Of a stretch of 64,000 nt of DNA, positions 1 through 64,000 are shown piece after piece. How positions within the stretch are numbered: the first letter of the stretch is position 1; every line of letters begins with the position of its first letter. Position numbers and translations under genes: made by a program. The notes below the pieces were generated by a model. The model ran no database searches and was not told the origin of the DNA. It saw only the letters and a program-made list of their open reading frames with translations. The DNA is from an uncultured archaeon (GTDB lineage Archaea > Asgardarchaeota > Heimdallarchaeia > Heimdallarchaeales > Kariarchaeaceae): positions 28,801 through 92,800 of the forward strand of contig CAZRLL010000001.1 in the NCBI GenBank assembly GCA_964600735.1, read 5' to 3'.

Positions 1-2228
1 GTCCTTAATAGTGTCACTGAAATTTTCAAGACTGTAAGTTCTGCTAACACCAGCAAGAGTAACTCCTCCTAAAGCGGACTTAGCTTGAGAGGAGAAGTCA
101 TTTATAGTGACTCCTGAAACTACAGAGTTAACTGAACTAATCACTATAAATGTATTACTTACTCCTGCAAGAGTAACTCCACCTAAAGTAGACTTAGCTT
201 GAGAGGAAAAATCATTAATAGTAACGCCAGACACTACAGAATCAACAGTTCCAACTACAGAATCTACCGAGCCAGTAACCTGAACTACCTTACTTACTCC
301 AGCTATTGTTACTCCAGCAAGTGTTTCTTTAGCTTGAGAGGAGAAATCATTGATTGTAACACCAGAAGTAATAGAACCAACACTTCCTGTAAAGCTGATT
401 ATATCATAAGTCTTGCTAACACCAGCCATAGTCACACCTCCAAGTGTCTCTTTAGCCGATGAGGAAAAGTCGTTTATAGTAACGCCAGAAACTACAGAAT
501 CTACCGAACCAGTAACCTGAACCGCCTTACTAACCCCAGCAAGAGTAACTCCTCCTAAAATACCCTTCGCTTGGGAGGAAAAATCATCTATCGTAACTCC
601 AGAAACTAGTGAGTCAACATTTGTTATTAAAGTATTTATATCTGCCCCATTGTCATTCGCTGTTTGGGCAGTACCATTAACTTCTTTAACATTAACATGG
701 AAACCTGTCGGATCGGACTGAGATTGGGTTTCCCACTCGTCAACTACCTCCGTCGCAGACGCAGCAGCTTGAATATGCCAAACCGTCGTGGTACCCAGAC
801 CAGTAACCAACGCTGGCGACATAGTGACAACACGGCTATTTGTATATCCTGTAATTCTTCTTGTTTGGCCTGCACCTGAGCCGTGTGTAAAGACTATTAA
901 AGAGTCTTTATAGTAATCTGTTGTTCCTATTGCCGCAGCGTCAAGAGTGATTGTCGTTGTGTTAGTATAGGTTGCAACAAATCCCTGCGCTTGATCAGCA
1001 TCCGATAAAGAAACGTGAACGTCTGCCGCGTCAACCTCATACAAACTCGATGTATCAGGATTAGTGATGAAGTCACTATCAAGAGTGACCACCTTTCCAG
1101 AAGTATAGCCCACAATAAGTCTTGATTGACCTGATCCGGTACCCTCTGTGATATTTAAACGGTCGCCAATGTAGTAATCTGTTGCGGCTACTGCGCCAGC
1201 ATCTAACGTAAAGGTGTGTCCATCGGTAACGCCGGAAACAATTCCACTGGCATGAATAAAAGCCTGTTCAATCTGACGTAACCTTTTACCAGCAGAATTC
1301 GTTATGTTATGAGACGATCCGGTTAGGATCTCATCCCACACAGCATCAGCAGTAGTGCCAGCAGACAAAATTATAAATGTAGAGTCATCTGCTGGCGTCC
1401 CTGTCAATGCAGCATTCCAAGAAACTGTTCCACTTGCTCCAGTATATCCAGTTATAAGGCGAGATTGACCTGCCTCAGCACCAGAAGTGAACAAAATAGT
1501 CATAACGTCGTAGTGATCATTTGTAGTCTCTGCAAGATCGGTCTTGACTTGTGTGGTTGAATTTCCTCCATCCGTTTCTACTACTCCAGTAGCAATTACC
1601 AGATGGTCGAGATTGTAATTAACTATAGTTTTCCCTACTGCCTGGGCAATGATATTTGATCCGTAAGCGGTAGATTGAACATCAGCAGCAAAAGTGGCAT
1701 TGATTATGGCGCCAGCAGCCAAATGCTCTGCTGCGATAGCGTCATCGGCAATTTTAGCTGCTGTGATACAGTCAGCACCAAGTTGAGCAGCATCTATTGT
1801 TCCAGTAGTGTTCCCAAAATCCAATCCAACTTCACCGTTTACCGTAACATCTAAATCTCGCCCAGCTGTTGTTGGTTTTAAATATCCTACCCCACCAGAA
1901 GCAAATAAATCAACATAGACCTCTTCTTCCACAACTTGATAGTCTTGCCTAACAGCCAATGCACCACTTTCATGCACAATAAGTGTTAATTGCCCTATAG
2001 TATTTGTATCTGTAGCATCTAATTCACAATTATAGTACCCATCCGCATCTGCGGATGCTGCCGTAGCATCATTTTTTTGAGCTAAAGCCTGTCCATTCTT
2101 TGATAATTTTATGTCAGCTTGTGATAAAGTGAGGGCACCTTCTGCTGTTTTACCATCTGTATCATCAATAAATGGCCCTATCAGCACATCAACTGCCGTA
2201 CTCTGTTTTAAAAGTCCTCCAAAGCCCA
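1..2228 (-). CDS. Tail fibre / tailspike-like protein, partial (C-terminus beyond left edge). It has tandem ~40-aa repeats (consensus SVVSGVTINDFSSQAK-TLGGVTLAGVSK) and three ~55-aa GxGQxRxIxGYT repeats.
   Basis: Hand translation of the minus strand from ATG at 2228 (SD AAAAGGAGATACAAATG) is open to position 1. It is absent from the ORF track because it has no stop in the window. Nucleotide-level ~117-135-nt tandem repeats lie in 1-640. Confidence 0.6.
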
Positions 2229-3007
2229 TTTGTATCTCCTTTTAATGATGCATATAATGATACATTTTTCAGGAACATTTTGGCCTCCACCGCTATAGTA
2301 TCAAAGTGTCGAGCTGCTGAGGAGCGGGCAAACATAGCATAAGGTGCAATATGGAGACTCATTACTTCAGCAGATTTAAGGGCACGATTTTTCCAGAAAT
2401 ATAGGTGTGCCATAAATCCGATCCAAGTTCGATCAGCACTATTCGACCCTATTTCAATATCACTCGTTCCCTCGTCAGACATAGTAGTATATGCACCATT
2501 ATCATCAGTGACAACTTCTATTCCATCTTCATAAATTCTAATAAATCTCCCATCAAACACATATGCTACATCAATCCACTGATTTAATGTGACCGCTACT
2601 GTGCTGTCGATACTGTAATTTCCAGCGGCAGTATCTAAATAAGTGGAATAATTTCCCTGATCCCACCCGACAAACCAATCGGCATCCTTCCCAGTCCAAT
2701 TTCCCATTACAGCAGGCCAGTTAGCACCACGATCTGTTATATATATTCGGGAAGCAACGGTAAAGGCATTACCAACTTTAAAATTGGGAACCTCTACTCG
2801 TAAATTACCAAGAGCCCCGAATGTCAAACCCCTACCGGTCCACGTTACAGTAGAATTCCAAGTGGTGGGGAGAATACCATCTACCAATTCATGAATTATT
2901 TTACCACTATTTTCATTCATCAACCACGCTCTAAAAAGTCCCAGTACGAGCGGATGGCCGTAAATCAACTGAGTTCCCAGAACAGGCTTCTGCCATCCCA
3001 CCAACAT
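2189..3007 (-). CDS. Concanavalin A-like/LamG domain protein, a putative receptor-binding or fibre-associated protein
   Basis: 272-aa ORF with a W..V..VFDG..IRIYEDG segment typical of LamG/ConA-like lectin folds. It lies directly upstream of the fibre gene. Confidence 0.45.
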   Translation of the reverse strand: MLVGWQKPVLGTQLIYGHPLVLGLFRAWLMNENSGKIIHELVDGILPTTWNSTVTWTGRGLTFGALGNLRVEVPNFKVGNAFTVASRIYITDRGANWPAVMGNWTGKDADWFVGWDQGNYSTYLDTAAGNYSIDSTVAVTLNQWIDVAYVFDGRFIRIYEDGIEVVTDDNGAYTTMSDEGTSDIEIGSNSADRTWIGFMAHLYFWKNRALKSAEVMSLHIAPYAMFARSSAARHFDTIAVEAKMFLKNVSLYASLKGDTNGLWRTFKTEYGS

Positions 3008-3051
3008 AGTTAATAGACCTCGCTAAATACAAAAAATAAACAGCTTTTCAT

Positions 3052-3447
3052 CTACGTAACGTCCCATCTCCATGGGTTAACAGTAACCCCAGAAGCAAAT
3101 GTATCAGTCCCTCCATCAGACTTAAGACCTACCCAAAAGTAACTCAAGTCTGATACAACGATAGTGGAGTATTGTGTAACGCCTTTATTATTACCAAAAC
3201 TTGCAGAGATAATAGCATTTTCATCTGGTACTGATGAACCGCTGGTAGTCGCACTAAGGGAGGGATATATATAGGCATTAAGATTATCAGTAGTACCGTT
3301 CGCGTCGTACTCTACCGTTACTAAACACCCCTCGTACCCATTTGTTTCCAAGTCAATAACACTACTATGAATAGTAGTCGAAGAAACTGCGGTTCTGAAC
3401 GCAAGCGCATTACTAACTCCACCCCAAACCTTTTTAGCAGTAGCCAT
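3052..3447 (-). CDS. Hypothetical virion-associated protein (Ser/Thr/Gly-rich)
   Basis: ORF with RBS, located in the structural block. Confidence 0.3.
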   Translation of the reverse strand: MATAKKVWGGVSNALAFRTAVSSTTIHSSVIDLETNGYEGCLVTVEYDANGTTDNLNAYIYPSLSATTSGSSVPDENAIISASFGNNKGVTQYSTIVVSDLSYFWVGLKSDGGTDTFASGVTVNPWRWDVT

Positions 3448-3474
3448 AGTTTACAATCCCCCTTCTTCCTCTTT

Positions 3475-3840
3475 TTAAGGAACGTCCCTATTCAACCCCC
3501 AGAACTTGAAACGAGCTCTGATTTTATTTGGTATAGAAGTAACAAGTTCAGTAAACCTACCATCTATAGCAAGTTGTTTATTAGCGTTAGACAAATTAGC
3601 ATTAAACCTTATACTTTCTACATGTTCATAAGTAACACCACTTTGTAGTCCAGCATATTCAATTGAAAAGTCTCCTTGCAACCAAGGCACTTGAGACGGC
3701 GAAACTCCAGATAAAGATTGGCTAACTGCTGACCGTAAATTGACGCCTGCTACATTATTTTCACTAGGAACACCTACATGGTAGGCCACGTTAGCACTAT
3801 CCTTTTTATCGCTTACTTTTAGTACATGATAATTGCTCAT
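3475..3840 (-). CDS. Hypothetical structural protein
   Basis: ORF in the structural block, same strand, tightly packed. Confidence 0.3.
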   Translation of the reverse strand: MSNYHVLKVSDKKDSANVAYHVGVPSENNVAGVNLRSAVSQSLSGVSPSQVPWLQGDFSIEYAGLQSGVTYEHVESIRFNANLSNANKQLAIDGRFTELVTSIPNKIRARFKFWGLNRDVP

Positions 3841-3874
3841 TTCTTACTCCTTTTAGGCAACTTTCCCTTCTTTC

Positions 3875-4204
3875 TTATTCACTTTTTATTCTTACACTTA
3901 AGCTCTTTACGGGTTTGGTGGCAGATAAAGGGTCAGATAAGTCAGACCCCCAACCACTGACATCAACGGCCACAAGCTCAAATATATAAGGCGTTCCTGG
4001 AACATACCCAGTCAAAAGTATCTTAACACTTCCATCAAGCTCAGCAGGATACACAACAGGATCTACCATACCATTAACTATAAGTGTGTACGAAGACACT
4101 CCAACCTGCGGATCACATACTAAATAGTAGTCTCTAGCTTCAACTTTACTAACTAGAAGTAACAACATAAAAAACAAACTACCAACTAATATTCTTTTTT
4201 TCAT
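3875..4204 (-). CDS. Secreted Ig/FN3-like small protein with N-terminal signal peptide
   Basis: N-terminus MKKRILVGSLFFMLLLLVSKVEA is a signal-peptide-like hydrophobic stretch followed by a beta-rich sequence. Confidence 0.35.
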   Translation of the reverse strand: MKKRILVGSLFFMLLLLVSKVEARDYYLVCDPQVGVSSYTLIVNGMVDPVVYPAELDGSVKILLTGYVPGTPYIFELVAVDVSGWGSDLSDPLSATKPVKSLSVRIKSE

Positions 4205-4217
4205 TTTTTATTCCTCC

Positions 4218-4613
4218 CTATACTGGGTCTCCAACAAACTCACCAATTTCCCGCCCAAGTACATCATACAATATAGCAAAAGAATCAACATATTCAACAA
4301 TACCGCCTGCACTACCATCTGCTCTTGCTTGGTACTTGTCTGCAAGCCCAAGATAAATCTTAGCAATCTGCCTCTTATCAAGTTCTATTGCACCTGGAAT
4401 CTTTAACAGAAACGCAGTCGCAGTTGCTTTAACTGCTAAGACTCTACAAGCAGCAGCAGACGCGTACCAAACGCTATCAGATTCCTGTTCAAGGAACGCA
4501 TCTATATCAGCATCTGAAAAATCGAAGTCAGTACCATAAGTCCCATCTGTAGTATCATGACAATAAAGTCTAACTTTACCCCTGTCACTCGTGGGGTCGA
4601 AAGAGAAACTCAT
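4218..4613 (-). CDS. Hypothetical protein
   Basis: ORF, 4-nt spacing to neighbouring genes. Confidence 0.3.
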   Translation of the reverse strand: MSFSFDPTSDRGKVRLYCHDTTDGTYGTDFDFSDADIDAFLEQESDSVWYASAAACRVLAVKATATAFLLKIPGAIELDKRQIAKIYLGLADKYQARADGSAGGIVEYVDSFAILYDVLGREIGEFVGDPV

Positions 4614-4834
4614 ATTAATCCACCTTCTTTCTTTCCAACTTTTTCGTTCTCTGCCCAGTTTCGACTAACGAAACTAACTCTTCAAGAGTTTCAAGAATAG
4701 AAATAGAACAAAGAGCAGTAGTTAACAACCAGGCCTCGTGTCTTGTCTTTGGGATTTTCGTTAAGTACTCATTTGCCTCACTACTTTCTAGTAAGTCTTC
4801 AAGAACTTTTCTGTACTTACTCATCTCTAGCCTC

Positions 4835-6862
4835 CTATCCCATTTTTATTCCAAATTTCTTTCTCTGTTCTTCACTCATTTCTTGTGGATCGAGAAAAGT
4901 TCCTTTTTCTGGATCGAACGGCCAGTTATCTGGAACGTTTAATCTTTTCCTTTCTTGAAGTAAAGATCGTTCTAGTTGAGATATAGCTAGTTGTTTCTGA
5001 GTACTTAAGTTTTGTTCTTCTAAGTTAACCTGCACTTTCCTCATATTATGTAATTGTAAGTTTAAATCACATCGTTCAACTTCCCCAAGTAACGCTCTAA
5101 CTCTCCAAAGTGTACCCTCATCGGAAATCCTCATGACTGCTCTCCCTCCCTTGTACCTCGTCCTCACTCCAATTCCATCAGTTCCATTTAAAAGTGTTAA
5201 TGGCGGAGCAAAACTAGGTAGTAAATAGTGAGACTTCTTAAGGAACATCTCTGCATGGTCGTAGATGTTCTGCGTCTTTGACACTGCTAAACCAACGTTA
5301 AACAAGGCCGCGTTTAAAGGTGTCATCCCGTCGTAATGTTCTACTATCTTCCAAGCATGTATGTTAGCAATAGTTGGATCGTGCTCTAATGCTGCCATAC
5401 AAGCGTGAGTTCTTGCTATAGTGTCATTCGGCGCCCATAATATCGACTTAACTAAGTGTTCCATCCTTTTCTTACTATCTTGGATTACTCTACTCCTTAA
5501 CAGATGGTAAGAAGCAGCACATCTCTTAATAACACATTCCCATAAGAATCCGGCTAAAAGTAAACCAACAAGAAAAACTAAAAAGATGTTAGTACTAAGT
5601 AGTATTGAATTTCCTAAAAGTTGTGCTTTGACAACTATTAACCCACAGATCCCCCAAAAAAGTATTCCAGTAGAAGGAAGTCTTAAAGCAAAGAACCAGA
5701 TAGCATCGACTGCTATTGCCGTTAAACCAGCAAGAAGTGTAAGCATCTTAAAGAATTCAAGGCCAGTAGAAGTACCAAGAAATTTAAAACCAACATAGTA
5801 GACCGAACCTAGGAAACATAGAAAAATAAGAGTACCAACAACTCCAAACTCAACTAGATGTTCAAGGTAATCATTGTGCACTTCTCTAGGTTGTGGAGTT
5901 AAATATCTATCTGGTTTTAAAAACTCCCCGTCCTCATTATGAATGTCAGCCTGAGTGTTATATATTTCTCTACGAAAACTCCATAACCCCCACCCAAAAA
6001 TTGGTTTTGCTTTGAAAAGCTTAAGAGCACAAATCCAGTAACACAGTCTGTACCTGAACGATGCATACCAAACCTGATCCCCTTTCGGGTCTACTGGTTT
6101 GTAAAAAAATGTTTTCCAGTAAACTTTGAAGAGAGTAATAGTTGCAACGACCGCAATACAACTAACAATAACACCACCATAGGAAACCAAATCATCATAG
6201 AAGAAGAGTTGACCATAGTACGCACAGACTAAAATAAAAAACCAGACACTTCCAAGGAAACCAAAGAGTCCAGCTCTAGATCTCGTTTTGATTAAGACAA
6301 AAGCAGTAAACCCAACAAATAAGAAAAGGGTACTATCAAATTCCAAGGCTGAATATACTAGAAACCATACTGCAATACATAAGTATGAGGCCAAGAAGTT
6401 CGGATTACCAACAGTCCCAATAGCGTTTGTTACAGCGCCTCCACCCTTCAGTTTATTAGGAAAGAATGGATCAACTCCCAGAGTTTGGATATGAGAGTAG
6501 ATAGAACAAAGAATTGTCCCAATAGCACTAGCAAGTATAGGCCACTTTAAATTTTCTGGAGTAAGGAAAGAAACAAACAACAGAAAAGTTAAGACAAGTG
6601 GAAACTGAAGACCTATTTCTTTTCTTCCGTTATGAATTGGTTCGCTTTTTAGGAAAGAAACTACAAGGCAAGCGATAAATAAAAGGGAAAAAATGCTAGG
6701 GAGACTAGTGGAGACATAAGCTCCACTAGCCAACCCTAACAAGACGCCCAAGGTGGAGAGCGTACCAAGGGCGAGCGTCTGTGGCAACGCAAAACCATTG
6801 AAAAACGTTCTCGGGGCGAATATGAGAGGTATAGCCATCATACATGTAAGTACCCATACCAT
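4835..6862 (-). CDS. O-antigen ligase family (Wzy_C domain; WaaL/PglL-like) polytopic membrane protein with ~200-aa soluble C-terminal extension
   Basis: More than 10 predicted TM helices. The periplasmic-loop signature REVHNDYLEHLVEFGVVG matches the conserved H-N-x-YL-x-x-L-x-E-x-G-hh-G motif of the Wzy_C family. Confidence 0.65.
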   Translation of the reverse strand: MVWVLTCMMAIPLIFAPRTFFNGFALPQTLALGTLSTLGVLLGLASGAYVSTSLPSIFSLLFIACLVVSFLKSEPIHNGRKEIGLQFPLVLTFLLFVSFLTPENLKWPILASAIGTILCSIYSHIQTLGVDPFFPNKLKGGGAVTNAIGTVGNPNFLASYLCIAVWFLVYSALEFDSTLFLFVGFTAFVLIKTRSRAGLFGFLGSVWFFILVCAYYGQLFFYDDLVSYGGVIVSCIAVVATITLFKVYWKTFFYKPVDPKGDQVWYASFRYRLCYWICALKLFKAKPIFGWGLWSFRREIYNTQADIHNEDGEFLKPDRYLTPQPREVHNDYLEHLVEFGVVGTLIFLCFLGSVYYVGFKFLGTSTGLEFFKMLTLLAGLTAIAVDAIWFFALRLPSTGILFWGICGLIVVKAQLLGNSILLSTNIFLVFLVGLLLAGFLWECVIKRCAASYHLLRSRVIQDSKKRMEHLVKSILWAPNDTIARTHACMAALEHDPTIANIHAWKIVEHYDGMTPLNAALFNVGLAVSKTQNIYDHAEMFLKKSHYLLPSFAPPLTLLNGTDGIGVRTRYKGGRAVMRISDEGTLWRVRALLGEVERCDLNLQLHNMRKVQVNLEEQNLSTQKQLAISQLERSLLQERKRLNVPDNWPFDPEKGTFLDPQEMSEEQRKKFGIKMG

Positions 6863-6910
6863 ACAAGTGCTCTCCTTGTTTAGGGGTTACTAAAATGTTT
6901 TAGTAAATTG

Positions 6911-7237
6911 TTACTTATGTGAGTCGAGTCGGTCTCTATGATCCTCTAATTTCTTCTGTATTTTATCTAACGTTAATACTACACGCTCTTGTGCTTGTTG
7001 TATAAGAGCAGTATTTTTATCTATAGCAGTAACATTGCTAGACGTTTTTGATTGAAGAGTAAAAACCGCCCCAAATACTAGTACAATAATACCAATAGCT
7101 ATTGAAAAGATCCTCATCGACACTTTCCCCCTCGCATCTTTTAAGTTATCGTCTAACCTCGAATGTTCAGGACAAAATTCTCCACACCAAGCTTTTCTCT
7201 CTGCTTCATTTTTGAACGTAACGTCTCCATTAGACAT
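6911..7237 (-). CDS. Small single-TM membrane protein
   Basis: 108-aa ORF with a central hydrophobic helix (IFSIAIGIIVLVFGAVFTL) and a charged C-terminus. Confidence 0.3.
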   Translation of the reverse strand: MSNGDVTFKNEAERKAWCGEFCPEHSRLDDNLKDARGKVSMRIFSIAIGIIVLVFGAVFTLQSKTSSNVTAIDKNTALIQQAQERVVLTLDKIQKKLEDHRDRLDSHK

Positions 7238-7251
7238 GCGAAACTCCTAAA

Positions 7252-7659
7252 TCATACTGCTAGAACTGCCCACTTAACTGCTAAAGTAGTACTAACCCCG
7301 CTCCCGTGTTGCGTACTTCCGCTTTTTGAAGAAACTGCAGCAACCTTCATCCAAGGCGCGCTTGAAATTACTTCCCTGTAGTACATACCAGTACTAACGT
7401 CTCCCGAAATACTAGTCCCACTCTTAACAATGAAAGCAGGAGTAGCAGAAAGAGCATAAGAAGAACCAGATTTCTGATAGTGATAACGGGTAAACACAGC
7501 GACGGAACCACCAGTTCTGCCGGTATCACCCTCAACAGAAACCCAGATACCTAGATTGGGAGTTTGTCTATTAGAGATGTTGATAGGAGAAGTACTTACA
7601 CCACTAACTAAAGCACCACCAGTTACATCGGACAGAGTTCCGAACGAAAGAACTTTCAT
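7252..7659 (-). CDS. Hypothetical virion structural protein (Ser/Gly/Thr-rich)
   Basis: ORF immediately downstream of the capsid operon. Confidence 0.3.
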   Translation of the reverse strand: MKVLSFGTLSDVTGGALVSGVSTSPINISNRQTPNLGIWVSVEGDTGRTGGSVAVFTRYHYQKSGSSYALSATPAFIVKSGTSISGDVSTGMYYREVISSAPWMKVAAVSSKSGSTQHGSGVSTTLAVKWAVLAV

Positions 7660-7685
7660 AACCTCACCCCCTTAGAATAAGATTA

Positions 7686-8105
7686 TTACGTCCCCACCGC
7701 TACGTAAGCGACGGAGGCTGGACTCCCGTAGAGAGTACCCTTGATGTCGTAGACGTTCAGGCTAATCGAAGTAACACCAGACGTCCAGTCTGTTTCTGCG
7801 GTTACGATGGGGATTACTATAGTAGAACCACCTCTTCCAGAAACACCAGATACTACGACAGACTTAATAGTCGTCAAGCCAAGAGCTGCGGCAGTTATAG
7901 AAGAACCAGCGTAGCTGAGGATACCAGAAGTGATCATTTGGTTATCAGTAGGATGCCACATAGCGTACCCACTGTCATTCTGCACAGATCCACTTACAGC
8001 ACTTGTGATAGTGACAGCAGAAGGGTGAGTTACAATAGTAACTGCGGAGACCTTTCCCCAGTTTCTACTAGGTCGAGCATAATCGTTTCTTATTGGTCTT
8101 GCCAT
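7686..8105 (-). CDS. Hypothetical virion structural protein
   Basis: ORF with strong SD AAAAGGAGG just downstream of the capsid-gene terminator. Confidence 0.35.
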   Translation of the reverse strand: MARPIRNDYARPSRNWGKVSAVTIVTHPSAVTITSAVSGSVQNDSGYAMWHPTDNQMITSGILSYAGSSITAAALGLTTIKSVVVSGVSGRGGSTIVIPIVTAETDWTSGVTSISLNVYDIKGTLYGSPASVAYVAVGT

Positions 8106-8121
8106 GTTGTTTCCTCCTTTT

Positions 8122-8180
8122 AATTAAAAAGGCGGGGTGCGGAGAGAAAACAGGAAGCAATCTCGGTCCACCCCGCCTTT
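8122..8180 (-). terminator. Rho-independent terminator after the major capsid gene
   Basis: 12-bp GC-rich inverted repeat AAAGGCGGGGTG ... CACCCCGCCTTT, followed on the minus strand by a UUUUUAAUU run. Confidence 0.6.
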
Positions 8181-8207
8181 GAAAGTACAACTTAGATACT
8201 ACGCCTA

Positions 8208-9299
8208 TTAGGCAGTGAACTTATACGCGTGTTTGTCGTCAAGTGCAGCAACCTGACCGTAAAAACGGACTTTATGCTTTGCCTTGATGTCTTTATTGAA
8301 CTCGTCTTCATGACCCGGTTTTGAAGAGAAAGTCTGCAACGGCCATACCTCAGACCAAATGAAGTCTTCTGCAAAATCTCCCAGAAACCAAGTAGTCGCA
8401 CTTTGAACTGTAACATAAGGACTGGTAATTGGAGTAAAAGCACCCTTCCAAATATTTACAGCATTCTCAGTTCCCTCAGGTACGAGAGTACTTTTTTGCA
8501 TCTGAACAGCTTCAACCCACAGGTCGAAAGGAAAGATCGCGTAAACATTAGCCGGATCAATAGTAATGTAATCATCGTTCTCATCTTGCTGAATGTGCAT
8601 GAGCTTAAAAGCTTCTCTCAATCCAACCTCACCAAAGGGAGTAGTTGCTCTGGAGTTTTGTTCCCTATCTCCAACAGCAGTAGTCCTGTAGAACGCGGCC
8701 GCTACACCACTTGGCCTGTACACATTCGTATTTATATCTTGTACACCATTAACAATCAGTCTCTCTTTGTACTGCGCGGCCTTTTTCCCAATTCCTTTAG
8801 CACGAGCAATGATCTGATTAGTCTTATCAAAGTAGATCATTTCTTCCGTAATTGAGATAATCCGACCATATTTCTGGTGAGGTACAGTTACGAATTTCTC
8901 ACCAATCCCACTGTCATTATACGGAGCTCCCTGCTGGACTTCTTCCGGCATTTCAACCGCATTAAAACCCGCGTAAGTCTCAATTTCCATATTCGACTTA
9001 ACGGTATGAGTAAGCAATTTACCAATAGTCTTGACTGAGTTGTAAGCTTTAATAAGAGTCGCACTGATAAGTACCCCAGTAATTTTGGGGAACATGTCTG
9101 TAGAAACTGCTTCTGATATGTCTCTAACAAGGCCCGTTTGAGGATCTCGCTCAAAAGCCTCCCAACATTCCTTAAGAGAAAAATCGTTAGGATTCAATTC
9201 ACCCTTTTCAAGCATACCCTCAATGGCCTCTACGGTCCCGGCGTTGCCTAAAGACTCATGCATATCCCTGAGAGCTACACCTAATCTGTTTCTTATCAT
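8208..9299 (-). CDS. Major capsid protein (HK97-fold candidate)
   Basis: 363-aa ORF in the canonical position after the scaffold/protease and decoration genes. It is followed by a strong terminator, typical of highly expressed MCP genes. Sequence-level homology was not verified. Confidence 0.55.
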   Translation of the reverse strand: MIRNRLGVALRDMHESLGNAGTVEAIEGMLEKGELNPNDFSLKECWEAFERDPQTGLVRDISEAVSTDMFPKITGVLISATLIKAYNSVKTIGKLLTHTVKSNMEIETYAGFNAVEMPEEVQQGAPYNDSGIGEKFVTVPHQKYGRIISITEEMIYFDKTNQIIARAKGIGKKAAQYKERLIVNGVQDINTNVYRPSGVAAAFYRTTAVGDREQNSRATTPFGEVGLREAFKLMHIQQDENDDYITIDPANVYAIFPFDLWVEAVQMQKSTLVPEGTENAVNIWKGAFTPITSPYVTVQSATTWFLGDFAEDFIWSEVWPLQTFSSKPGHEDEFNKDIKAKHKVRFYGQVAALDDKHAYKFTA

Positions 9300-9317
9300 T
9301 TTTTATAGTCCTCCTTC

Positions 9318-9839
9318 TTACGTAATTAAATTGGTATTACCACTAAAAAGTGTAAGTAGACTGAACTCAACTACACTCTGGAAAGATCCACCCCTAGCAA
9401 CTAACCCAACATGGTCTGAAGATCCGGAAACTGAAGTTGTAACTTTCTGATTATACAATGTAACTCCTGATCCGGCAGGGATGACTTGTTGTCCAACTTT
9501 CAAAGTCCTAACATTCTTTAAACCAAACAAGAATAAACCACCAACGTGAACTGCTAACTTTTCTGTGACACCACTATCTGAGTGCCACGCTGCAACTCCT
9601 AAGAAATTAGTAGCCGCAAGATTCCTGTTGCTTGCTAATGTTACCGTCGAACCAGACAGTTTGCTGAACGGATACCCATACCAGTCTGCAGTAGACGCTC
9701 CCTGCGAGCGCAACCCGTTCGATTTGTCGACAAATAACAAATCCCCTTTCGAAACTTCGATGTTGCCGTGAATGTCTATAATACACTGCCTGTTCCTACC
9801 CCAAGATTCCCTGTATAGTTTACGATCATAATCAACCAC
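9318..9839 (-). CDS. Structural paralog 3 (decoration-like family)
   Basis: Shares N-terminal motifs (IDIHGN.EV.KGDL.FVD) with the 9861 and 10437 proteins. Confidence 0.4.
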   Translation of the reverse strand: MVDYDRKLYRESWGRNRQCIIDIHGNIEVSKGDLLFVDKSNGLRSQGASTADWYGYPFSKLSGSTVTLASNRNLAATNFLGVAAWHSDSGVTEKLAVHVGGLFLFGLKNVRTLKVGQQVIPAGSGVTLYNQKVTTSVSGSSDHVGLVARGGSFQSVVEFSLLTLFSGNTNLIT

Positions 9840-9860
9840 AGCATTTCATGACCCCCGTGA

Positions 9861-10394
9861 TTAAAGTGCCCAGAAATCTGCAGAAGTAACTCCAGAGTAC
9901 CTCGTAACGAGTTTGAAGTCAACGTTAGTAGCACCAGATTCTGTTTTTACACAAAGCCCAACGATGTTAAAGTAACTTGACGCAGTTGTAAGCTCTGCAA
10001 GAGTCTTACTTACCGCCTTTTGAGCGTAGAAAGTTGCAGTAGCAGACGTCGCACCAGAAACTAGTTGAGTAATTGTTACCCCAGTTTGGGTAACTAGAGG
10101 CATCCTAAAAACACCCGAAGTTGCTACTGGTATCTTTTCAGTAGTACCACTGACACTTCCCTTCATTGCTATTCCGAGAAAAGTTTCGTCCATGTAACCG
10201 TTAGTAGTACCACCAAGGTAATCAATTGGAAAACAGTAAAAATCCGCACTAGTTTCCGGAGCTTTAGCGGTCTTAAAGAGTGCCGCAGTATTGTTTACGC
10301 AAACAAAGTCTCCTTTTTCTATTACGGTATGACCATGCACATCTATGGTAATCTCATTAGGATTCCCACGAAGGTGCCTTTGTTTTTGTGCCAT
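9861..10394 (-). CDS. Structural paralog 2 (putative capsid decoration/auxiliary protein)
   Basis: About 70% aa identity to the 10437..10964 product. Located between scaffold and MCP. Confidence 0.45.
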   Translation of the reverse strand: MAQKQRHLRGNPNEITIDVHGHTVIEKGDFVCVNNTAALFKTAKAPETSADFYCFPIDYLGGTTNGYMDETFLGIAMKGSVSGTTEKIPVATSGVFRMPLVTQTGVTITQLVSGATSATATFYAQKAVSKTLAELTTASSYFNIVGLCVKTESGATNVDFKLVTRYSGVTSADFWAL

Positions 10395-10436
10395 TTGTGG
10401 AACCTCCTTAGTCTATTATCAATGCGTTAGAGAAAA

Positions 10437-20340: not shown

Positions 20341-22194
20341 TTAAAACCAGTAACCAGACTCTTCTACAGTTTCTTGTTCAGGATAAGCTATTTCTAAAAT
20401 AATATGATAAGCAGACTGGATAATGTACCGCGAACAATCAAGCCCGTGGTCATCCATAGGGATAGGTTTTCTTCTAATAGGTTTTCCGTCAATACCACGC
20501 GGATACTTGTACTTTTCAAATTCGATTTCGGTACCAGGTAAGTCTGAATCGAGATACCTGTCTATTATATAGTAATAACTCTTCTCTTTCGCGCCATCTC
20601 CATAATCAAAGTACGTATCTAAATGAGCTCTGACAACATCAATTCCATCTTCTAACGCATTTACTGCAGAATACGTCTCTATATTATAGATCATGTCAAG
20701 GTCTATTCTTGCCTGTTTAGCAGAGGGATCAGCAAATATTATTTCTCCCTTCTTATAATCTGGACTGTTCTTTATCATCTGGGAATGATTCGCCATAGTA
20801 CTACTAGCAGACCTATATTCGTAGTAGATAGCAAACTTCAACTTGAATTTTAACTCCTCAACAGTTTCATCGACCTCTTCTATCGCCCTAACAACGTCAG
20901 CAAAATCAACTATGGCCTTCTGGTACACAAAGGGATGACCAGGACTACTTCCAAAGTCAACAGAGCTCATTGTTATTGTATGTTCACTAAAATCTATTGA
21001 CTGAACGTCGGGAACGTAATGAACTCCTTTATTCCAATTTTTTCCATAGACTAAAAACTCAGTACTAGGCTTCTTGTTGAACCATTGAGCGTCTAGAACG
21101 TCCTTATTTAACATTCTGACTTTGTCGATAAAGTCTTCTATCTTGTAGTACCCAGTACAGCTATGCGCCATCCCTCTACAGAATACTGGTTTACCCCAAA
21201 CTGGGCACTCGTCTTCAGTCTTTTCCTTACAATCGAAAGTGCACTTCTCTAAGATTTCCCATATACACCAAGAATAAACGACCATTCCAGTATCGTCGGC
21301 TTCTTCAAGTAGTCTCTGAAAGGTTCCGGAGTCGTACTTTCTAGTACTAAGAAACAGGTTTTGACCAGTAATTCCCTCTTTACTCATACTCATACTATGT
21401 GCTTCTTGGATTACGTCCCATTCAATCAACTCAACCTCATCTAACCGCACTTTCTGGGGATGAGGAGAATTCAAACCAGTCACGGTTCCAGTAATAACTT
21501 CCTGTTCTGAGTGATTGGTGTAGATCGTCTTAGATTTCGTAGGAATCCTCTCATACAAACTACTTAGAGTCGAGTTCTTATGAAACCCCAAAAAGTACTT
21601 GTAAACCTTATTTGCTTGCTCTTTAATAGCTCCAGCACTGGCAACCTCACAACCGCCTTTAAATGCCATATCTAAGTGATTTAACACTGCTACATTAGTC
21701 GTTTTCCCGCCAGTTCTATTCGCGAAAACTATAACGTTCCTTACCTCCTCAAAGAACATGTCCGCTACTAAATCGAAGGGAGAACAATGAGGATAGTCTG
21801 CCTCGTGTTTATCCGGATTAAACAACTCACATGTTCTTTGCCTTGGAATATTTAAGTTAAGGAATTCAGTGATATACCAATATAAAACCGCTCTATCTTC
21901 GATGCCGTTTTCTATTAAGCATTGAAACAACTCTTCGTGGCAATTCTTAACTCTATACCTTCTATCAAAACTTTCGGCGAATATTTCTCCGAAGTACGTA
22001 AACCCAGTATCAGATTCTATAGGTAACTCGAACCAATCACTTGGATACCGTCTATTTTTGATGTAATAACATAGCGCCTCAACACACACGTCATCTGGAG
22101 GTAAATGACTAGTCTGATCTAAGAACTTTTGACTAGGTATGACTTTCTTTTGTGGGATTTTTTTTCTTCTTGGTACTGGAGTAACTTTCTTCAT
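20341..22194 (-). CDS. terL: Terminase large subunit
   Basis: 617-aa ORF with Walker-A-like ANRTGGKTT and an Asp-rich C-terminal nuclease-like half. Adjacent to the portal gene. Confidence 0.7.
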
Positions 22195-22435
22195 CTCAGA
22201 ACGTACTCCTTTACTATTCGAAAATCGGTTTCGCCGTTTACGTCGTGAACAACGATCGTAGTCCAGTCTTTAGCTAGTAAAGCAACTTGAACGGCACTTT
22301 CTCTAGAAGAAACTATTTTGATAGCTCTCTTACTAGTTTCTCGCCTTACCGACCACTTACTTCTTGCAGATATAACGTGTATTCTACTTGGATTTCGAAG
22401 GCAGTGTATTAGTTTTTTCCGTATGTTATTTTTCA

Positions 22436-22636
22436 TTAGCCATGTGTAGGACAAGGCATCTCAGCCGTTGTCTTTCCTTTTAAATGGCAAGTACACCAAC
22501 CTGTAGAAGGTGATGGAGTTGAATATTCAAGACCAACAGTAACCCAGCCAAATCCACCACATCCATGGCAGGGTTTTTTATCGCTTCCATAAGTTCCCGA
22601 ACCGCCACAAACTTGACATATTTCTGCGTGTGACAT
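22436..22636 (-). CDS. DnaJ-type CxxCxGxG zinc-finger mini-protein
   Basis: CQVCGGSG ... CHGCGGFG repeats. Confidence 0.4.
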   Translation of the reverse strand: MSHAEICQVCGGSGTYGSDKKPCHGCGGFGWVTVGLEYSTPSPSTGWCTCHLKGKTTAEMPCPTHG

Positions 22637-22974
22637 AATTCCCCCTTTACGTTCCTAGAGTTTCATGTTCGTCATGTGTAATAGCATTTACGTAACTAAT
22701 CCTATCCTCACAGTCTTTACACTTCGAATTATTCTTATCCTTGTCTCGCATTTCGCAATCTAGGCAAGGATTCTTCAACTTCTCCTTTTCAAATGCATCA
22801 ACAGTATCTATCACGTCCACTGATGAACCAATTAAGTTAGTTTCAACTAACAAATCCTCAGCGAACTTGCCATGTTTAACTCCTATAACGGCACCTTGAA
22901 TTACTAATCTCATACGTTTTTCGATCTGGGAGTATATTTCAATATTAACATGAACTTCGTCTGAACTAACTTCC

Positions 22975-23598
22975 TTATTGTTGTACTTTTTTAGCAGATC
23001 TCTTAACTCGTCTATTTCCTGTTTGATTAACGCCATATAGAACCCTCCTGGCTTTTGTAACTTCCCGACGTATTGTTACCTGATCTCGCTTTAGTTTTAC
23101 CATTTCTGGGGTAATCCTAGAGTTTTCTACACCAGTAGAGACACGAATTAGCAATCTAACGTAGTTATTTGCCAGATCTTTACGATACCCTCCACCACGT
23201 TCGCGGCTACTTTTACGTATCCTTTCAGAATGTTCTACTGCGTACTTTCTAGTTGCTTTTAAGTTTATTTTACGTCTATGTTCAGTATGACTTCTCTCTA
23301 CTAGTCTTTCCCTATGACGCTGGTAATAATTCTTGTATATTTTCCTCTGCTTTACCCTGTATGGCTCGGTTTTATACAAGTCCGAATTAGCGTCGTAGTG
23401 TGCGCGTCTACTATTACACGCGCACACTTTACATAGGCTCCGAACTCCATACTTCCCGCCTTTCTGCTTATGGAATTCAGACAAGGCGTCTTTTTCCTTT
23501 TCACAGACTTTACATACTTTAGTTATGGAGTTTAGTTTGACGTCTTCTTTCCCTTTCAATGCGACGTTCCTTGTTTTTCTTCCAGCGTTCTTCTGCAT
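22975..23598 (-). CDS. Highly basic zinc-ribbon DNA-binding protein (possible small terminase subunit or regulator)
   Basis: Arg/Lys-rich 207 aa with CKVCEKE...CKVCAC pairs. Lies upstream of terL. Confidence 0.25.
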   Translation of the reverse strand: MQKNAGRKTRNVALKGKEDVKLNSITKVCKVCEKEKDALSEFHKQKGGKYGVRSLCKVCACNSRRAHYDANSDLYKTEPYRVKQRKIYKNYYQRHRERLVERSHTEHRRKINLKATRKYAVEHSERIRKSSRERGGGYRKDLANNYVRLLIRVSTGVENSRITPEMVKLKRDQVTIRREVTKARRVLYGVNQTGNRRVKRSAKKVQQ

Positions 23599-24252
23599 TG
23601 TACCTCTTGTGGGACGGTTTTCCTAGACATACGGCCGTGCTTTCTGTTCTTTCGGCCACCTTTGCGATTCCTCTTCGGGAATATTTCCATGATGAACCTC
23701 CTATTTTAGAGTCATTTCATCATGCACCTCCTTTCCTACTTAGTAGTACGAAATGTTATTTTAGTGGCATACTTGCGAAAGCGTAAGTACTACAACCACT
23801 AAGAAACGACTGTTTCCAACTCCAGTCATCTCTCACGAAGTTTTCGAACTCCGAAACAGACAGATCAATTAACGAATCTTCGTGCCAGTCTACTTGGTCG
23901 ATAATACTGTCATATTCTGGAGTGTGGTTACTAGGTTTCGGGAGTTCAAGATGCGTTCTGAATTCCTTTCCCTCTAGCGCCATTTGTACAGACTTTTGAA
24001 GTTCATGAGTAACTACTAGTTTCCAGTCTTCTAGAGCCTTCTTAAAACGTTCTTGGTGCTTATCCCTGTTCTCTTTCAACGTCTCCAACAACTTCGATTT
24101 CCCTACTTCTACTGAATTCATAACTTACCCTCCTTATTTCTTTAGCAGTTTAATTGTCAGTATTCCTAAAACGAACAACAGTACTCCCGCAATTATGTAA
24201 CTGTACGGAGGTACGAATACTATTTCCTTAACTAGTTGTATTTCCATGTTAG

Positions 24253-24444
24253 TTACCTTTTCGTCTCGAATGTGAAACCCATATGTCTACCAACGTTTTT
24301 TTCCTGTTTCGTGGGGCAACCACGCGCGAAGACGTTATGCAGTATCGTTACTCCACAATGAGGACATATACTGCTTCTACGTGAACATTCGATTTTACAG
24401 TTCCTACAATCATCATCGCATACTTTTTTGCATTGATCACACAT
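24253..24444 (-). CDS. Cys-rich zinc-ribbon mini-protein
   Basis: CDQCKKVCDDDCRNCKIEC...CPHCG. Confidence 0.3.
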   Translation of the reverse strand: MCDQCKKVCDDDCRNCKIECSRRSSICPHCGVTILHNVFARGCPTKQEKNVGRHMGFTFETKR

Positions 24445-24893
24445 AGTTTTACCTCATTTTTTTAGAATTTATAACTCCATTTACGAGTATACCAACAGAA
24501 ACCATTACTGAGGCGTAAGTAACGTTCCCTACTGTACGACCACGTGTTTTTGTAAGACCCGGCGTAGATAGAAACGTGGGGTTTTCGAAAACTACGGTCG
24601 AACCACAACCTAAGTTTAATAGCAGTACGCTTATACCTAACAAAAAGTGCTACTCTGACAATAAGCGGACTTGACTTGAAGTTGTAGTTTATACCATTCC
24701 TGTACTCTGTACCTTCTCGCATGTAGTGTATGTACTTCATAGTAGAACCTCGAATTTTTATATAATCTTTTTTGGGAAATTTTTAGATTTTTTTTTGGTA
24801 TTGTAAATCGCATCCCCCCTCCCACGCCCAAATGAAAAACGATTTCGCTTATAACGGACAGGGCCGCCCCCATCGGCTCGTTGAGTCGTCGAC

Positions 24894-25135
24894 TGCTCTA
24901 CGTCGCTACTACTAGTCGATACGACTGCTAGTAGTCGACTAGTCGCACACGTCAACGTCGCTACTACTAGTCGGTACGACTGATAGTAATAATCGACTGC
25001 TAGTAGTACTCGTGTAGCGTCGACTAGTCGATCAGTTAGAACCACTGTTGACACTAGTATTAGTCGATAAGACAACGTCGCTACTAGCAGTCGACTGGCT
25101 AACGTCGTTACACACGACTCGACGTCGACACGTGA
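24894..25135. repeat. Iteron cluster: at least 3 copies of CGTCGCTACTA(C/G)(T/C)AGTCG plus GACTGCTAGTAGT inverted copies and many SpeI/SalI-like palindromes. It is flanked by a GC-rich block (24820-24890) and a CT-rich block (25180-25330).
   Basis: Direct reading. The only large noncoding region in the window. Candidate ori, pac or terminase-recognition site. Confidence 0.6.
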
Positions 25136-25341
25136 CGTGTGCGAGTGAAACAGGAGAGTACGGTTATAGAGTCGTCTCAATTCTCTAATTTCCCTCTCCA
25201 CTCCTACATCTCCCAAACATACATATAACATCATACTCTCTCCATCTCTCTCTACTACTATACTATCCAAGGAGACTCTCTAGGACTGTCTGTTCTACTT
25301 ACATGTACTCTATCTCATGAGGCCTTCTTCGCGCTCCTATA

Positions 25342-25737
25342 CTAAGCCCTTACACCTCTACTCGACTTACTCTTGCTTATAGGAGGCCTCTCTGGTAAGT
25401 CTCTTATTAGCTTAGCATACTTCTTCTTTAGCCTTGGAGTCTTTGCACGCTCCCACATACAGAACTCTCCTTCTGGCATACCACGTCCTACAGCATTACA
25501 ATGCCCACTAGATGAAGACCAGATAACCGGACATTTCACTTGACACAAGTCATCATTTGGCTTAGTTGACGACACCCACTCGCATAAGAAACAATCGTTC
25601 TCTGCGTCTGGAATGTCTCCTCCATTTGACTTCCATCTAGGCCAATCTGTTTTAAATTTCGTAGGATGATGAAAGTGCCAATCCCACTGCTCTCTAAACA
25701 ACGCTATCGCTAACCCTTTACTTCTTCGCCTTCTCAT
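25342..25737 (-). CDS. Cys-rich protein, tandem paralog A
   Basis: Shares DWPxWKxNGGxIPxxExxCFLCEW...CP..WSS..G.CN with 25752..26090. Confidence 0.4.
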   Translation of the reverse strand: MRRRRSKGLAIALFREQWDWHFHHPTKFKTDWPRWKSNGGDIPDAENDCFLCEWVSSTKPNDDLCQVKCPVIWSSSSGHCNAVGRGMPEGEFCMWERAKTPRLKKKYAKLIRDLPERPPISKSKSSRGVRA

Positions 25738-25751
25738 TTCGCCCTCCTATA

Positions 25752-26090
25752 CTACCTTTCTGGTAAGTCTCTAATAAGTCTAGCGTACTTCCTCTTTAGT
25801 TTTAAAGTCTTTGCATTTTCCCACATATGGAACTCTCCATCTAACGAATTGCAACGTCCATTTTTTGATGACCACTTAAGGGGACATTTCTCTACACAAC
25901 TCTCTTTATAACTGTCTCTTACCCATTCACATAAGAAACATTCACATTCTACTTCTGGGATCTTCCCACCGTTCTTTTTCCATTCAGGCCAGTCAGACTT
26001 CTCTTTCGTTGGGTTACGAGAACACCAGTCCCATAAATCGTCATGCAACTCGATTGTCCTTGCCTTGTTAAACTTTTTTCGTTTCGTCAT
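25752..26090 (-). CDS. Cys-rich protein, tandem paralog B
   Basis: Paralog of 25342..25737. Confidence 0.4.
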   Translation of the reverse strand: MTKRKKFNKARTIELHDDLWDWCSRNPTKEKSDWPEWKKNGGKIPEVECECFLCEWVRDSYKESCVEKCPLKWSSKNGRCNSLDGEFHMWENAKTLKLKRKYARLIRDLPER

Positions 26091-26816
26091 TTTGCTCTCC
26101 TACTTACCCTTCAAGTACTTCTGGTCTCTTATTTCGATTAGTAGTTGATTACCTTTAATCACTTCACTTCTTATGCGACGTATATAAAACGGAATCATGA
26201 GAGTAAAAGCAATTAGGTAGATTCCAAAGATTGAACCTGCTACAATAGCAAACGAAGTAAAAAATCCTATGCTATCCATAAATCACTCCATCCTTGACTA
26301 TCTCCATATTTCATTCTCGTTGTTTTAACCACTACCACGAATACTGGTAAAATCAGTATATACACTACATAACACGCTAGTAAAATCCAGGCTAGTTTAC
26401 TACCAAGATCTTCCAACCCTTCTTCTTGCAGTATATTCTGACTTCTGCTAAAGTCCAATTTCGCATGTATTTTATGATTGGTGCACATCGTCTTTGTTTC
26501 CCTTCAATAGAAATACCAGCACAAAAGTACCTAGACGTTATCTGAATCAAGTTTACCTTATTCAAAACAGTCTAAAAGAAAAACTATATAAAGCGAACCC
26601 ATTGAGACTACTCCTAATACTAAAAGACCACCTATTACATAAATCATTTTCTTTTCTCCTGGAAGTAAGGCTTAATCGTAACCTCTTCGTCACGCAAAAT
26701 CTTTCCAAGTATTCCAGTATCTAAAAGTAACTCTTCGACTTCATTCTTTTCAAAGACCGTAAAACGCTTTTCCGTTTTCTTACCAAGTTTACTAGTCTTT
26801 ATTATAAGGTCTACTC

Positions 26817-27002
26817 TCATCCACCTATCTCCATTAGTTTGATCGTGTTTTCATGAGCTTTTACTACTTTTTCAGTTGAATAGAAGTGCTCCTTAACTAC
26901 ATCAAAGCAAATGAAAAGGCATTCATCGCAAATACTAACATCTGGACCTACGACTAACACCGCTACCTCATTCTGATGCTTCTTACAAAATGAACAGATC
27001 AT
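26817..27002 (-). CDS. ClpX N-terminal zinc-binding-domain (C4 ZBD) look-alike, stand-alone 61-aa protein
   Basis: MICSFCKKHQNEVAVLVVGPDVSICDECLFICFDVV aligns with the E. coli ClpX ZBD [36 protein letters not shown]. Confidence 0.6.
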   Translation of the reverse strand: MICSFCKKHQNEVAVLVVGPDVSICDECLFICFDVVKEHFYSTEKVVKAHENTIKLMEIGG

Positions 27003-29296
27003 TTATCCTCCACTTTCTGCTCAACAAATGGAATACTAACAGAATAGTTGTCAACTCCCACACCTGGAGTTGTTATACGTCGCTCACACTTACAAGACTG
27101 GCAAGTAATAAGCCAGTAGTGTTCTTCCTTACTAATATAGAAAGACTCACAACCACAAAAACACTTTTCCTTTTTCATTGTCTTACTCCACTGATGATTT
27201 TCGGTTATTGCTCTCGCACTAGACTCCCAACCAGCCACAAAAAAAAAGCCCATAACGAGCCATCTAACCAATCGTCGTATTCTGCCCATTCTCGATGCTT
27301 TCTATACTCCCTCGTACCTTTGTAATTATTCCATGCGACTAACATTAGATGATCTTTTGGTAATGGTGCTTCAATAGGCATATTAATCCTCCTGCTTCTT
27401 CTCAGTACGAATGTCACCAGTATGGACGTCAGTTACTTCATGAGTATGAACTTCTTTAGTTTTGAAGATTCCACCGCTTCCATCTGGTATTAAAGGAGTT
27501 GTTTCTTTAGAAATCTGTCTTTTCTCGGACACCTTTTTAAAAATACCATAACTTGCTTCTAGTCTATCAAGCATTTTTTCCATATACGGCCATGATATCT
27601 TCCCGTCTCTAACAAGCCTTATACTCGTACTAAGACACTCTTCATAAAGTCTGTCTCTTAATTTTGACCATCGCTCAAACTTGTCCCCAAGTAGATGTCT
27701 GATTCTTTCCTGCACTAACCTATCTTCTAAATAAGCTAGAACCCTATCGGCAGGAATGTCAAGTGAAATCGCTACTTCTTCTGGGGAAAAACCAGAACGT
27801 ATTCTTTGGGCTACTTCTTCCATTTCACCAGTAAAAGTAACCGAACTTCGCTTCAACTTTTTCGTTCTAATAACCATCTCCATCCCATTGTATTTGAAAG
27901 TTTGATTCCCTTAACACTAAATTTTCACAAGTAGATAAAAGAATTCCAAATTCAGTCTTTAATAACCGTCGCATCTTCCCAGTGTCTCTCTTTACATGTA
28001 ACGCGACTCGTAGCTTGTCCTTATCAATACTAAGAACTATACATACCATATTAAGACTCATTACATCGCTTATGCTGTCTTCGTAAAACAACCAGTATTT
28101 AGCAGCGTTGTGTTCAACGGAACCTCTAGAGTAAAAGAAGTAGTCGTTAATTGTGTTAAGCAACATTGTTTCGTAAAGACTGACTACGCCTTCTGGCTTA
28201 ACATAATAGTCGCTAATACGGGTTCTCTTAGGTTGACTTTTTACCAACAATCTCATCAGTATACTTTCCTAGTGCAATCCAACAGTCTCCTTCATTATCA
28301 TAAGGGCCAACTCTGTCTTTTAAGTCATTCCAAAAATACCACTTTCCCTCATGCAAGTGTACTATTTTTTCATTCATATAATATCCCATCCTCTCAATAA
28401 AACTCTTCCTAACCTTTTCCAATCAGAATCAGCACATAGAGGACATTTACCTAAACTACCTAGTTCTTTCCAGGCTTTAAACTCTGGTGGGTTTTCCTCG
28501 CGTTTATTCTTGATCCAGGTAGAATACCATTTAGGATGGCCAAATGATACCCAGTACTTCTTCTTACACTTACTACACGACTTCCCTGCTACTATAACAG
28601 ACATTACTTTTCCTTTCCCTTTTTTATTCTCGTTCCATCAACTAAATCTTCAACTAACGGAATTAACAACGTGTCAGTATAAAATGTAACTGATGGCGCT
28701 TTTGGTCTGTTTAAATGGCGAGTTAACTGAGGTCCACCATGTCTAATGTACAACTCGTCTAGTAACCCATGATTTCTAACGTAAGCGTAATGAAGTTTCT
28801 CCCTGTATTCTTCTTTCATTTCTAAAGTTGTACAGGCATTCATTGCCATTGATAGGGTTTGAAGTTGGTAGTTGTTTTCTAATAAAGGAGCAACTTCTTC
28901 TGGTCTGAGTTTTATAGAAGCCTCGATGTAAAAACCCAACTTCCTACCACACCACCATTTAATACGGTCTATTAAACTGACAGTTTCCATTTAATTACTT
29001 CCCCCGATCTTCAAATCTTCTAATAACTTTGTCTATTTCTAACTCACCAACTACTTCTATGTCTTTCCAAGTTATATCAACGTATCCTGGCTTCTTACTC
29101 TTTGCGTATGTTCCTAAAAGCCAAGTATCTGATATTAACGTACAGTTCTTAGGTACATAATAAGCACTAAATTTCTGCCCATGAGCTTCGAAACTGTAAA
29201 CATGACGTTTCCACTTTTTACCTATAGTAGTCCCAGTAGGTACAGACATAGAATATTCTAGTAAGTCATCAAACTCTTCCTTAGTTAAGTAAACTT

Positions 29297-29743
29297 TCAT
29301 TTTATTGCACCAAATCCTGCATTAAGATCAAAAGCATGTTTTTGTTTAAATGGATTGGATGTTAACTCAAAATGTACTAGGTCATTAAAAGCACCTTTTG
29401 GATTTATTTCCCCGCTCCAGGCACCACCCCACCTGATTAGAATACCCATTGTAGAAGCAAGACTCGTAACAATACCACCTAAGAAGTAAAAACGCTTATG
29501 GTCTTCCCAATCAATAGGAAACGGCGCAGCATCTAACGCTTCTGACGGAATCTTGTTGTGTTTACTATCGGGCCAGTCGAGTTTCGAACTTCCCATTAAG
29601 TAAAAGCTGTTTTGCTCGAGTTGCCCCCGATGTCCTACTAAAATAGTAACATCAACTATCTTGATGACTTGATGAAACAAGTCTTGAAGTAGTGGATCGC
29701 AAGTTTCTAGTTGCTCTATAGATTTTTTACCGTACAGAAACAT
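29297..29743 (-). CDS. M15-family zinc peptidase-like protein (candidate endolysin, VanY/L-Ala-D-Glu peptidase-like)
   Basis: SKH...AxD and D..HFEL motifs resembling the Zn-binding H/D/H triad of Peptidase_M15. Confidence 0.4.
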   Translation of the reverse strand: MFLYGKKSIEQLETCDPLLQDLFHQVIKIVDVTILVGHRGQLEQNSFYLMGSSKLDWPDSKHNKIPSEALDAAPFPIDWEDHKRFYFLGGIVTSLASTMGILIRWGGAWSGEINPKGAFNDLVHFELTSNPFKQKHAFDLNAGFGAIK

Positions 29744-29977
29744 TCTTTCTCCTATACCCAGTTTTCTTCAGGGACCTTAAAACTCAAGCCAGGATTTCGC
29801 TATTCCCTTTTTAACGCATCTAATATCGCTACTACATGATTTGCTGTCGCTTTGCTGTAAAGTTGGTGATCGCCGTCTACTATATCAGTAGGTAGTCCTA
29901 TATCCCAATTTTTAATACAATCCCATACTGCATTAAAATCCGGCGTTGTAAGTTCGTATGGTAATGGATCTCTTAGT

Positions 29978-31546
29978 TCATTCATTTTTTCGTCTCCTAT
30001 ATTGAATTCGTTTCAATAAGCGATACATTCCCAGTTTGTGGATCCACCACAGTAAGAAAGTCTTCACCAAGTCTTTTCCCCAACACTTCACATATTGAGA
30101 ACATCTCTCTGACCGTAATACAGCCTGCCAATATTGTGATTGATAAGGTTTTGCAGCCCACATCCTTTCGAACATTGGTGTAGCTTTGAACTCCCTGTTC
30201 CATCTGTCCCATATTACCTCCAAATCTAACTTATGGTCGCTTAATCTGAATCTCTCCAATGGATTTAGCCGGTTTCCTATTAAAAGGTGATATTCGTCTG
30301 TGGTAAGCTTTGGCTTGAACTGATCTTCGTAAATTTTGGTTCCTGGATAAGGAGTGGTGACGCCGAATATGACGCCAGCCGATGGTTTGATTTCTTTCAA
30401 AAATTGGTGTGTAGATTCTAAATCTTTCGATGTCTCGCCAGGCAAATTCAAGAGCATTGTAGCGAAAGACCGCAACTTGTATTTCTTGCACCACGAGAAT
30501 ACGTGACGAATTTGATCTAGTGTTATTCCTTTGTTTACTTGATCCAAAAGTTGTTGGCTCCCCGATTCCACTCCTATATCTAGTTGTATGCATCCTGTGG
30601 CTTTTAGTCCCCTGATCATTTCCTCTGAACATATGTCTGCCCTCGTTTGAGTTGCGTAAGGTATTTCAACTATACTTTTTCTTGACGAATAAGTTTCAGT
30701 CTTACTCTTCCATTCAAACCACCCATTCATCCACTTCTTTGACATACCAAACATGTCGTCAAACAAGTAGAAAAAATCTATGCTATAAAATTCCTTCAAT
30801 TGCACAATCTCGTTTATGACATTTCCTACTGGTCGCAATCTACACGCTTTTCCTTCATTTGCCTGCCACACGTTATTCGCAGCACAAAAGTCGCAATCAA
30901 AAGGGCAACCTCTACCGGCAAAAATACAGACCATAGATGTGTAGATACGCCGAATAATAAGCTTCTGAGGATAAAGATAATAATCCATATCAACGAGATC
31001 ATAGCTAGGACTTGGTAAATCTCCCATATCCATGACTCTTCGTTTTTTTGTTTTAACATATTCTGGCTCCTTTAGTACGTAAGACATGTAAGCAATACCA
31101 GCAACTTCGTCTAACCGTTTAGTTACAGGTTTGTCGTACCAACACCATAAATCATAACAAGTCTCTTCTCCTTCTCCTAATACAGCTACATCGAAATTCG
31201 ACTCTTTAAAAATGAAGTCTTGCGGACTAATCGTACTATGCGCGTTTCCCACAAGTAAAGTTGTATCTGGTTGATTAAGTTTGACAATACCCCCAAGACG
31301 CATAATAGCAGGATAATCACTATGAAAAGCAGCCAACCCAACAAAACGGGATGGGTTACATCTAAGTTCTTGACTAATCGTTGAGTAGTGTACTTCAAGT
31401 TCATGAGGCCTATCACCTCCCTTTACGTCTACAATCTTAACCCTAAGACCCTTCTCTCTCAAATAAGCAGATAAGTAGAGAAAGTAATAAGGCGGATGCG
31501 GATTACGTGCATTAGTCGGACTTGTTATGAATAGAAAGTCTAACAT
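29978..31546 (-). CDS. B12-binding radical SAM enzyme
   Basis: CPFDCDFC (CxxxCxxC) and an N-terminal cobalamin-binding-like domain. The start was moved to MLDFLF with its RBS, because the ORF-track start overlaps the tRNA-like element. Confidence 0.65.
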   Translation of the reverse strand: MLDFLFITSPTNARNPHPPYYFLYLSAYLREKGLRVKIVDVKGGDRPHELEVHYSTISQELRCNPSRFVGLAAFHSDYPAIMRLGGIVKLNQPDTTLLVGNAHSTISPQDFIFKESNFDVAVLGEGEETCYDLWCWYDKPVTKRLDEVAGIAYMSYVLKEPEYVKTKKRRVMDMGDLPSPSYDLVDMDYYLYPQKLIIRRIYTSMVCIFAGRGCPFDCDFCAANNVWQANEGKACRLRPVGNVINEIVQLKEFYSIDFFYLFDDMFGMSKKWMNGWFEWKSKTETYSSRKSIVEIPYATQTRADICSEEMIRGLKATGCIQLDIGVESGSQQLLDQVNKGITLDQIRHVFSWCKKYKLRSFATMLLNLPGETSKDLESTHQFLKEIKPSAGVIFGVTTPYPGTKIYEDQFKPKLTTDEYHLLIGNRLNPLERFRLSDHKLDLEVIWDRWNREFKATPMFERMWAAKPYQSQYWQAVLRSERCSQYVKCWGKDLVKTFLLWWIHKLGMYRLLKRIQYRRRKNE

Positions 31547-31557
31547 AAATTTAAAGG

Positions 31558-31646
31558 TTGGGAGTAGGAGAGATTCGAACTCTTCGGGTTGTACTCCACT
31601 ACCATGTGGACCCACCGGTTCTGCGCTAAAACCGGCTCTACTCCCA
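31558..31646 (-). tRNA. tRNA-like element. It has a 7-bp acceptor stem and a T-arm AGAGTTCGAATCTCT identical to Ser-type tRNAs, but non-canonical D/anticodon arms (TCCAC-ATGGTA-GTGGA hairpin with a 6-nt loop). Isotype undetermined; it may be a degenerate tRNA or att-related.
   Basis: Reverse complement is GGGAGTAGAGCCGG...GAAGAGTTCGAATCTCTCCTACTCCCA. Confidence 0.4.
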
Positions 31647-31650
31647 CAAT

Positions 31651-32421
31651 TTACCTCCAGTCTAGTTTATTAAAGTCATTACGAAAATCACAAATATTCC
31701 ATAGTTCATTTATGTCAGCAGAACAACAATGGTCAGGACCATCAGCATGCTTATTAAGAGTAAAGTGTTTCTCTACCACTTTTGCTCCAAGAACAATAGC
31801 AGTTTTAGCGGTAGTAGTACCTACAGTATGATCGGAAAAACCATCAAACCTCTCTACGCTAAGAGGATTTACTCGTTTAAAAATAGAACTGTGAAAGTCG
31901 ATCTTACTTAAAGACGTAGGATATTCAGATACACAGTACATAAACGTACAGTTTCCACCCGTACCGGCTAACCTGCTCCACGTCCCGTAGATGGGCTCCA
32001 TCTTATGCATCTCCTCAATCATACCCATACTTACTAAGTATGGCTTCCCAGTTTTCTTAACTGCTTCAACTAACTCTTTGTCGTAAATACTACGACTTGC
32101 TATCTTATGTCTTTTCACTCCTAACTCTTCTAACCAATCAAGTCTCTTCAAATCAAAAGCAGAGGCCAAGAATTCTATACCAGCCTTTCTGCAGTGCTCG
32201 AACAATACTGCAACATCTCCAAAGTTCAACTCCGATCTTAAGATAGACTGCCAATTACTAAGACTAAAAGAGTCTGGATTTAACAATAGCTTAGGATCGT
32301 AAACTTGAAACTTTACTGCATCGGCACCACAGCCCTTCGCACTATCAATCATATTCCTAGCTAATTCCAGGTCCCCACCATGGTTAATGCCAATTTCTGC
32401 TATTATCTCACACTTTGCCAC
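31651..32421 (-). CDS. N-acetylneuraminate / pseudaminate synthase family (NeuB/PseI-like)
   Basis: MAKCEIIAEIGINHGGDLELARNMIDSAKGCGADAVKFQ is the canonical NeuB N-terminus. Confidence 0.8.
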   Translation of the reverse strand: MAKCEIIAEIGINHGGDLELARNMIDSAKGCGADAVKFQVYDPKLLLNPDSFSLSNWQSILRSELNFGDVAVLFEHCRKAGIEFLASAFDLKRLDWLEELGVKRHKIASRSIYDKELVEAVKKTGKPYLVSMGMIEEMHKMEPIYGTWSRLAGTGGNCTFMYCVSEYPTSLSKIDFHSSIFKRVNPLSVERFDGFSDHTVGTTTAKTAIVLGAKVVEKHFTLNKHADGPDHCCSADINELWNICDFRNDFNKLDWR

Positions 32422-32422
32422 T

Positions 32423-33097
32423 TTACTCTCCTATACCATCAAATATTACTGGCACTCTTTTCTGGAATTCTTTAAGTGTTGGTATCATTATCTCCTGCAT
32501 CTGTGGATGGGCTGCTTTGGCTGTACGGAGTTTGAAGATATGCCGCCACTCACGAAAGTTGGCCGTGACTACCAGTTCGGTCTTAAGGGAGTTTGGAAGA
32601 ACTGATCTGGCTTGCTGTGGGGACCAACCTAAATGGAGTAAATTCATATAAGTTTCTTCTGTACTATAAACAAGTTGAGCCCAGTCATAGTTTGCTTGAT
32701 CTTCTCCCCCAAGATCGTCTGGAGTGTCATAATCTCCCGGGTCAATATCAACCCAAGGTGGAATAACAAAAGTAACCCCTCCTTTATAATTACAGTACCT
32801 TGTACTCTCCTGGCTGAAGGCACAAAGCCTATGTCTGACCCACTCATGGCTGACCCCTCTATCAATAACAAACTTGACTGTAACCGCAGAGTGCTCAAGA
32901 ACAGATTCATGGCCTCTTTTTAAAATCATCTTAACAAAGTTAATAGCTGAAGTAGCGGTTATTTGATCTTCTGACTTGTAACAAGTTCTCCCAGCATGCT
33001 CTATTAAAGCAATAGGTGTATCACAAGGTAACATCTCATGTGCAGGATCGTACCCCATAATTGACAAAATTTCAAAACTCGGTTTTACTAGAAACAT
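32423..33097 (-). CDS. thyX: Flavin-dependent thymidylate synthase ThyX
   Basis: RHRLCAFSQESTRY matches the ThyX RHRxxxxxxxS motif. Confidence 0.85.
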   Translation of the reverse strand: MFLVKPSFEILSIMGYDPAHEMLPCDTPIALIEHAGRTCYKSEDQITATSAINFVKMILKRGHESVLEHSAVTVKFVIDRGVSHEWVRHRLCAFSQESTRYCNYKGGVTFVIPPWVDIDPGDYDTPDDLGGEDQANYDWAQLVYSTEETYMNLLHLGWSPQQARSVLPNSLKTELVVTANFREWRHIFKLRTAKAAHPQMQEIMIPTLKEFQKRVPVIFDGIGE

Positions 33098-33221
33098 TTT
33101 TGCTCTCCTTTCTTCTACTTACACGAACCTAGCAAAGCGTCATGTAAATCTGGATCTCCAACAAACAAAACAATTAAAACAACTATACTAAGAAAGACAA
33201 TTATAACAAGAGTATTGTCGC

Positions 33222-34049
33222 TCATTTGTACCTCTCTTGCTCATACCACCAGGACCTAACCCAACCTTGAAGGAATTTTGGTAACACATCAAACACTTCC
33301 ATCAAGTAGTAATATAACATTATCTTATAATACCATCTTCGCGACACTTCACTTTTCCACTTCCTAACAATCTTTCTAGACTCTTCCCTACGCTTATGAA
33401 CATCACCTATAACAGAGCCATAATGAATAGACAAAGTTCCACCAAGATTATCTGGTATGTAATGGAACTGGTACTTAGAAGCAACCTTCAACCACAAGTC
33501 CCAGTCGTGACTAATTTTAAACTTCCAGTCCATGGGACCAAACTCATTGTATACACTACTTCTTATTAACACAGAAGAAGTTGGGACGAAGTTCTTTCTA
33601 AGTAAAACTTCAAAAACTTCACCAGAAAAACAAGTTGACATCTTACTCCACAACTCAGACCTACCAACGTCAACATACTTTACTAGCATATTGTGGTAAG
33701 AAAAGACTTCTCCAGTTACTTCTAAGTACCAAACTTGCAATTTTAACTTCTCTGGCTCCCACAAGTCGTCGCTATCTAAAAATGCAAGATACTTCCCCTT
33801 AGCATTAGCACAACCTGTATTTCTAGGATGAACTGGGCACCCACTATTCCTTCCCATATCAATGTATCTAATTCTGCCATCACAGATTGTATGCGACGCT
33901 ACAACTTGTTTAGTGTTATCGGTAGACCCATCATCAACAACAATAATCTCTAAGTCCTTAAAAGTCTGCATTTGAACAGACTCTATTGCTATAACTAAAT
34001 CGTCTACCCTATTATACGTTGGTATTATAACAGATACTATTGGGTCCAT
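33222..34049 (-). CDS. Family 2 glycosyltransferase
   Basis: VSVIIPTYNRVDDL...EIIVVDDGSTDNT. Confidence 0.7.
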   Translation of the reverse strand: MDPIVSVIIPTYNRVDDLVIAIESVQMQTFKDLEIIVVDDGSTDNTKQVVASHTICDGRIRYIDMGRNSGCPVHPRNTGCANAKGKYLAFLDSDDLWEPEKLKLQVWYLEVTGEVFSYHNMLVKYVDVGRSELWSKMSTCFSGEVFEVLLRKNFVPTSSVLIRSSVYNEFGPMDWKFKISHDWDLWLKVASKYQFHYIPDNLGGTLSIHYGSVIGDVHKRREESRKIVRKWKSEVSRRWYYKIMLYYYLMEVFDVLPKFLQGWVRSWWYEQERYK

Positions 34050-35293
34050 AGATCGATATACCTCTCAATAATCTTGTCAGTAGAGTACTGATCAAGAAAA
34101 AGTTGTTTATTAGCAGCACCAAGACGCTTACGTTCACCAGCCTCCAGAAGTAGCCTAGAAACAAGAACCTTTAACCTTGAAACGTCTCCTGGATTAATGA
34201 GATAAGTAAAATCTGATTTGAACAGTTCCGGAATTCCACAGATATTAGACGCTACGATTGGCTTACCCATCATTAACCCTATTAAGATCACATTAGGAAA
34301 ATCTTCATCTCTAATACTTGGAACTAACAACACGTCACACGACTTAATTAAACTATAAGTGTCAAAGTCATCGTTTTCTTCTACCAGAACAAGACTAGTA
34401 GACGCTTCTGCTAACTTTTTTAAATTAGAACCTTCTGGGCCAGACCCACCAATAACAAGAACTCTTGGGTTATCACATTTTATTTTCCCGAAAGCCTCAA
34501 TCGCGTCCTTGAAGCCTTTCCTTTCTTCAAAGTTACCAACACAAAGAAACATAATGTCACTTTTCTTTATTGCTTTATCTAGTCCCCCTCGTAAAAGCCA
34601 AATAGAAGTACATTCCCTTGAAAGGACAGTATTTGGTATGACCTCCCAGTTTATAGTTACCCAGTTTTTGCCATTCGACGCGTTTTCTTTAACGATTATT
34701 GAAACCCACAAAAACTTACTTTGATCTCTACAATACTTAGATGCAGTAATAAATTTCGTTACACACTTCTTTACCAACCAAGTCATTGGTCTTTCCCACC
34801 ATCTATTTTTAGTTGTAGAGTTAATCATGTATGTTATCTTTGGGACTCCCATAAGGCGACCAGCAATAGCAGCACTATTACAGCTAGTAGCACCAGGATA
34901 CCCTCCGTTATTTATGTGCAACACATCGGGCCTCAATTGGCCTATCAGTTTGCACAAAACGATCCCCTCATAAAGCATAAAGAAATAACCCAGTGCCATA
35001 ACTGGTCTAAAATAAAGCCTGATTTTGTATAAGAAAGAGATAGGGAGGCGAAGTGGAAAAACGTCACGTTTACTACTATCTATTCTTTCGTTTGCTGACT
35101 TGCAAAAGATACCTGTCACCCATTCGTTAAAACCCTTCACATACTCTTTACTATATCGATAACTAAGCGTTAAGTCAAACTCGTTGTTTAGTACTTTGTT
35201 CTGTAAAAAGATACCTGGCATGTTTTCGCAACCAGCCCAACTACTATTATCGCTGTGTATATGTAGTTTCTTTTTCATTAACGAAAACCTCAT
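34037..35293 (-). CDS. GT-B glycosyltransferase (GT4-like)
   Basis: C-terminal FEERKGF...EDFPNV..GLMMGKPIVASNICGIPEL resembles the GT4 EX7E region. Confidence 0.6.
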   Translation of the reverse strand: MRFSLMKKKLHIHSDNSSWAGCENMPGIFLQNKVLNNEFDLTLSYRYSKEYVKGFNEWVTGIFCKSANERIDSSKRDVFPLRLPISFLYKIRLYFRPVMALGYFFMLYEGIVLCKLIGQLRPDVLHINNGGYPGATSCNSAAIAGRLMGVPKITYMINSTTKNRWWERPMTWLVKKCVTKFITASKYCRDQSKFLWVSIIVKENASNGKNWVTINWEVIPNTVLSRECTSIWLLRGGLDKAIKKSDIMFLCVGNFEERKGFKDAIEAFGKIKCDNPRVLVIGGSGPEGSNLKKLAEASTSLVLVEENDDFDTYSLIKSCDVLLVPSIRDEDFPNVILIGLMMGKPIVASNICGIPELFKSDFTYLINPGDVSRLKVLVSRLLLEAGERKRLGAANKQLFLDQYSTDKIIERYIDLWTQ

Positions 35294-35985
35294 TAAACTT
35301 CTTTATGACATCCTCTATAACTACTTGACCAACATTATCTTCAGCGATCACGTACTTTCCAGCCTCATAAGCTACCAATTCAGACTTAAGCCACTCTCTA
35401 AACTGTTCTACTTTCTTTTTCATTTTCTTCCCACGAAGAGCTTATCGAACTCTTTCTTATCATATTTACTTCCACCAGGTAAGTAGCCTGCCCAAGCGTC
35501 AGTTATTTCAATCCATAACTGCATAAGAAGAGCAAGGCCAACACAGGCAAAGATTAAGTAAAGAAAGAAAAAAGGATCAAATAACGTTAATTCTATAAAT
35601 ACTAGTACTCCTAAAGTTATAAACAAGTACTTTTTCATTCTACCCTCTGAAAGAATATTGATTTATCAAGATGCCTAAAGAACTGCATATCATTTAGGTC
35701 TGGGTAACGCCAAGAAAAAACTACCTGAGCAAGAAACACCCAGCCAAAGAAAACAACAAGCGCGTAAAAGTACCATGGCAAACATTTAAGTTTCATCTTC
35801 ACCTACCTTTAACGCAGCTATCATTTGAGAGGCATCCCATCTAGTAAATGGATTTGGCCATTTACCATCTCTGTTTGTAGGAGTGCCTCTATTTTTACAC
35901 AACTCTACTATTATATCCTTTTGGTCATCTGTAGCCGGTTCGTCCATAAACTCAAAACCTTTAACTGTAAACCCTTCGTGTTCCA

Positions 35986-37899
35986 TTATCTCCACCCCAC
36001 TTTGCTAAAATGGTCACACATACTAGTAACTACCCAACAACCATGAGCACAATAACATTTGTCCCTTTTTATATACTTTAACTCTTGCTTCATAGATGAC
36101 CCATTTAGAGCTTTAGTAACGTCGTAGTTGTAATACGCTAAGTCAGTCACTGTATCTCTCATCTCACACGCTACCAACTTACCGTCCGGGTAAATAGTAA
36201 ATGCCTTTTTACCAGCCAAACAAGGAAAGTCCCAAGGTTTACCTATAGTAGAATTAAGATACTGGACGTTAAATCTTCTCTTAGTTAGTAAATAATAAGA
36301 AAAGTAGTTCTTCTTTATAACTTCTAGAAGCCCTTTATACATTCCATCAAGGGAAACGTGGTACTTAAAACCTCTAAAAGACCTTTCAACCTCAAAGTTG
36401 TGATAATCTAGACTAGGGAAAGCGTACGCCATCTCTTTAGCGAAGTCAACTAACTTGTCCATAGTTCCTGGTGTTATCAAAGTATTGATACATACGTTTA
36501 AACCTTTATCTGTAGGTTTAAATGACAATAAAACCCTTAAAGTATCCATTGCCCTACTATATGACTTGTCATTCCCCCTCATTTCATTATGCGTTTTCTC
36601 GAATCCATCTAAAGATACAGATACAGTAATAGTTTTATGCTTAGCGACTAAAATCTTAGCCATCATGCCCTTTACTGCTAAAGGTCGCATACCGTTAGTA
36701 TTTATCCAAACATTGCTCTTTTCAGAAAACATATTAATAGCGTCTTGTATTCTATCATATAGGAAAGGTTCGCCACCCGTTAGTAGTACGTTGTTTGGAG
36801 TAACACTACGATGAATAGATCTTACGTTGACAATATCCATATCACCATACGTATGCAACTTACCCTTGTAGAAACAAGCCTTACATGACAAATTGCATTT
36901 GTCAGTAAGGAACAGTATCATTAAGTCTACACTACTTTCGTTTTTCCTAGAAGGTAGCCAGTCCTCGTAGTAGTGGTAGAAGTTCTTTGCTCTTACTATA
37001 AGGTGAGCTTTTACTTTTCCAGGGAGAAGTAAATGCCGCTTTATTTTTTGGCGTAACGTAGGATTAGCATTAAATTCTTTATAAGATAAAGATTGCCCCC
37101 TTCCCTTCACAAAACTAAAACATCTATCCCTTGCTTGACCCAGAGCAACGTCTGCGCTCCAATCACCACCAGGAGTAAGTAGTGCTTTAGCAGTGTAGCC
37201 TTCTTTATGAATACGATAGTTAGTAAGTCGATCCTTCAACATATAAAAAACGTAGTAGTACGAACATTTAAGTAAGAATACCCAATCTTCATGCTGATAT
37301 AACAAGTCTTCATCAAACCCACCAACAGCTTCAACTACCTCTCTTTTAACCATGATAGAAGATGAACAAATAGGATCACCATCAGACAAGATACCAAAGT
37401 GAGTACGCTTACGTAACTGTGCTAACAACTTTTCATTCCAAAACGAATCCCAGTAGCCTTTTGCCGGACTAGTTCCAAAAATTCCTCTACCAGGTTTCCC
37501 TACCCATGTCGCAGTTTCTTGGCTAATTATAGTATTAACTCCAGTATGTACTACGCCAGCGTCTTGCTCTTCCATCGCCAGTACTTGTTTCTCTAGCTTA
37601 GTGGGTTCCCAGTAGTCGTCTGCATCTAGATAGGCTATATAGTCGCCAGTACTTATTCTAAAACCCAAGTTTCTACTCTTACTAACACCTAAGTTTTCAA
37701 AATTCTCTATTACTCGTAACTTCTCTTTTAAACTATCTTCATATCTACCTACTACTACCAAACCACCATCAGACGAAAAGTCGTCTACTACAATAATCTC
37801 CCAGTTAGTATAAGTCTGAGATAATACACTGTCTATTGCTTGACCTATGTACCTCTCGTAGTTGTAGAGTGGAATTATAACAGATACTTTACTCAACAT
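35986..37899 (-). CDS. Fusion of a GT2 glycosyltransferase (N-terminus) and a radical SAM/SPASM-like domain (C-terminus)
   Basis: N-terminus VSVIIPLYNYERYIGQAIDSVLSQTY...EIIVVDDFSSDGG. C-half has CNLSCKAC (CxxxCxxC) and further Cys clusters. Confidence 0.6.
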   Translation of the reverse strand: MLSKVSVIIPLYNYERYIGQAIDSVLSQTYTNWEIIVVDDFSSDGGLVVVGRYEDSLKEKLRVIENFENLGVSKSRNLGFRISTGDYIAYLDADDYWEPTKLEKQVLAMEEQDAGVVHTGVNTIISQETATWVGKPGRGIFGTSPAKGYWDSFWNEKLLAQLRKRTHFGILSDGDPICSSSIMVKREVVEAVGGFDEDLLYQHEDWVFLLKCSYYYVFYMLKDRLTNYRIHKEGYTAKALLTPGGDWSADVALGQARDRCFSFVKGRGQSLSYKEFNANPTLRQKIKRHLLLPGKVKAHLIVRAKNFYHYYEDWLPSRKNESSVDLMILFLTDKCNLSCKACFYKGKLHTYGDMDIVNVRSIHRSVTPNNVLLTGGEPFLYDRIQDAINMFSEKSNVWINTNGMRPLAVKGMMAKILVAKHKTITVSVSLDGFEKTHNEMRGNDKSYSRAMDTLRVLLSFKPTDKGLNVCINTLITPGTMDKLVDFAKEMAYAFPSLDYHNFEVERSFRGFKYHVSLDGMYKGLLEVIKKNYFSYYLLTKRRFNVQYLNSTIGKPWDFPCLAGKKAFTIYPDGKLVACEMRDTVTDLAYYNYDVTKALNGSSMKQELKYIKRDKCYCAHGCWVVTSMCDHFSKVGWR

Positions 37900-38363
37900 C
37901 CCATATTACCTCGTCGCTAGGAGCTATAAACTTTATTCCTAATGGAAGTTCTACGCCATCCGGACTACAACCATTCTCCGTAGCTATAAACTTTTTCCAC
38001 GACTCTAAAGCAGTCCCAAAACTCTCACTGTTTACATACATTGGCCTGTCATCGTCTTGCACATAAAACAAAGGCATTAGCTTTCTCCTTTCTTTATTAC
38101 CATTGACACATAAACACTACCATCATTATAGCAGCAATACAAAATACAACGTTCATTTGATTACCGTTATAGGATTCTTACGATTCCGTTCTCCTTTTCC
38201 TTTCTAAGTGGTTTAAATCTTAGAAACGCTACGCCATCAATACATACCCAAACTCTACCGTCTTTTGCTACTTGAACACCTAAATCACCATCCATAGAAG
38301 GAAGACCATCTGGCGTAGATTCTATTGAGATATGGCCATACTGATGAGTTTCTTTAAATTCTT

Positions 38364-39377
38364 TCATCTCAAGTACTCCTCGTCCTTGTAAATATTCGCA
38401 TCCAAATCGACATAAGGCCACCAGTCTTTGTAGTTCTTTTTATACCACTCTATAGTAAGATGTAATCTATCCTTAAAGTTAGACCTTAAAAACTGACTCT
38501 TCCAAAGAGAATTACACTTTAAGGCGTAGCGACTGTCGTTGCCAGGACGATTTGGTACTTTTTTTACGTACTCCTCACCAATCCTGGCTTGGTTGCAAAC
38601 TACTTCCTTTAGTACAGCACTCATTATTTCTCTATTGTTACGTCTTACACCGCTACCTACATTGAAAGTATTTCCATCAAAACCCTTATGCATAATTATA
38701 TCTATAGCACGACAACAATCCTCAACGTAGACGTATTCTCTAACTTCATCTCCATCTCCATGCAAGATCATTCTTTTATTCTCAAGAAGTCTTGTTATAC
38801 ACATTGGAATAAGCTTCTCTGGGTATTGATTAGGCCCATAGTTGTTACATGGTCTAACAATCAAAACTGGAAAGTTGTACGTTTTAAAGTACGAAAGTAA
38901 AAGTATGTCTGCAGACGCTTTACTAGCAGAATAGGGAGACGTCGGATTAAGTCTAGCAACAGTATCAGCCTCAAAACCAACAGGTAAGGAACCATAAACC
39001 TCATCAGTTGATATCTGAACAAACCTTCTCACTTTTGCTTTTCTAGCCGCCTGTACCAGATTAATAAGCCCGACTATATCAGTTTGTATAAAGTCAACTG
39101 GATTGTGTATACTACGATCAACGTGAGTTTCAGCAGCAAAGTTCACAACCACTTCTATCTCATGGTCCTTTAAAATTGACCTAATATAGGTATCTCCTAT
39201 ATCAAAAGTGTAAGTCGTAAAGTTGTTGTAATCCTGTGGAGGAGGTATATTTTTAATGTTGCCAGCGTAGGTAAGCTTATCCACGTTAACGATATTGTAG
39301 TCTGGGTATTTACGAAGTAGTCTTTTAATAAAATGGCTACCTATGAAACCACAACCCCCAGTAACTAATATATTCAT
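38364..39377 (-). CDS. dTDP-glucose 4,6-dehydratase-like SDR (RfbB family)
   Basis: MNILVTGGCGFIGSHF Rossmann motif and overall RfbB-like layout. Confidence 0.75.
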   Translation of the reverse strand: MNILVTGGCGFIGSHFIKRLLRKYPDYNIVNVDKLTYAGNIKNIPPPQDYNNFTTYTFDIGDTYIRSILKDHEIEVVVNFAAETHVDRSIHNPVDFIQTDIVGLINLVQAARKAKVRRFVQISTDEVYGSLPVGFEADTVARLNPTSPYSASKASADILLLSYFKTYNFPVLIVRPCNNYGPNQYPEKLIPMCITRLLENKRMILHGDGDEVREYVYVEDCCRAIDIIMHKGFDGNTFNVGSGVRRNNREIMSAVLKEVVCNQARIGEEYVKKVPNRPGNDSRYALKCNSLWKSQFLRSNFKDRLHLTIEWYKKNYKDWWPYVDLDANIYKDEEYLR

Positions 39378-39547
39378 ACCCTTACTCCCATGTTCGCGAG
39401 CCTTTTGTACTGTAAGTACTTTGCCCTTCTACCATCTGGGTGGTTCATTAACGTACCCTTACTAGTTATCACATACCTACGCCGGGCATGAAACGAGAAG
39501 TCGCCATAGACTAACTTCCTAATTTTCTTTGCTTTACTTCCTCTCAT
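39374..39547 (-). CDS. Small basic protein (MRGSKAKKIRK...)
   Basis: Strong SD GGAGGAGAAATG. Its stop overlaps the RfbB-like start (ATGA). Confidence 0.3.
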   Translation of the reverse strand: MRGSKAKKIRKLVYGDFSFHARRRYVITSKGTLMNHPDGRRAKYLQYKRLANMGVRV

Positions 39548-39548
39548 T

Positions 39549-40145
39549 TCTCCTCCCCCTTTACGACCTATATGAAGTTGTCCTAGAAGACATACCAGCA
39601 TAACCTTCAGAAACACCTTTCCCGGTATGGGCGAAGAGCTGAGTATCTTTTTGCTTTATTCCTAGATCTAGACCTTCCTGAATAGCTCCTTGACTAGCCG
39701 ACAAAAATATAAACTCCCACTTGTACTCATCTCTCTGCCGGTTAATAAGCTCGTTAACTTTCTTTTTGTTATACTCCCTACTGGCATTTTACATCCCATC
39801 GGTAAGTATAAATACGATAACTTTCTCTGGACGCTGGCCCTCGTCGGTATTTGCAAGCCGTTCACCAACTGTAGTAATAGTCCTACCAATAGCATCGAGC
39901 AACGCAGTGGTACCTCTCGGTATATAAGATTGGCTATTGTATTCTTTGACATCTGCAATAGGTACACCTTTGTAGTCAACCTTATATTCGTGATCAAAAA
40001 GCACTATAGTTACGTTAGCCTCCCCAGGTACCTCTTTCTGTTCTCTAATAAAAGTATTCAACCCACCAATAGCATCTGAGGCTATAACGTCCATACTTCC
40101 CGATCTGTCGATAATACCTACTAACTCATTCAATCCCTTTTTCAT
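39549..40145 (-). pseudogene. von Willebrand factor A (vWA) domain protein interrupted by an in-frame TAA (minus strand, 39789..39791). Both halves are in the same frame.
   Basis: N-part has DRSGSMD (MIDAS DxSxS) and ILTDG. After the TAA the same frame continues with KWEFIFLSASQGAIQEG, typical of a vWA C-terminus. Confidence 0.5.
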
Positions 40146-41378
40146 CTTTTTCCTCCTTTTTTAATTCTCTAGTCCATGAAACACGTATCATTCTATCTTC
40201 AATTATTATCCCTAAATCTTTAATTTTATTTGGAGCAAGCATTATAAAGGCCTCATTCCCTTTATTGTGTCCTGTCCCTTGGCAACTACTGCAAGTAGTT
40301 AAACCAACTCTGTTTAATTCACTAATGAGAAGTTTTATATCCTCATCTATTTCATCTACCATCTTTACCTCCCTTTTTTATTTCGTCACTACATCTGTTT
40401 AACGTTGACCTTTTTACCTTATGGCATGTATTTACCCATTCACCTTCCACAAGGCACACTACTAATCTATTAGGAGAGGGATGACTATAAACTTGAACGA
40501 CCTCACCAGCTTCTAAATCATGTGAGCAACAAAGCGATTTAATAGTCTCTTTCACTCTAAATGTTCTACCTACACAACTCACTTCTTAATCTCCTTTATA
40601 TAAACCGATTTCCTTTGCTTGTTCTTCGGTAAAAACAATTTCTTTGTCGCTCTCCATAAGACTTTCGTTTACGCACCATTCATTAAATCCGAACAACTCA
40701 CAAGTAGCTGCCCAAAGACCTTTGTCCATAAGTTCACTTGGAGTACTTACTATCTTCATTTTCGTCCCCTTAACTCCAACAGCAAACAAAACACTAAAAT
40801 GTTTTCTACGATAATAGCTTCTTGTGTTTTACCTGCTAAGTCTAAGAATAAAGAAAAGGATACAAGAGCTACGTACCATATAAAAGAACTCTTTTTCATG
40901 ATTCATCATTTATGTATTTAGCATACATGATAGCTTGAGATTTAGCTTCAATAATATGCTCAAGTGTAGAAGCAGCCGACTTTAAAGCAACCCTCTTTTC
41001 GCTATCTGAAAAAGTAGGATAACGGTCGTCAAGATCAGATAAGATTTTTCCAACCGCCTTTACTATTTCCATTTTATCCATAGAACTACCTCTCTAATTA
41101 TATGAGAGAGACTACAAATTTTTTTTGGATTTCTACTAAAAGTCTCGCAACCTAAAAAGAAGGACAGTCGCTTCGAATGTTGTACCTTTAGTTTGATGAA
41201 TCTTTACAATCTTGTCTTGAGATTGTAGTAGAGTACTAAGACCTTGACTTGCAAGCTTCAAATTAATAGCTTTAACTTCGTAAATCACTCTCTCATAAAT
41301 CTCAACACTTGGCTTTTGTTCTGGCTCTTCGTCTTCTATGGCTTGTTTAGACCTTCTTACTTCATTCATGGTTTCCTC

Positions 41379-42107
41379 CTAGAACATGTTATTGTAAAGC
41401 AAAGTATTACGCTTTAATGGGTAGTAGAAAGTAAAAGATTCACTCCACCTCAACCCGTCTGCTCTCCCAGTTTCGCCTTCAAAACTATTCATTCTTTGAA
41501 TCAACTTAGCTTTAGTCATTCCTTGAGACTTAAAACATAACATAGTTTCTATCTTCTTCACAACCGTTTTCTTCTCTAAGTTAATTAGTAGGTCTGGAGC
41601 TTGAGGGATTAGTCCTATCCTAACGGTTTCTGGACGGAATTGAACTCCAAAAAAGTAAACCATGGGAACCCAATGTTTTTCACCTTCAAGTTTTTTTGCC
41701 GCTTTCAACGCCCTACAAACACTACGGCCACATGCAGCATGATCCCAATGTGAGTATTCGTTTGGATGATGAGTTATTACTATACTAGGTTTTATGTTCC
41801 GAATATATCTAACTAACTGGTCAATACACGAGCTATAAGATTCCTTAAGAGGTTCATCTGGGTAACTGAAAACCGTACTCTTACCGCAAGCTCCAACAAG
41901 ACAACTAGCCTGACTGAATTCCCTACGCTTAATGACGGCTTTAGAAACATCACCAACATCAAAACTTTCATCAAAATGTGATCTAGTTCCATCTGTAATA
42001 GACAAGATAGTCGTAGATTGCTTAAGGTTGTTGAATTGGTAGATAGTCCCACCAGCCAAGTCAAAAGGGTCTGCTGGATGTGCACCTATTACTAGTAGTT
42101 TACTCAT
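41379..42107 (-). CDS. PIG-L/LmbE-family N-acetylglucosaminyl deacetylase-like protein
   Basis: LLVIGAHPADPFD and HWDHAA motifs. The start was moved to MSKLLV with RBS AGGAGA. Confidence 0.5.
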   Translation of the reverse strand: MSKLLVIGAHPADPFDLAGGTIYQFNNLKQSTTILSITDGTRSHFDESFDVGDVSKAVIKRREFSQASCLVGACGKSTVFSYPDEPLKESYSSCIDQLVRYIRNIKPSIVITHHPNEYSHWDHAACGRSVCRALKAAKKLEGEKHWVPMVYFFGVQFRPETVRIGLIPQAPDLLINLEKKTVVKKIETMLCFKSQGMTKAKLIQRMNSFEGETGRADGLRWSESFTFYYPLKRNTLLYNNMF

Positions 42108-42250
42108 CTCAACTAATCTCCTGTATAAGTTTGATGACTTTAGGCCCGCACTTTTTTGCGACATAATACAATATAAAGAAAGCACCGACAAACTCAAGGA
42201 AATCGAGAACTTTATACAATACGACTCCCCACAATCCCATAACTCCAAAA

Positions 42251-42784
42251 TTACTTAGAACTGCTGCTAATTCTTCCATTTTTTACCCTCCATTCTTTTG
42301 GTTGAAGTCCTTTCTTCAGAAATAGCGGATGACTAGGATGACCGTCTTTAGTAAAAACTAAATAGTGAAGTCTCGGAATTATATTTCTCACCTCCGTATC
42401 TCTCCCCTTGAAGCCTCCGTTACAACCCCATGCAGCCACAACAACTCCGGCCCTTATTGCAAGGAATTTAATCCAGGAATCATTTTTAGGCCCGATTGGA
42501 TCTTTGGCTGCTTTCATTTTTCTAGGTTTAGTAGCACGAAAGGCAAACAGGTTAGCTATACACACCCCACCATAACCCCATTTTTTAGCATAACCGACAC
42601 ACCTTCTAACAGTATTATCATCGCTCTCTTCATCAGCTGTAGACGGATTTAAACAGATAAACATCGCGTATCCTTTGTTGCTATCCCACAACCGCCAAAG
42701 AGTATAACGGTACTCTCTATCTCTTGAAAAAATAGCATGCTTCTTTATAAGCACATTACCCATCTTTTTTCTTCTCCTCATCAA
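42251..42784 (-). CDS. DUF1643-family protein
   Basis: REYRYTLWRLWD...MFICLNPSTADEESDD..RRCVGYAKKWGYGG matches the DUF1643 consensus as I remember it. Confidence 0.55.
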   Translation of the reverse strand: MMRRRKKMGNVLIKKHAIFSRDREYRYTLWRLWDSNKGYAMFICLNPSTADEESDDNTVRRCVGYAKKWGYGGVCIANLFAFRATKPRKMKAAKDPIGPKNDSWIKFLAIRAGVVVAAWGCNGGFKGRDTEVRNIIPRLHYLVFTKDGHPSHPLFLKKGLQPKEWRVKNGRISSSSK

Positions 42785-43039
42785 ACTGTGCCAGTTTGTT
42801 TAACATTTGTTGTTTAAATACACTATCTAACACATTATGAAGTCCCCTAGTTGCACCACTTAAGTCAAAAAGGCGATAACAGTTCACAAAAATTGTAAGA
42901 ATCATAATGAACTCCACGTCCTGTTCTTTTAACTTTTCGATTACGTAGGAGAACTGCTTATTAACTACTGCAAGTTTAGTTTCATCAAACTTTTCTGAAG
43001 ATAAATGTTTTAAGTTGTTAGCTAACTCATTCATGAACC

Positions 43040-44371
43040 TTACGAATGTTTCTTTTTGTTCCATGCTCCAGTCTCCTCTATAAATAGCTCTTTCCATTCG
43101 TGTAGTTTCTTTATACCAACTCCACAACAATCCCAAGCAACTTGTTCTCCCTGTTCTCCTAAACCACTTATCCACTTAGTATAAAGGTAACAAACCATGT
43201 AACGAAATTCTTTATTAGTTCTAACTAACTCAGAAAACAACGGAGTACCTGGGTAGGGAGTCATGTAGAATACTGATGTTGGAGTTATACCCATCTCCTC
43301 ACAAAAGTTAACAGACTCTGCTACTGTTCCGTCAGTTTCGCCTGGCGTACCAATTACGAATGTATAATCTTCGTAAACGAAATGTCTCTTGTTTATTTCT
43401 ATAGCTTTACGGTACTGATCAACACTAACCTTTTTGTTCATCCGGTCTAACATAACTTGACTTGCACTTTCAAGACCATAGCAAACCCCTAAACAACCAG
43501 CAGACGCCATAGTCTCTGCCAACTCATCAGTCATAACGTTCACCCTACCAGAACAAGACCACTTAATTCCCATCGGTTTAATAAGACTACAGAACTCCTC
43601 AACAAAAGCTTTGTTACAAACAAAAGCATCATCAACAAAGTGCACGTAGCCAACGTCGTACTCGTTTATCAAATAACTTATCTCAAAAAATATGTCAAGC
43701 GGATCTCTAACTCTATATTTATCTCCCATGTAGTTGTGATAACAAAAGATACAGTTATAAGGGCAACCTCTACTACCTATCATATTTATACTTTTAGGAG
43801 GATCAATTTTCTCATCACTTTCGCCTACCCTACCATCAATCCACTTGTTAGTATTATAGTACGCTATAGGGTTGTTAAGGTAAACCTCCATAGGAAACTT
43901 GTCATAGGCCGGTCTTGGAAGATGCTGAAGGTCTTCAATTAGACCTGGCACCCTTGGAAGTCTACCACTTTTAAGAGACCTTAAGTACTCGACCATCTGA
44001 ATTTCTCCTTCTCCTAAAATACAACGGTCAACGCAAGTAGTCTCTAAAAGAACTTCTGGGATAGACGTTGCAATAGTTCCCCCACAAACAATCTTGACGT
44101 CCGGATTATGATCTCTGGCAAACTTCGCTAACTCCTTAACGTCATTGTATTGAGTAATTATACCAGTAATACCTAGTACGTCGTACTTATAAGATCTTAT
44201 TATACCTTCATAAGTCAAATCCTCTTGGCGCATAGCATTAAAGTCCCAAACCTCAACATCGTATCCCCTTAGTCGGAGGTAACTGGCTATGTAGCCAAGA
44301 CCAGTAGGAAAACAGTTAGGCTGTGCCCATTCCCTTACCCTTGGATTTACCAATAGTATTTCCATTAACAA
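43040..44371 (-). CDS. B12-binding radical SAM enzyme (second copy)
   Basis: SRGCPYNCIFCYHNY CxxxCxxC motif and an N-terminal B12-binding-like domain. Confidence 0.65.
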   Translation of the reverse strand: MLMEILLVNPRVREWAQPNCFPTGLGYIASYLRLRGYDVEVWDFNAMRQEDLTYEGIIRSYKYDVLGITGIITQYNDVKELAKFARDHNPDVKIVCGGTIATSIPEVLLETTCVDRCILGEGEIQMVEYLRSLKSGRLPRVPGLIEDLQHLPRPAYDKFPMEVYLNNPIAYYNTNKWIDGRVGESDEKIDPPKSINMIGSRGCPYNCIFCYHNYMGDKYRVRDPLDIFFEISYLINEYDVGYVHFVDDAFVCNKAFVEEFCSLIKPMGIKWSCSGRVNVMTDELAETMASAGCLGVCYGLESASQVMLDRMNKKVSVDQYRKAIEINKRHFVYEDYTFVIGTPGETDGTVAESVNFCEEMGITPTSVFYMTPYPGTPLFSELVRTNKEFRYMVCYLYTKWISGLGEQGEQVAWDCCGVGIKKLHEWKELFIEETGAWNKKKHS

Positions 44372-44834
44372 AACCTCCCTTTAGAGTCTCTTGGCCAATC
44401 TTGAGATTCCTTACTTAACCGTTCTCTTTCTCTTTTAGACATCCACGTCTTCCTCCAAGGAAGTCGAAAACCATCACTAGAAACCGTAAACCCAATATCC
44501 TTTTCTAAAACTTCATAGGGCTTGTTTATGTAACCAGTAGCGACTAGCCATACCAATACACTCTTACTTGGTATAAAATAAGCCTGTTCTTGGTCTTCAT
44601 AACCACCGGGATGAACTGTACCTTCCATTCTATATCTTGCGCCTATTATTTGCCCACGTAAAGGCGTCCCTAATGGAAGTCTCATTACTATTTTTCTCTT
44701 AACTATTTTTCTCTTATTTACATTTACAGAGTTCGTCCCTAAATAATCTTTAGTAGTATGAGCCTTGAACTCTACCCACTGACCAATCCTAAACTTAGGC
44801 TTCTTTTTCTTCTTTTTCATATTCACTCTCCCTA

Positions 44835-45539
44835 TTACTTCTGAGCTAAAAGACTAGCAACAGAATAGTCGAACTGAGTGTTGATATCTATACTTCTTTC
44901 TTCTGGCATCACGTATGCTACCATTCCAGCAATGTACTGCTCTTTACGTTTACGTAACATCTCAACATCACAAACCCAAACAGCCCCGTTAGAAAGATAC
45001 ACCCTTTCGCTCACTGTTAAGACGCCCCAGGATCCTCCATCCCGTCTCCACATTACACCATCATTAGAAATAGTTGCGCATGTTGCAGGATTAAAGTTAA
45101 GTTCCTTAACACTCATAACAGGCCTTCTATCCTTTTTATAAAACAAATCGACCGCATTAATTAAATCTTCAGCACTACAGAAAGGGGACGTTGGTAAAGT
45201 CATAACAACAGTAGTAACCTTCATATTACACTTAAGTTGCAACCTATCTACAGAATCTAAACAAACTTCCCACGCTCTAGATGTACCCTCATTTAGTCCA
45301 TTGCTACGTTTCATAAAATAAACTTCTGCTGTACTATAAATACGAGCTTGCCGTAAAACACCATGACCATCGCTACTAACAACGACCATTCCAAGACCAC
45401 TTTCTAACGACCTGTCAACTGCTATTTCAACTAAAGTTTTATTTCCAAACTTCCCGCCAAGGCACAGTAAGTTCTTACTTGGAAGACGCTTTGATATTAC
45501 CTTTGCCGGAACTACAATTGCTACTGAACTATTTTTCAT
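44835..45539 (-). CDS. CMP-nonulosonic acid synthetase (acylneuraminate cytidylyltransferase family, NeuA/PseF-like)
   Basis: N-terminus SVAIVVPAKVISKRLPSKNLLCLGGK matches the cytidylyltransferase P-loop-like motif. Confidence 0.7.
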   Translation of the reverse strand: MKNSSVAIVVPAKVISKRLPSKNLLCLGGKFGNKTLVEIAVDRSLESGLGMVVVSSDGHGVLRQARIYSTAEVYFMKRSNGLNEGTSRAWEVCLDSVDRLQLKCNMKVTTVVMTLPTSPFCSAEDLINAVDLFYKKDRRPVMSVKELNFNPATCATISNDGVMWRRDGGSWGVLTVSERVYLSNGAVWVCDVEMLRKRKEQYIAGMVAYVMPEERSIDINTQFDYSVASLLAQK

Positions 45540-46518
45540 TTATACCCTCAATCAAATTCTTTAAAACAACAATATCCTCGATAAGAACGTCTAATGAAGA
45601 ATACTTAAAGTTATTTGGTACTTTATCCCAAATCTCGACAGAAAAATTAAAATCGAAAAAACTAGTATCAGGGACTACAATATACATTTCAGGTACTTCG
45701 TAAGTCCTACAAACCTCTTCTGGAGAAATTAAAACCTCATGTAACTTCTCGCCAGGTCGTATTCCAGTGTATCTTATTCTACATTCTTCACATACTGCAA
45801 TAGCAACGTTTTTGACAGTAGCTGATCTAAGTTTTGGAACTAATATTTCTCCACCCTCCATCGCACGAAGTGCCAACATTACAAAGTCGACTGCTTGATC
45901 AACTGTCCACCAAAACCTAGTCATACGCCTGTCGGTTACAAGTAACACTCCCATTTCTGCTTGTTCCCGAAAAGTATTCAAAACAGAACCCCGACTACCA
46001 AGTACATTTCCATACCTAACAACACTAAACTTCGTTACTTTCTTACCAAGAGTATTTGCATTAATAAACAGTTTTTCCGCTAGCAACTTCGTAGTACCAT
46101 ACAAGTTAATAGGGTTAACTGCTTTATCTGTGCTCAAAGCCACTACCTGCTTAACCCCAGTTTCTATAGCAGCCTCTATAATATTAGCGGCACCATCAAC
46201 ATTAGTCTTCTTTGCTTCTAATGGGTTGTACTCACACGCCGGCACTTGTTTCATGGCCGCAGCATGAACAACGTAGTCAACCCCAGACATAGCCATAGTA
46301 AGGCGACTCCTATCCCTCACATCGCCAATAAAGAATCTGAGTTGTTTGTTTGGTTTAGGTCTACCAAAACTCTCAAACAATTTATCTTGCTTATACTCAT
46401 CTCTTGAATATATAATTATTTTCCTCAACTTCGGATACAAATTATAAAAACGTCTAGCTAGTATCGATCCAAACGTCCCAGTTCCACCAGTAATCATCAC
46501 AACCTTATTTTCAAACAT
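45529..46518 (-). CDS. UDP-GlcNAc 4,6-dehydratase/5-epimerase (PseB/CapD family)
   Basis: MFENKVVMITGGTGTFGS Rossmann start and PseB-like length. Confidence 0.75.
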   Translation of the reverse strand: MFENKVVMITGGTGTFGSILARRFYNLYPKLRKIIIYSRDEYKQDKLFESFGRPKPNKQLRFFIGDVRDRSRLTMAMSGVDYVVHAAAMKQVPACEYNPLEAKKTNVDGAANIIEAAIETGVKQVVALSTDKAVNPINLYGTTKLLAEKLFINANTLGKKVTKFSVVRYGNVLGSRGSVLNTFREQAEMGVLLVTDRRMTRFWWTVDQAVDFVMLALRAMEGGEILVPKLRSATVKNVAIAVCEECRIRYTGIRPGEKLHEVLISPEEVCRTYEVPEMYIVVPDTSFFDFNFSVEIWDKVPNNFKYSSLDVLIEDIVVLKNLIEGINEK

Positions 46519-46968
46519 AGTCCCCCCAACGCTGCTCTATAACGTAGTCCACTTGATCTGCAATTGTATTAAAGACGTCCCAGAGTCCAACAAACGAAAC
46601 TCTTTCCTTTATGTCAGAAGAATATATATACTTTTTATCTTGTCTTGGAACAACACAAATGACACGCTTACCAAGCATAGTAGCCTCCATAAATGGAGTT
46701 GAAACTGAATCAACAACTACTAAGTCTGCCTTTTTTAATTCTCGACTAAGTTTCTTTGTACTGTAACGCATATTAACGTCACGGAATCTATCCACTGGGT
46801 CCTCGAGGTTGCTAGACCTAGGTCCGGCCTTCCATATAACTTTACATTGAAGACCAGAAAAGTAGTTCCATAGATTCTTATGTAACCAGTAGTACCAGCA
46901 ACTCGGAGTTGTAGGAGGCCACAACCCACGACCAGCCCTGTAGATACAGGGTATATAAATGATAGTTT

Positions 46969-48207
46969 TCATAAGACTAAAAGATCATGAACCTGATGGA
47001 GTCTAGGTACCTCGAAAAACTTACTTGCCTTTGTTTCTTCGTCAAATAAAAAGAAACCAGCATTCATACCAACGTTGTTGCGCTTTCCTTTAAACTGGTC
47101 AAAGTACCTATTCTCGCTCTGCCCAACATAATAGTAAACGCCATCGTAACCAAGCCCCCTAGTAAAACCATTGAACTCACCAACTAACGCACTACCTTTA
47201 TAAAACCTACCATTCATTGAATCGAGATAGCAAAGTTCCTCTCCAAAAAATCTAACAGTATGAGGCATCCATAAATCTCTAGCAACAACTTGACGCTCAT
47301 CTGGGCGGTCAAGATTAATCTGCATAATACCACCATCATAGACTCCCTCTTGTTGGCACCCAGAAATAGAAAACAAAGACAAGTACAAATATCTATCTTT
47401 GATAGCAAGGTCGTTTATCCAATGATGATTCTTCCCATCAACACTTGCCTTCCAACTTAGTATCTCTGCAGAATCGATTGGCTTTCCGGTATCAGCATCG
47501 TAAGCAGCAATTTCATCCTTAGCAGTACAAGCCATATAGAATATGTTATTAACTTTGTCGTAAGCAAGTCCATGTGGACGATCGCCTTTATCACACTCTA
47601 TAAATTTCCAAAACCCAATAACACTACCTTTCTCAAATATACGTATACCATTCATTTCTTCAAGTACTGCTATATTTCCATTTTCCATATCAACTATTTG
47701 CCTGAATGTGCCGGCTACGAGTTTTTCACATCCTACAGCCTTACTAGTAACAGAAAACTCGTATAACCCACCACCAAGATTACTAGTATCTTTAAAGTAA
47801 ATAAGATGATCTGGGCTACTAACAAGTAAACGAAAGTCTTTAGAGTTTATATCATTAACAACTTTCACACTATTCAATGCTGGAGTTATACAAAAGTCTT
47901 TTCCAGGTGTAAAACCTGTATGGATGAGCTCCCTATAAATACTTTCAAAAGACAAAGACGTTATGACAATATACTCATCATCACGTTTATGTAATAAGTT
48001 TTTTGTCGCCAAGATCTTAACCCCATACACGCTATCGGTACCTTGGAAGTTCTGGCTATTATCAACGATAGACGAAATAGTTAGGTTACTCTTTCTTAAC
48101 GTTTTTCCAATCCAGTCTAAGGAATAACCAAAGAAAATAATTCTCTTCTTGTCTATAGTTCGATTAAACTCACCCCACGTCTTCCATGCTCTCTCATCAA
48201 TTTTCAT
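46969..48207 (-). CDS. Hypothetical protein (possible beta-propeller)
   Basis: 412-aa ORF inside the sugar cluster. Confidence 0.3.
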   Translation of the reverse strand: MKIDERAWKTWGEFNRTIDKKRIIFFGYSLDWIGKTLRKSNLTISSIVDNSQNFQGTDSVYGVKILATKNLLHKRDDEYIVITSLSFESIYRELIHTGFTPGKDFCITPALNSVKVVNDINSKDFRLLVSSPDHLIYFKDTSNLGGGLYEFSVTSKAVGCEKLVAGTFRQIVDMENGNIAVLEEMNGIRIFEKGSVIGFWKFIECDKGDRPHGLAYDKVNNIFYMACTAKDEIAAYDADTGKPIDSAEILSWKASVDGKNHHWINDLAIKDRYLYLSLFSISGCQQEGVYDGGIMQINLDRPDERQVVARDLWMPHTVRFFGEELCYLDSMNGRFYKGSALVGEFNGFTRGLGYDGVYYYVGQSENRYFDQFKGKRNNVGMNAGFFLFDEETKASKFFEVPRLHQVHDLLVL

Positions 48208-48485
48208 TTAACGTACTCCCTTTTAAATAACTTGGCTATAGTATTCAGACCACATTTCATCCCAATGTTCCTGATTTATTTCCGCACACTTATCGCACAG
48301 AAAAACCCAGTTAAGGTCATCCTCATGATAAGCCGTACGCTGCCTCCTCCTCTCTCCAAGCTTAAAACACGGCCCTTTAAAACCATCACACAATGGAAAA
48401 ACCTTTTGGAGAAGACGATGTAACTTTCCCTTAACCCAGCAAACCTTAAAGTACCAGGTTCTCCTCCACGTAGAGGCCTTCTTAA

Positions 48486-49247
48486 TCACCCTATCCCCCC
48501 ACTATACTTTCTAACATTTAACCCACTCATCTCCATATACTTTCTAGCACTTATAGGACTATGTTCAGTATACAAGAAAAGACTACCAGCAGCGACAGCA
48601 GACGCACCAGCATTTACCGCGTCAACTAAATCTTGCGGCTTCCCCGCACCACCAGCAATTATGACTGGAATGTTCACTTTCGCTACAACCGCTTCTAACA
48701 GCTTAAGATCGTACCCATCTTCCGTACCATCTCTACTAACAGAATTAAGAAGAATTTCTCCAGCGCCTAAACACTCGCAAGCAGAAGCCCAAGAGACTGC
48801 ATCGAGATGAGTCCAAACTGTACCAGAACAAGTATGTACCATCCAACCTTCATATACATCTATTGATACAACTATACATTGACTTCCAAAAACCTTAGAT
48901 ATTTCAGATATCAGCATCGGGTTTTCAACAACCGCAGTATTAATTACGACTTTATCTGCTCCAGCCGAAAGTAGTTGCTTAACATGACTAGCTGTACTTA
49001 TTCCACCGCCTACAGCTACTGGGCAAAAGCATTCACCTACTATATCAGAAACTGCCTGATAGTTTGGCTCCCTACCATCTTCAGTTGCTCTTATGTCAAG
49101 GTACATTATTTCATCAACCCTTTGAGCATCGTAAGTTTTTGCGGCAGCTACTGGACTACCATAGTTACGAATATCTGAAAACTGTATAGTCTTCACCATC
49201 TTCCAATCGTTAAACAATACTAAAGGAATAAGTCTAACCTTCAACAA
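48486..49247 (-). CDS. HisF-like cyclase subunit (WbuZ/PseA-partner type), copy 1
   Basis: (beta/alpha)8 HisF-like motifs: VVINT.., GAGEILLNS, IIAGGAGKPQD. Confidence 0.7.
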   Translation of the reverse strand: MLKVRLIPLVLFNDWKMVKTIQFSDIRNYGSPVAAAKTYDAQRVDEIMYLDIRATEDGREPNYQAVSDIVGECFCPVAVGGGISTASHVKQLLSAGADKVVINTAVVENPMLISEISKVFGSQCIVVSIDVYEGWMVHTCSGTVWTHLDAVSWASACECLGAGEILLNSVSRDGTEDGYDLKLLEAVVAKVNIPVIIAGGAGKPQDLVDAVNAGASAVAAGSLFLYTEHSPISARKYMEMSGLNVRKYSGGIG

Positions 49248-50362
49248 AGCACTGCCTCTTTTCTCTTTACCAGGTGGCCCTTACTGTCTTTCTCGAATAT
49301 ACTTTTGTTAGCAAACAACTCGCAGACTTCGTCGAACTCATCTTCACTCATCCAAATAAAGTCCAAAAATTCTTTAAAGTACTCTTTCGGGAACTTTCCC
49401 TCGTTATTATTTACTAGTACGACAGCTCTTTCCCTCGTTAACCTTCTATTTCTTATATCTATACAAGCATGACTAGTAGCACGACCAAAACCATACTTCA
49501 GATACATTAACCAATCATGAAAACCATACCACTTCCCATCTAGATTCTCAAAGTCTGTGTAAGTACCAACAGTAGGAGAAGGACTGGTATTAAAATTTGT
49601 CTTCTCTTTTATGAATTGGATTTGTTCCCTTGCATCCCACTTCATAAAATAACCAAGGTAGATTCCAGTAACTCCAACTTTCTTTATGTCTTTGTCGGAT
49701 GGATAAATATAAGGTTTAAGATCTGAGAGAGTTATCCCCTCAACTGTAGTCATAGCATCCACTCTATTTCCTAACAAACAAAACTCCTCTACCCACCTCC
49801 TGTCAAGTACACTTTCATCTCTATGCCACGCAGGACCACCATATTCTTGTTGCCCATTCTCTCCCCATACTATCAACGGAATATTAAACTTAACTGCTAC
49901 TTGAACTGGAACGGTAAAGATCCCAACGTGACACGGCCAGCAAGAATCTCCAACTCTCTTTAAACCTTCCCTTGCTAACTTCCTGTATATGATAGGGTCT
50001 GGAGTAAACAATATATGGTCAACACCTATCTCTCTTAATGAATCGAGATTACTTTGACCTAAAGGCGTCATAGCACATTGAGCAAAAGTAACAGCTAGCG
50101 GGCTCATATTAAACTCGTGCTTCAAAATCCATGTTTGATAGTGGCTATCTTTTCCACCACTAACTGGCACGATACAATCATACTCAGTCGAACTCTTTAA
50201 ACGGTACCTCCTCAACAAGGATTCAAGCTCTGAGTACCTAGTAAACCAGTCTATGTCTTTACTTTTACCCTCAGCAGAAACGCAAGCATCACATACTCCA
50301 TCTTCATTAAAGACTATATGAGGTCTAGTGTCTGGCATAACGCACTTCTTACAGTATTTCAT
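49241..50362 (-). CDS. N-acetyl sugar amidotransferase (PP-loop ATPase, WbuX/PseA-like), copy 1
   Basis: N-terminal Cys cluster MKYCKKCVMPDTRPHIVFNEDGVCDAC and PP-loop VSGGKDS. Confidence 0.7.
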   Translation of the reverse strand: MKYCKKCVMPDTRPHIVFNEDGVCDACVSAEGKSKDIDWFTRYSELESLLRRYRLKSSTEYDCIVPVSGGKDSHYQTWILKHEFNMSPLAVTFAQCAMTPLGQSNLDSLREIGVDHILFTPDPIIYRKLAREGLKRVGDSCWPCHVGIFTVPVQVAVKFNIPLIVWGENGQQEYGGPAWHRDESVLDRRWVEEFCLLGNRVDAMTTVEGITLSDLKPYIYPSDKDIKKVGVTGIYLGYFMKWDAREQIQFIKEKTNFNTSPSPTVGTYTDFENLDGKWYGFHDWLMYLKYGFGRATSHACIDIRNRRLTRERAVVLVNNNEGKFPKEYFKEFLDFIWMSEDEFDEVCELFANKSIFEKDSKGHLVKRKEAVLC

Positions 50363-50372
50363 TTTCCAATCC

Positions 50373-51635
50373 TTATAAAGTAATAGGAGAATATTCTATA
50401 TGTTTAGACTTATCCCTACAAAAAAACCGCTTATTATTACTACCAAATGTCCTGTCTTCTGGACGAACTAGAAGCAGACGAGCATCATCGACTTCTCTAT
50501 CATCTAGTACAATAGAATCCTTTACCACCCACATCTCAGTAGACTTATGTTTTTCCCATATATTCAAATCTCTCATAGGCTCAACCCAGTCTAGAAAAGT
50601 CTGTTCCGTAATTCCCATAAAATCCAAATACGATTGCAAAGTAGAAGGTCTCACAGAGTCGTACTCGCTAACTAATTGTGTACCTTCTTCTCTTGTCATA
50701 CGCCCATGCCTTATTTCTGTAGTAGCATCGTCAGTCGCTCTTCCATATCCAAACTTCAAATACTTCAGGTAGTCATGAACGTCATTAGCGTGGTCATCAC
50801 TCTTGGCATGCAAAACGAAAGACCTTTCATTTGGAACTTCTCGTAAACCAAAGTCATAGCGGTGGACCATTTCCTTTGCTTGTTCCAAAGCGTCCCAGTA
50901 CATAAAGTTGCTCAAGTAAATTCCTCTCATCCCAGTCTCGGATATTTGTTCTTCTGTCGGAAAAACGTAGGGAGCTACGTCTAAACTAGTTATTCCACTC
51001 TCCTCATTAATTAAGTCTTCTGGTTCGTATCCCCTCATATCATGTTCTTGCCTTGTCCACTTAGTAAACTCTACCATGTCTTCAAGGGAAACCAACCCAA
51101 CAATTTCAGCGAAGCCGTGTTCCCCCCATATTACAAGTGGAATGTTCCACTTGACTGACACTTGAAAAGGAAAAGTTCTAATACCAGCATGATAATGCCA
51201 GGTAATGTCACCTACTGTCTTCACCATATACCTAGATATCTTTCTAACAGATTCTGTATTAGCAGTAAATCTAATCAAATCAACTCCAAACTTCTCCACT
51301 ATATTATTAAGGTTCCTTAAACCTAGCTTTGTATTAAAAGTATGGTTGTATGTAACTAGCAAGGGATTCATCCCGTAGACTACTTTCATCAAGTAAACTT
51401 GATAATGGCTGTCCTTTCCACCGCTGACTGGAATAATACAATCGTAAGGGTTACCAGCTTCTTTTGCTTTCTGTTTATATTCAGCAAGGATTTCACGTAG
51501 TAGTTTTTCCCTCTCAGACCAGTCTATGGTCTGCCTTGACTCGTGGTAACGACAACCACTACATACTCCCTGCTCATCAAAGATGATAGTAGGTTTTGCA
51601 TTTTCTGGATATAAACACCTCTTACAATAGTTCAT
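50373..51635 (-). CDS. N-acetyl sugar amidotransferase (PP-loop ATPase), copy 2
   Basis: MNYCKRCLYPENAKPTIIFDEQGVCSGC and VSGGKDSHYQ. Diverged paralog of 49241..50362. Confidence 0.7.
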   Translation of the reverse strand: MNYCKRCLYPENAKPTIIFDEQGVCSGCRYHESRQTIDWSEREKLLREILAEYKQKAKEAGNPYDCIIPVSGGKDSHYQVYLMKVVYGMNPLLVTYNHTFNTKLGLRNLNNIVEKFGVDLIRFTANTESVRKISRYMVKTVGDITWHYHAGIRTFPFQVSVKWNIPLVIWGEHGFAEIVGLVSLEDMVEFTKWTRQEHDMRGYEPEDLINEESGITSLDVAPYVFPTEEQISETGMRGIYLSNFMYWDALEQAKEMVHRYDFGLREVPNERSFVLHAKSDDHANDVHDYLKYLKFGYGRATDDATTEIRHGRMTREEGTQLVSEYDSVRPSTLQSYLDFMGITEQTFLDWVEPMRDLNIWEKHKSTEMWVVKDSIVLDDREVDDARLLLVRPEDRTFGSNNKRFFCRDKSKHIEYSPITL

Positions 51636-51811
51636 TAGCTCTCCTTCACACTACGCTTTATATTGTCCTTAATAATAACCTTTAAGTCAGACTTTAATCT
51701 GTCTTGATGACATTTTGAGCAAATCTCTTTTCTTTTTGACCACGGTTTATTTCTATCTGGTAAAGTAGCTTTTTCCTTGTAACAGATTTTACAGACCATC
51801 ACTTCCCTTAC

Positions 51812-52576
51812 CTAACGGACGTCTATACCATGCTCTCTCATATACTTTTTGGCCTTCTTTGTACTTTGCTCTTTATAATGGAATATATTAGCAGCAGCAA
51901 CAGCGTCAGCACCACCTTTTACTATTCCATCGACAAGATGTTTCCATTCCAATACACCACCCATTGCTATTACTGGAATAGTTACTGCCTTGGAAACTCT
52001 TTCCAACAAACCTAAGTTGTAACCTTTACGGTTCCCGTCATTATCAATGCAATTCAAAAATATTTCTCCCGCTCCAAGCTTTTGACATTCCATAGCCCAG
52101 TCAACTGGATGCCAAATTCTAAGTTCTCTACCCCTATCTGTACAAACAAGATAGCCGTCACTCTTCCAATGCGGGTACCGTTTAACGTCTATTGAAACAA
52201 CTACACATTGGCTACCAAAAGCCTTAGCACACTCTTTAATAAATTCTGGCCGCCGAAATGCTTCACTGTTAATAACTATCTTATCTGCTCCTAGATCGAA
52301 CCTACTCTTTGCTTCTTCGATATTTGTTATCCACCCACCAACGGTTAAAGGTACAAAACACTTAGTAGATAAGTCCTCAATTACGAAGTAAAAACCATAT
52401 TCATCTCGATTTCTACTAACATCGAGCAAGATTATTTCATCAACCGCCCACTCATTAAAGAAAGTAACAGCAGTAGCAACATTCCAATGGATAACGTTAG
52501 TGTGCTTAAACTTTACACTTTGAACTACTTGCCTATCCCGAACAAGTACCACTGCTATTAATCGCTTCTTTAACAA
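51812..52576 (-). CDS. HisF-like cyclase subunit, copy 2
   Basis: Paralog of 48486..49247 (GAGEIFLNCIDNDG, VIAMGGV). Confidence 0.7.
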   Translation of the reverse strand: MLKKRLIAVVLVRDRQVVQSVKFKHTNVIHWNVATAVTFFNEWAVDEIILLDVSRNRDEYGFYFVIEDLSTKCFVPLTVGGWITNIEEAKSRFDLGADKIVINSEAFRRPEFIKECAKAFGSQCVVVSIDVKRYPHWKSDGYLVCTDRGRELRIWHPVDWAMECQKLGAGEIFLNCIDNDGNRKGYNLGLLERVSKAVTIPVIAMGGVLEWKHLVDGIVKGGADAVAAANIFHYKEQSTKKAKKYMREHGIDVR

Positions 52577-53174
52577 AATTTTCTAAGACCTTTAACCCTA
52601 TAGATTGGCTCTTTTCTGGATGAAATTGAACTCCGAAAATGTTGTCTTTCTGGACGCTACTACTAAATGTAATTCCGTGAGTACAACATGACGAAACATA
52701 ATCACGATTCGTTACCTCAAAGTAATAACTATGAGCAAAGTAGAAAACTGGATCTTCAACAAATCCATCAAACAAAACATTACCTTTTTCAAAATCAACA
52801 TCATTCCAACCAATATGTGGTACCCTCAAGCCAGTACTACCAGTCTCTATTAACTTAACCGTTCCACCTATCCAGCCAAGGCCTTCGTGTTCTCCCATTT
52901 CCAAACTGCAGTCGGCTAACAACTGCATACCAAGACATATTCCAAGGAACGGTTTTTTCTTGCCTATAACTTGCTCATTCAAACACTCAATAAGACCTGC
53001 TTCTTTTAAGGACTTCATTCCTTCACCAAACGCTCCAACACCAGGGATAACTATAGCGTCTGCCTCTTCAAGTACCTGGTAAGAGTTACTTACTACAGGG
53101 TCCTGCCCTATCTTTTTAAAAGCATTAAAAACTGATTTAATATTGCCGGCTTTATAGTCAACTATTACTATCAT
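52533..53174 (-). CDS. HisH-like glutamine amidotransferase (class I)
   Basis: MIVIVDYKAGNIKSV...PGVGAFG...GICLGMQLL (catalytic Cys) ...HPEKS. Confidence 0.75.
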   Translation of the reverse strand: MIVIVDYKAGNIKSVFNAFKKIGQDPVVSNSYQVLEEADAIVIPGVGAFGEGMKSLKEAGLIECLNEQVIGKKKPFLGICLGMQLLADCSLEMGEHEGLGWIGGTVKLIETGSTGLRVPHIGWNDVDFEKGNVLFDGFVEDPVFYFAHSYYFEVTNRDYVSSCCTHGITFSSSVQKDNIFGVQFHPEKSQSIGLKVLENFVKEAINSSGTCSG

Positions 53175-53423
53175 TTTACTAGGACACATTGTCCATCTCC
53201 TCTCTAACTTCCGGATCTAACTCTAAAGTACCATAGTTTAATAAGGTTAACTCGTCCATCATAAAAGTTACATCTAGGGTACTCTTTGGTTTAAACACTT
53301 TCACAATAACAGGTAGTCTATTACTATAGTCGACCGCTAACCAACCCCTAGACGATCGCATCAAATTCACTGGGTATTCAGGACCCCAAGATGTACCAGG
53401 CTTACCCTTCATCTAACCATCCT

Positions 53424-53978
53424 TTATAGTTCTGAAATGTCTAACGACTCAATTACTCCAGTAAACCTCCCCAAACCATATTGTGGAAAAGCTTCAAGAT
53501 GGGGCTCTCCCATACTCCCAATTACTAAGTTCCCATTACCTTTTACACTCCCAAGATTCAATTCCCTACTATTAAACTCAACTACTCCAGTATAATCGAC
53601 GGAAAGAGATAAGACCTTTCCATCATACTTCATACAAGCCTCGTAAGAAACTCTAGGATTTACAAATGGCACAGTTACCCCAACCCCATTAGTAAATTCA
53701 TCTTGTACTTGACTACCATCTCCTACATCAACAAAGAAATAACAACCAACAGTCATATCTGTAGGGTGGTGTTTAAACCATTCAGGAGTAATATAACCAA
53801 AACAGTAGTTGCGATGCCACTGCCCATTACGTTTATCAAAAATAAAACACCCATTGTCTAGCTTACCCAACTGAAACTTTACTACAATTGACCACTTATC
53901 TAAATCTAGAGAATCTGAATTTGGTATTATTACAAAATTTTCCCCAGTAAATTCCGTACGACCAATAATCCTTGCCAT
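53424..53978 (-). CDS. LamG/ConA-like domain protein, paralog of 53979..54857
   Basis: Shares DKRNGQW.RNYC...F.VD.GDGS..DD.F.NGV with its neighbour. Confidence 0.35.
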   Translation of the reverse strand: MARIIGRTEFTGENFVIIPNSDSLDLDKWSIVVKFQLGKLDNGCFIFDKRNGQWHRNYCFGYITPEWFKHHPTDMTVGCYFFVDVGDGSQVQDEFTNGVGVTVPFVNPRVSYEACMKYDGKVLSLSVDYTGVVEFNSRELNLGSVKGNGNLVIGSMGEPHLEAFPQYGLGRFTGVIESLDISEL

Positions 53979-54857
53979 TTAATTCTCCCGATCTTTAGGT
54001 TTCTTAAAAGGTTCAATAGTTATACTGTCCTCCATCATTAAACTCTCTTGCGTTACAACCCTTTCGACAGTGTCGTAAATTTCAATTTTATCTATCTTTC
54101 CATATAAAGTATGAGAGTTCCCAACAGGCCATTGACCAACAGTATGTGGAAAACCAGCATCTCCAACTACTAAATCACCACTACCAGTAATGTCTCCAAT
54201 TTTTAATTTCTCTCTAAAACCAACAACTTTGTCTTCAAGCCAAAAAACTAGAAAATTCCCATCAAACGTAGCAACAAAATCAAACATAGTAAGAGAAGGT
54301 ACTCTATCGATACTAAAGAAAACTCCATTATGAAAATCATCGTCCATCCAACTACCATCACCAATGTCAACTAAAAACCAACTAGAATCATTCATTCCAT
54401 CTCTTAAATGTGGAAAACTAGGCGAAGCGTAAAGCATACAATAATTCCGGTACCATTGACCATTACGTTTGTCAATTATATATTGGGATTTACTTGGATT
54501 GTAAAGACCTACAGAAACGCACAACGTAAACTTACTAAGATTAATAGCATCATCATTCAAAATCTTCATAAACGAGTGGCCATTAAAACCAAGCCCGATA
54601 GTTTCATCATCAACTTCCCATTTACGTTGTTCAAAGGACTCCCTAGTACCAACAGAATACGCAGCCGTATCAATTGCCTGCTCAGTCTCGTTTTCTTTAT
54701 TACCTAAAGGCTTGCCCCTACTATCATGTAGATAGACTGGAGTTACATTAAATCCACGAGCATGATTACCATTACCACTTTCATCTTCAACAATACTATT
54801 ACCACTCTTATCAATGTACTTAAAACTACTAGCAGTCCACTTTCCAGTTAAAGCCAT
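53979..54857 (-). CDS. Two-domain LamG/ConA-like protein
   Basis: Internal and neighbour paralogy. Confidence 0.35.
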   Translation of the reverse strand: MALTGKWTASSFKYIDKSGNSIVEDESGNGNHARGFNVTPVYLHDSRGKPLGNKENETEQAIDTAAYSVGTRESFEQRKWEVDDETIGLGFNGHSFMKILNDDAINLSKFTLCVSVGLYNPSKSQYIIDKRNGQWYRNYCMLYASPSFPHLRDGMNDSSWFLVDIGDGSWMDDDFHNGVFFSIDRVPSLTMFDFVATFDGNFLVFWLEDKVVGFREKLKIGDITGSGDLVVGDAGFPHTVGQWPVGNSHTLYGKIDKIEIYDTVERVVTQESLMMEDSITIEPFKKPKDREN

Positions 54858-54868
54858 AAAATTCTCCT

Positions 54869-56005
54869 TTAAAGAACTTCACATTTAAATCCATTTTCAG
54901 CCGCGTGTTTTCTAAAAAATTTCCGCTCACCTTCTCTGCTCGCAACAAAGTGATCGTAAACTTTTAGCCTTCTCCAATCTGTAATCCAAGAGTTATACCC
55001 TTCCCAACCATGCTTTACGTAATACGTAGGTATACCAAGTTGTTTGGCAGCGATTAACAACCCATACTGGTAAAGCCTATTACGCCTCGTAAAAATAACA
55101 GCAGTCTTATAGCGTGGAAATTTCTTTAAATATTCAAAATAAAATTTGGAATGCTCAACAATCTTTGGAACAACACATTTCAGATAGTGGTCTAGCTGTG
55201 GACCTACTACTACCTGAACTAACTCTAAATCAACGCCGCAAAAATCAGATAAGTTACTACATAAGCTATCTACATCCCAGTGAAAGGAACCAGTACGATT
55301 TACTATTACATCAACGATTGGAACGACCTTACACTTGCGAAATTGAAACTTCATATCTCTTAACGTCGCCATTGTACTAGCAAACAAATACGTCCAACCA
55401 CTAGGCTTCCCGAACCAGATAAACCTACAGTACCTAAACCAATCGTAAACATTCCTTATAAATCCTATATCCCTCCAGCTAGTAACCTTCTTAATACCAA
55501 CATCCGGAACATGAATTAAAGTAGCCTCAATAGACTCCGCAATTCTATAAAAAATAGATCTCTGAAAAAACAGGAGTTCGTCGTTTGGTTGTCCACTTTT
55601 ATTTCTATTAGCGAAGTAATAAATTTTACTTGGATTCTCTTCTTTTAAAATACGCTCAAACTGTACTGCTTTTCTAACAAAAGAGTCAACCATCCCTTTT
55701 AGTACAGCAACACAGTAAGTAGACATTGGGATGTAGAAAGAAGAAACTTCTGGGTACAACCTTGCAGTAGTAGACTCTACAAGGTTAAGCCAGTTCTCAA
55801 AACTAGAAGTATACTTATCTGTTTCTTCCCATACTAAATAGTCTTCCGGAATCTTGTAGGTAAGCCCTAGTTCATCTAACTCGTACATAGCCAGTGGAGA
55901 CAAAGCGACAAGTTGAAGATTCCCATCCAAACCAGCTAGAAGTGGTTCAACCTCTACACTAAAGTCCTCAACAAAGACTAACGAATTATTAGTTGTCATC
56001 GCCAA
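54869..56005 (-). CDS. Hypothetical protein, possibly a GT-B-like sugar/nonulosonic-acid transferase
   Basis: 378-aa ORF inside the cluster. No firm motif. Confidence 0.25.
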   Translation of the reverse strand: MAMTTNNSLVFVEDFSVEVEPLLAGLDGNLQLVALSPLAMYELDELGLTYKIPEDYLVWEETDKYTSSFENWLNLVESTTARLYPEVSSFYIPMSTYCVAVLKGMVDSFVRKAVQFERILKEENPSKIYYFANRNKSGQPNDELLFFQRSIFYRIAESIEATLIHVPDVGIKKVTSWRDIGFIRNVYDWFRYCRFIWFGKPSGWTYLFASTMATLRDMKFQFRKCKVVPIVDVIVNRTGSFHWDVDSLCSNLSDFCGVDLELVQVVVGPQLDHYLKCVVPKIVEHSKFYFEYLKKFPRYKTAVIFTRRNRLYQYGLLIAAKQLGIPTYYVKHGWEGYNSWITDWRRLKVYDHFVASREGERKFFRKHAAENGFKCEVL

Positions 56006-56523
56006 TCATCCTCTTTGTATGTATAAAATTTACTACTAAACCAACCACCCTCCATATAAACAGTGTCTGAAATAGTAGCTTCACATTTAAAGCTACATCC
56101 TTCAAATAAGCGAATACCTGGCACATTAAAAGCATATATTTCAGCATATATACGATGAAGCCCTAAAACGTCAAAGGCTTTTATTTTCAAGTACCTCAAT
56201 ACCTCACTCCCAATTCCAGTTCTCCTTCTGAAAGAATCTCCAATGTAAATACTAACTTCGGCGCTCCTGTTGATAAGATCAATGTAACACAAACCGCAGA
56301 CCCCAACCAGTTCAGCATGCTCATTAATATCAGACCTAGAAGAGACAATTCCATACATCAAGTTTTTATCAAGATCTAAATTATCAAACCAACTCTTATG
56401 CTCTTTCCAAGAAAGTTCCCTCCACTGCCTAGTCCTCGACATAATAAGTGGATCATTTCGCCACTTAAATAGAGTTAGTAAGTCTTCTTCATCAATGGGT
56501 CTCAGCACGACATATAAAGTCAT
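55996..56523 (-). CDS. GNAT N-acetyltransferase (PseH-like)
   Basis: RRRTGIGSEVL..KAFDVLGLHRIYAEI acetyl-CoA-binding motif. Adjacent to the aminotransferase. Confidence 0.55.
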   Translation of the reverse strand: MTLYVVLRPIDEEDLLTLFKWRNDPLIMSRTRQWRELSWKEHKSWFDNLDLDKNLMYGIVSSRSDINEHAELVGVCGLCYIDLINRSAEVSIYIGDSFRRRTGIGSEVLRYLKIKAFDVLGLHRIYAEIYAFNVPGIRLFEGCSFKCEATISDTVYMEGGWFSSKFYTYKEDDWR

Positions 56524-57704
56524 AATAAGTAATCTCCAGTCTCTAGAAGTTCTTTAGTAGCAGATACGACATGGTTAACATCTTTAGTCGTCATACCTGG
56601 TCCTAAAGGAAGACTAACAGTACGTTTTCCAATCCATTCTGCATTATTAAACATTCCGGAGTGCCACCCCAAGTTCCGATAACAAGGATGTAAATTAACT
56701 GGCTTATAATGAATGCCACAATAAACCTGTTTTTCCCGCATTTTAGCAATAAAGTCGTCACGGTTACCAAGGCAGATTGTGTACAGATGATATCCATGAA
56801 CGTACCCAACATTAGGATTCAAAGATGGTCTAATTCCAGGATAGATTCCATTAAAAATTTCACGATTACAGAAATTCTTAAAGGCAAGATTATATTGATT
56901 CCAAATGTACTTTCTAGCCTCCCAGTTAGCTTCAACGTTCCTTAGTTGAGACAAAGCGACTACCGCCTCAAAATCAGTGCAATTAGCTTTATAACCGCAA
57001 TCAACAAGACTATAAGTGCCATTACTGTTAACCCTCTCTGAAGCCTCAGCGTCCATCCCATGAATACGTAACCTCCTCAACTTTTCTGCTTTCTCTTCAT
57101 CGTTCGTAACTATCATACCCATCTCTGGAGCAGCAATATTTTTAGTAGGATTAAAAGAGTAACATCCCATGTCCCCAAACGTCCCGACATGTTGCCTATG
57201 AAACTGAGTCTCTACCGCATGAGCACAATCTTCTACTATCCTAGCTCCAGTCTCTTTACTTAACTCAACAAACTCATTCATGTTACAAGGAAAGCCAGCA
57301 AAGTGGACTGGAAGTAAAACATCGTCAGGACCTGGTTTAGGGAAAATGTTACTCGGGTTCATACATTGAGTATCAAAGTTGATGTCAGCCAGGAAAACTC
57401 CCCTAGCACCAGCGTGGATAGCAGAGTTAATAGTAGAACAAAACGTTAAAGGGCTTGTGTAGACATAATGATCTCTAACATCTAAAACTATCAGGCTCAA
57501 AAACAAAGACATAGAACAACTATTAGTAGCAATAGCATATTTAGCCCCAACGTACTCTGCGAACTCTTTTTCGAGATTCTTAGTGTATTCACCCATAGTC
57601 CACCATCCAGAAGTCAAGACAGTCATCAAGTCAAGCAGAACACGCTGCGTATTTATATTAGGTTTTGCTAAAGGAATCATGTACCAGTACCTGCGCGATA
57701 CCAA
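56520..57704 (-). CDS. DegT/DnrJ/EryC1 PLP-dependent sugar aminotransferase (PseC-like)
   Basis: MIPLAKPNINTQRVLLDLMTVLTSGWWTMGEYTKNLEKEFAEYVGAKYAIATNSCS. Confidence 0.8.
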   Translation of the reverse strand: MVSRRYWYMIPLAKPNINTQRVLLDLMTVLTSGWWTMGEYTKNLEKEFAEYVGAKYAIATNSCSMSLFLSLIVLDVRDHYVYTSPLTFCSTINSAIHAGARGVFLADINFDTQCMNPSNIFPKPGPDDVLLPVHFAGFPCNMNEFVELSKETGARIVEDCAHAVETQFHRQHVGTFGDMGCYSFNPTKNIAAPEMGMIVTNDEEKAEKLRRLRIHGMDAEASERVNSNGTYSLVDCGYKANCTDFEAVVALSQLRNVEANWEARKYIWNQYNLAFKNFCNREIFNGIYPGIRPSLNPNVGYVHGYHLYTICLGNRDDFIAKMREKQVYCGIHYKPVNLHPCYRNLGWHSGMFNNAEWIGKRTVSLPLGPGMTTKDVNHVVSATKELLETGDYLL

Positions 57705-58530
57705 CTTTTGTATAAAGTCCCAGATTTAAGAACTCTATCTATTTGACGCTTACTCCAACTCTTAGGAAAGTCATCCCAGTGACTTCGTACAACTTCCCCG
57801 TGAGTTTGGTTAATAAGAGCCTTTAAAGCACGACCAGCGGCTTTATTCTTCCCGGCAGACTCTTCAAATTTTTCAGTAGTACTACAAATAGCAAATCCGC
57901 TAGCAATTGTGTAGTTACCACCAACTCTGCTCCTAAGGTAACAGGTAACCGAAACTCCATAATCAATCTCAAAAGCAACAACCACGTTACGTTCTACTAA
58001 CCTAGCTACTAACTTCTTATTCAACCCCCTCATCCACTTATTCCTTTTATTTGAAGACATTTTAATCCTCCACATAAACACTTTGGCTTTTACGCCATTC
58101 ACATTCATCATTTACTGCTTCAAAGTCCCGATGAGAGTCAACAAAAAAATCTTGATCTAGCAACCAGTTTAAATAAGTATTCGGGACTGCTGCTAAACAC
58201 CGCTCACCTGACTTACCAAGACCATACTTCCCAAAACTTAGAATATGTTCACTATGAGAACCAACCATGATACCTCTCCATTAACAGGAATCTGACTAAA
58301 AAGACATACATTCTGGATATAACCCAGAAGGATTTCTTTTAGAGTTCATCGTTTGCCCCTTAATTAAATTAAAAGTGGAAAGGCAAGTCGGTATCTTTCG
58401 CCCGCTCAACCGATAGTTTACGTGAATGTGTTGGAGCTTGCCAATCCACTCATTTGATAAATTCCCCCGCCCTGGATAAGAACAGCAGCAGAATATTCTT
58501 GACTTGCCACTTCCACTACTCGCAGCACAA

Positions 58531-58830
58531 CTAAACTCCCGATCGTTTAACATAAACGTCACCATGGCAAGGTTCTGGAGCACAGTGACATAGTAAAGTT
58601 CTATTCTTTAGAAGATGCTCGTTTTCTAAAACCCATTTCCTTCTTTGAGGCGCGACTTCGGGATGCTTTCCATCTAGCCACTCCTCAAATTTCTTTATCA
58701 CATCAGCTCTACTACCATCACGCCCTATTCTAAACGGGTTACCGTAGTGCTTGTATTTTCGTGGACCACGTCCAATGTAGACACCCTTAGCATATTTGTC
58801 CATTTTAATATTACATACTTTAGTTTGCAT
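58531..58830 (-). CDS. DUF4326-family protein
   Basis: YIGRG...GNPF and LLCHCAPEPCHGDV motifs. Confidence 0.5.
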   Translation of the reverse strand: MQTKVCNIKMDKYAKGVYIGRGPRKYKHYGNPFRIGRDGSRADVIKKFEEWLDGKHPEVAPQRRKWVLENEHLLKNRTLLCHCAPEPCHGDVYVKRSGV

Positions 58831-58831
58831 G

Positions 58832-59512
58832 TTACCTAACCTCTCTTACATCACTAACACCATGTTTATCTTGCGTAACTTCAAACACCTTATCTGCACT
58901 ATCTATCATATGTGGTAAGTGAGATATCATTAGTATCTGGAGATTATGGTCTAGTGTTATTTGCTTAATCATTTCAGAACATCTTCCTTGAAGATTAGAT
59001 GAAACATACTTAAAAGGCTCATCTAATAACAAAAAAGGACGAGTACGACCAAAACTCCATATAGCAATAAAAATCCCAAACGATGCAACGTCAAGAGGTC
59101 CACCTCCAGCACTAGACATTGGATTAAACCTATCAAAACCCTTCGTGAAGTAAAAGTCGCACTCAGTTACATTACGCCTTTCAACAAAGTCTAACTCAAC
59201 CCCATAAGGATCGTCAAATATAGCAGATTCTGCTAAACCCACAACACCAGATATATGGTATTCAACAACACTTTGAGTTTCACTGGCAACCTTTTGTACG
59301 ATGACTCTGGCTTTTCCAGCATCACTAATTACCTTTTCCAAATCCTTTATCTCTCTTTCTTTTGCATCTATCTCTTCTAACAAAGATTCCCTTTTTACTT
59401 TAGCCTTAAGTACCGCATCCCTAGCTTCTAAGAATTTATTACTAGAAGCAAGAACGTCTGAATTCATACTATAAACTTTGTTACTAGAGGTCATATTCTT
59501 CTTCCAACTCAC
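58832..59512 (-). CDS. Rad50/SbcC-like ATPase, C-terminal half (signature/Walker B/H-loop)
   Basis: Coiled-coil N-part, then LLLDEPF (Walker B), D-loop and ISH (H-loop). Confidence 0.6.
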   Translation of the reverse strand: MSWKKNMTSSNKVYSMNSDVLASSNKFLEARDAVLKAKVKRESLLEEIDAKEREIKDLEKVISDAGKARVIVQKVASETQSVVEYHISGVVGLAESAIFDDPYGVELDFVERRNVTECDFYFTKGFDRFNPMSSAGGGPLDVASFGIFIAIWSFGRTRPFLLLDEPFKYVSSNLQGRCSEMIKQITLDHNLQILMISHLPHMIDSADKVFEVTQDKHGVSDVREVR

Positions 59513-59759
59513 TAAATATCTTATCTATTCTTCTGTTTCTTAGGGCAACCCGCTCGTCAATATTTTTACACCTACTTTTAGAAGCCTCGATACTCTTACA
59601 CTTGTACTCCCTTCTAAGTCTCTCTAAAACATTCTCTTGCTTCCCAGTAGCAACAAGCTTCTTTTCCCTTCTCTCTTCTAAAGTAGCCCTCAGCTTATTA
59701 ACCCGGCGAAGTTTCCTTTCCAACTCAAGCTCATCTGAATCCATAGTTCTCATTACCAA
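59484..59759 (-). CDS. Small coiled-coil protein between the sbcD and sbcC C-half genes
   Basis: Charged heptad-like 91-aa ORF. Confidence 0.3.
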   Translation of the reverse strand: MVMRTMDSDELELERKLRRVNKLRATLEERREKKLVATGKQENVLERLRREYKCKSIEASKSRCKNIDERVALRNRRIDKIFSELEEEYDL

Positions 59760-60721
59760 CCGTCTCCTTCAAGTTCCCCAAACTTCTTTACTCCATCATC
59801 AATTATCTTCCTTACACCTTTTGGTACTTTCATTTGGTCTAATCTAGTATACAAGTTTTTCAAAAAATCTACCCCGACTTTTTTCGATTTTGAAATTGAA
59901 CGTATAAACAAGTCAAGATCTTTTTTCTTTTCCAACTCACGCTCTGCGTAGTCAATAGCAAATACCGCCTCAGCTGGAGCTATATTAGTAAGCCTTCTTC
60001 TTACAATAGACCTAGAATCTGATTCGTAAATGTACGAGACTGGTTTATGGTCAACTTGATCAATATTTGCTCTCATCAAGCTACCACAATTTACAACATA
60101 CCGGCTAGACGAATCTTTAAAAATAAGTGACTTATGATTGTCTCCACATACAACAAGATCGTAGCTATTCTCTTCCAACAAAGACGAAGCAGTTACAAAG
60201 TCAGTTTGACCTGGCCATTGAAGGTTAGTATCTGCAGTAACCATCTTATGGATAAGAAGTACGTTAATAGTATCATCAGCAGAGTCGACATCGACATAGA
60301 ATACGTCGTCACCCCACGAACACCCATAAATAACGATTGGAGCATGAGCACTAGGATCTCTACCCCGAACACATATACCATTTCTACTAGCAACTTCTAC
60401 AACTCCCGCTGCTTCTAAAACCGCTAGAGGAATATTGTCAATATTAGTTGACTGATATCTAAGATCGTGTTGACCCCTGACGCACAAAATCTTTACTTCA
60501 TATCTCTTAAACAACTCTATGTACCTTCTCATAGTGTCAAAAGAGGGATGGCAACTATCAAAGAAGTCACCAGGTTGAAGTAAATACGCACAACCCTCGT
60601 CTACTGCAGTAGCCAACAACCATTCAACTTTCTTTTCTTGTGCTAAAGCATAATCGATATCTATACGACTTCTTGGCCGTTGAAACCTTAACTGCCAATC
60701 ACCAGTACATAAGAATCTCAT
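59753..60721 (-). CDS. sbcD: Mre11/SbcD-like calcineurin-fold nuclease
   Basis: MRFLCTGDWQLRF (motif I), QPGDFFD (motif II), VRGQHDL (motif III, GNHD-like). The start was trimmed to MRFLC. Confidence 0.65.
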   Translation of the reverse strand: MRFLCTGDWQLRFQRPRSRIDIDYALAQEKKVEWLLATAVDEGCAYLLQPGDFFDSCHPSFDTMRRYIELFKRYEVKILCVRGQHDLRYQSTNIDNIPLAVLEAAGVVEVASRNGICVRGRDPSAHAPIVIYGCSWGDDVFYVDVDSADDTINVLLIHKMVTADTNLQWPGQTDFVTASSLLEENSYDLVVCGDNHKSLIFKDSSSRYVVNCGSLMRANIDQVDHKPVSYIYESDSRSIVRRRLTNIAPAEAVFAIDYAERELEKKKDLDLFIRSISKSKKVGVDFLKNLYTRLDQMKVPKGVRKIIDDGVKKFGELEGDGW

Positions 60722-60889
60722 AATGCTACCTGCATTCTTTAGTATGTAGATGGGGATAATACTGATACGAATAGCATGAACAACTCCTATACCTATTAAG
60801 ATATGGACTACTCCCACTATCCATTAGACTACCGCGAAGGATACTACAACCAGGCAACAACACAAACAACCCTATGAGCACTATGGCTT

Positions 60890-61960
60890 TCATATGCTAC
60901 GTAGACATAGTGGGCAAATTCCAGAACCCATTTCCTTTTTATATTGCTTTTCCAATACTTCTATCTCTCTATTTAAACCTGTTATCTCAGCAGAAAGAGC
61001 GCCATGCTCATTTATTAACCTACCAAACTCCTCTCTACTAACCCTGACCTTCTTCTGCTTACGAATCTCTAGAGCTAGTTCATCTAGAATTTCCTTTGCT
61101 TCAATCCCTTCATTACACTTCTCGATCTCAAGTCCTATAGATTCAAAGTTGCCAATTAATTCAATAATCATATTTCGCGTAGCAAGGTCATTCATTACAT
61201 CGTCTGCAAGTTGAAATAAATCGCCAGTCTTTTCTTCGACTTCATCAAGCATGGCATACCTATTCAACTCAGCCTGAAGGATAAAGTAGTCGTCACGTAA
61301 CTGATATATGTCCGTTCTCTCTCTTCTATAAACAGCGCGTTGATTAAGATACGTTTCCAAGAGACCAACAGCCTTTACATGTTCGTCAACGTTCTTGTAT
61401 CTGTTTGCCTCTGCTTTTAATTCTACTATTTCTTTTTTTCTAGTTCTAATCCCAGCATCAGCAGTCCTATCGGTACTATTAATATGAGAAAGAAGAAAGT
61501 CTATCGATTCGAGTCCTGTAACAGAATTTAAAACCTTAGCAGCAGCCGCTGGAGTATCCTGTAACAAAAAGTACCTGTCATGTTGTAGTTGGACGTTATA
61601 TTCAGATAAGTTTACAGCATCGCTAATTTCTTTTGGCACGCCCTTTCCAACTGCTTTGAAGACTTTACGATTAAGTCTGTATCTATTATTCTGACTTGCT
61701 GTACCAGGAACTCTTTCCCTTGAAAAAACATTACCTTTGTCATCTTCAACAACGAACTTAGTAACATCCTTTTTATCAGCAAAAGTAGAACGAAAACTAA
61801 AGTCTTGAAGTGAATTTTTTAGGAACCAAGTAAAGGCCCGACCTACAGAACTCTTTCCTTTATCGCTCTCACCAATTATAACGTTAAGTCCCGGATGAAG
61901 AACAAACTCACCTTCCTCCCAAGATTGGAAGTACGCTATTTTTAAACGTTTAAGCATCAC
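60890..61960 (-). CDS. Rad50/SbcC-like ATPase, N-terminal half ending at a CxxC zinc hook
   Basis: Walker A GESDKGKSS, a long coiled coil, and the C-terminal ...SGICPLCLRSI. Confidence 0.6.
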   Translation of the reverse strand: MMLKRLKIAYFQSWEEGEFVLHPGLNVIIGESDKGKSSVGRAFTWFLKNSLQDFSFRSTFADKKDVTKFVVEDDKGNVFSRERVPGTASQNNRYRLNRKVFKAVGKGVPKEISDAVNLSEYNVQLQHDRYFLLQDTPAAAAKVLNSVTGLESIDFLLSHINSTDRTADAGIRTRKKEIVELKAEANRYKNVDEHVKAVGLLETYLNQRAVYRRERTDIYQLRDDYFILQAELNRYAMLDEVEEKTGDLFQLADDVMNDLATRNMIIELIGNFESIGLEIEKCNEGIEAKEILDELALEIRKQKKVRVSREEFGRLINEHGALSAEITGLNREIEVLEKQYKKEMGSGICPLCLRSI

Positions 61961-62271
61961 CTATCTTACCATACCAGTCAACCCAATCACTAAGTCTCAT
62001 CATGACTAAATCCTTTGACCTTCTTTGGTGAGTTATATGTATAACTACTAAGGGAATCTTGCCACTTGGGCAATTTCTAATTGCTTGTTCCATCCAACCA
62101 AACCCAACGAACTTCTTCCTGTCCTTATACTCTGCACTAAAACTTTCACTCTTTGCATCCTCACCACCATATAAACCTTTAAGATCGAACCCCATAGCTT
62201 CTGCAGTAACTTTTTCGTTACGCCGCCCACGCTTTCTATTACGCTTAACGACTTTAACTTGCCGATCACGC

Positions 62272-63351
62272 TTACTCGCCATTGCTTTCCGCTTCATCTC
62301 TTCTATACCTGCCTTTCCTAACCTTCGTTTTGTACACTTTCCTATAAAGACTACAAGTTAGGTCTAATAAATCTTCTTCCAAATCATTCCTTTCAACAAA
62401 CCCAATAAACTTCCTCAGCGTGTAGACCGGGCTATGATCATAAAGTCCAAACCACTTACTATCTTTACCGTCAACATCTAAACCAGTAGTATAAGTTTTT
62501 AACCACAACGCGCAGTCAAGAATGTCATCTATTCCATGACCATACTGAATAGAAAAATCTGATTCTCTAAAAGCGTCGTCTTCACTATTCTTTTCAACAC
62601 GGCCATGTATCCGGATTCCAACAACCTTAGTTATCTCCTTCCCAGCAGGAGAATCTGTATCAGTTATCTTTCCCTGCTTTGGCACAGAAAACCTAACTCT
62701 AACAGACGGCCAATGAATCATAGCATTACCACCAGGTACAATTTTCTTCGGGCCAAACGACTTACCAACAGCGTCAATTAACTGATTTGAAAACACAACT
62801 GCCGTTCCGCTGCCACTGTACACCCTATCCCTTAAATACCTCATATTCTTTTGAAGCGCTTTTGCTTTTGCTTGACCCATTTTATCAGATGCTTCTACTT
62901 CAACCCTACTATACAACGCTGCTATGGGATCGACTATATACAAGCATTTCTCCCCAGACTTTAACTTGTCTAACTTCTGAAACATAGTTTCAAAGCACCC
63001 TTCAATAGTAGAACTACCAGGATCTAAATAAACAAACCTTTTGTCTGACAACGACAAGCCAAAAGTATCAATACGACTCAAGTCCCATCTCCTTTCTATA
63101 TCATCTACTACTACAAGATCATATCCCTTTCTTAAAGCGTCGCCACACAACTCACCACATATATACGTTTTACCAGTCGCTCCACCCCCAGAGAACTCAG
63201 TTATCCTACCAGATGGAATACCACCATAGTTAGACTTATTACAACTAACAGACAAGTCAAGGGGTGTAGACCCAGTACTTAAGTAGTCAGTAACAACAGA
63301 TGTTCTTTTAAGAATTGATATACCTTCTTTTTTAGATGCTTTCCTCTTCAC
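62272..63351 (-). CDS. RecA-superfamily ATPase (RecA/UvsX/Sak4-like recombinase candidate)
   Basis: GGIPSGRITEFSGGGATGKTYICGEL resembles the RecA Walker-A region [21 protein letters not shown]. Confidence 0.45.
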   Translation of the reverse strand: MKRKASKKEGISILKRTSVVTDYLSTGSTPLDLSVSCNKSNYGGIPSGRITEFSGGGATGKTYICGELCGDALRKGYDLVVVDDIERRWDLSRIDTFGLSLSDKRFVYLDPGSSTIEGCFETMFQKLDKLKSGEKCLYIVDPIAALYSRVEVEASDKMGQAKAKALQKNMRYLRDRVYSGSGTAVVFSNQLIDAVGKSFGPKKIVPGGNAMIHWPSVRVRFSVPKQGKITDTDSPAGKEITKVVGIRIHGRVEKNSEDDAFRESDFSIQYGHGIDDILDCALWLKTYTTGLDVDGKDSKWFGLYDHSPVYTLRKFIGFVERNDLEEDLLDLTCSLYRKVYKTKVRKGRYRRDEAESNGE

Positions 63352-63694
63352 TGCAACTGTCCTCCACTGAAAAGTCTGGTTCTAAATCTACCTTAAACTG
63401 TTTTGCTGGTAAATACTTTACCTTTAAGTACAAGGCTTTAATTACTCTATGCCACCCATTCATAATATATCCATCTGATCTCAAAATAATAGGAGTTGTT
63501 AAGTTAGCATCATAGACCCTCCTGGAGTGATTAAGATAATCGTGTAGGTTAACTAGCTTCCACCTTAGTATTTCACTTTGGTCAACACTACTCACATCAA
63601 ATGAAAAAACTACAAAGTCTTTCGAGGCTTTAATCAAAGACGAAGCCCTCCAAACATTCCCATCCTCTCCAACAAAACAGTCTTTAAATTTCAT
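63332..63694 (-). CDS. ParB-like nuclease domain protein
   Basis: SDGYIMNGWHRVIKAL resembles the ParB/Srx DGxHRxxA motif. Confidence 0.35.
   Translation of the reverse strand: MKFKDCFVGEDGNVWRASSLIKASKDFVVFSFDVSSVDQSEILRWKLVNLHDYLNHSRRVYDANLTTPIILRSDGYIMNGWHRVIKALYLKVKYLPAKQFKVDLEPDFSVEDSCSEEESI

Positions 63695-64000: not shown

What the first reader, a model, noticed from the sequence alone, without database searches (positions are those of the whole stretch)
4835..6862. Wzy_C / O-antigen-ligase-family membrane protein embedded between capsid and fibre genes
A 675-aa polytopic membrane protein with the REVHNDYLEHLVEFGVVG loop signature of WaaL/PglL/Wzy-type enzymes sits in the middle of the virion block. 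PglL-type members of this family are protein O-oligosaccharyltransferases. Together with the downstream nonulosonic-acid island, this suggests a self-contained phage glycosylation system. Its targets could be host surface structures or phage structural proteins.
Basis: partly seen in the sequence, partly recalled or inferred. Interest (0 to 1): 0.85.

Follow-up and report, generated by a model that had tools for sequence, protein, structure and literature searches.

The report
Phage-core WaaL-like glycan ligase with TPR
A lineage of large uncultured phages keeps, in a fixed slot between its capsid and neck genes, an apparently active membrane enzyme of the kind bacteria use to attach lipid-carried sugar chains to their surface, so these phages probably remodel the host envelope late in infection rather than glycosylate their own particles.

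Summary

It is not a tape measure and not a sporadic moron. In every related contig that is long enough, down to 27% identity, the gene sits in the same slot between the major capsid protein (MCP) and the neck genes. A second, SU10-like phage lineage carries a related Wzy_C-TPR gene just before its adaptor genes.

The glycan region is real and larger than reported: the Pse pathway, NeuB and three glycosyltransferases. No flippase or priming transferase is visible, so the system is not shown to be self-contained. The active site faces the periplasm, so glycosylation of cytoplasmically assembled virion proteins is unlikely. Late remodelling of the host envelope is the best reading, with the acceptor unknown. 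Novelty: a new variant of a known kind.

The parts
4835..6862 (-). Complete gene for the 675-aa Wzy_C / WaaL-fold membrane glycan transferase
6871..6877 (-). Shine-Dalgarno AAGGAGA, 8 nt before the ATG
   Evidence: Read directly from the sequence
5531..6862 (-). Transmembrane GT-C(B) core, residues 1-444, about 13 TM helices
5873..6121 (-). Large catalytic loop, residues 248-330, periplasmic by homology. It holds invariant R272, R297, P323, P325, R326, E327 and H329
   Evidence: hhalign to E. coli WaaL maps R288 to R272 and H338 to H329; invariance across 23 sequences
5834..5887 (-). REVHNDYLEHLVEFGVVG, containing the H[NSQ]x9GxxG ligase motif (H329, N330, G340, G343 invariant)
6275..6277 (-). 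Codon of R196 in the KTRSRAG motif, equivalent to E. coli WaaL R215 and to CmWaaL R191, which binds an Und-PP phosphate
   Evidence: at least 90% conserved; role taken from PMC10920833 and PMC3643930
5531..5587 (-). Extra helix TM13, residues 426-444, absent from WaaL. It is inferred to carry the C-terminal domain across to the periplasm
   Evidence: Four hydrophobic helices after the catalytic His, against three in E. coli WaaL. An AF2 beta-bridge between 48-51 and 419-422 joins two loops that the model puts on the cytoplasmic side
5159..5485 (-). TPR-like helical repeat domain, residues about 460-568, with invariant P478, D511 and G512
4835..5119 (-). 60-residue helix (582-641) plus the conserved C-terminal NxPxxW[PVI][FY] hairpin (W647 invariant)
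6911..7237 (-). 108-aa bitopic membrane protein with a coiled coil, directly upstream. It is a possible partner. Analogous small TM plus coiled-coil genes occupy this place in the close relatives but not in the deep branch
4615..4824 (-). 69-aa protein directly downstream, conserved at 31-41% identity in the close relatives
4218..4613 (-). 131-aa conserved structural-module protein that closes the slot in all relatives (33-65% identity). It matches phrog_1732, of unknown function. Calling it a head-tail connector is a positional inference
3875..4204 (-). 109-aa exported protein with a Sec-type signal peptide (MKKRILVGSLFFMLLLLVSKVEA|RD), a weak fn3 match and an S/T/A/P-rich tail. It is a speculative periplasmic acceptor
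8208..9299 (-). Major capsid protein, which marks the upstream border of the slot
   Evidence: PHROG head hits; Pfam Phage_capsid_4
29978..57704 (-). Glycan-biosynthesis region, a possible donor pathway whose link to the ligase is inferred. It holds two B12-rSAM enzymes, NeuB, GT2, GT1/4, a GT2-rSAM fusion, a 4,6-dehydratase, PIG-L, PseF-like, PseB, two WbuX, two HisF-like, one HisH-like, a GNAT and PseC-like

Best explanation
The gene encodes a catalytically competent, His-type (WaaL/PglL-class, GT-C-B fold) transferase. It sits in the host inner membrane and moves a glycan from an undecaprenyl-pyrophosphate carrier onto an acceptor on the periplasmic side. It differs from WaaL by a 13th TM helix that exports a TPR plus long-helix domain, which most likely recruits a protein partner or acceptor. 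It is a vertically inherited core gene of a lineage of roughly 110-kb siphovirus-like environmental phages. It lies tightly packed with the head and neck genes, with no intervening promoter or terminator signal above chance, so co-expression late in infection is inferred, not measured. The most likely role is remodelling of the infected cell's envelope: LPS-type glycolipid or surface or periplasmic proteins, possibly with the phage's own pseudaminic-acid-type glycan. That would mask receptors, block superinfection, or stop progeny being lost on cell debris. Shown: family, fold, conserved catalytic residues, architecture, conserved synteny. Inferred: orientation, late expression, donor, acceptor, biological role.
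Against: No experiment has been done and the host is unknown. The MAG labels disagree, Planctomycetota against Pseudomonadota. No flippase or priming transferase was seen, although 37 kb of the contig was not inspected. The short loops placed in the periplasm are K/R-rich, which goes against the positive-inside rule. This can be explained by pyrophosphate binding, but the orientation rests on homology alone. The hhalign match to E. coli WaaL is weak overall (probability 22%, E 9e-4). Late expression would be poor timing for superinfection exclusion. The fixed position beside neck genes in two lineages hints at a tie to morphogenesis that this model does not explain. Co-occurrence with the glycan island is shown only for this contig.
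Confidence: 0.5

Rival explanations
1. A PglL/PilO-type protein O-oligosaccharyltransferase in the strict sense. It would glycosylate Ser/Thr of exported proteins, either host pilins or surface proteins or the phage's own exported fn3-like protein, with the TPR domain selecting the acceptor. This is a sub-case of the best explanation that names the acceptor class.
For: The R/R/H triad is shared with PglL (PMC3643930). The P-x-x-G-x-G element at +15, +18 and +20 after the second Arg (P287, G290, G292) matches N. meningitidis PglL P313, G316 and G318. The paper lists those two Gly as PglL-specific, and E. coli WaaL lacks them. The gene is not in an LPS core locus. A periplasmic TPR domain suggests a protein partner. 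Exported fn3-like proteins with S/T/A/P-rich tails lie in the same module in the window and in the SU10-like locus L065.
Against: The Pfam PglL_A model is not detected at E<=1. The PglL-specific H400/E404/P406 element is not recognisable. The two fn3-like proteins are barely similar (E 0.028), and no exported neighbour was found in most loci. No pilin gene is nearby.
Confidence: 0.25
2. Glycosylation of phage structural proteins (fibre, decoration paralogs, capsid) by this enzyme.
For: The gene lies among capsid, fibre and neck genes in two lineages. Virion glycosylation exists in mycobacteriophages (Freeman et al. 2023, PMC10527164, seen only as a citation).
Against: By homology to WaaL the active site and the TPR domain are periplasmic (PMC10920833). 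Tailed-phage virions assemble in the cytoplasm. Of the structural-module ORFs in the window, the signal-peptide heuristic flagged only the 109-aa fn3 protein. My recollection, which I did not check, is that the known phage virion glycosylation uses soluble nucleotide-sugar glycosyltransferases; this phage has three such enzymes.
Confidence: 0.05
3. A Wzy-type polymerase or seroconversion moron like D3 Wzy-beta. It would change O-antigen polymerisation in lysogens and would be merely parked in the structural module.
For: Phage Wzy_C genes described so far are of this type (PMC4815439, PMC9658991). The nearest non-family hit of the first search lies in a cellular Wzx/Wzy locus. The long C-terminal helix could mimic a Wzz-like co-polymerase.
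Against: The family has an invariant His where inverting polymerases of the clan have Asp or Glu (PMC10920833). It lies on the same strand and is tightly packed with late genes, unlike the oppositely oriented morons (PMC9658991). It holds a conserved slot over deep divergence. It has 675 aa with a TPR domain, against about 410 aa. tblastn gave no match to D3-type phage proteins. No integrase was seen among the proteins scanned.
Confidence: 0.1
4. A co-opted role not aimed at making a surface glycoconjugate. Examples are draining Und-PP-linked precursors to time lysis, or a membrane scaffold or anchor for neck or tail assembly through its TPR and coiled-coil domain.
For: The gene is fixed next to neck or adaptor genes in two unrelated lineages. 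A small TM plus coiled-coil protein lies just upstream in the close relatives. No canonical endolysin or holin was recognised in the window.
Against: Strict conservation of the whole pyrophosphate-binding and His catalytic set argues for ordinary transferase chemistry. A periplasmic TPR domain cannot contact cytoplasmic assembly intermediates. 37 kb of the genome was not inspected and may hold the lysis cassette.
Confidence: 0.1

Closest known systems
WaaL O-antigen ligase (CAZy GT121; Cupriavidus metallidurans WaaL, PDB 7TPG/7TPJ; E. coli K-12 WaaL)
   Different: No sequence-level hit to PDB WaaL or to any NCBIfam model. It has 13 TM helices rather than 12, plus a 230-aa TPR and coiled-coil domain. 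It is encoded in a phage head-neck module rather than a waa/LPS locus. A lipid A-core acceptor is unproven.
PglL / PilO (TfpO) protein O-oligosaccharyltransferases
   Same: The same Wzy_C core and R/R/H triad. The P-x-x-G-x-G element after the second Arg has the same spacing as in N. meningitidis PglL (PMC3643930). The gene is not in an LPS locus.
   Different: The PglL_A Pfam signature is absent. There is no adjacent pilin. The C-terminal domain is TPR-like. No acceptor is known.
Seroconverting temperate-phage Wzy_C proteins (Pseudomonas D3 Wzy-beta, phi297, PP9W; Variovorax VarioGold VG_p25; Halomonas YPHTV-1 'O-antigen ligase')
   Same: They are phage-encoded Wzy_C membrane enzymes presumed to alter the host surface glycan.
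   Different: They are about 410 aa with about 10 TM helices. They are moron-like genes beside lysis or integrase modules, oriented against the late genes and active in lysogeny (PMC9658991). The only detectable similarity is 23% identity over 31% of the query to YPHTV-1. The gene here is a lineage-core gene in the late operon with an extra domain.
Cellular Wzy_C-TPR fusion proteins (for example P0054 on a diderm bacterial chromosome fragment)
   Same: They share the TM core and the TPR region: the profile matches positions 4-569, and Pfam TPR_8 and TPR_2 score above cutoff. They are the probable evolutionary source.
   Different: They lack the long helix and the conserved C-terminal hairpin. 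P0054 is a stand-alone chromosomal gene. Their function is also uncharacterised.
Tape measure protein
   Same: A long protein with hydrophobic segments inside a structural module.
   Different: Relatives encode a separate TMP (PhageMin_Tail, 666-1205 aa) about 9 kb further on. Fold matches to TMPs have probability of 0.08 or less.

Membership tests
Wzy_C / O-antigen ligase superfamily (Pfam PF04932) | Match to the Pfam model above the gathering score | tested here: met
   62.4 bits against 31.7, E 5.2e-17, residues 183-348. All 19 full-length homologs carry PF04932.
Wzy_C / O-antigen ligase superfamily (Pfam PF04932) | Polytopic inner-membrane protein with the GT-C(B) fold shared with WaaL and SEDS | tested here: met
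O-antigen ligase proper (WaaL, CAZy GT121) | Two conserved Arg that bind Und-PP phosphates and a His that activates the acceptor (CmWaaL R191, R265, H313; EcWaaL R215, R288, H338) | tested here: met
   They align to R196, R272 and H329. R272 and H329 are invariant and R196 is at least 90% conserved in 23 sequences. Residue roles come from PMC10920833 and PMC3643930.
O-antigen ligase proper (WaaL, CAZy GT121) | 12 TM helices with a short cytoplasmic C-terminus | tested here: not met
   Four helices follow the His, against three in E. coli WaaL, and 225-230 further residues follow the last TM, against 7.
O-antigen ligase proper (WaaL, CAZy GT121) | Sequence-level membership (curated model or significant similarity to a characterised WaaL) | tested here: not met
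   No NCBIfam hit. No PDB WaaL hit by phmmer or by profile. hhalign to EcWaaL gives probability 22%. The CAZy GT121 HMM was not available.
O-antigen ligase proper (WaaL, CAZy GT121) | Transfers O-antigen to lipid A-core, with the gene in an LPS core locus | not testable with these tools
   The context is a phage head-neck module. Acceptor chemistry needs experiment.
PglL/PilO protein O-oligosaccharyltransferases | The PglL_A (PF15864) signature that separates PglL from WaaL | tested here: not met
   The Pfam scan at E<=1 returned only Wzy_C. The criterion is from PMC3643930.
PglL/PilO protein O-oligosaccharyltransferases | PglL-type G-x-G after the second Arg (NmPglL G316, G318) | tested here: met
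   G290 and G292 are invariant, at +18 and +20 from R272, the same spacing as in PglL. They are absent from EcWaaL in the alignment.
PglL/PilO protein O-oligosaccharyltransferases | An adjacent acceptor protein (pilin or another exported protein) | tested here: inconclusive
   An exported fn3-like protein lies four genes downstream in the window and another in L065. None was found in most loci, and the similarity between the two is marginal.
Wzy O-antigen/capsule polymerase (inverting BP-Pol, clan GT-C1) | Asp or Glu at the position of the ligase His, and a partnership with Wzx and Wzz in one locus | tested here: not met
   The His is invariant. There is no other polytopic membrane protein in the 64 kb. 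The criterion is from PMC10920833.
Seroconversion morons of temperate phages (D3 Wzy-beta type) | About 400 aa; located beside lysis or integration genes; transcribed independently of the late genes; similar in sequence to D3, phi297 or VarioGold proteins | tested here: not met
   675 aa, on the same strand, with 10-48 nt gaps inside the late module. tblastn gave no match to those phages. The description of the class is from PMC9658991.
Tape measure protein | The single long protein between the tail chaperones and the distal tail genes; no enzyme domain | tested here: not met
   A separate TMP lies downstream in relatives, and this protein has the Wzy_C catalytic core.

The most novel reading that the evidence does not exclude
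Wzy_C-TPR ligases are a previously unrecognised class of late, morphogenesis-module-embedded phage enzymes. They were recruited into at least two unrelated tailed-phage lineages at the same place, just before the adaptor or neck genes. Their periplasmic glycan-ligase activity would be functionally coupled to particle production. One possibility is that they build a phage-specified, pseudaminic-acid-type glycan on an exported phage or host protein or on the envelope at the time of assembly. That could serve as a receptor mask for released progeny, or as a glycoconjugate that the lectin- and fibre-bearing virion itself binds.
Probability: 0.25. Interest if true: 0.8.

Novelty: new variant of a known kind. 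Interest (0 to 1): 0.6.

Why it matters
Phage-encoded surface-glycan enzymes are known almost only as lysogenic-conversion morons of temperate phages. Here a ligase-class enzyme with an added periplasmic TPR domain behaves as a core, vertically inherited gene of the structural module, and a second phage lineage shows the same arrangement. If it is active, envelope glycan editing is a routine late step in the lytic programme of a whole group of uncultured phages. It might use a sugar, pseudaminic acid, that the phage makes itself. It would also offer a compact, divergent O-linking or ligase enzyme with a built-in acceptor-recognition domain, which is of interest for glyco-engineering. Finally, it warns against reading 'glycosylation gene next to capsid genes' as virion glycosylation without checking membrane topology.

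Tried and rejected
1. Tape measure or holin-like reading: rejected. A separate TMP lies downstream in relatives and the catalytic core is conserved.
2. Direct sequence link to a solved WaaL: phmmer and a profile against PDB sequences found nothing. Only the fold searches and an hhalign to E. coli WaaL made the link.
3. Homolog search with the C-terminal domain alone returned nothing, not even family members, so it is uninformative.
4. PHROGs and NCBIfam have no family for this protein.
5. Co-occurrence of the ligase and the Pse island in relatives: PseB and TerL probes of IMG/VR did not land on Wzy_C contigs, in particular not on the 112-kb relative. Only circumstantial same-sample fragments were found (L014, L023 and L068, all from 3300027861).
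6. Viewing the rest of the window's own 111-kb contig: 10 kb beyond the right end was obtained. Look-ups for the left end returned only short contigs or nothing.
7. Pattern scans of IMG/VR for the P0049-like second lineage found nothing or could not run.
8. The AFDB50 fold library was unavailable. The BFVD viral library gave no significant match.
9. Search for a lysis cassette at 22.6-29.7 kb: no Pfam hits.
10. Identity of the conserved neighbour 4218-4613: only phrog_1732, of unknown function, and no PDB relative.
11. Host inference from MAG labels: rejected, because two lineage members are binned into different phyla.
12. Positive-inside counting gave no independent support for the topology. 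The conserved K/R-rich loops are exactly the ones homology places at the periplasmic active site.
Full report
OBSERVATION. The ORF at 4835-6862 (minus strand, ATG start, 675 aa) is real. AAGGAGA lies 8 nt upstream of the ATG. The quoted motif REVHNDYLEHLVEFGVVG is at residues 326-343. Pfam Wzy_C (PF04932) matches residues 183-348 at E 5.2e-17 and 62.4 bits, against a gathering score of 31.7, and no other Pfam family appears at E<=1. PHROGs and NCBIfam have no model for it. It is the only polytopic membrane protein among all ORFs of the 64 kb.

SURROUNDINGS. Every credible gene in the window is on the minus strand. In transcription order the genes are:
- TerL 20341-22194, portal 18713-20257, and a 1842-aa MuF-type head protein 13185-18713;
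- a 468-aa protein and three roughly 175-aa proteins that look paralogous (their homologs in relatives cross-match between them);
- the major capsid protein (MCP) 8208-9299 (PHROG head families; Pfam Phage_capsid_4), then 139-, 135- and 108-aa proteins;
- the Wzy_C gene;
- 69-, 131-, 109-, 121- and 131-aa proteins, a 272-aa Laminin_G_3 lectin-like protein, and a repeat-rich fibre ORF that runs off the left end.
The gaps to the neighbouring genes are 48 and 10 nt. Promoter-like and terminator-like sites between 2000 and 9500 do not exceed the shuffled expectation. So the gene looks co-transcribed with the head and neck genes.

A profile comparison with E. coli K-12 WaaL is weak overall (probability 22%, E 9e-4). 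It nevertheless aligns the three experimentally critical WaaL residues with conserved family positions: R215 to R196, R288 to R272, and H338-N339 to H329-N330. The roles of these residues come from PMC3643930. PMC10920833 gives the equivalents R191, R265 and H313 in the solved WaaL: the two Arg bind the Und-PP phosphates and the His activates the acceptor.

I added five deep-branch homologs (26-29% identity) to the alignment. The following residues remain invariant in 23 sequences: R272, R297, P323, P325, R326, E327, H329, N330, D331, E334, E338, G340 and G343. So do H77-N78 and the Q126/D131/G152-N153 loop. R196 and R270 are at least 90% conserved. This pattern indicates an enzyme under purifying selection, not a decayed membrane protein. 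In the clan that contains WaaL, the inverting polymerases carry Asp or Glu where ligases carry His (PMC10920833). The invariant His therefore favours ligase or oligosaccharyltransferase chemistry over Wzy-type polymerisation.

ARCHITECTURE AND TOPOLOGY (INFERRED). E. coli WaaL has three hydrophobic helices after the catalytic His and ends 7 residues after the last one. The phage protein has four, at 331-364, 368-389, 396-412 and 426-444. About 230 further residues follow. If the catalytic loop is periplasmic as in WaaL, the extra helix places the C-terminal domain in the periplasm too.

One internal check agrees with this. The model pairs residues 48-51 with 419-422, and this topology puts both loops on the cytoplasmic side.

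One caveat applies. The short loops placed in the periplasm are rich in K and R. Phosphate binding is a reasonable explanation, but it means the positive-inside rule gives no independent support.

The C-terminal domain consists of TPR-like repeats (about 460-568), a 60-residue helix (582-641), and a conserved NxPxxW hairpin. P478, D511, G512 and W647 are invariant. The cellular relative P0054 aligns with the family profile through this region and has Pfam TPR_8 and TPR_2 hits above cutoff there.

A CORE GENE, NOT A MORON. There are 19 full-length homologs at 40-59% identity, all from metagenomes. The IMG/VR viral collection holds 16 loci, five of them at only 26-29% identity yet full length. 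A scan of GTDB genomes found one more.

Gene maps show the same order in every locus that reaches far enough:
- a scaffold-like protein of 440-545 aa, then two or three proteins of about 170 aa, then the MCP;
- two to eight small genes, then the Wzy_C gene, then one small gene;
- the homolog of window 4218-4613, then neck and tail genes, then a separate tape measure protein of 666-1205 aa.
An MCP-based probe found extra lineage members. Those long enough (L050, L059) also carry the gene, and no counter-example was seen.

Wzy_C identity tracks MCP identity across 13 loci (Spearman 0.73, p 0.004; the points are not phylogenetically independent). The gene's GC and GC3 are typical of the phage (z about -0.2). 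This pattern indicates long vertical residence. It also removes the tape-measure alternative.

A SECOND LINEAGE. An exhaustive profile search of 1.84 billion representatives gave 6581 hits at E<=1e-3, 1180 at E<=1e-10 and 80 at E<=1e-30. Below the full-architecture family lies a tier of 515-620-aa proteins that match the core and the TPR part but not the terminal helix. Contexts sampled from this tier:
- P0049 lies on a 65-kb phage contig with an SU10-type MCP. Its end overlaps the start of the first of two SU10_adaptor-like genes; the Pfam hit is weak on the first and confident on the second.
- P0067 is only 32% identical to P0049 and shows the same order, with one 308-aa gene between the Wzy_C gene and the confident SU10_adaptor gene.
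- P0051 lies on a short phage-like contig.
- P0054 lies on a diderm bacterial chromosome fragment with LptE, MurJ, ribosomal protein S20 and LeuRS.
So cellular Wzy_C-TPR proteins exist and are the likely source. At least two unrelated phage lineages keep such a gene just before their adaptor or neck genes. P0020, the nearest non-family hit of the first search, lies in an ordinary Wzx/Wzy polysaccharide locus.

THE GLYCAN REGION. It contains:
- two B12-radical-SAM enzymes, NeuB (31651-32421), a GT2, a GT1/4, a GT2-radical-SAM fusion and a 4,6-dehydratase;
- PIG-L, a PseF-like cytidylyltransferase and PseB (406.5 bits against an equivalog cutoff of 407.75);
- two WbuX amidotransferases, two HisF-like genes and one HisH-like gene, a GNAT, and a PseC-like aminotransferase.
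It lies 25-50 kb from the ligase and upstream in transcription. Related island fragments exist in viral contigs at 40-65% identity over about 15 genes (L022, L023). L023 comes from the same sample as a Wzy_C contig and a TerL contig of the lineage.

Ligase and island are shown in one genome only for the window's own contig. No flippase and no priming phosphoglycosyl transferase was seen in the window or in the next 10 kb. 'Self-contained' is therefore not established.

MECHANISM. Shown: family, fold, conserved catalytic set, added TM plus TPR domain, fixed late-module position. Inferred: periplasmic orientation, late expression, Und-PP-linked donor, acceptor, purpose.

The best-supported reading is an inner-membrane enzyme that ligates a lipid-linked glycan to an envelope acceptor late in infection. 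The purpose would be receptor masking, exclusion, or protection of progeny from adsorbing to debris. This parallels, but is not homologous in organisation to, the seroconverting Wzy_C genes of temperate phages D3, phi297 and VarioGold. Those are proteins of about 410 aa encoded as morons transcribed against the late genes (PMC9658991, PMC4815439). The only deposited phage with detectable similarity is Halomonas phage YPHTV-1, at 23% identity over 31% of the query.

Whether the acceptor is a glycolipid or a protein is open. Three points favour a protein. The family has the P-x-x-G-x-G element at the PglL spacing (PMC3643930). The TPR domain suggests a protein partner. Small exported fn3-like proteins with S/T/A/P-rich tails lie in the module in the window and in L065. 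Three points count against a protein. The PglL_A model is absent. The two fn3 proteins are barely similar (E 0.028). Most loci show no exported neighbour.

Glycosylation of capsid, decoration or fibre proteins by this enzyme is unlikely on topological grounds. The soluble GTs are the better candidates for that. They could also serve DNA hypermodification, since a ThyX gene sits among them.

LIMITS. The host is unknown. The window's contig is deposited as a Planctomycetota MAG and a lineage member as a Pseudomonadota MAG, and both are all-phage over the stretches seen. 37 kb of the 111-kb genome was not inspected. Nothing here is experimental.

VERDICT. This is a new variant of a known kind: a WaaL/PglL-class ligase with a periplasmic TPR module, fixed as a core gene of phage morphogenesis modules. 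Interest 0.6.

Noticed in passing
window 29978-57704: The glycan-biosynthesis region is much larger than a 'nonulosonic-acid island'. It holds NeuB, PseB, PseC-like, a GNAT, PseF-like, two WbuX with two HisF-like and one HisH-like gene (acetamidino chemistry), PIG-L, two B12-radical-SAM enzymes, a GT2, a GT1/4, an unusual GT2-radical-SAM fusion (35986-37899) and a 4,6-dehydratase. A ThyX gene (32423-33097) sits between NeuB and the GT2, so DNA hypermodification is an alternative use for the GTs.
   Followed up: partly
window 1-64000 and L060 (10 kb beyond the right end): No Wzx-type flippase and no priming phosphoglycosyl transferase is visible. The Wzy_C protein is the only polytopic membrane protein, so any lipid-linked pathway would depend on host enzymes.
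   Followed up: partly
L065 10001-11599 and L072 642-2270: A second, unrelated phage lineage (SU10-type MCP and adaptor) carries a related 532-542-aa Wzy_C-TPR gene just upstream of its SU10_adaptor-like genes. The order is conserved between members that are only 32% identical.
   Followed up: partly
window 3875-4204; L065 5683-6039: Small exported proteins (Sec signal peptide, fn3-like, S/T/A/P-rich C-terminal tail) are encoded inside the structural modules of both lineages, which is unexpected for virion modules. Their mutual similarity is marginal (E 0.028).
   Followed up: partly
window 6911-7237: A 108-aa bitopic protein (N-terminal CxxxC-like motif, TM 43-61, C-terminal coiled coil) lies directly upstream of the ligase. 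Fast-evolving small TM plus coiled-coil genes occupy the same place in close relatives (L003, L006, L007, L008, L013, L014) but not in the deep branch.
   Followed up: partly
window 1-2229 and 2189-3007: A fibre-like ORF of at least 743 aa runs off the left end. Its C-terminal part consists of repeats of about 30 aa (SVVSGVTINDFSSQAKxxLGGVTLAGVSK). A 272-aa Laminin_G_3 / ConA-like lectin protein precedes it. The fibre's N-terminus is shared at 39-73% identity with fibre-like proteins in other lineages (L001, L065).
   Followed up: no
window 13185-18713; L001 1-3726: The MuF-type minor head protein is a giant 1842-aa fusion. In the 112-kb relative the corresponding protein also carries an ADP-ribosyltransferase toxin domain (PF03496), which suggests an ejected effector.
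   Followed up: no
window 9318-10964: Three consecutive proteins of about 175 aa lie just upstream of the MCP. They look paralogous, because homologs in relatives cross-match between them. Relatives carry two or three copies. They are candidate decoration or scaffold-associated proteins.
   Followed up: no
L060 335-9161 (contig region beyond window position 64000): The phage contig also encodes an aldehyde:ferredoxin oxidoreductase (AFOR), a UbiD-family decarboxylase, a class-V aminotransferase, a second ThyX and a class II-like ribonucleotide reductase. This is an unusual set of auxiliary genes.
   Followed up: no
whole contig; L067: The window's contig (111,339 bp) is deposited as a Planctomycetota MAG, and a lineage member is deposited as a Pseudomonadota MAG. 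Both are phage over everything inspected, so phage contigs have probably been binned into MAGs and the protein is annotated as bacterial (MBW8001758.1).
   Followed up: partly
L026-L047: Many IMG/VR contigs carry PseB, PseC-like, GNAT and NeuB genes next to SbcCD-like and RecA-like genes, as the window does (58832-63351). Pseudaminic-acid-type pathways may therefore be common in a broad group of environmental phages.
   Followed up: no
L001 12247-13260: A NUMOD3 homing-endonuclease gene is inserted two genes downstream of the ligase in the 112-kb relative and is absent from the window.
   Followed up: no

Follow-up and report, generated by a model that had tools for sequence, protein, structure and literature searches.

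Among described packaging sites, those of lambdoid phages follow a pattern in which conserved cosQ and cosN sequences lie beside a variable cosB, and the cosB of lambda itself contains three R sites, of which R2 is inverted, together with an IHF bend (PMC4669245). The pac sites of SPP1 and SF6 combine box repeats with bent DNA, and small terminases carry a ring of N-terminal HTH domains (PMC4737164). Here we describe a repeat-dense non-coding region of a phage genome which, from its sequence, is most likely a packaging-recognition site, with a late-gene switch or a replication origin remaining as rivals. The rival readings also have precedents: in lambdoid phages the gene for the regulator Q lies directly upstream of its target promoter, and in lactococcal phages non-coding, repeat-rich origins lie between gene blocks.

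The window, by which we mean the whole 64-kb stretch of DNA that was analysed, corresponds, in reverse complement, to positions 27388-91387 of the 111,339-bp scaffold_73 (ENA ERZ23499938), which was deposited as a Planctomycetes MAG and is clearly an uncultured tailed phage of ~111 kb. All credible genes of the window are on the minus strand, and in the sense direction they run from an accessory block of ~39 kb through the non-coding region and seven small ORFs to the large terminase (TerL), the portal, a MuF fusion and the head genes (Table 1). No tRNAs were found. The phage is far from those in reference collections: megablast of the 23.5-26.5 kb region against 50,697 phage records gave no match, the best tblastn match of TerL among the same records was Microcystis phage Mvi-JY20 at 24% identity, and a TerL profile had zero matches in PDB and Pfam. 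This TerL is not a GpA-family member.

The non-coding gap and its repeat array

Between the credible minus-strand ORFs of the 64-kb window there is a single gap longer than 340 bp, at 24741-25341 (601 bp). This agrees with, and refines the limits of, what a sequence-only reading of this DNA had called its sole sizeable non-coding stretch; an apparent second gap of 1 kb at 1116-2188 is really an ORF that runs off the end of the window. The same reading had suspected that the ORF called over the repeats was spurious, and we came to the same view: its codon score (-0.10) is the lowest of the neighbourhood, its peptide is built from the repeats, and no homologue of it was found in any of the relatives described below. 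The reading had further singled out a long CT-rich tract, which is indeed present as a purine-rich, C-poor tract on the sense strand, but we dropped it as a special feature because the entire sense strand of this genome (~39% G+C) is C-poor, which makes the composition of the tract ordinary.

Table 1. Positions of the array, its flanking elements and the neighbouring genes in the window
Feature	Position	Strand	Remarks
Accessory block	64-25.3 kb		sugar, radical-SAM, aminotransferase, glycosyltransferase and ThyA-like genes
HTH protein, 166 aa	27383-27883	minus	putative hub binder; best small-terminase (TerS) candidate
Purine-rich, C-poor sense tract (the CT-rich tract)	25165-25330	minus	non-coding
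170-aa ORF over the repeats	24758-25270	minus	judged spurious
Repeat array	24883-25144	minus	262 bp; eight 13-bp half-sites CGACT-NN-TAGTAG in both orientations
Half-sites	24906-18, 24922-34, 24961-73, 24977-89, 24994-25006, 25054-66, 25081-93
Eighth half-site	24925-37		overlaps 24922-34
Two 29-bp imperfect palindromes	24906-24934, 24961-24989		head-to-head, 13-3-13; 55 bp apart
37-nt unit, two copies	24897-24933, 24952-24988		around the palindromes; 55 bp apart; 92% identity
21-nt direct repeat CAACGTCGCTACTACTAGTCG, three copies	starts 24898, 24953, 25073		90-100% identity
CGACTAGTCG mini-palindromes	24935-45, 25021-31
Perfect 12-bp inverted repeat	24943-54 with 25133-44		encloses most of the array
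G-rich box 1, sense GGGGGCGGCCC	24871 to 24861	minus	11 nt beyond the 3' edge of the array
G-rich box 2, sense GGGCGTGGGAGGGGGG	24829 to 24814	minus	the window's longest G-dense sense-strand stretch
A/T-rich segment	24741-24812	minus	79% A+T, a value in the top three for 70-nt windows
T/A runs of the A/T-rich segment	24755-59, 24768-73, 24780-84, 24788-96		spacing 10-13.5 bp
ATTTACAAT	24808 to 24800	minus	inside the A/T-rich segment
Large terminase (TerL)	20341-22194	minus	2.5 kb downstream of the hub; anchor gene for the relatives
Lambda-family portal	18713-20257
MuF/ADP-ribosyltransferase fusion			1842 aa; beyond the portal in sense order, before the head genes

The array in this gap is built from 13-bp half-sites, and its described features were all borne out, with minor refinements. 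The three or more direct repeats of ~18 bp that had been reported are three 21-nt copies, which arise where three half-sites bear the extension GCGACGT(T/A)G on the sense strand and which are irregularly spaced, by 120 and 55 bp. The interleaved inverted copies are likewise real: the core CGACTNNTAGTAG, with at most one mismatch, occurs 12 times in 64 kb, and 8 of these 12 cores fall within 24906-25093, on both strands, compared with 1.35 +/- 1.18 cores in each shuffled window and none of 100 shuffled windows attaining 12. The array region holds 17 inverted-repeat pairs, perfect ones of 14 nt and 12 nt included. The palindromes ACTAGT and GTCGAC, described as numerous, each occur five times in the array (the rest of the window predicts 0.12 and 0.03), and CpG occurs 31 times against 7.7 expected. 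Of the 350 nt that lie 5' of the G-rich box, 49% are covered by recurring 9-mers; in 170 background windows from the surrounding 18 kb this coverage had a median of 5% and a maximum of 25%, so that none of them reached 49%.

As single-stranded DNA, the array segment folds better than its shuffles (z = -3.65). The half-site, however, consists of two conserved blocks around a variable NN dinucleotide that is non-complementary between the arms in both palindromes, which argues that the array is recognised as duplex DNA, not as hairpins. That it represents cis-acting protein-binding sites of the duplex type is, as far as sequence can tell, well supported. The array appears to be particular to this phage: an exact scan for the repeat in IMG/VR gave one chance match, inside a coding region, and the same scan of 596 Gb of GTDB genomes gave 46 single matches, which is chance level, with no second array anywhere. 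The sole match in an Rfam search of the region was to mir-21, by chance (E = 0.13).

On the side of the array that faces TerL lie two G-rich boxes and an A/T-rich segment. The GC-rich run of the earlier description corresponds to the second box; no canonical G-quadruplex motif is present in the window. The first box is possibly a degenerate counterpart of the GGGGGCGGGG box seen in related phages, without the trailing TTTGRAAY element that the relatives' box carries. The phased spacing of the T/A runs makes an intrinsic bend of the A/T-rich segment likely, and these phased tracts are next to the repeats and do not separate them. The segment also contains a weak sigma70-like TTTACA-17-AAAAAT, a consensus that may not be that of the host, and a GAGG ribosome-binding site stands ahead of the ATG at 24740.

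Non-coding hubs upstream of TerL in related phages

As relatives we took the phages with TerL homologues (38-59% identity) from IMG/VR, JGI metagenomes and other assemblies. The relatives have a comparable non-coding hub, 0.6-1 kb in length and located 0-6 kb upstream of TerL, and the array sequence of the window is kept in none of them. The 350 nt 5' of the G-box are exceptionally repeat-dense in the window and in lineages L152, L151, L033 and L047, and less strongly so in L030, and the repeat units of the hubs are unrelated from lineage to lineage. Where the window has its CGACT-NN-TAGTAG half-sites, L152 (the same phage as L012) has a 24-mer in 12 copies, L151 has 22-mers, L033 has a 12-mer in five copies and an 8-mer in eight (microsatellite-like 8-mers and 6-mers), L047 has a 47-mer and a 13-mer, and L030 has a 20-mer in two copies. 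An 18-bp array of 11.7 copies in L043 was excluded because it lies in coding sequence, as a hexapeptide repeat. The hub is also a spot where assembly of these phages from metagenomes is interrupted and where gene prediction yields a false ORF.

The core of many hubs consists of a G/C-run (typically GGGGGCGGGG) followed by TTTGRAAY and by a second G-box 37-48 nt downstream. This composite core is found, on the sense strand only, in seven lineages (L003, L024, L033, L040, L055, L058 and L074), and the combination of G/C-run and TTTGRAAY is absent from the window. When an nhmmer profile of the relatives' cores was used, the site at 24814-24844 ranked fourth in the window with E = 3.2, which is not significant. 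The box at 24814-24829 is placed between the array and the first downstream gene, as in L152, L151 and L033, and it may be the equivalent of the relatives' core, judging by just two things, this position and its exceptional G density. A scan of IMG/VR for GGGGGCGGGG..TTTGRAA returned 72 matches with one relative among them (L093, the same contig as L033). RNAalifold gave no consensus RNA structure in the aligned hub cores, and we dropped the idea that the core forms a structured RNA for that reason. In L030, L006, L047 and L055 the second G-box forms the 5' arm of a hairpin that is followed by a T-run, and a ATTTACAA motif is found again after the G-box in L033, L046, L072 and L151.

The G-rich boxes could in principle contain or adjoin a physical end of the genome, either as a site of cohesive ends or as the edge of a terminal repeat, with the repeats resembling SRL/SRR of T7 or the herpesvirus a sequence; we consider this very unlikely as a separate reading, and it overlaps the packaging reading developed below. 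Contigs of seven relatives (L013, L047, L059, L003, L033, L072 and L012) begin 0-474 nt upstream of the G-box, and a G/C-rich 10-11-mer in a genome of 39% G+C would make a stable cohesive end. The cohesive end of lambda, GGGCGGCGACCT, is also G-rich on the sense strand of the terminase. The succession of G-rich, T-rich and G-rich elements is, in addition, that of herpesvirus pac1 (PMC13595911). These contig ends are nevertheless better explained otherwise. Two Logan contigs of the same sample, L149 and L011, share 28 nt within the array, and this overlap identifies the contig start in the array as a branch of the assembly graph. L152 continues through the array at which L012 stops, L059 begins at the end of that array, and L013 starts with a version of the G-box region that is garbled in its homopolymers; the read-through and the garbled start point to assembly or sequencing effects as the cause of the relatives' breaks. 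We therefore dropped contig ends as evidence for a terminus: their clustering near the hubs reflects tandem arrays and G-runs, not necessarily DNA ends. Three contigs of 105-112 kb span the hub, and relative to it their ends are not homologous, a pattern that fits circular or concatemeric templates without discriminating between packaging modes and that is compatible with headful packaging, though not specific to it.

A candidate binding protein and the role of the array

Small basic proteins encoded at 22.4-23.6 kb had been put forward as binders of the array, a proposal that fared poorly: the 207-aa one among them has no homologues or Pfam match, and its PHROG matches, to endonuclease VII and Lar-like families, are weak. 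A better candidate is the 166-aa HTH protein, whose gene lies 2 kb from the array in the window, with eight small genes between. Its family is small, as a set of 1.84 billion representative proteins contains only 30 relatives of it, and it is missing the GRP arm that most family members possess. In five lineages (L152, L151, L150, L021 and L074) the gene of a family member is directly 5' of the hub, and in L021 and L074 the ~1-kb hub alone separates it from TerL.

The predicted fold of the family begins with an N-terminal HTH (pLDDT >95) resembling LuxR/NarL/Hin-like domains, continues with a pair of long helices and three beta strands, and ends in an acidic tail; the pLDDT given for the model is 81. 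In known small terminases, the HTH is followed by a helical core and then a beta region. On the predicted models, the family would have a small-terminase-like architecture, and its similarity to known TerS proteins is weak and only suggestive. The family profile matched the Pam5 small terminase below threshold (E = 0.039), five different TerS PHROG families were also hit below threshold (E of at least 1e-3), and the best small whole-chain Foldseek match was 2AO9 (probability 0.82, E = 0.21), which we take to be a prophage small-terminase-like nonamer. No Foldseek match of the 166-aa protein had an E-value below 0.02, BFVD gave nothing significant, the Pfam TerS families gave zero matches, and PDB sequence searches with the 131-aa, 166-aa and 207-aa proteins returned nothing. 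No other TerS candidate was found near TerL.

Our preferred reading, to which we give a probability of roughly 0.4, is that the array is a pac/cosB-like recognition site for this candidate TerS. The array would then be a set of lineage-specific duplex-DNA sites for a phage-encoded HTH protein, set within the hub that the clade keeps upstream of TerL. Oligomers of the 166-aa protein would assemble on the eight half-sites, the adjoining bent A/T-tract segment may aid wrapping of the DNA, and TerL would then be positioned to cut nearby and start packaging. We infer each of these steps, namely the binding of the array by the 166-aa protein, its role as TerS, and the cutting and start of packaging at this place. 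Packaging ranks first because the site is unique, because the hub is associated both with TerL and with a protein resembling TerS, and because the patterns are cos/pac-like. Packaging options in general gain indirect support from the way that the hub tracks the TerL gene and adjoins the HTH gene in the five lineages. Several points count against packaging: the TerS assignment of the 166-aa protein is sub-threshold, its gene lies 2 kb from the array in the window and its GRP arm is missing, the window has no TTTGRAAY core and is not singled out by the profile of the relatives' cores, and, to our knowledge, a 1-kb non-coding spacer between terS and terL would be unusual. The earlier suggestion of an origin, a pac/cos site, a genome terminus or a terminase-binding array is supported in part.

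The significant similarities of the 166-aa protein are solely to HTH domains of the LuxR/NarL/GerE kind, found in transcription factors, and an identity as a transcription factor therefore fits it as well. The array could accordingly consist of sites at which a phage regulator acts as repressor or activator, and that regulator may be this same HTH protein, whose HTH is LuxR/sigma-region-4-like. The sites would stand immediately ahead of the promoter that drives the packaging and structural operon of ~25 kb. This reading, which the earlier description had not included, is a serious rival, although we regard it as somewhat unlikely. The gap at 24741-25341 is the only sizeable one able to house a strong promoter of the downstream operon; ATTTACAAT and the TTTACA-17-AAAAAT element, with a good ribosome-binding site, precede the first gene; the ATTTACAA motif recurs after the G-box in four relatives; and the hairpins with T-runs of L030, L006, L047 and L055 are terminator-like and stand before the first late gene. 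The regulator gene would lie directly upstream of its target promoter, as that of lambdoid Q does. However, sigma70-like promoter matches occur at chance frequency (4 compared with 3.7 expected, though the host consensus may differ), the hub of the window has no terminator-like hairpin, and arrays of 8-12 sites, such as the 12 24-mers of L152 or the 8-mers and 6-mers of L033, are atypical of promoters. The layout of the protein also differs, with its HTH at the N-terminus followed by helices, beta strands and an acidic tail, whereas LuxR-type regulators have the HTH at the C-terminus.

An origin of replication had also been proposed for this region. As an iteron origin, its 21-bp direct repeats would be the iterons, the inverted partial copies would be operators, and the G/C boxes and A/T-rich segment would serve unwinding. 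The three 21-nt direct repeats do adjoin a segment of 79% A+T, which ranks among the top three of the window in A/T content, and these repeats stand in line with inverted partial repeats, G/C-rich boxes and that segment; lineage-specific repeats beside conserved elements would fit iterons next to host-recognised elements, and the lactococcal phages offer a precedent for repeat-rich non-coding origins between gene blocks. The inflection in GC skew that was to accompany an origin did not appear, as the cumulative GC skew falls steadily across the window and neither GC skew nor AT skew changes at the site. Moreover, the flanking proteins scanned include no initiator, helicase or primase, the direct repeats are irregularly spaced, and in the relatives the hub stays with TerL and not with any replication gene. 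We consider an origin quite unlikely.

Significance and comparison with known systems

If the packaging reading is true, the array and the HTH protein would form a testable pair of site and TerS for deep-branching environmental phages of ~110 kb, and variable repeats beside a G-rich core would show how packaging specificity diversifies. If the array instead belongs to a late switch or an origin, the hub would still be the chief landmark of cis-regulation in this genome. Elements of this kind are familiar, and, as far as the searched collections show, its sequence, the clade-wide hub and the candidate TerS family are undescribed. Either way, an element of an ordinary kind appears here with a new sequence, and no new mechanism is involved.

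The late-gene switches of lambda (Q-pR'-tR') and phi29 (p4) resemble the locus in that the non-coding region ahead of the late genes has a regulator-like HTH gene directly upstream; here, however, the sites far outnumber those of known switches, the window has no terminator, and similarity to Q or p4 is nil. With iteron origins (lambda ori, RK2 oriV, pPS10 and P1 oriR) the locus shares direct repeats in the 19-22-bp range, inverted partial repeats, G/C elements and an A/T segment, but differs from them in having no adjacent initiator gene, irregular spacing and no skew signal.

The pac1 element of the herpesvirus a sequence is comparable to the relatives' hubs, with their G-tract, T-rich element, second G-tract and lineage-variable tandem reiterations (PMC13595911). 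This is an analogy of layout alone, since the version in the window is degenerate and homology is not claimable. A bolder reading built on this analogy is that the clade has a packaging centre of 0.6-1 kb between terS and terL, composed of a pac1-like core and fast-evolving specificity arrays, with the array of the window being one module read by a Hin/LuxR-like HTH TerS encoded 2 kb away; we consider this unlikely.

The cos site of lambda is similar in being a unique non-coding site near the terminase genes, with several copies of a TerS-sized recognition sequence in both orientations, a putative role for the repeats here, and a bend nearby, which is likely here, and its conserved core beside variable specificity repeats has a parallel in the relatives, where a conserved core lies beside lineage-variable repeats (PMC4669245). 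The sequences are dissimilar, and the order is different: here the repeats are beyond the G-rich boxes, on the far side from TerL, eight half-sites take the place of three R sites (R3, R2 and R1, with the IHF site I1), and the candidate terS is upstream of the site, not after it. Nor is the site immediately upstream of a terS-terL pair, as 2 kb separate it from the terS candidate upstream, and 2.5 kb with seven small ORFs separate it from TerL downstream. The pac sites of SPP1 and SF6 (pacL-pacC-pacR, boxes A, B and C) likewise combine direct repeats with intrinsically bent A-tract DNA, a bend that is likely here, and adjoin the gene of a small N-terminal-HTH protein (PMC4737164), as the hub does in five lineages of relatives for the gene of the terS candidate. 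In contrast to SPP1 and SF6, the hub lies 3' of the candidate terS and spans 0.6-1 kb, and its repeats are longer, partly palindromic and well conserved.

Hubs and repeat arrays near the terminase genes

In two of the more distant relatives, identified by contigs that carry homologues of the large terminase TerL (L021 and L074), an approximately 1-kb non-coding hub rich in repeats and palindromes (L021:767-1731 and L074:672-1682) is all that separates the gene for the HTH protein from TerL. The L021 hub contains a perfect 24-bp palindrome, ATCATCAATGTTAACATTGATGAT, and 2.7 copies of CCGGAAAATATAGTA lie immediately before the TerL start codon. An 18-bp tandem array of 11.7 copies in another relative (L043:4550-4760) resembled a set of iterons but was rejected, since the opposite strand there carries an ORF that encodes a hexapeptide repeat, a case showing that tandem arrays close to TerL may be coding.

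In the window itself, two Logan contigs from an independent assembly of the same sample (L149 and L011) meet inside the repeat array of the hub, the end of one overlapping the start of the other by 28 nt at 24951-24978. The assembly breaks here although the array contains no exact repeat at this point as long as the assembler's word size, which suggests that the population is heterogeneous; the number of 55-bp units, for instance, may vary.

Assembly and deposit of the scaffold

The sequence deposited as ENA ERZ23499938 scaffold_73 (NCBI locus tags FVQ80_) is filed within a Planctomycetes MAG, despite which it is a phage genome. It was assembled twice, at 111,339 and 111,280 bp, which suggests a complete genome of ~111 kb assembled as a circle.

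Genes around the hub and TerL

The two Cys-rich paralogues that border the hub share the motif DWPxWKxNGGxIPxxExxCFLCEW, and neither the relatives nor the PDB yielded a homologue of them. On the other side, the 92-aa candidate ORF combines a good ribosome-binding site with a marginal codon score (0.05) and yielded no homologue; if it is not a real gene, the non-coding region would reach ~24445. For the 207-aa basic protein, a search of 5.8 billion protein clusters returned only its own sequence.

Features of the window
Feature	Position	Strand	Remarks
1842-aa fusion, MuF head-morphogenesis and ADP-ribosyltransferase toxin domains	13185-18713	-	PF04233 + PF03496
87-aa DUF2188 protein	22191-22454	-	E = 4.5e-5; overlaps TerL start codon
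207-aa very basic protein	22975-23598	-	weak PHROG endonuclease VII and Lar-like matches
92-aa candidate ORF	24462-24740	-	first after hub; extremely R-, K-, Y- and W-rich; GAGG ribosome-binding site
Two Cys-rich paralogues of 131 and 112 aa	25342-25737 and 25752-26090	-	directly 5' of non-coding region
Sugar-block genes (examples)	29978-31615, 32423-33097, 33222-34049, 35986-37899, 38364-39377, 45529-46518, 56520-57704		

The 87-aa DUF2188 protein occupies the position expected of a small terminase, yet does not look like one. TerL of the window lacks an intein, whereas many homologues in its clade, among them P0034, P0052, P0056, P0060 and P0068, are large terminases of 700-1050 aa with PF14890 intein splicing domains. 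In relatives, the MuF/ADP-ribosyltransferase fusion has variants with intein/HINT or kinase-like domains.

The sugar-gene block

Upstream of the hub, a co-directional block of ~39 kb (25342-64000) carries sugar and nonulosonic-acid-type genes. It encodes NeuB, a B12-radical SAM enzyme, a ThyA-like protein, an aminotransferase, two nucleotide-sugar epimerases and GtrB-like glycosyltransferases, one of them fused to a radical SAM domain. For a phage the block is unusually large; its possible roles are the synthesis of glycans and the hypermodification of DNA.

Follow-up and report, generated by a model that had tools for sequence, protein, structure and literature searches.

A gene for a stand-alone ClpX-type zinc-binding domain (ZBD) was found in a stretch of 64,000 nt (hereafter the window), and its 61-aa product is a member of the ClpX ZBD family, not a ClpX. 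The protein is a small new subfamily of a catalogued and uncharacterised kind, the ZBDs without an AAA+ module (AAA-less ZBDs). By analogy with the E. coli domain supplied in trans, it may act as a decoy of the ClpX N-domain, probably dimeric, which would damp N-domain-dependent ClpXP proteolysis, and a rough probability of 45% was given to this reading.

The ZBD gene and its product

The gene and the parts of its product were located on the minus strand as follows:

26817..27002, minus strand: stand-alone ClpX-type ZBD gene, stop codon TGA at 26817-26819 (ORF list and Pfam)
27007-27011, minus strand: Shine-Dalgarno GGAGG, 4 nt ahead of the ZBD ATG (direct sequence reading)
26999..27381, minus strand: upstream ORF with Cys-rich C-terminal half, its stop overlapping the ZBD start (ATGA); no Pfam or PHROG match
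26644..26820, minus strand: downstream 58-aa ORF, its start overlapping the ZBD stop (ATGA); no family match
26883..27002, minus strand: ZBD proper, residues 1-40 (alignment to 1ovx/2ds5 and AlphaFold2 model)
26994-26996, 26985-26987, 26928-26930 and 26919-26921, minus strand: codons of the zinc ligands C3, C6, C25 and C28 (E. coli alignment)
26820..26873, minus strand: C-terminal tail, residues 44-61, EKVVKAHENTIKLMEIGG (conservation and AlphaFold2)

The gene starts with ATG and encodes the protein MICSFCKKHQNEVAVLVVGPDVSICDECLFICFDVVKEHFYSTEKVVKAHENTIKLMEIGG, which was predicted identically in the ENA and NCBI versions of the contig and is deposited as MBW8001737.1 ('hypothetical protein FVQ80_06905 [Planctomycetes bacterium]'). 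The 4-nt ATGA overlaps tie the gene to both flanking ORFs, and its GGAGG Shine-Dalgarno falls within the 3' end of the upstream ORF. Scans for promoters and terminators gave counts not above those in shuffles.

The upstream ORF is a single ORF of 126 aa in the ENA assembly, with CFCGC...CQSCKC in its C-terminal half, and it is frameshifted in the window, where a T9 run is present at 27239-27247 against T7 in the ENA assembly of the same sample. The difference may stem from an error of assembly or in the homopolymer, or else from heterogeneity or slippage that is real. Ahead of this T run on the minus strand a weak hairpin was observed. The Cys-rich ORF is given as context only. The downstream 58-aa ORF had no counterpart beside the ZBD genes of the relatives.

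The 61-aa protein matched Pfam PF06689 (zf-C4_ClpX) over profile positions 3-39 of 39, with E = 2.4e-12 and 47 bits, the gathering score being 27 bits. In a phmmer search of all PDB sequences the significant matches were ClpX entries only, among them the E. coli ClpX ZBD (1ovx/2ds5, E = 1.3e-10 to 2.2e-10), with which 20 of 39 positions were identical (about 51%, counted on the phmmer alignment). C3, C6, C25 and C28 align with the E. coli zinc ligands C14, C17, C36 and C39 (CxxC-x18-CxxC), and F5 and V35 are, as judged from sequence conservation in the alignment only, the equivalents of the E. coli pocket residues F16 and I46. C3, F5, C6, C25, D26 and C28 were invariant across 21 relatives. 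The AlphaFold2 model was built on 21 relatives and reached a block-mean pLDDT of at least 90 for residues 1-40; Foldseek matched it to 2ds5, 2ds6, 2ds7 and 2ds8 at rmsd 0.7 A over 38 columns with probability 1.00, 2ds8 being the ZBD-XB complex among these ZBD crystal forms, and gave no significant match besides ClpX ZBD structures. The predicted structure thus has the ZBD fold, with beta-hairpins that surround the zinc site and a helix at the C-terminal side. The protein presumably binds zinc and is probably dimeric.

The full-length ClpX models TIGR00382 and NF003745 were matched at N-terminal positions 10-62 only, with 39 bits against equivalog cut-offs of 371 and 359 bits. In tblastn with a full-length PVC-group ClpX and with E. 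coli ClpP, the sole match in the window and the 10 kb upstream was the ZBD itself; neither an AAA+ module nor ClpP was found there. This search spanned 74 kb of the 111-kb contig, from about 20 kb inside its low end to about 17 kb short of the other. A sequence-only reading of this DNA had described a protein that reproduces the C4 ZBD of ClpX and has no AAA+ module, and both statements held, the first on profile, PDB and structure comparison and the second on tblastn. The zf-C4_ClpX profile search that it named as its check was run and returned the significant similarity given above.

Phage context and closest cellular relative found

The window is DNA of a large phage, or perhaps of a prophage. 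Nearly all ORFs of at least 100 aa are on the minus strand, the GC skew is negative throughout, and the ENA scaffold (ERZ23499938 scaffold_73) is 111,339 bp long. The ZBD gene is inside a run of about 25 small ORFan genes, with a metabolic block on one side and packaging genes on the other:

Downstream of the ZBD gene: weakly terminase-like 617-aa protein, portal, 1842-aa MuF-like protein and capsid-like protein
13185-18713, minus strand: 1842-aa MuF-like head-morphogenesis protein with an ADP-ribosyltransferase toxin domain (PF03496, precomputed match)
Upstream of the ZBD gene: ThyX, RecA and SbcCD-like genes
About 29978-57704, minus strand: sugar-biosynthesis block, unusually large for a phage, with ThyX in its middle

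The portal, MuF-like, capsid-like and weak terminase matches, together with nearly all long ORFs being on one strand, support the earlier claim that the protein is phage-encoded. No prophage border was seen. Scans of the window for tRNAs and Rfam families gave no match. The immediate neighbours of the ZBD gene had no Pfam or PHROG family match. Megablast of the 14 kb around the ZBD gene against 50,697 phage records gave no match, so the phage is novel at the DNA level. The 1842-aa protein is probably an ejected effector fused to a minor head protein.

The enzymes of the sugar block include NeuB, a PseB-like dehydratase, a second epimerase/dehydratase, a DegT aminotransferase, GNAT and a CMP-type cytidylyltransferase, as well as two HisF-like and one HisH-like proteins, a PIG-L deacetylase, DUF1643 and several glycosyltransferases. 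Three radical-SAM proteins were also present, two of them with B12-binding domains, and one glycosyltransferase was fused to a radical-SAM domain. The block may serve glycosylation of the virion, the host surface or DNA.

Two further observations were made on this contig. At 25342-25737 and 25752-26090 (minus strand) two adjacent paralogues of 131 and 112 aa are encoded, which are 53% identical (E = 3e-40) and have the conserved cysteines CFLCEW...C..KCP, with no Pfam or PHROG match. The 10 kb past the high end of the window (L181) have, on the same strand throughout, genes for a ribonucleotide reductase, a second ThyX, a UbiD-family decarboxylase, a class-V aminotransferase and an aldehyde:ferredoxin oxidoreductase.

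The closest cellular match found for the ZBD protein was the N-terminus of a full-length ClpX from 'PVC group bacterium (ex Bugula neritina)', with 69% identity over residues 3-38; the GTDB search patterns favour lineages with 'DVNICDEC', and the taxonomic ranking is indicative only. Both proteins start directly before the first CxxC (M-x-(x)-CSFC), and both have the unusual hydrophobic helix CDECVFLCMDVV (CDECxFxCxDVV), at which the E. coli sequence differs. Residues R25/K26 of E. coli ClpX are changed to A/V and D41/N44 to F/F in the window protein, and the change of D41 to F is common to it and the PVC-group ClpX. A closest cellular relative in the PVC group fits the Planctomycetes label of the source MAG. 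The resemblance suggests that the 5' end of a host-like clpX was captured by the phage, which is indicative rather than proven.

The AHEN-tail subfamily and other AAA-less ZBDs

An exhaustive HMMER search of 1.84 billion representatives matched 6049 of them at E of 0.001 or better. P0004 (66% identity), P0099 and P0136 are single-domain proteins of 60-68 aa which could be aligned end to end with the window protein, and P0152 joined them through a profile search. The AHEN-tail subfamily is defined here by an N-terminal ZBD followed by a predicted helical tail, K-x5-E-N-x-I-x3-E, in a protein of 60-72 aa; the window protein has all of these features, and the other members are P0004, P0152, P0136 and P0099. 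This conserved C-terminal tail, by which the subfamily is defined, was missing from the sequence-only reading.

In the window protein, P0004, P0136 and P0099, the tail residues K45, E51, N52, I54 and E58 are invariant (AHENxIxxMEIG). The tail helix (residues 47-59) was modelled by AlphaFold2 with low confidence, at pLDDT about 55. In P0152 (L018 329-547) seven residues of the tail are exactly duplicated (EKLVDEH-EKLVEAH), and the duplication preserves the helical heptad register. Two readings of the tail were set aside. As a relic of ClpX, it was placed by tblastn on the linker (KKHRRTIKV) and by MAFFT on the YVIGQEQAKK helix, which is contradictory, and neither placement was used; a likeness to the SspB XB peptide (IKLM vs LRVV) is speculation and is not claimed.

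The relatives came from marine-sediment and other metagenomes. L003 (10 kb) was the sole long contig among them and is phage-like, with the order methylase, AAA_24, ERCC4 nuclease, helicase, 61-aa gene, ZBD gene and 68-aa gene, of which the last three overlap by 4 nt each. The upstream 61-aa gene was common to L003 and L018 only. No homologues of the window neighbours were found beside the ZBD genes of the relatives, and a conserved gene neighbourhood was rejected for this reason. P0152 and P0136 both end in GIEVEK, and IEVEK is likewise the terminus of the upstream 61-aa proteins of L003 and L018; these shared residues are probably due to the Shine-Dalgarno of the next overlapping gene. On the contig of the closest relative, the gene after the ZBD (L019 315-545) is yet another kind of neighbour and encodes a protein with a Nudix-box-like motif, GIRGHIEAGEFPTSAMNRECKEETGL.

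Further scans of sequence collections gave no additional member. IMG/VR had no match to the window protein alone, and with the subfamily alignment it gave 7 loci, the tail being in none of them: full-length phage clpX accounted for four or five of them, one locus being truncated by the contig end, and the rest comprised a stand-alone ZBD of 62 aa and a fusion of a ZBD with another region. The tail subfamily was likewise absent among 80 loci of the JGI metagenome scan (59 full-length ClpX, 18 running off the contig end and one 50-aa stand-alone ZBD). The GTDB genome scan found no tail-subfamily member, and the 8 loci inspected, the best match included, were full-length ClpX.

In codon-level comparison of the five subfamily genes, pN was 0.15-0.39 and pS was 0.34-0.87; dN/dS was about 0.1-0.6 in the pairs with finite dS, and synonymous sites were near saturation in most pairs. 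Because pN is far below pS among the relatives, the ZBD gene is under selection, and its protein, tail included, is maintained by purifying selection. These data bear on the idea that the gene is a non-functional remnant, a tolerated 5' fragment of a captured host or phage clpX. Its length does equal the ClpX N-domain plus part of the linker, and jumbo phages do carry full-length clpX. The idea is nevertheless very improbable, since the ORF is intact, has its own Shine-Dalgarno and is translationally coupled on both sides, all zinc ligands and the tail persist in five divergent relatives (44-66% identity) while most pairs are near saturation at synonymous sites, and no AAA+ remnant was found downstream in any frame by tblastn. 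Nor are the relatives fragments of full-length clpX, as stop codons and downstream genes were seen after the ZBD genes in L003, L018 and L019.

AAA-less ZBD proteins had been catalogued before, and the novelty implied by the sequence-only reading was overstated. The window protein matched PHROG 6797 (P88/D6-type, unknown function) with E = 4.5e-9 at positions 65-102 of 107, and the P88 protein matched it at positions 5-107 with E = 1.5e-58; the window protein and PHROG 6797 have a common domain and are different families. PHROG 12435, a stand-alone phage ZBD labelled 'protease', was matched with E = 3.3e-6 at positions 8-43 of 65, which covers the ZBD core and not the tail, and PHROG 5259 was matched as well. 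By tblastn, 28 phage records were matched, and two of the phage genes were located as follows:

L008 2309-2641 = KP063541.1 10195-10527, plus strand: coliphage P88 AIZ95127.1, 110 aa, C-terminal ZBD (Pfam E = 8e-18)
L009 2423-2644 = MK416022.1 about 13044-13265, plus strand: unannotated ZBD ORF of Klebsiella phage ST846-OXA48phi9.2 (Pfam E = 2.9e-10)

The P88 protein is annotated as 'carboxylate-amine ligase' and its sole detectable domain is the C-terminal ClpX zinc finger; this label is probably an annotation error, which RefSeq NC_026014 and the D6 record NC_050154 have taken over. In P88 the gene comes after replication and recombinase genes, and orf93 of phage D6 encodes an AAA-less ZBD protein of 106 aa. 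The ORF of ST846-OXA48phi9.2 (at most 73 aa) lies between cII and a replication-initiator/DnaD-like loader gene (phrog_1701, E = 1e-115), ending 14 nt before the latter; the loader gene is at the position of lambda O and is followed by a DnaC-like gene, and the MK416022.1 record annotates a hypothetical ORF on the opposite strand in place of the ZBD ORF. In L003 the ZBD gene is two genes after the helicase, and L014 has a ZBD plus an unrelated 120-aa region. Jumbo phages have full-length clpX genes instead. For bacterial motor-less ZBDs the RefSeq name 'ClpX C4-type zinc finger protein' is in use (e.g. WP_222519889.1, Tateyamaria), and the best of the 6049 matches were dominated by proteins with 2-5 tandem ZBDs and no AAA+ module, or by ZBD fusions. 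Tandem examples are P0002 (221 aa, 4 copies) and P0096 (90 aa, 2 copies), an architecture which is widespread and apparently unstudied. A literature search found no characterisation of AAA-less or phage ZBD proteins; in a viromics preprint a contig was discarded since it carried a ClpX ZBD.

With a domain so widely re-used without its motor (6049 matches, tandem and fused forms leading the list), the ClpX-type zinc finger might be a mere dimerisation or peptide-binding scaffold whose target is unrelated to ClpXP, the conserved polar tail being the business end; the protein could, for example, regulate or chaperone a phage protein of replication, packaging or host takeover. A ZBD reported in cyanobacterial sigma factors (PMC11119718), the varied phage forms (C-terminal ZBD in about 110 aa in P88 and D6, ZBD plus 120-aa region in L014) and the subfamily tail, which suggests extra specificity, are in line with this. 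We hold it to be rather unlikely, as the only activities that PMC7226468 and PMC7804408 document by experiment for this fold are dimerisation of ClpX and the docking of ClpX adaptors and substrates, the residues of the pocket are retained, and closeness to the ClpX of the likely host superphylum is easier explained by mimicry.

Candidate function and comparison with known systems

According to the decoy reading, the phage would make the ZBD protein during infection from the tightly packed block of small genes. The free ZBD would take up the docking peptides of adaptors of the SspB, RssB or CpdR type, or those of substrates which need N-domain binding before unfolding. ClpXP proteolysis that depends on the N-domain, for instance of a phage protein for replication or regulation, would be selectively damped, and pore-recognised degrons (ssrA-like) would be left untouched. 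Since pore-read degrons presumably do not need the N-domain, a free ZBD would not be a general ClpXP inhibitor. No ClpX AAA+ module or ClpP was seen in the 74 kb, and so any ClpXP partner must be that of the host.

The main precedent is from E. coli, in which purified ZBD added in trans inhibited RssB-mediated breakdown of sigma-S by ClpXP in a dose-dependent manner, the ZBD dimerises on its own and RssB docks on it (PMC7226468). Degradation of lambda O requires the ClpX ZBD, and lambda O, SspB, RssB and trigger factor reportedly all use the hydrophobic region around F16/I46 (PMC7804408). The window protein keeps the zinc ligands and the F5/V35 equivalents of this pocket, and it resembles the ClpX of the likely host superphylum (69%, PVC group). 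The sequence-only reading had suggested that a free ZBD could titrate adaptors or substrates or protect a phage protein, and this is plausible because of the E. coli precedent in trans, the kept pocket residues and the likeness to host-superphylum ClpX; the partners that it would bind and the inhibition that would result are inferred.

In other phages (ST846-OXA48phi9.2, L003, P88) genes for AAA-less ZBDs are retained within replication modules or beside them, which makes a replication initiator attractive as the protected client. Against the decoy reading, no recognisable replication initiator is beside the ZBD gene of the window, and as the neighbours of the gene are not conserved in the subfamily, no partner could be read from synteny. 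The interaction of ZBD and adaptor in E. coli is transient or of low affinity (PMC7226468), and with such weak affinities a decoy would need high expression. The polar invariant tail residues E51, N52 and E58 would be superfluous for a simple decoy and give a hint of an additional or different interaction.

Another reading is an interaction with the host ClpX itself. In place of a free decoy, the phage ZBD could heterodimerise with the N-domains of host ClpX hexamers as a hijacking adaptor or poison subunit, and its tail would either bring a specific host or phage protein to degradation or lock the N-domains and so block ClpX more broadly. Avid dimerisation of the ZBD (PMC7226468) points this way, and a mixed dimer is sterically plausible at 69% identity to the PVC-group ClpX N-domain; invariant polar positions, such as the conserved tail shows, would be expected of a specific interface, and the heptad-length duplication of P0152 retains the helical register. 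However, N-domains in the ClpX hexamer are already paired and at very high local concentration, which should disfavour invasion by a free monomer, and a tail of 18 residues is very small for a cargo-binding module. The model of the tail is of low confidence, and no candidate cargo gene is conserved alongside. Heterodimerisation is accordingly considered improbable, and the decoy reading is kept as the preferred one.

Extended to other phages, the decoy reading leads to a tentative and somewhat doubtful generalisation. Phages may have repeatedly captured from host ClpX nothing but the domain on which substrates and adaptors dock, as a natural, domain-mimicking inhibitor, which would shield ZBD-dependent substrates, notably their own replication initiators, from ClpXP. 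The AHEN-tail subfamily would then be a variant whose additional helix makes the decoy dimer stronger or provides a second target.

How stable classic phage proteins such as lambda O are is controlled by ClpXP, which can also trigger some toxin-antitoxin defences (CmdTAC). A literature search found no phage inhibitor of the ClpX N-domain. Free ZBDs, should they be decoys, would offer a simple and transferable off-switch for adaptor-dependent ClpXP degradation which leaves ssrA-type degradation intact, and a recurrent, ignored small gene of temperate coliphages (P88, D6) and Klebsiella prophages would be explained. As these phages and prophages are genetically tractable, the decoy idea lends itself to direct testing. 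Should the protein be only another zinc-ribbon scaffold, the finding would be an annotation detail. The occurrence of the ZBD alone would be no surprise to a specialist.

Set against the ZBD of E. coli ClpX, the window protein has the whole Pfam profile, the CxxC-x18-CxxC spacing, a predicted fold within 0.7 A and the F16/I46 pocket. Unlike ClpX, it is phage-encoded and has no AAA+ motor, and where ClpX has its linker it has a conserved, predicted helical tail of 18 residues. The proteins of P88, D6 and the Klebsiella phage are similar to it in being small and uncharacterised, in having zf-C4_ClpX as sole recognisable domain (E = 1e-10 to 1e-18) and in being encoded among early or replication genes. 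In P88 and D6, however, an unrelated region of about 60 aa precedes the ZBD, whereas the window protein begins with the ZBD; the AHENxIxxMEIG tail of the window protein is absent from those proteins, and no similarity exists outside the ZBD. Bacterial 'ClpX C4-type zinc finger proteins' and tandem ZBDs also have the ZBD without the motor, but belong to cells and frequently contain 2-5 repeats or additional regions.

Small proteins which act on AAA+ proteolysis are known from other systems. T4 PinA and T7 gp4.5 are phage inhibitors of Lon, and IraM and IraP are anti-adaptors against RssB. IraD is an anti-adaptor against RssB as well (PMC6546054, PMC7226468). The window protein is comparable to all of these in its proposed outcome only, a small protein blocking a specific route into an AAA+ protease, and differs from them in sequence and fold, which are unrelated. 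To our knowledge, none of PinA, gp4.5 and the Ira anti-adaptors mimics the substrate-docking domain of the protease itself, and the window protein, if the decoy reading is true, would represent a new type of phage anti-protease device, a class not yet described.

Follow-up and report, generated by a model that had tools for sequence, protein, structure and literature searches.

A lineage-conserved phage gene block for a nonulosonic-acid-type glycan, and a WaaL-like enzyme that may deliver it to the cell envelope

A sugar block of about 28 kb (29978-57704, minus strand) takes up about 25% of the genome of a tailed phage, about 111 kb in size, that comes from anoxic, deep marine subsurface sediment. 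The block encodes enzyme families of a nonulosonic-acid (NulO)-type pathway with intact catalytic motifs, and the same genes stand in the same order in diverged relatives. We regard the following reading as having about an even chance of being right: the block is a glycan module conserved in the phage lineage which would build a NulO oligosaccharide, and a phage-encoded WaaL-like enzyme would ligate this product to the envelope, thereby changing the surface of the infected cell. The single chemical steps, their order, the link between block and ligase, and the biological effect are what we infer from the genes. If this is true, the altered surface would mask receptors both against superinfection and against the loss of progeny on debris.

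Core enzymes of the nonulosonic-acid pathway

Families were assigned with Pfam and NCBIfam models, and the bit scores were compared with the curated cut-offs. Every class of gene listed in the preliminary description was found where it had been placed, always on the minus strand, and the families support its proposal of a nonulosonic-acid-type pathway.

PseB, the inverting UDP-GlcNAc 4,6-dehydratase (45529-46518), reached 406.5 bits with TIGR03589 (cut-off 407.75). It retains the STDKA...YGxTK catalytic motif, and its best solved relative is FlaA1/PseB of H. pylori (2gn4, E 3e-87). A PseC-like nucleotide-sugar 4-aminotransferase of the DegT family (56520-57704; Pfam DegT_DnrJ_EryC1, 287 bits) scored 239 bits with the PseC model TIGR03588, below the cut-off of 423, and 223 bits with the ArnB model. 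ArnB (1mdo) is its best solved relative, and its homologue in the related phage L044 is 55% identical. The gene of a PseH-like GNAT N-acetyltransferase (55996-56523; Acetyltransf_3, 67 bits; TIGR03585 PseH, 77 bits against a cut-off of 93) overlaps the start and the stop of its neighbours and is therefore probably translationally coupled. Together, these three enzymes would convert UDP-GlcNAc to a 2,4-diamino-2,4,6-trideoxyhexose.

The free sugar would then be released by a hydrolase. No homologue of PseG or NeuC, which act at the UDP-sugar hydrolase step, was recognised by HMM in the window (the whole stretch of 64,000 nucleotides that was analysed), and most enzymes scored below the NCBIfam cut-offs; the pathway thus cannot be called complete, as it had been at first. 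The missing nucleotide-sugar hydrolase/epimerase may be a 378-aa protein (54869-56005, minus strand) which belongs to a rare GT-B-like family and is alternatively a candidate CMP-sugar transferase.

The next enzyme is a short ulosonic acid synthase of the NeuB family (31651-32421, 256 aa; Pfam NeuB, 169 bits), which would use the free sugar and PEP to form a 5,7-diamino nonulosonic acid. It gave 183 bits with the NeuB model and 158 bits with the PseI model, both below cut-off. It has no SAF domain, but its catalytic motifs are intact (NH, KFQ, KIAS, YCxSxYPT, GFSDHT, ExH and D, invariant among the phage homologues), and it aligns with 6ncs, 1vli, PseI (8h2c) and NeuB (1xuu). Short bacterial NeuB proteins of 230-290 aa, which consist of the TIM barrel only, share these motifs and are 39-47% identical to the phage enzyme; they occur in Leptospira (6ncs), Nitratidesulfovibrio, Desulfocurvus and various MAGs. 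In cells their gene often directly adjoins a GT2 gene, as it also does in the related phage L008. To our knowledge, no short form has a demonstrated substrate. Activation to the CMP-sugar would fall to a PseF/NeuA-like CMP-ulosonic-acid synthetase (44835-45539; CTP_transf_3, 40 bits against a cut-off of 22.6; TIGR03584 PseF, 73 bits, below the cut-off of 206), whose closest match among solved structures, aligned over its full length, is CMP-Neu5Ac synthetase (1eyr, E 1e-7).

We compared this set with the Pse pathway of Helicobacter and Campylobacter (PseB, PseC, PseH, PseG, PseI, PseF). The phage PseB scores at the level of the equivalog threshold, and its catalytic residues are intact. Among the NCBIfam models, the Pse models fit the aminotransferase, the GNAT protein and the CMP-transferase best, and the PseI model is second best for the SAF-less synthase, which scores slightly higher as NeuB. 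In contrast to the cellular pathway, a recognisable PseG is lacking, and the PseC, PseH and PseF counterparts fall far below the cut-offs. Since the PseC, PseH, PseI and PseF counterparts all stay below equivalog cut-offs, the sugar may be pseudaminic, legionaminic or another ulosonic acid. The phage also has WbuX/PseA-type amidotransferases, and it adds B12-radical-SAM, PIG-L and RfbB-like enzymes to the pathway, all of them phage-encoded.

Acetamidino block, tailoring enzymes and transferases

The acetamidino-forming block (48486-53189, minus strand) consists of HisH, WbuZ/HisF, WbuX, WbuX and WbuZ/HisF. Both WbuX amidotransferases clearly exceed the TIGR03573 cut-off of 203 bits (49241-50362, 388 bits; 50373-51635, 343 bits), and HisH (52533-53189) does the same with TIGR01855 (236 bits against 105). 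The two WbuZ/HisF proteins (48486-49247 and 51812-52576) reached 250 and 269 bits with TIGR03572, below its cut-off of 300, and 166 and 216 bits with Pfam His_biosynth. In place of a lone PseA, the phage has two WbuX proteins with HisH/HisF partners; the WbuX proteins would change N-acetyl to acetamidino groups, with ammonia supplied from glutamine via WbuZ and HisH.

A PIG-L family de-N-acetylase (41379-42248, minus strand; PF02585, 74 bits; 59% identical in L008 and L044) and two B12-binding radical SAM enzymes may tailor the sugar further, through de-N-acetylation and either C-methylation or some related radical chemistry. The first of the latter (29978-31615, minus strand; B12-binding 45 bits, Radical_SAM 65 bits) has the motif CPFDCDFC and is 56-64% identical in L003 and L008, and the second (43040-44371, minus strand; 65 and 70 bits) has CPYNCIFC and is 55% identical in L008 and L044. 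An RfbB-like NDP-hexose (dTDP-glucose) 4,6-dehydratase (38364-39377, minus strand; TIGR01181, 348 bits against 365), common to L008, L127 and L128, could contribute a 6-deoxyhexose.

Three glycosyltransferases are encoded on the same strand: a GT2 (33222-34049; Glycos_transf_2, 111 bits), a GT4 (34037-35293; Glycos_transf_1, 88 bits) and a fusion of GT2 with a radical SAM/SPASM enzyme (35986-37899). In the fusion, Glycos_transf_2 covers residues 6-149 (126 bits) and Radical_SAM residues 331-486 (45 bits), and residues 326-622 match SPASM-type models; the 112-kb relative L127 has the same fusion (652 aa). All three radical-SAM domains of the sugar block carry CxxxCxxC, and both GT2 domains carry DxD. 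The separate GT2 and GT4, which are 63% and 49% identical to their L008 homologues, show no credible membrane spans and are predicted to be soluble. Together, the three glycosyltransferases would assemble the oligosaccharide, for which the host presumably provides the lipid carrier. Searches of the window with Pfam and NCBIfam revealed neither a priming phosphoglycosyltransferase nor a flippase nor any NulO-transferase family; host functions would have to supply them.

A 412-aa DUF4915/TIGR03032-like protein (46969-48207, minus strand; PF16261, 35.5 bits against a cut-off of 35) has a 40% identical homologue in a Desulfobacterales MAG (L069), beside NeuB and WbuX/HisH/WbuZ. WbuX/HisH/WbuZ, B12-radical-SAM enzymes and DUF4915 also make up the accessory set of cellular NulO clusters, and this protein is, as judged from gene neighbourhoods, associated with NulO clusters.

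Six ORFs of the sugar block are without family assignment, and about 2 kb (39377-41379) hold small ORFs only. Immediately upstream of PseB, a conserved 153-aa protein of unknown function (46511-46972, minus strand) matched no family in the searches, which included Pfam and NCBIfam, and is 56% identical to an L044 protein in the same position. Two paralogous proteins of unknown function (53979-54857, 292 aa, and 53424-53978, 184 aa, minus strand), 37% identical over 151 aa, had no match in Pfam, NCBIfam, PHROG or PDB; L044 has a single 308-aa homologue at this place.

The WaaL-like protein and the destination of the glycan

The best clue to the destination of the glycan, overlooked in the preliminary description, is a WaaL-like (Wzy_C) membrane enzyme (4835-6862, minus strand; Wzy_C, 62 bits against 31.7), encoded among late genes within the virion module. 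It has 13 helices and a C-terminal TPR-like domain; no other polytopic membrane protein is encoded in the window. With its AF2 model (pLDDT 81), the best Foldseek match was WaaL (7tpg, E 8e-6, target TM 0.61), a fold that by itself does not separate a WaaL-like ligase from a Wzy-type polymerase; the C-terminal part matched TPR proteins. We propose that the protein may perform the final transfer, joining the oligosaccharide to an envelope acceptor such as lipid A-core or a surface protein, for example pilin. The relatives L041, L042 and L129 retain the gene in the corresponding position. In the present phage it lies 23 kb from the sugar block, and the only link between the two is co-occurrence, direct in two genomes; a 112,458-bp JGI contig carries both this protein and the NeuB module. 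That a conserved WaaL-like protein is encoded in the virion module makes export to the host envelope a likelier fate of the glycan than decoration of the virion.

Phage-encoded Wzy_C proteins drive serotype conversion, as in phage D3, and act on lipid-linked glycans, altering the host surface (PMC9658991). Such polytopic proteins occur in Pseudomonas phage D3 (Wzy-beta, with Iap and Oac), phi297 and VarioGold VG_p25. These phages are temperate and have a moron-like cassette of 1-3 genes that reuses host sugars, whereas the present phage carries its own sugar pathway and its Wzy_C enzyme has a TPR tail and sits among late virion genes. Apart from one weak match in a Halomonas phage, the deposited phage Wzy_C proteins had no detectable sequence similarity to it. 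TfpO/PilO of P. aeruginosa 1244, also of the Wzy_C family, transfers a pseudaminic-acid-containing O-unit to pilin, and pilus glycosylation is known to block phages. The likeness, a Wzy_C-family enzyme together with a Pse-type glycan, is an analogy only: that system is cellular, and no pilin or other acceptor was identified in the present phage.

It is possible, but in our view unlikely, that the glycan is meant for the virion. In that case the GT2, GT4 and GT2-radical-SAM enzymes would work in the cytoplasm and place it on proteins of the capsid or tail; the sugar coat of the particles would serve shielding, adhesion or stability, and the WaaL-like protein would be unrelated to the block. Mycobacteriophage virions are glycosylated by phage-encoded glycosyltransferases, a precedent for such a role; moreover, the transferases of the block are all predicted to be soluble, and the module lies beside packaging and head genes and is kept across the lineage, as expected of a particle trait. 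However, the window shows neither a recognisable NulO transferase nor a protein-glycosylating family, 8 kb of small ORFs lie between the sugar block and the terminase, and a conserved enzyme predicted to act in the periplasm would have no role in cytoplasmic virion assembly.

A supply of precursors, in which the phage would boost or divert CMP-NulO and NDP-6-deoxyhexose pools for the host's own capsule, LPS or flagellin glycosylation with no phage-specific glycan or acceptor, we consider quite improbable. The failure to find a priming transferase, a flippase or a recognisable NulO transferase in the window agrees with it, and earlier viromics papers interpreted viral neuA/B/C clusters in this way. 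Three glycosyltransferases and a ligase-like enzyme conserved in the lineage, however, exceed what precursors need.

Phage NulO clusters are already known from metagenomic viral genomes: the Lake Biwa viral genome LBVG_26 carries neuA, neuB, neuC, capD, pseA, pglC and pglD, for which alteration of the host surface was proposed speculatively (bioRxiv 10.1101/655167). By gene content, the two share a NulO synthase, CMP-transferase, dehydratase, aminotransferase, acyltransferase and PseA-type amidotransferase. The present module is larger (about 28 kb, with three radical-SAM enzymes, three glycosyltransferases and a second dehydratase), is syntenic across a phage lineage and is accompanied by the WaaL-like ligase, but it has no recognisable NeuC, which LBVG_26 has.

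That the sugars are placed on phage DNA bases to evade restriction is very improbable: a ThyX gene (32423-33097, minus strand) and a DUF1643/phrog_3230 gene (42251-42784, minus strand) lie inside the block, a second ThyX gene lies upstream, and other nucleotide-metabolism genes are close by, but the ThyX of the block has the canonical RHRX7S motif, the L044 block has neither ThyX nor DUF1643, base hydroxymethylase and DNA glycosyltransferase families were not found, the enzyme set resembles cellular surface-glycan NulO clusters, and the phage encodes an envelope enzyme of the WaaL type.

Phage origin and conservation of the block

The sugar block is flanked on one side by RecA, Mre11/Rad50, RNR and ThyX, and on the other, beyond the small ORFs, by terminase, portal, MuF-type head protein and HK97-type capsid genes, which bears out the first assignment to phage DNA adjoining virion genes. 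It is hardly credible, and already largely refuted, that the block is bacterial chromosomal DNA, either misassembled onto a phage or flanking a prophage in a Planctomycetes genome. The GenBank entry of the contig is titled 'MAG: Planctomycetes bacterium', and the Logan assembly built from the same run has a break near 24.98 kb; this break, however, coincides with an iteron-like repeat array beside an AT-rich stretch at 24.8-25.3 kb, where a junction had been suspected and none was seen. The phage was assembled independently at 111,222, 111,280 and 111,339 bp, and GC content (0.37-0.43) is even over the window, with a single coding strand. In five diverged relatives from other samples, with contigs of 112,458 and 101,070 bp among them, independent contigs join the same sugar genes to terminase, portal, capsid or RecA-Mre11 genes, and the block is therefore not a chimera.

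At least five diverged relatives, about 40-60% identical in amino-acid sequence, carry the module in the corresponding position. The same genes occur in the same order in L003, L008/L044, L009, L127 and L128 at 40-64% identity, linked to terminase, portal or recombination genes. In composition the block is uniform with the rest of the phage. Because of this uniform composition and of synteny in relatives at 40-60% amino-acid identity, we read the block as an old phage module conserved across the lineage rather than as a recently captured host island, as the word 'island' in the first description would suggest. Its content varies within the lineage: L044 has only one WbuX-like gene, and HisH, HisF and the DUF4915/TIGR03032-like protein are absent from it.

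Gene order and phage setting of the sugar block

Every long ORF in the 64-kb window is on the minus strand, and GC content is even across it (0.36-0.43). The nonulosonic-acid (NulO) sugar block at 29978-57704 (minus strand) spans 27.7 kb, a quarter or so of the source contig (111,339 bp), and its genes are tightly packed, only five gaps exceeding 40 nt. Pfam and NCBIfam profile searches found there every gene class that the preliminary description had listed. In the direction of transcription, that is, from high to low coordinates, the block begins with a DegT aminotransferase (PseC-like), a GNAT protein (PseH-like), a 378-aa protein and two paralogues (292 and 184 aa), the last three having no family assignment. 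HisH, WbuZ/HisF, WbuX, a second WbuX and a second WbuZ/HisF come next, and then a DUF4915 protein, an unassigned 153-aa protein, PseB, a CTP_transf_3 cytidylyltransferase (PseF/NeuA-like), another unassigned 153-aa protein and a B12-radical-SAM enzyme. DUF1643 and PIG-L proteins precede about 2 kb of small ORFs, after which an RfbB-like dehydratase, a GT2 domain fused to radical SAM/SPASM, a GT4, a GT2, a ThyX, the NeuB-family synthase and a B12-radical-SAM enzyme complete the block.

Scans of 29-64 kb for sigma-70 promoters and intrinsic terminators returned fewer sites than shuffled controls and thus gave no operon information. The Rfam scan of the window gave no match, and neither tRNA nor rRNA genes were found in it. 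At 42756-43175 (minus strand) is a conserved small ORF whose longest form shares about 135 nt with the 3' end of the second B12-radical-SAM gene, and the tblastn matches in two phage relatives, L008 and L044, overlap in the same way. Because the gene called in these relatives encodes 96 aa, translation of the ORF probably begins further downstream. In the small-ORF gap of the block, the ORF at 39789-40145 (minus strand) has a weak VWA-like match (E 4e-4, under the cut-off).

Phage genes lie on both flanks of the block. On the 3' side, about 8 kb of small ORFs are followed by a terminase candidate, a portal, a 1842-aa MuF-type head protein and an HK97-type capsid. The portal matches phrog_21 and Phage_portal_2 and the capsid matches Phage_capsid_4, as in tailed phages (Caudoviricetes). 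The terminase candidate is weakly supported (phrog_5653, E 3e-4) and adjoins the portal in relatives too; a tape-measure gene lies downstream in the relative L042. Placement of the phage through its capsid was abandoned, since tblastn among deposited phages gave no match. On the 5' side are Mre11/Rad50-like genes and RecA and, beyond the window, a class II ribonucleotide reductase and a second ThyX.

The same genes were found in diverged phage relatives from other samples. In L003, GT2, B12-radical SAM and NeuB adjoin terminase, portal, MuF and capsid, at about 50-57% identity. In L008/L044 the order is RecA, Rad50, Mre11, PseC, PseH, the 378-aa family, a 308-aa protein, a WbuX-like gene, a 148-aa protein, PseB, PseF, B12-radical SAM, PIG-L, RfbB, GT4, GT2, NeuB and B12-radical SAM. 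A 112,458-bp contig, L127, carries PIG-L, RfbB, the GT2-radical-SAM fusion, GT4, GT2, NeuB, B12-radical SAM, terminase and portal, and two further relatives (L128 and L009) have sugar genes. The accessories vary: HisH/HisF, DUF4915, ThyX and DUF1643 are missing in L044, and the GT2-radical-SAM fusion is present in some relatives and absent in others. The phage genes on both flanks and, decisively, the shared gene order in relatives bear out the phage origin proposed earlier. The idea of an island recently captured from a host does not hold, because the diverged relatives keep the genes in the same order with variable accessories. As judged from gene order, the block is an old, lineage-conserved phage module.

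The preliminary description had also suspected an assembly junction at 24.8-25.3 kb. What lies there is a non-coding array (24880-25150) in which a 19-21-nt repeat (CAACGTCGCTACTACTAGTCG-like) recurs imperfectly about six times, in either orientation and with palindromes, beside an AT-rich stretch (24750-24800); this layout resembles a replication origin or some other array of protein-binding sites. The assembly of the same run in Logan is broken in this region, as might be expected if the block were a chimera with chromosomal DNA, but the break falls in the repeat array, independent assemblies of the same sample agree on source contigs of 111,222, 111,280 and 111,339 bp, and relatives from other samples have the same linkage. 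A chimera is therefore hardly credible.

Several other genes around the block were recorded. The MuF-type protein (13185-18713, minus strand) combines its head-morphogenesis domain with an ADP-ribosyltransferase exotoxin domain and has a 1697-aa counterpart in L042, which suggests an enzyme that may be packaged and injected. A protein of the tail region (2189-3007, minus strand) has a Laminin_G_3 (ConA-like lectin) domain. The Rad50/SbcC-like ATPase appears to be split in two, the Mre11-like nuclease gene separating an N-terminal ORF of 356 aa from a C-terminal ORF of 226 aa (58832-59512, 59753-60817 and 60890-61960, minus strand), and L044 has the same arrangement. Just past window position 64000, the source contig (L006, 335-9161) encodes a tungsten-type aldehyde:ferredoxin oxidoreductase (686 aa), an Aminotran_5 enzyme, a UbiD-family decarboxylase, the class II ribonucleotide reductase and the second, longer ThyX (293 aa), apparently an unusual auxiliary set of a kind found in anaerobes. 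This phage genome thus has two ThyX genes, one inside the block (32423-33097, minus strand), which has the canonical RHRX7S motif, and one at L006 6156-7037.

Strength of the enzyme assignments

PseB, the inverting UDP-GlcNAc 4,6-dehydratase, scored 406.5 bits with TIGR03589, marginally under the cut-off of 407.75. Its closest solved relative is H. pylori FlaA1 (2gn4, E 3e-87), and the catalytic STDKA and YGxTK motifs are kept; we consider this sequence-based assignment solid. For the aminotransferase, GNAT, synthase and cytidylyltransferase, the best models were Pse or Neu models, and all four scores were far under the equivalog cut-offs. That is, the DegT aminotransferase scored 239 bits with PseC (cut-off 423) and 223 bits with ArnB, and ArnB is also its closest solved relative. 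The GNAT protein, in which generic GNAT domains are clear, scored 77 bits with TIGR03585 (PseH; cut-off 93.1). The cytidylyltransferase exceeded the Pfam cut-off of CTP_transf_3, reached 73 bits against the 206 of the PseF model, and has CMP-Neu5Ac synthetase as its closest solved relative.

Characterised NeuB, PseI and LegI enzymes have a C-terminal SAF domain. The phage synthase is a 256-aa TIM barrel without it, and scored 183 bits with the NeuB model (cut-off 400) and 158 bits with the PseI model (cut-off 340). The short barrel aligns with 6ncs, 1vli, PseI 8h2c and NeuB 1xuu, and its NH, KFQ, KIAS, YCxSxYPT, GFSDHT, ExH and D motifs are invariant among the phage homologues. The CxxxCxxC motif is likewise kept in all three radical-SAM domains.

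The acetamidino-forming set consists of five contiguous genes, two WbuX, one HisH and two WbuZ/HisF, which correspond to a WbuX/WbuY/WbuZ (PseA-type) module. Both WbuX proteins (388 and 343 bits; cut-off 203) and HisH (236 bits; cut-off 105) were above their cut-offs. The two WbuZ/HisF proteins (269 and 250 bits) were under the cut-off of 300, WbuZ being the top-scoring model.

No match to PseG (the GT-B UDP-sugar hydrolase) or NeuC appeared in any profile library searched. Of the complete pseudaminic/legionaminic pathway claimed earlier, the NulO-type genes are thus confirmed, but completeness is not, given the missing hydrolase and the four enzymes under equivalog cut-offs. The pathway is of the NulO type and Pse-like at its first step, and its product may be Pse, Leg or another ulosonic acid.

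The 378-aa protein (54869..56005, minus strand) belongs to a rare family. A word-indexed search of 5.8 billion proteins found six homologues, and an exhaustive profile search of 1.8 billion representatives of 50%-identity clusters yielded about 28 close ones (E<=1e-30). Its family sequence profile had no match among PDB sequences, and the fold comparison alone was informative. The AF2 model (pLDDT 79) has two Rossmann-like domains, and its top Foldseek matches, which are weak (E 6e-3 to 3e-2), are UDP-GlcNAc 2-epimerase and NeuC. Remote relatives are about 600 aa long, one of them being a fusion with a CMP-sugar-type cytidylyltransferase and a TagF-like domain. From these matches and this fusion we take the protein to be GT-B-like and to act on an activated sugar; its role could be that of the missing hydrolase or of a transferase using the CMP-sugar.

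The 292-aa and 184-aa paralogues (53424..54857, minus strand) and two further small proteins of the block, which are conserved in relatives, had no family match in the libraries searched. A ConA/LamG-like identity for the paralogues was rejected (BLASTP against the LamG protein of the window, E 0.1; no match in PDB or Pfam), as was a half GT-B domain for the 153-aa protein before PseB (46511-46972, minus strand), which every library searched left unsupported.

We also compared the block with cellular clusters by scanning prokaryotic genomes, one for each species. Cellular NeuB homologues came from many phyla at no more than 45% identity. Assignment of a host by NeuB similarity failed, since the nearest of them (39-45% identity) are scattered over many phyla and give no host signal. 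The closest ones (L048-L052, about 10001-11500) are also short, 232-295 aa, and a GT2 gene usually follows directly, which suggests a conserved two-gene unit in bacteria. Other cellular NeuB loci contain WbuX/HisH/WbuZ and B12-radical-SAM enzymes, and one, L069, encodes a DUF4915 protein 40% identical to that of the phage. Judged by this comparison, the accessories that look odd in the phage block are usual in the NulO clusters of uncultured anaerobes, and this agreement favours a single pathway encoded by the block as a whole.

A WaaL-like membrane protein and the proposed destination of the glycan

Outside the block, among the late virion genes and between those for capsid and tail, 4835-6862 (minus strand) encodes the only polytopic membrane protein of the window, a 675-aa Wzy_C-domain protein (62 bits; cut-off 31.7) with about 13 hydrophobic helices. 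R270, R272, R319, R326, H329, N330 and D331 in its large loop are invariant in 17 homologues. Its family sequence profile had no match among PDB sequences, and here too the fold comparison was the informative one: the AF2 model (pLDDT 81) matched the WaaL O-antigen ligase 7tpg in Foldseek (E 8e-6, probability 1.00, target TM 0.61). The protein therefore falls in the WaaL/Wzy_C superfamily, which spans ligases, protein O-OTases and polymerases. Its last 230 or so residues match TPR proteins; the 13 helices would place this domain outside, whereas the K/R-rich stretch after the last helix would place it inside.

The gene occupies the same neighbourhood in three relatives (L041, L042 and L129), and the 112,458-bp JGI contig carries it together with the NeuB module on one molecule. 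The protein probably belongs to the same glycan system as the block, a link that consists of co-occurrence alone. Serotype-converting phages, D3 among them, are already known to encode Wzy_C proteins (PMC9658991). No integrase, as would mark a D3-type temperate serotype-converting cassette, was found in the 64-kb window or a 10-kb flank.

Members of the WaaL/Wzy_C superfamily act on glycans carried by lipids, on the outer side of the inner membrane, and tailed phages build their particles in the cytoplasm. On this ground the protein argues that at least one phage-directed glycan would end on the host envelope. We therefore take remodelling of the envelope of the infected cell as the best explanation, one with about an even chance of being right. 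Export run entirely by the phage is opposed by the window itself, in which no priming transferase, flippase or recognisable NulO transferase was found. Glycosylation of the virion is unlikely, and a role in precursor supply is slightly less likely still. Modification of DNA by the sugars can be set aside as very improbable.

We speculate, with considerable doubt, that this sediment-phage lineage of about 110 kb devotes a quarter of its genome to a self-contained glycan system, which makes its own doubly amidinated, radical-SAM-tailored NulO, builds it into an oligosaccharide and exports it by its own WaaL-like/TPR ligase during infection, or alternatively displays the glycan on virions as a "sialylated" phage. 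If export is true, this would be serotype conversion in the lytic cycle with a sugar that the host cannot make. Under either export or virion display, new enzymology would be expected in the SAF-less NeuB, the GT-B-like 378-aa family, the GT2-radical-SAM fusion and B12-radical-SAM chemistry on a NulO.

Rarity among phages and labelling in databases

How phages, predators and immune systems recognise a bacterial surface is governed by sialic-acid-like sugars. A NeuB homologue was found in three of 50,697 deposited phage records (two uncultured, one labelled as the bacterium Moritella viscosa), all at 30% identity or less. A WbuX homologue was found in none, these three included, and Wzy_C gave one weak match. 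A PseB-like gene occurred in six records, four of which are unannotated and labelled Staphylococcus or Listeria phages, two being under 20 kb; these four may include host DNA. IMG/VR holds 33 contigs with short NeuB genes; back-translated WbuX patterns, a method that finds close relatives only, had no match there.

A viral genome from Lake Biwa carries neuA/B/C, capD, pseA, pglC and pglD, and the same speculative role was proposed for it (bioRxiv 10.1101/655167). Viral NulO clusters have thus already been described from genomes. New in the present case are the size of the block, its lineage-wide conservation, the radical-SAM tailoring, the doubled amidotransferase set, the SAF-less synthase, the rare 378-aa family and the accompanying WaaL-like/TPR enzyme. 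Since the trait is stable in the lineage, large and paired with a ligase-like enzyme, the role of phage-made surface sugars becomes testable in a defined gene set. The module also holds enzymes that are uncharacterised, namely the short NeuB, the B12-radical-SAM enzymes of NulO clusters, the GT2-radical-SAM fusion and the 378-aa family.

The sample is subsurface marine sediment of the Arctic Mid-Ocean Ridge, from a study of anammox bacteria (PMC7768721). GenBank files the contig (ENA ERZ23499938 scaffold_73) under "MAG: Planctomycetes bacterium" with FVQ80 locus tags, and its proteins, among them MBW8001699, MBW8001709, MBW8001728, MBW8001754 and MBW8001758, are annotated as ordinary bacterial genes. 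The label could reflect either mis-binning through similar composition or a hint of the host. Because the phage contig sits inside a Planctomycetes MAG, its sugar genes would be counted as bacterial when the metabolism of anammox-zone sediments is reconstructed.

Follow-up and report, generated by a model that had tools for sequence, protein, structure and literature searches.

The gene set described here very probably encodes the Mre11-Rad50 (SbcCD) double-strand-break-processing complex of a tailed phage, in which Rad50 consists of three polypeptides that assemble non-covalently. It lies in a window of 64,000 nt, the whole stretch of DNA that was analysed. The identity of the pieces, their motifs and predicted folds, the conservation of the split, the gene order and the co-occurrence of the genes were established in this analysis. 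Sequence comparison shows the three-piece layout to be conserved in a few cultured phages as well as in thousands of uncultured ones, and chance falls far short of explaining the pattern. No account of a split Rad50 or SbcC was found in a full-text literature search, and an earlier description may exist.

A minus-strand cassette of Rad50 pieces and SbcD

Four genes form a single minus-strand set in the ORF list (with coordinates since refined), in the order N-half, SbcD, small protein and C-half. The Rad50/SbcC N-half (positions 60890–61957; 355 aa, identical to P0001) is separated by a gap of 168 nt from a gene for an SbcD/Mre11-type nuclease (59753–60721; 322 aa), which is followed by a small conserved two-helix protein (59484–59753; 89 aa, identical to P0279) and by the Rad50/SbcC C-half (58832–59494; 220 aa). 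Packing is tight, to the point that stop and start codons overlap: the SbcD stop and the small-ORF start share the sequence TAATG, and the stop codon of the small ORF lies 8 nt past the ATG of the C-half, the two ORFs overlapping in different frames. A scan for promoters and terminators found nothing exceeding chance within the cassette. The upstream neighbour on the same strand is a RecA/UvsX-like recombinase gene (62272–63351; Pfam RecA, 8.8e-23; phrog_97, UvsX-like, 6.8e-40) in the same recombination module. A DNA search of phage genomes gave no match for the 3.9-kb region, so protein-level searches were needed.

In the N-half, a predicted ATPase lobe I is followed by a single long ascending helix and then by a C-terminal zinc-hook motif. 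Its Walker A motif or P-loop, GESDKGKS (61850–61873, minus strand), occupies residues 29–36, and its Q-loop, QLQHD (61577–61591, minus strand), residues 123–127; G29 and K35 of the former and Q125 of the latter are invariant across 80 homologs. The protein ends in GICPLCLRSI, with the hook motif CPLC (60905–60916, minus strand; residues 348–351) followed by the stop codon four residues on. In the same 80 homologs C348 is invariant, and P349 and C351 are conserved in at least 90%. The AlphaFold model (pLDDT 86.5) consists of lobe I, a helix at residues 150–343 and the CPLC tip; in Foldseek it comes closest to N fragments of Pyrococcus Rad50, for example 1ii8_A and 3qkr_A. Residues 164–355 align with positions 262–445 of the 878-position archaeal Rad50 model PRK03918 (NCBIfam), which, judged from the alignment, correspond to the ascending coiled coil up to its midpoint; CPLC falls at that midpoint (445 of 878). 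A profile search with the N-half recovered 7,656 clusters (50% identity) at E ≤ 1e-30, the best 150 of which are all stand-alone proteins of 300–409 aa. Among 153 cluster representatives, 150 carry a CxxC no more than 30 residues from the C-terminus (median 6 residues; CPLC in 120 of the 150), and none has a Walker B-like motif. Pfam and PHROGs matches are to AAA_23/AAA_15/SMC_N and phrog_16465, and for the N-half AAA_23 alone passes its Pfam cut-off (31 vs 27). Curated Rad50 thresholds are not reached (SMC_N, 20.1 and 23.7 bits, threshold 40; NCBIfam Rad50, 33 bits, threshold 700), as expected for proteins that are half-length and divergent.

The C-half, counted as 220 aa from the ATG used by close homologs, has a descending helix followed by a predicted ATPase lobe II. 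It contains the ABC signature motif SSAGGG (59099–59116), the Walker B motif with the catalytic glutamate, FLLLDEP (59015–59035), and the H-loop ISHL (58916–58927), all on the minus strand. In 226-aa numbering, G136 and G138 of the signature motif are invariant and G137 nearly so; D164 of Walker B is invariant, and E165, P166 and the H-loop residue H198 are conserved in at least 90%. The protein matches the C-terminal part of SMC_N in Pfam and phrog_15167 over its full length, and its profile matches the Pyrococcus Rad50 C fragment 3qkr_B (E = 4e-12). The AlphaFold model (pLDDT 91.3) shows a helix at residues 18–98 and then an alpha/beta lobe, for which Foldseek returned SMC and Rad50 head C fragments. 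All 99 C-half homologs measure 190–247 aa. Long C-halves in four loci were considered as fusions to the small protein and rejected, their lengths being ORF-calling extensions. The catalytic motifs are thus complementary: Walker A and Q-loop occur only in the N-half, and signature, Walker B and H-loop only in the C-half. A preliminary description had placed a break in Rad50/SbcC at the CxxC hook, leaving an N-half of Walker A plus coiled coil and a separate C-half gene with Walker B and H-loop, the two flanking sbcD. This outline is borne out by the predicted helix and hook of the N-half, by its thousands of stand-alone relatives ending at the hook, by the motifs and Rad50/SMC head matches of the C-half, and by the SbcD gene lying between them on the minus strand.

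The nuclease begins at MRFLCTGDW, and the 354-aa ORF originally listed starts too early. It scores 39.7 bits against the Pfam family Metallophos (cut-off 21.5) and matches phrog_100, SbcD-like. Its metal-binding motifs are variant (GDWQ, GDFFD, GQHD, H and GDNH). Alignment with Pyrococcus Mre11 and 69 relatives showed that the equivalents of D8, D49, H85, H173 and H208 are invariant in the relatives, and that the protein in the window carries H10Q, N84Q and H206D. The glutamine thus found at the motif I histidine, a metal ligand, occurs in only two of the 69 relatives and might weaken the nuclease.

Conservation of the split in phages and metagenomes

The order N-half, SbcD, small protein, C-half is kept in 114 of 114 related phage or metagenome loci with the complete set (97 distinct triplets). 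Among GTDB genomes only eight loci were found, all on contigs of metagenome-assembled genomes from unrelated taxa. A RecA/UvsX-like homolog is present in 64 related loci, and the best 40 matches are all encoded on the strand of the N-half, 1–4 kb upstream of it, which places the cassette in a recombination module.

Taken by itself, the overlap of the small ORF and the C-half in different frames could be mistaken for a frameshift, and resequencing for a single continuous ORF had been proposed. That one sbcC gene was broken by sequencing or assembly frameshifts, or is decaying as a pseudogene, is nevertheless so improbable that it can practically be dismissed. A complete SbcD gene stands between the pieces, the breaks are identical in all 114 independent loci and in cultured phages, the termini are conserved, and the small protein is always free, at 77–89 aa. 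In relatives, up to 3.3 kb of other genes, HNH homing endonucleases included, are found between the pieces, which must therefore be translated separately.

The same three Rad50 pieces occur in independent lineages, namely the sequenced Bacillus phages phBC6A51 (BC1852–BC1857), vB_BboS-125 (gp32–gp35) and 0305phi8-36 (gp8–gp5). Each has an N-half ending in CPLC or CPTC, a helical protein of 77–92 aa with a similar central turn, and a C-half of 211–236 aa; protein identity to the window pieces is about 23–31%, and the N-halves are longer (471–518 aa). Database records name these pieces separately as “Exonuclease SbcC”, “chromosome segregation ATPase” and “hypothetical protein”. In phBC6A51 the SbcD gene is downstream of the C-half instead of between the halves, and in 0305phi8-36 Mre11 forms the leading part of a fusion with the N-half, whose end is at CPTC. 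The insertion of Mre11 between the halves, as first described, is therefore the rule in the environmental clade and does not extend to the Bacillus phages. Breakage at the hook is thus independent of SbcD position. The architecture is unusual when set against textbook Rad50, yet it is common in uncultured phages.

A phage-borne defence or counter-defence system combining an SMC-like ABC ATPase with a nuclease, comparable to Lamassu, MADS or Septu, is a very unlikely alternative to a recombination machine. The matches that point to it in PADLOC are weak (LmuB, 2.3e-8, and PtuA/GajA in the P-loop region of the N-half; mad3, 9e-15, in the C-half). Most of those in the N-half are confined to the generic ABC P-loop, with LmuB spanning residues 5–354, and PADLOC gave no match for SbcD or the small protein. 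The best sequence and fold matches are instead to Rad50, the partner is an Mre11-type phosphoesterase, and the cassette adjoins the RecA/UvsX-like gene and a weakly RusA-like gene within phage genomes. Membership in Lamassu, MADS or Septu was rejected on the PADLOC result and the phage recombination-module context.

The small protein and proposed assembly of the complex

The ORF between SbcD and the C-half had been listed as a 91-aa coiled-coil ORF, and Rad50 as two polypeptides. The ORF is real, at 89 aa from its ATG (the 91-aa form starts at TTG); it is not incidental, being a conserved third piece and a universal member of the set, and the count of two polypeptides gives way to three. It matches a profile of ORFs directly upstream of the C-half in other loci (E = 3.6e-12). 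A position filter placed a homolog after SbcD and before the C-half in 75 of 76 loci, and in the 76th it overlaps the SbcD end. The alignment is gap-free, and the protein has two helices of about 33 aa with heptad spacing, one on either side of a conserved (W/F)GCx(S/T) turn. Searched against the database, the profile retrieved only free proteins of 44–89 aa, with no fusion to anything. Profile-profile comparison with the N-terminus of the C-half gave a probability of 10.7%, which is not meaningful.

The arms formed by the pieces would be unequal, about 190 aa of N-half helix against about 140 aa for the small protein plus the C-half helix. N-halves are 298–415 aa long and vary in steps of about 47 aa, and the small protein and the C-half are constant in length; between N-half and small-protein length there is no covariation (r = 0.002). 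The ~47-aa period is visible only in the consensus of 80 sequences and as the top parallel covariation offset, and self-BLAST of the N-half helix detected no internal repeats. Folding of this helix back on itself was rejected, since the intra-chain antiparallel covariation ridge is absent at the expected position.

Residue covariation in paired alignments lends weak backing to pairing between the chains. As expected for the coiled-coil base, the control pairs N-half residues 150–213 antiparallel with C-half residues 75–12. The ascending helix (150–343) and the descending helix of the C-half (18–98) were predicted in separate models, and their mutual pairing is suggested by this weak covariation. 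The strongest signal between the N-half and the small protein joins small-protein residues 63–88 to N-half residues 345–320, just below the hook; this signal is thin, with 65–85 triplets, the observed value reached in 5 of 100 permutations of the largest set, and first rank in only 22% of bootstraps.

The small protein may be either the third segment of the Rad50 arm or a subunit associated with the hook. It is possible, and we regard it as a serious minority view, that it is no arm segment but has an accessory function, for instance as a hook clamp, an SbcD-Rad50 adaptor or a regulator, with the hook-proximal N-half helix either unpaired or paired with that of a second N-half. Its constant length beside a variable N-half suits such a role, as does its build of two short helices around a turn rather than one long helix. 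Covariation, moreover, puts its second helix, not its first, beside the hook, which fits poorly with a simple continuation of the chain past the hook. The heptad spacing of both helices speaks for an arm segment, and so does its place directly before the C-half in every case, including the Bacillus phages with SbcD elsewhere. The N-half, small protein and C-half lack long terminal linkers, and their summed length of about 640 aa fits the size of a phage Rad50, for which T4 gp46 (about 560 aa) is taken. On the same side, SbcD appears to have a C-terminal helical region of its own, its last ~60 residues looking helical when the sequence is read by eye; in SbcD/Mre11 nucleases a C-terminal helix-loop-helix contacts the Rad50 coiled coil at its base.

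The mismatch in arm length could also suit an arrangement in which no single ATPase is restored from the halves, with the N-half as a non-catalytic hook or tether scaffold and the C-half as a separate factor, and we infer rather than observe the joining of the halves. This arrangement is very improbable given that the halves are complementary and co-occur strictly, with catalytic residues conserved in both, and that the covariation control recovers the pairing expected at the coiled-coil base. Heads assembled from separate N and C fragments in the PDB (1f2t, 1f2u, 1ii8, 3qkr and 1xew) show that a two-chain head can fold.

In the three-polypeptide Rad50 that we favour, the N-half would contribute ATPase lobe I, with Walker A and Q-loop, the ascending helix and a CxxC zinc hook at a free C-terminus, and the C-half would contribute lobe II, with signature motif, Walker B and H-loop, together with the basal part of the descending helix. 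The two-helix protein of about 80 aa would be the third obligatory subunit, most likely lying against the hook-proximal N-half helix. Two N-halves would dimerise by Zn(Cys)4 binding at the hook as in ordinary Rad50, lobes I and II would form composite, presumably active ATP sites, and a dimer of SbcD, the putative nuclease, would bind at the head. Acting with the RecA/UvsX-like recombinase encoded upstream, this complex may resect DNA ends for recombination-dependent replication and repair, comparable to T4 gp46/gp47 with UvsX.

Relation to known systems and implications

The cassette resembles Mre11-Rad50/SbcCD of E. coli, T4 (gp47-gp46) and archaea in several ways besides its Rad50 fold and profile matches. 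The ABC motifs are divided between two lobes in the same manner (Walker A and Q-loop; signature, Walker B and H-loop), a long helix runs up to a CPxCG zinc-hook motif, a neighbouring gene encodes a calcineurin-type nuclease, and a RecA-family recombinase is linked. The cassette differs from these systems in that Rad50 is three proteins, with breaks right after the hook and within the descending arm and the nuclease gene between the pieces. Further differences are an N-half helix of ~47-aa units in variable number, and a short SbcD (~300 aa) with Q for N and D for H in its metal-binding motifs. The engineered two-chain Rad50/SMC heads named above, also with separate N and C chains forming one ABC head, are the best structural matches. 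They are laboratory constructs without coiled coil and hook, whereas the split in the window is natural and retains both.

Phage genes in pieces are known from the T4 topoisomerase genes 39 and 60 and from Aeromonas phage Aeh1, in which nrdA is split by a homing endonuclease gene. As in these cases, an enzyme usually made as one chain comes from separate genes and would be assembled after translation, and homing endonuclease genes lie between the Rad50 pieces in some relatives. Those splits are confined to a few phages, whereas the Rad50 split appears ancient and extends across thousands of protein clusters, and the gene between the pieces in the minimal cassette is the functional partner SbcD rather than a mobile element.

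Fusions of Mre11 and Rad50, among them Mimivirus R555 and 0305phi8-36 gp8, were listed in an earlier study, in which the Bacillus phage protein lacked one NTPase segment and the separate C-half gene was not identified (Yoshida et al., 2011, PMC3175470). Such fusions are the opposite of a split; gp8 nonetheless indicates that the nuclease and the N-half act together. The three-piece layout accounts for the ATPase segment noted as “missing” from 0305phi8-36 in 2011 and makes sense of the many phage genomes in which a small hypothetical protein accompanies a seemingly “truncated SbcC” and an orphan “chromosome segregation ATPase”. All three pieces could be given names in annotation pipelines, and they are also separable subunits ready-made for biochemistry and structural work.

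The role of the Rad50 coiled coil and zinc hook is debated, and it is asked whether they tether, gate or transmit conformational changes. A natural and very widespread form that is cut after the hook and in the descending arm indicates that chain continuity at the apex is dispensable in evolution. More speculatively, the complex could be more than a Rad50 with nicks in its chain. The hook would be carried by a free C-terminus, and the small protein would serve as a specialised subunit close to it, with the (W/F)GCx(S/T) turn at the zinc hook. Above the C-half, the stalk would form a rod of ~47-aa units, variable in length and paired partly or not at all with a descending helix. If so, Mre11-Rad50 works without a covalently continuous, fully two-stranded coiled coil, which would bear directly on models in which the arms pass ATP-driven movements between head and hook.

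Layout and predicted fold of the cassette

Four co-directional genes on the minus strand make up the cassette in the window. The N-half of the split Rad50/SbcC (60890–61957, 355 aa) carries GESDKGKS and QLQHD. It is followed by the Mre11-type nuclease SbcD (59753–60721, 322 aa), a small ORF (59484–59753, 89 aa), and the C-half (58832–59494, 220 aa), which contains SSAGGG, FLLLDEP and ISHL. SbcD ends and the small ORF begins within a shared TAATG, the small-ORF stop codon lies 8 nt past the C-half ATG, and 168 nt separate the N-half from SbcD. A 55-aa ORF occupying this gap (60726–60893, minus strand), whose ATG overlaps the N-half stop codon, starts with MKAIVLIGLFVLLPGC, resembling a lipoprotein signal and lipobox. 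It is apparently unannotated in the source record, and has neither a Pfam match nor a counterpart among the related loci. A ~65-aa protein that carries the motif VPNSYL.WL.DQEF, likewise without a Pfam match, is encoded near the cassette, downstream of the C-half (58062–58268, minus strand), and occurs between the N-half and SbcD in three relatives (L006 6463–6657, L013 6436–6657 and L024 6464–6658).

The N-half matches AAA_23, AAA_15 and SMC_N in Pfam and phrog_16465 in PHROGs, and the nuclease matches Metallophos and an SbcD-like PHROG. The C-half corresponds to the C-terminal part of SMC_N and to the entire 211-position profile of phrog_15167; a profile built from 32 of its homologs retrieved C-terminal fragments of Pyrococcus Rad50 as first PDB matches (3qkr_B, E = 4e-12). 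No NCBIfam model reached its cut-off with the cassette. Positions 262–445 of the 878-position archaeal Rad50 model align with N-half residues 164–355, so the N-half ends at the model midpoint, the site of the hook. The preliminary description had placed the break at the zinc hook, and the N-half does stop there, with the C-terminus GICPLCLRSI. Its AlphaFold model (pLDDT 86.5) comprises a beta-rich P-loop lobe, a single helix (150–343) and a small CPLC tip, while that of the C-half (pLDDT 91.3) has a long helix (18–98) followed by an alpha/beta lobe. In Foldseek both models matched head fragments of Rad50 and SMC proteins, including several separately expressed N and C chains from two-chain head constructs. 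PADLOC returned weak, generic ABC-ATPase matches only. The C-half matches mad3, a component of the MADS defence system (E = 9e-15, model positions 168–350 of 374), which suggests that mad3 is a short relative, in unsplit form, of this ATPase type.

In SbcD, the equivalents of D8, D49, H85, H173 and H208 are invariant among 69 relatives. GQHD (N84 to Q, in 40) and GDNH (H206 to D, in 58) are frequent variants of the family. Motif I reads GDWQ (60692–60703, minus strand) where relatives have GDxH; this replacement of a metal-ligand histidine by glutamine is found in two of the 69, namely the window SbcD and its closest relative.

Conservation of the split and the third piece

The same split is found in homologs. 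At E ≤ 1e-30 an N-half profile retrieved 7,656 clusters (50% identity); every one of the best 150 is a stand-alone protein of 300–409 aa. A CxxC motif lies within 30 residues of the C-terminus in 150 of 153 N-half representatives (median distance 6 residues), reading CPLC in 120 of them, and a Walker B-like motif is absent from all 153. The 99 C-half homologs all fall within 190–247 aa. Scanning with the C-half alignment yielded confirmed loci in IMG/VR (130), metagenomes (336) and GTDB genomes (8). In every one of the 114 four-gene loci fetched (97 distinct protein triplets), the order N-half, SbcD, small gene, C-half is kept on one strand. Relatives carry up to 3.3 kb of other genes between the pieces, among them genes for HNH, NUMOD4 and AP2 homing endonucleases and thymidylate-synthase-like, endolysin-like and methyltransferase proteins; the pieces are therefore separate translation units. 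Homing-endonuclease genes of these types lie between the N-half and the next piece at L006 5639–6466, L051 6332–6865 and L003 (phage vB_BboS-125) 2584–3156, and mobile elements appear to use the gene junctions as landing sites. The reading of the split as an artefact is rejected on the conserved order, the hook-terminal N-halves, the uniform C-half lengths and the inserted genes.

A two-gene Rad50 had been proposed. The separate halves flanking SbcD hold, but the count of two pieces does not: with the small protein, which is conserved as well, there are three. The window ORF matches a profile of ORFs directly upstream of the C-half elsewhere (E = 3.6e-12), and an iterative search from it gave a homolog in each of 76 loci: by the position filter, 75 have it between SbcD and the C-half, and in the remaining one it overlaps the SbcD end. 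Although the spacing between SbcD and the small gene runs from −85 to +2,293 nt, the latter adjoins the C-half throughout. The alignment, without gaps over about 75 columns, consists of two helices with a heptad pattern and a connecting (W/F)GCx(S/T) turn. All 36 database matches are free proteins, with no fusion to anything among them, and the 34 best are 77–89 aa long.

Arm geometry and covariation

At about 190 aa, the N-half helix exceeds the small protein and the C-half helix combined (about 140 aa). N-half length ranges over the loci from 298 to 415 aa, with 518 aa in phage phBC6A51, whereas the lengths of the small protein and C-half, about 80 and 203 aa, do not follow it (r = 0.002). 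The N-half helix is composed of ~47-aa units, by which its length varies; this period can be seen in the consensus and is the top offset in parallel covariation. Each unit opens with a helix-cap-like hydrophobic-D-x-x-E (N-half ~180–345, window ~60920–61420; loci L004–L173); the window has about 3–4 units, phBC6A51 about 7, and other relatives fewer or more.

Covariation was measured as mutual information with average-product correction on 65–85 paired sequences. As a control, the expected antiparallel pairing at the arm base was found (N-half plus C-half residue sum 219–227), a result reached by about 3% of permutations. The top signal between N-half and small protein has a sum of 408, pairing small-protein residues 63–88 with N-half residues 345–320, directly under the hook, with contributions at 3–4-residue spacing. 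It was reached by 0/60, 0/40 and 5/100 permutations and was top in only 22% of bootstraps. If the signal is real, the small protein would contribute its second helix as the descending partner beside the hook and place its conserved turn at the hook. Speculatively, N-half ~215–320 may be covered by pairing between two N-halves.

Relatives, phage context and function

In translated searches of phage genomes, three Bacillus phages turned up with the same pieces. In phBC6A51, BC1852 ends in GVCPLCESPMSFDHSH, BC1854 has 77 aa and BC1855 has 211 aa; its SbcD (BC1857) lies downstream of the C-half rather than between the halves as in the window. In vB_BboS-125, gp32 ends in GICPLCEQTHKGGGC and is followed by an AP2-domain gene, gp34 (78 aa) and gp35 (211 aa). 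In 0305phi8-36 (L002 1406–5442), the Mre11 domain, a separate SbcD gene in the window, is fused in gp8 to an N-half ending KCPTCNQ..., and gp7 and gp5 have 92 and 236 aa. Given these arrangements, both the hook break and the second break predate the position of SbcD between the halves and do not depend on it. This gp8 is among the Mre11/Rad50 fusions of Yoshida et al. (2011; PMC3175470), who did not observe one NTPase segment in it. The absent segment is the separate gene gp5, and gp7 is the small helical protein. Tunturiibacter phage Tunturi_5 and Microbacterium phage Magritte have stand-alone C-halves. Full-text literature searches did not bring up any account of Rad50 or SbcC in split form, and an earlier one may exist. 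Because public genomes already contain the pieces, and PHROGs lists them as separate families, the window locus is one more member of a large and, as far as found, undescribed family.

The contig is a phage genome, with a portal (18713–20257), a head-morphogenesis fusion protein of 1,842 aa (13185–18713, minus strand) and a capsid/protease-like protein (8208–9299). The first ~500 residues of the fusion protein match head-morphogenesis, minor head and head-maturation-protease families (SPP1 gp7-like); the other ~1,300 had no match in the family search. Apart from two that are nested in larger minus-strand ORFs, all window ORFs above 150 aa are on the minus strand, and the entire window has a negative GC skew. 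The database entry for the N-half is a hypothetical protein from a "Planctomycetes bacterium" MAG, on a 111-kb contig, and the contig so filed is probably a mis-binned viral contig. Sugar-modification genes also occur within the phage (34037–37899 and 55996–57704, minus strand): a DegT/DnrJ/EryC1 aminotransferase (56520–57704), a GNAT acetyltransferase (55996–56523), a glycosyltransferase fused to a radical SAM domain (35986–37899) and a second glycosyltransferase (34037–35293).

A RecA/UvsX-like gene (62272–63351 in the window, where a gene for a 115-aa protein, weakly matching RusA, comes next) was found in 64 related loci; its 40 best matches are all co-directional with the N-half and lie 1–4 kb upstream of it. 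In phage T4, gp46/gp47 act with UvsX in end resection for recombination-dependent replication and repair. By analogy, the cassette would most likely serve end resection for recombination-dependent replication and repair.
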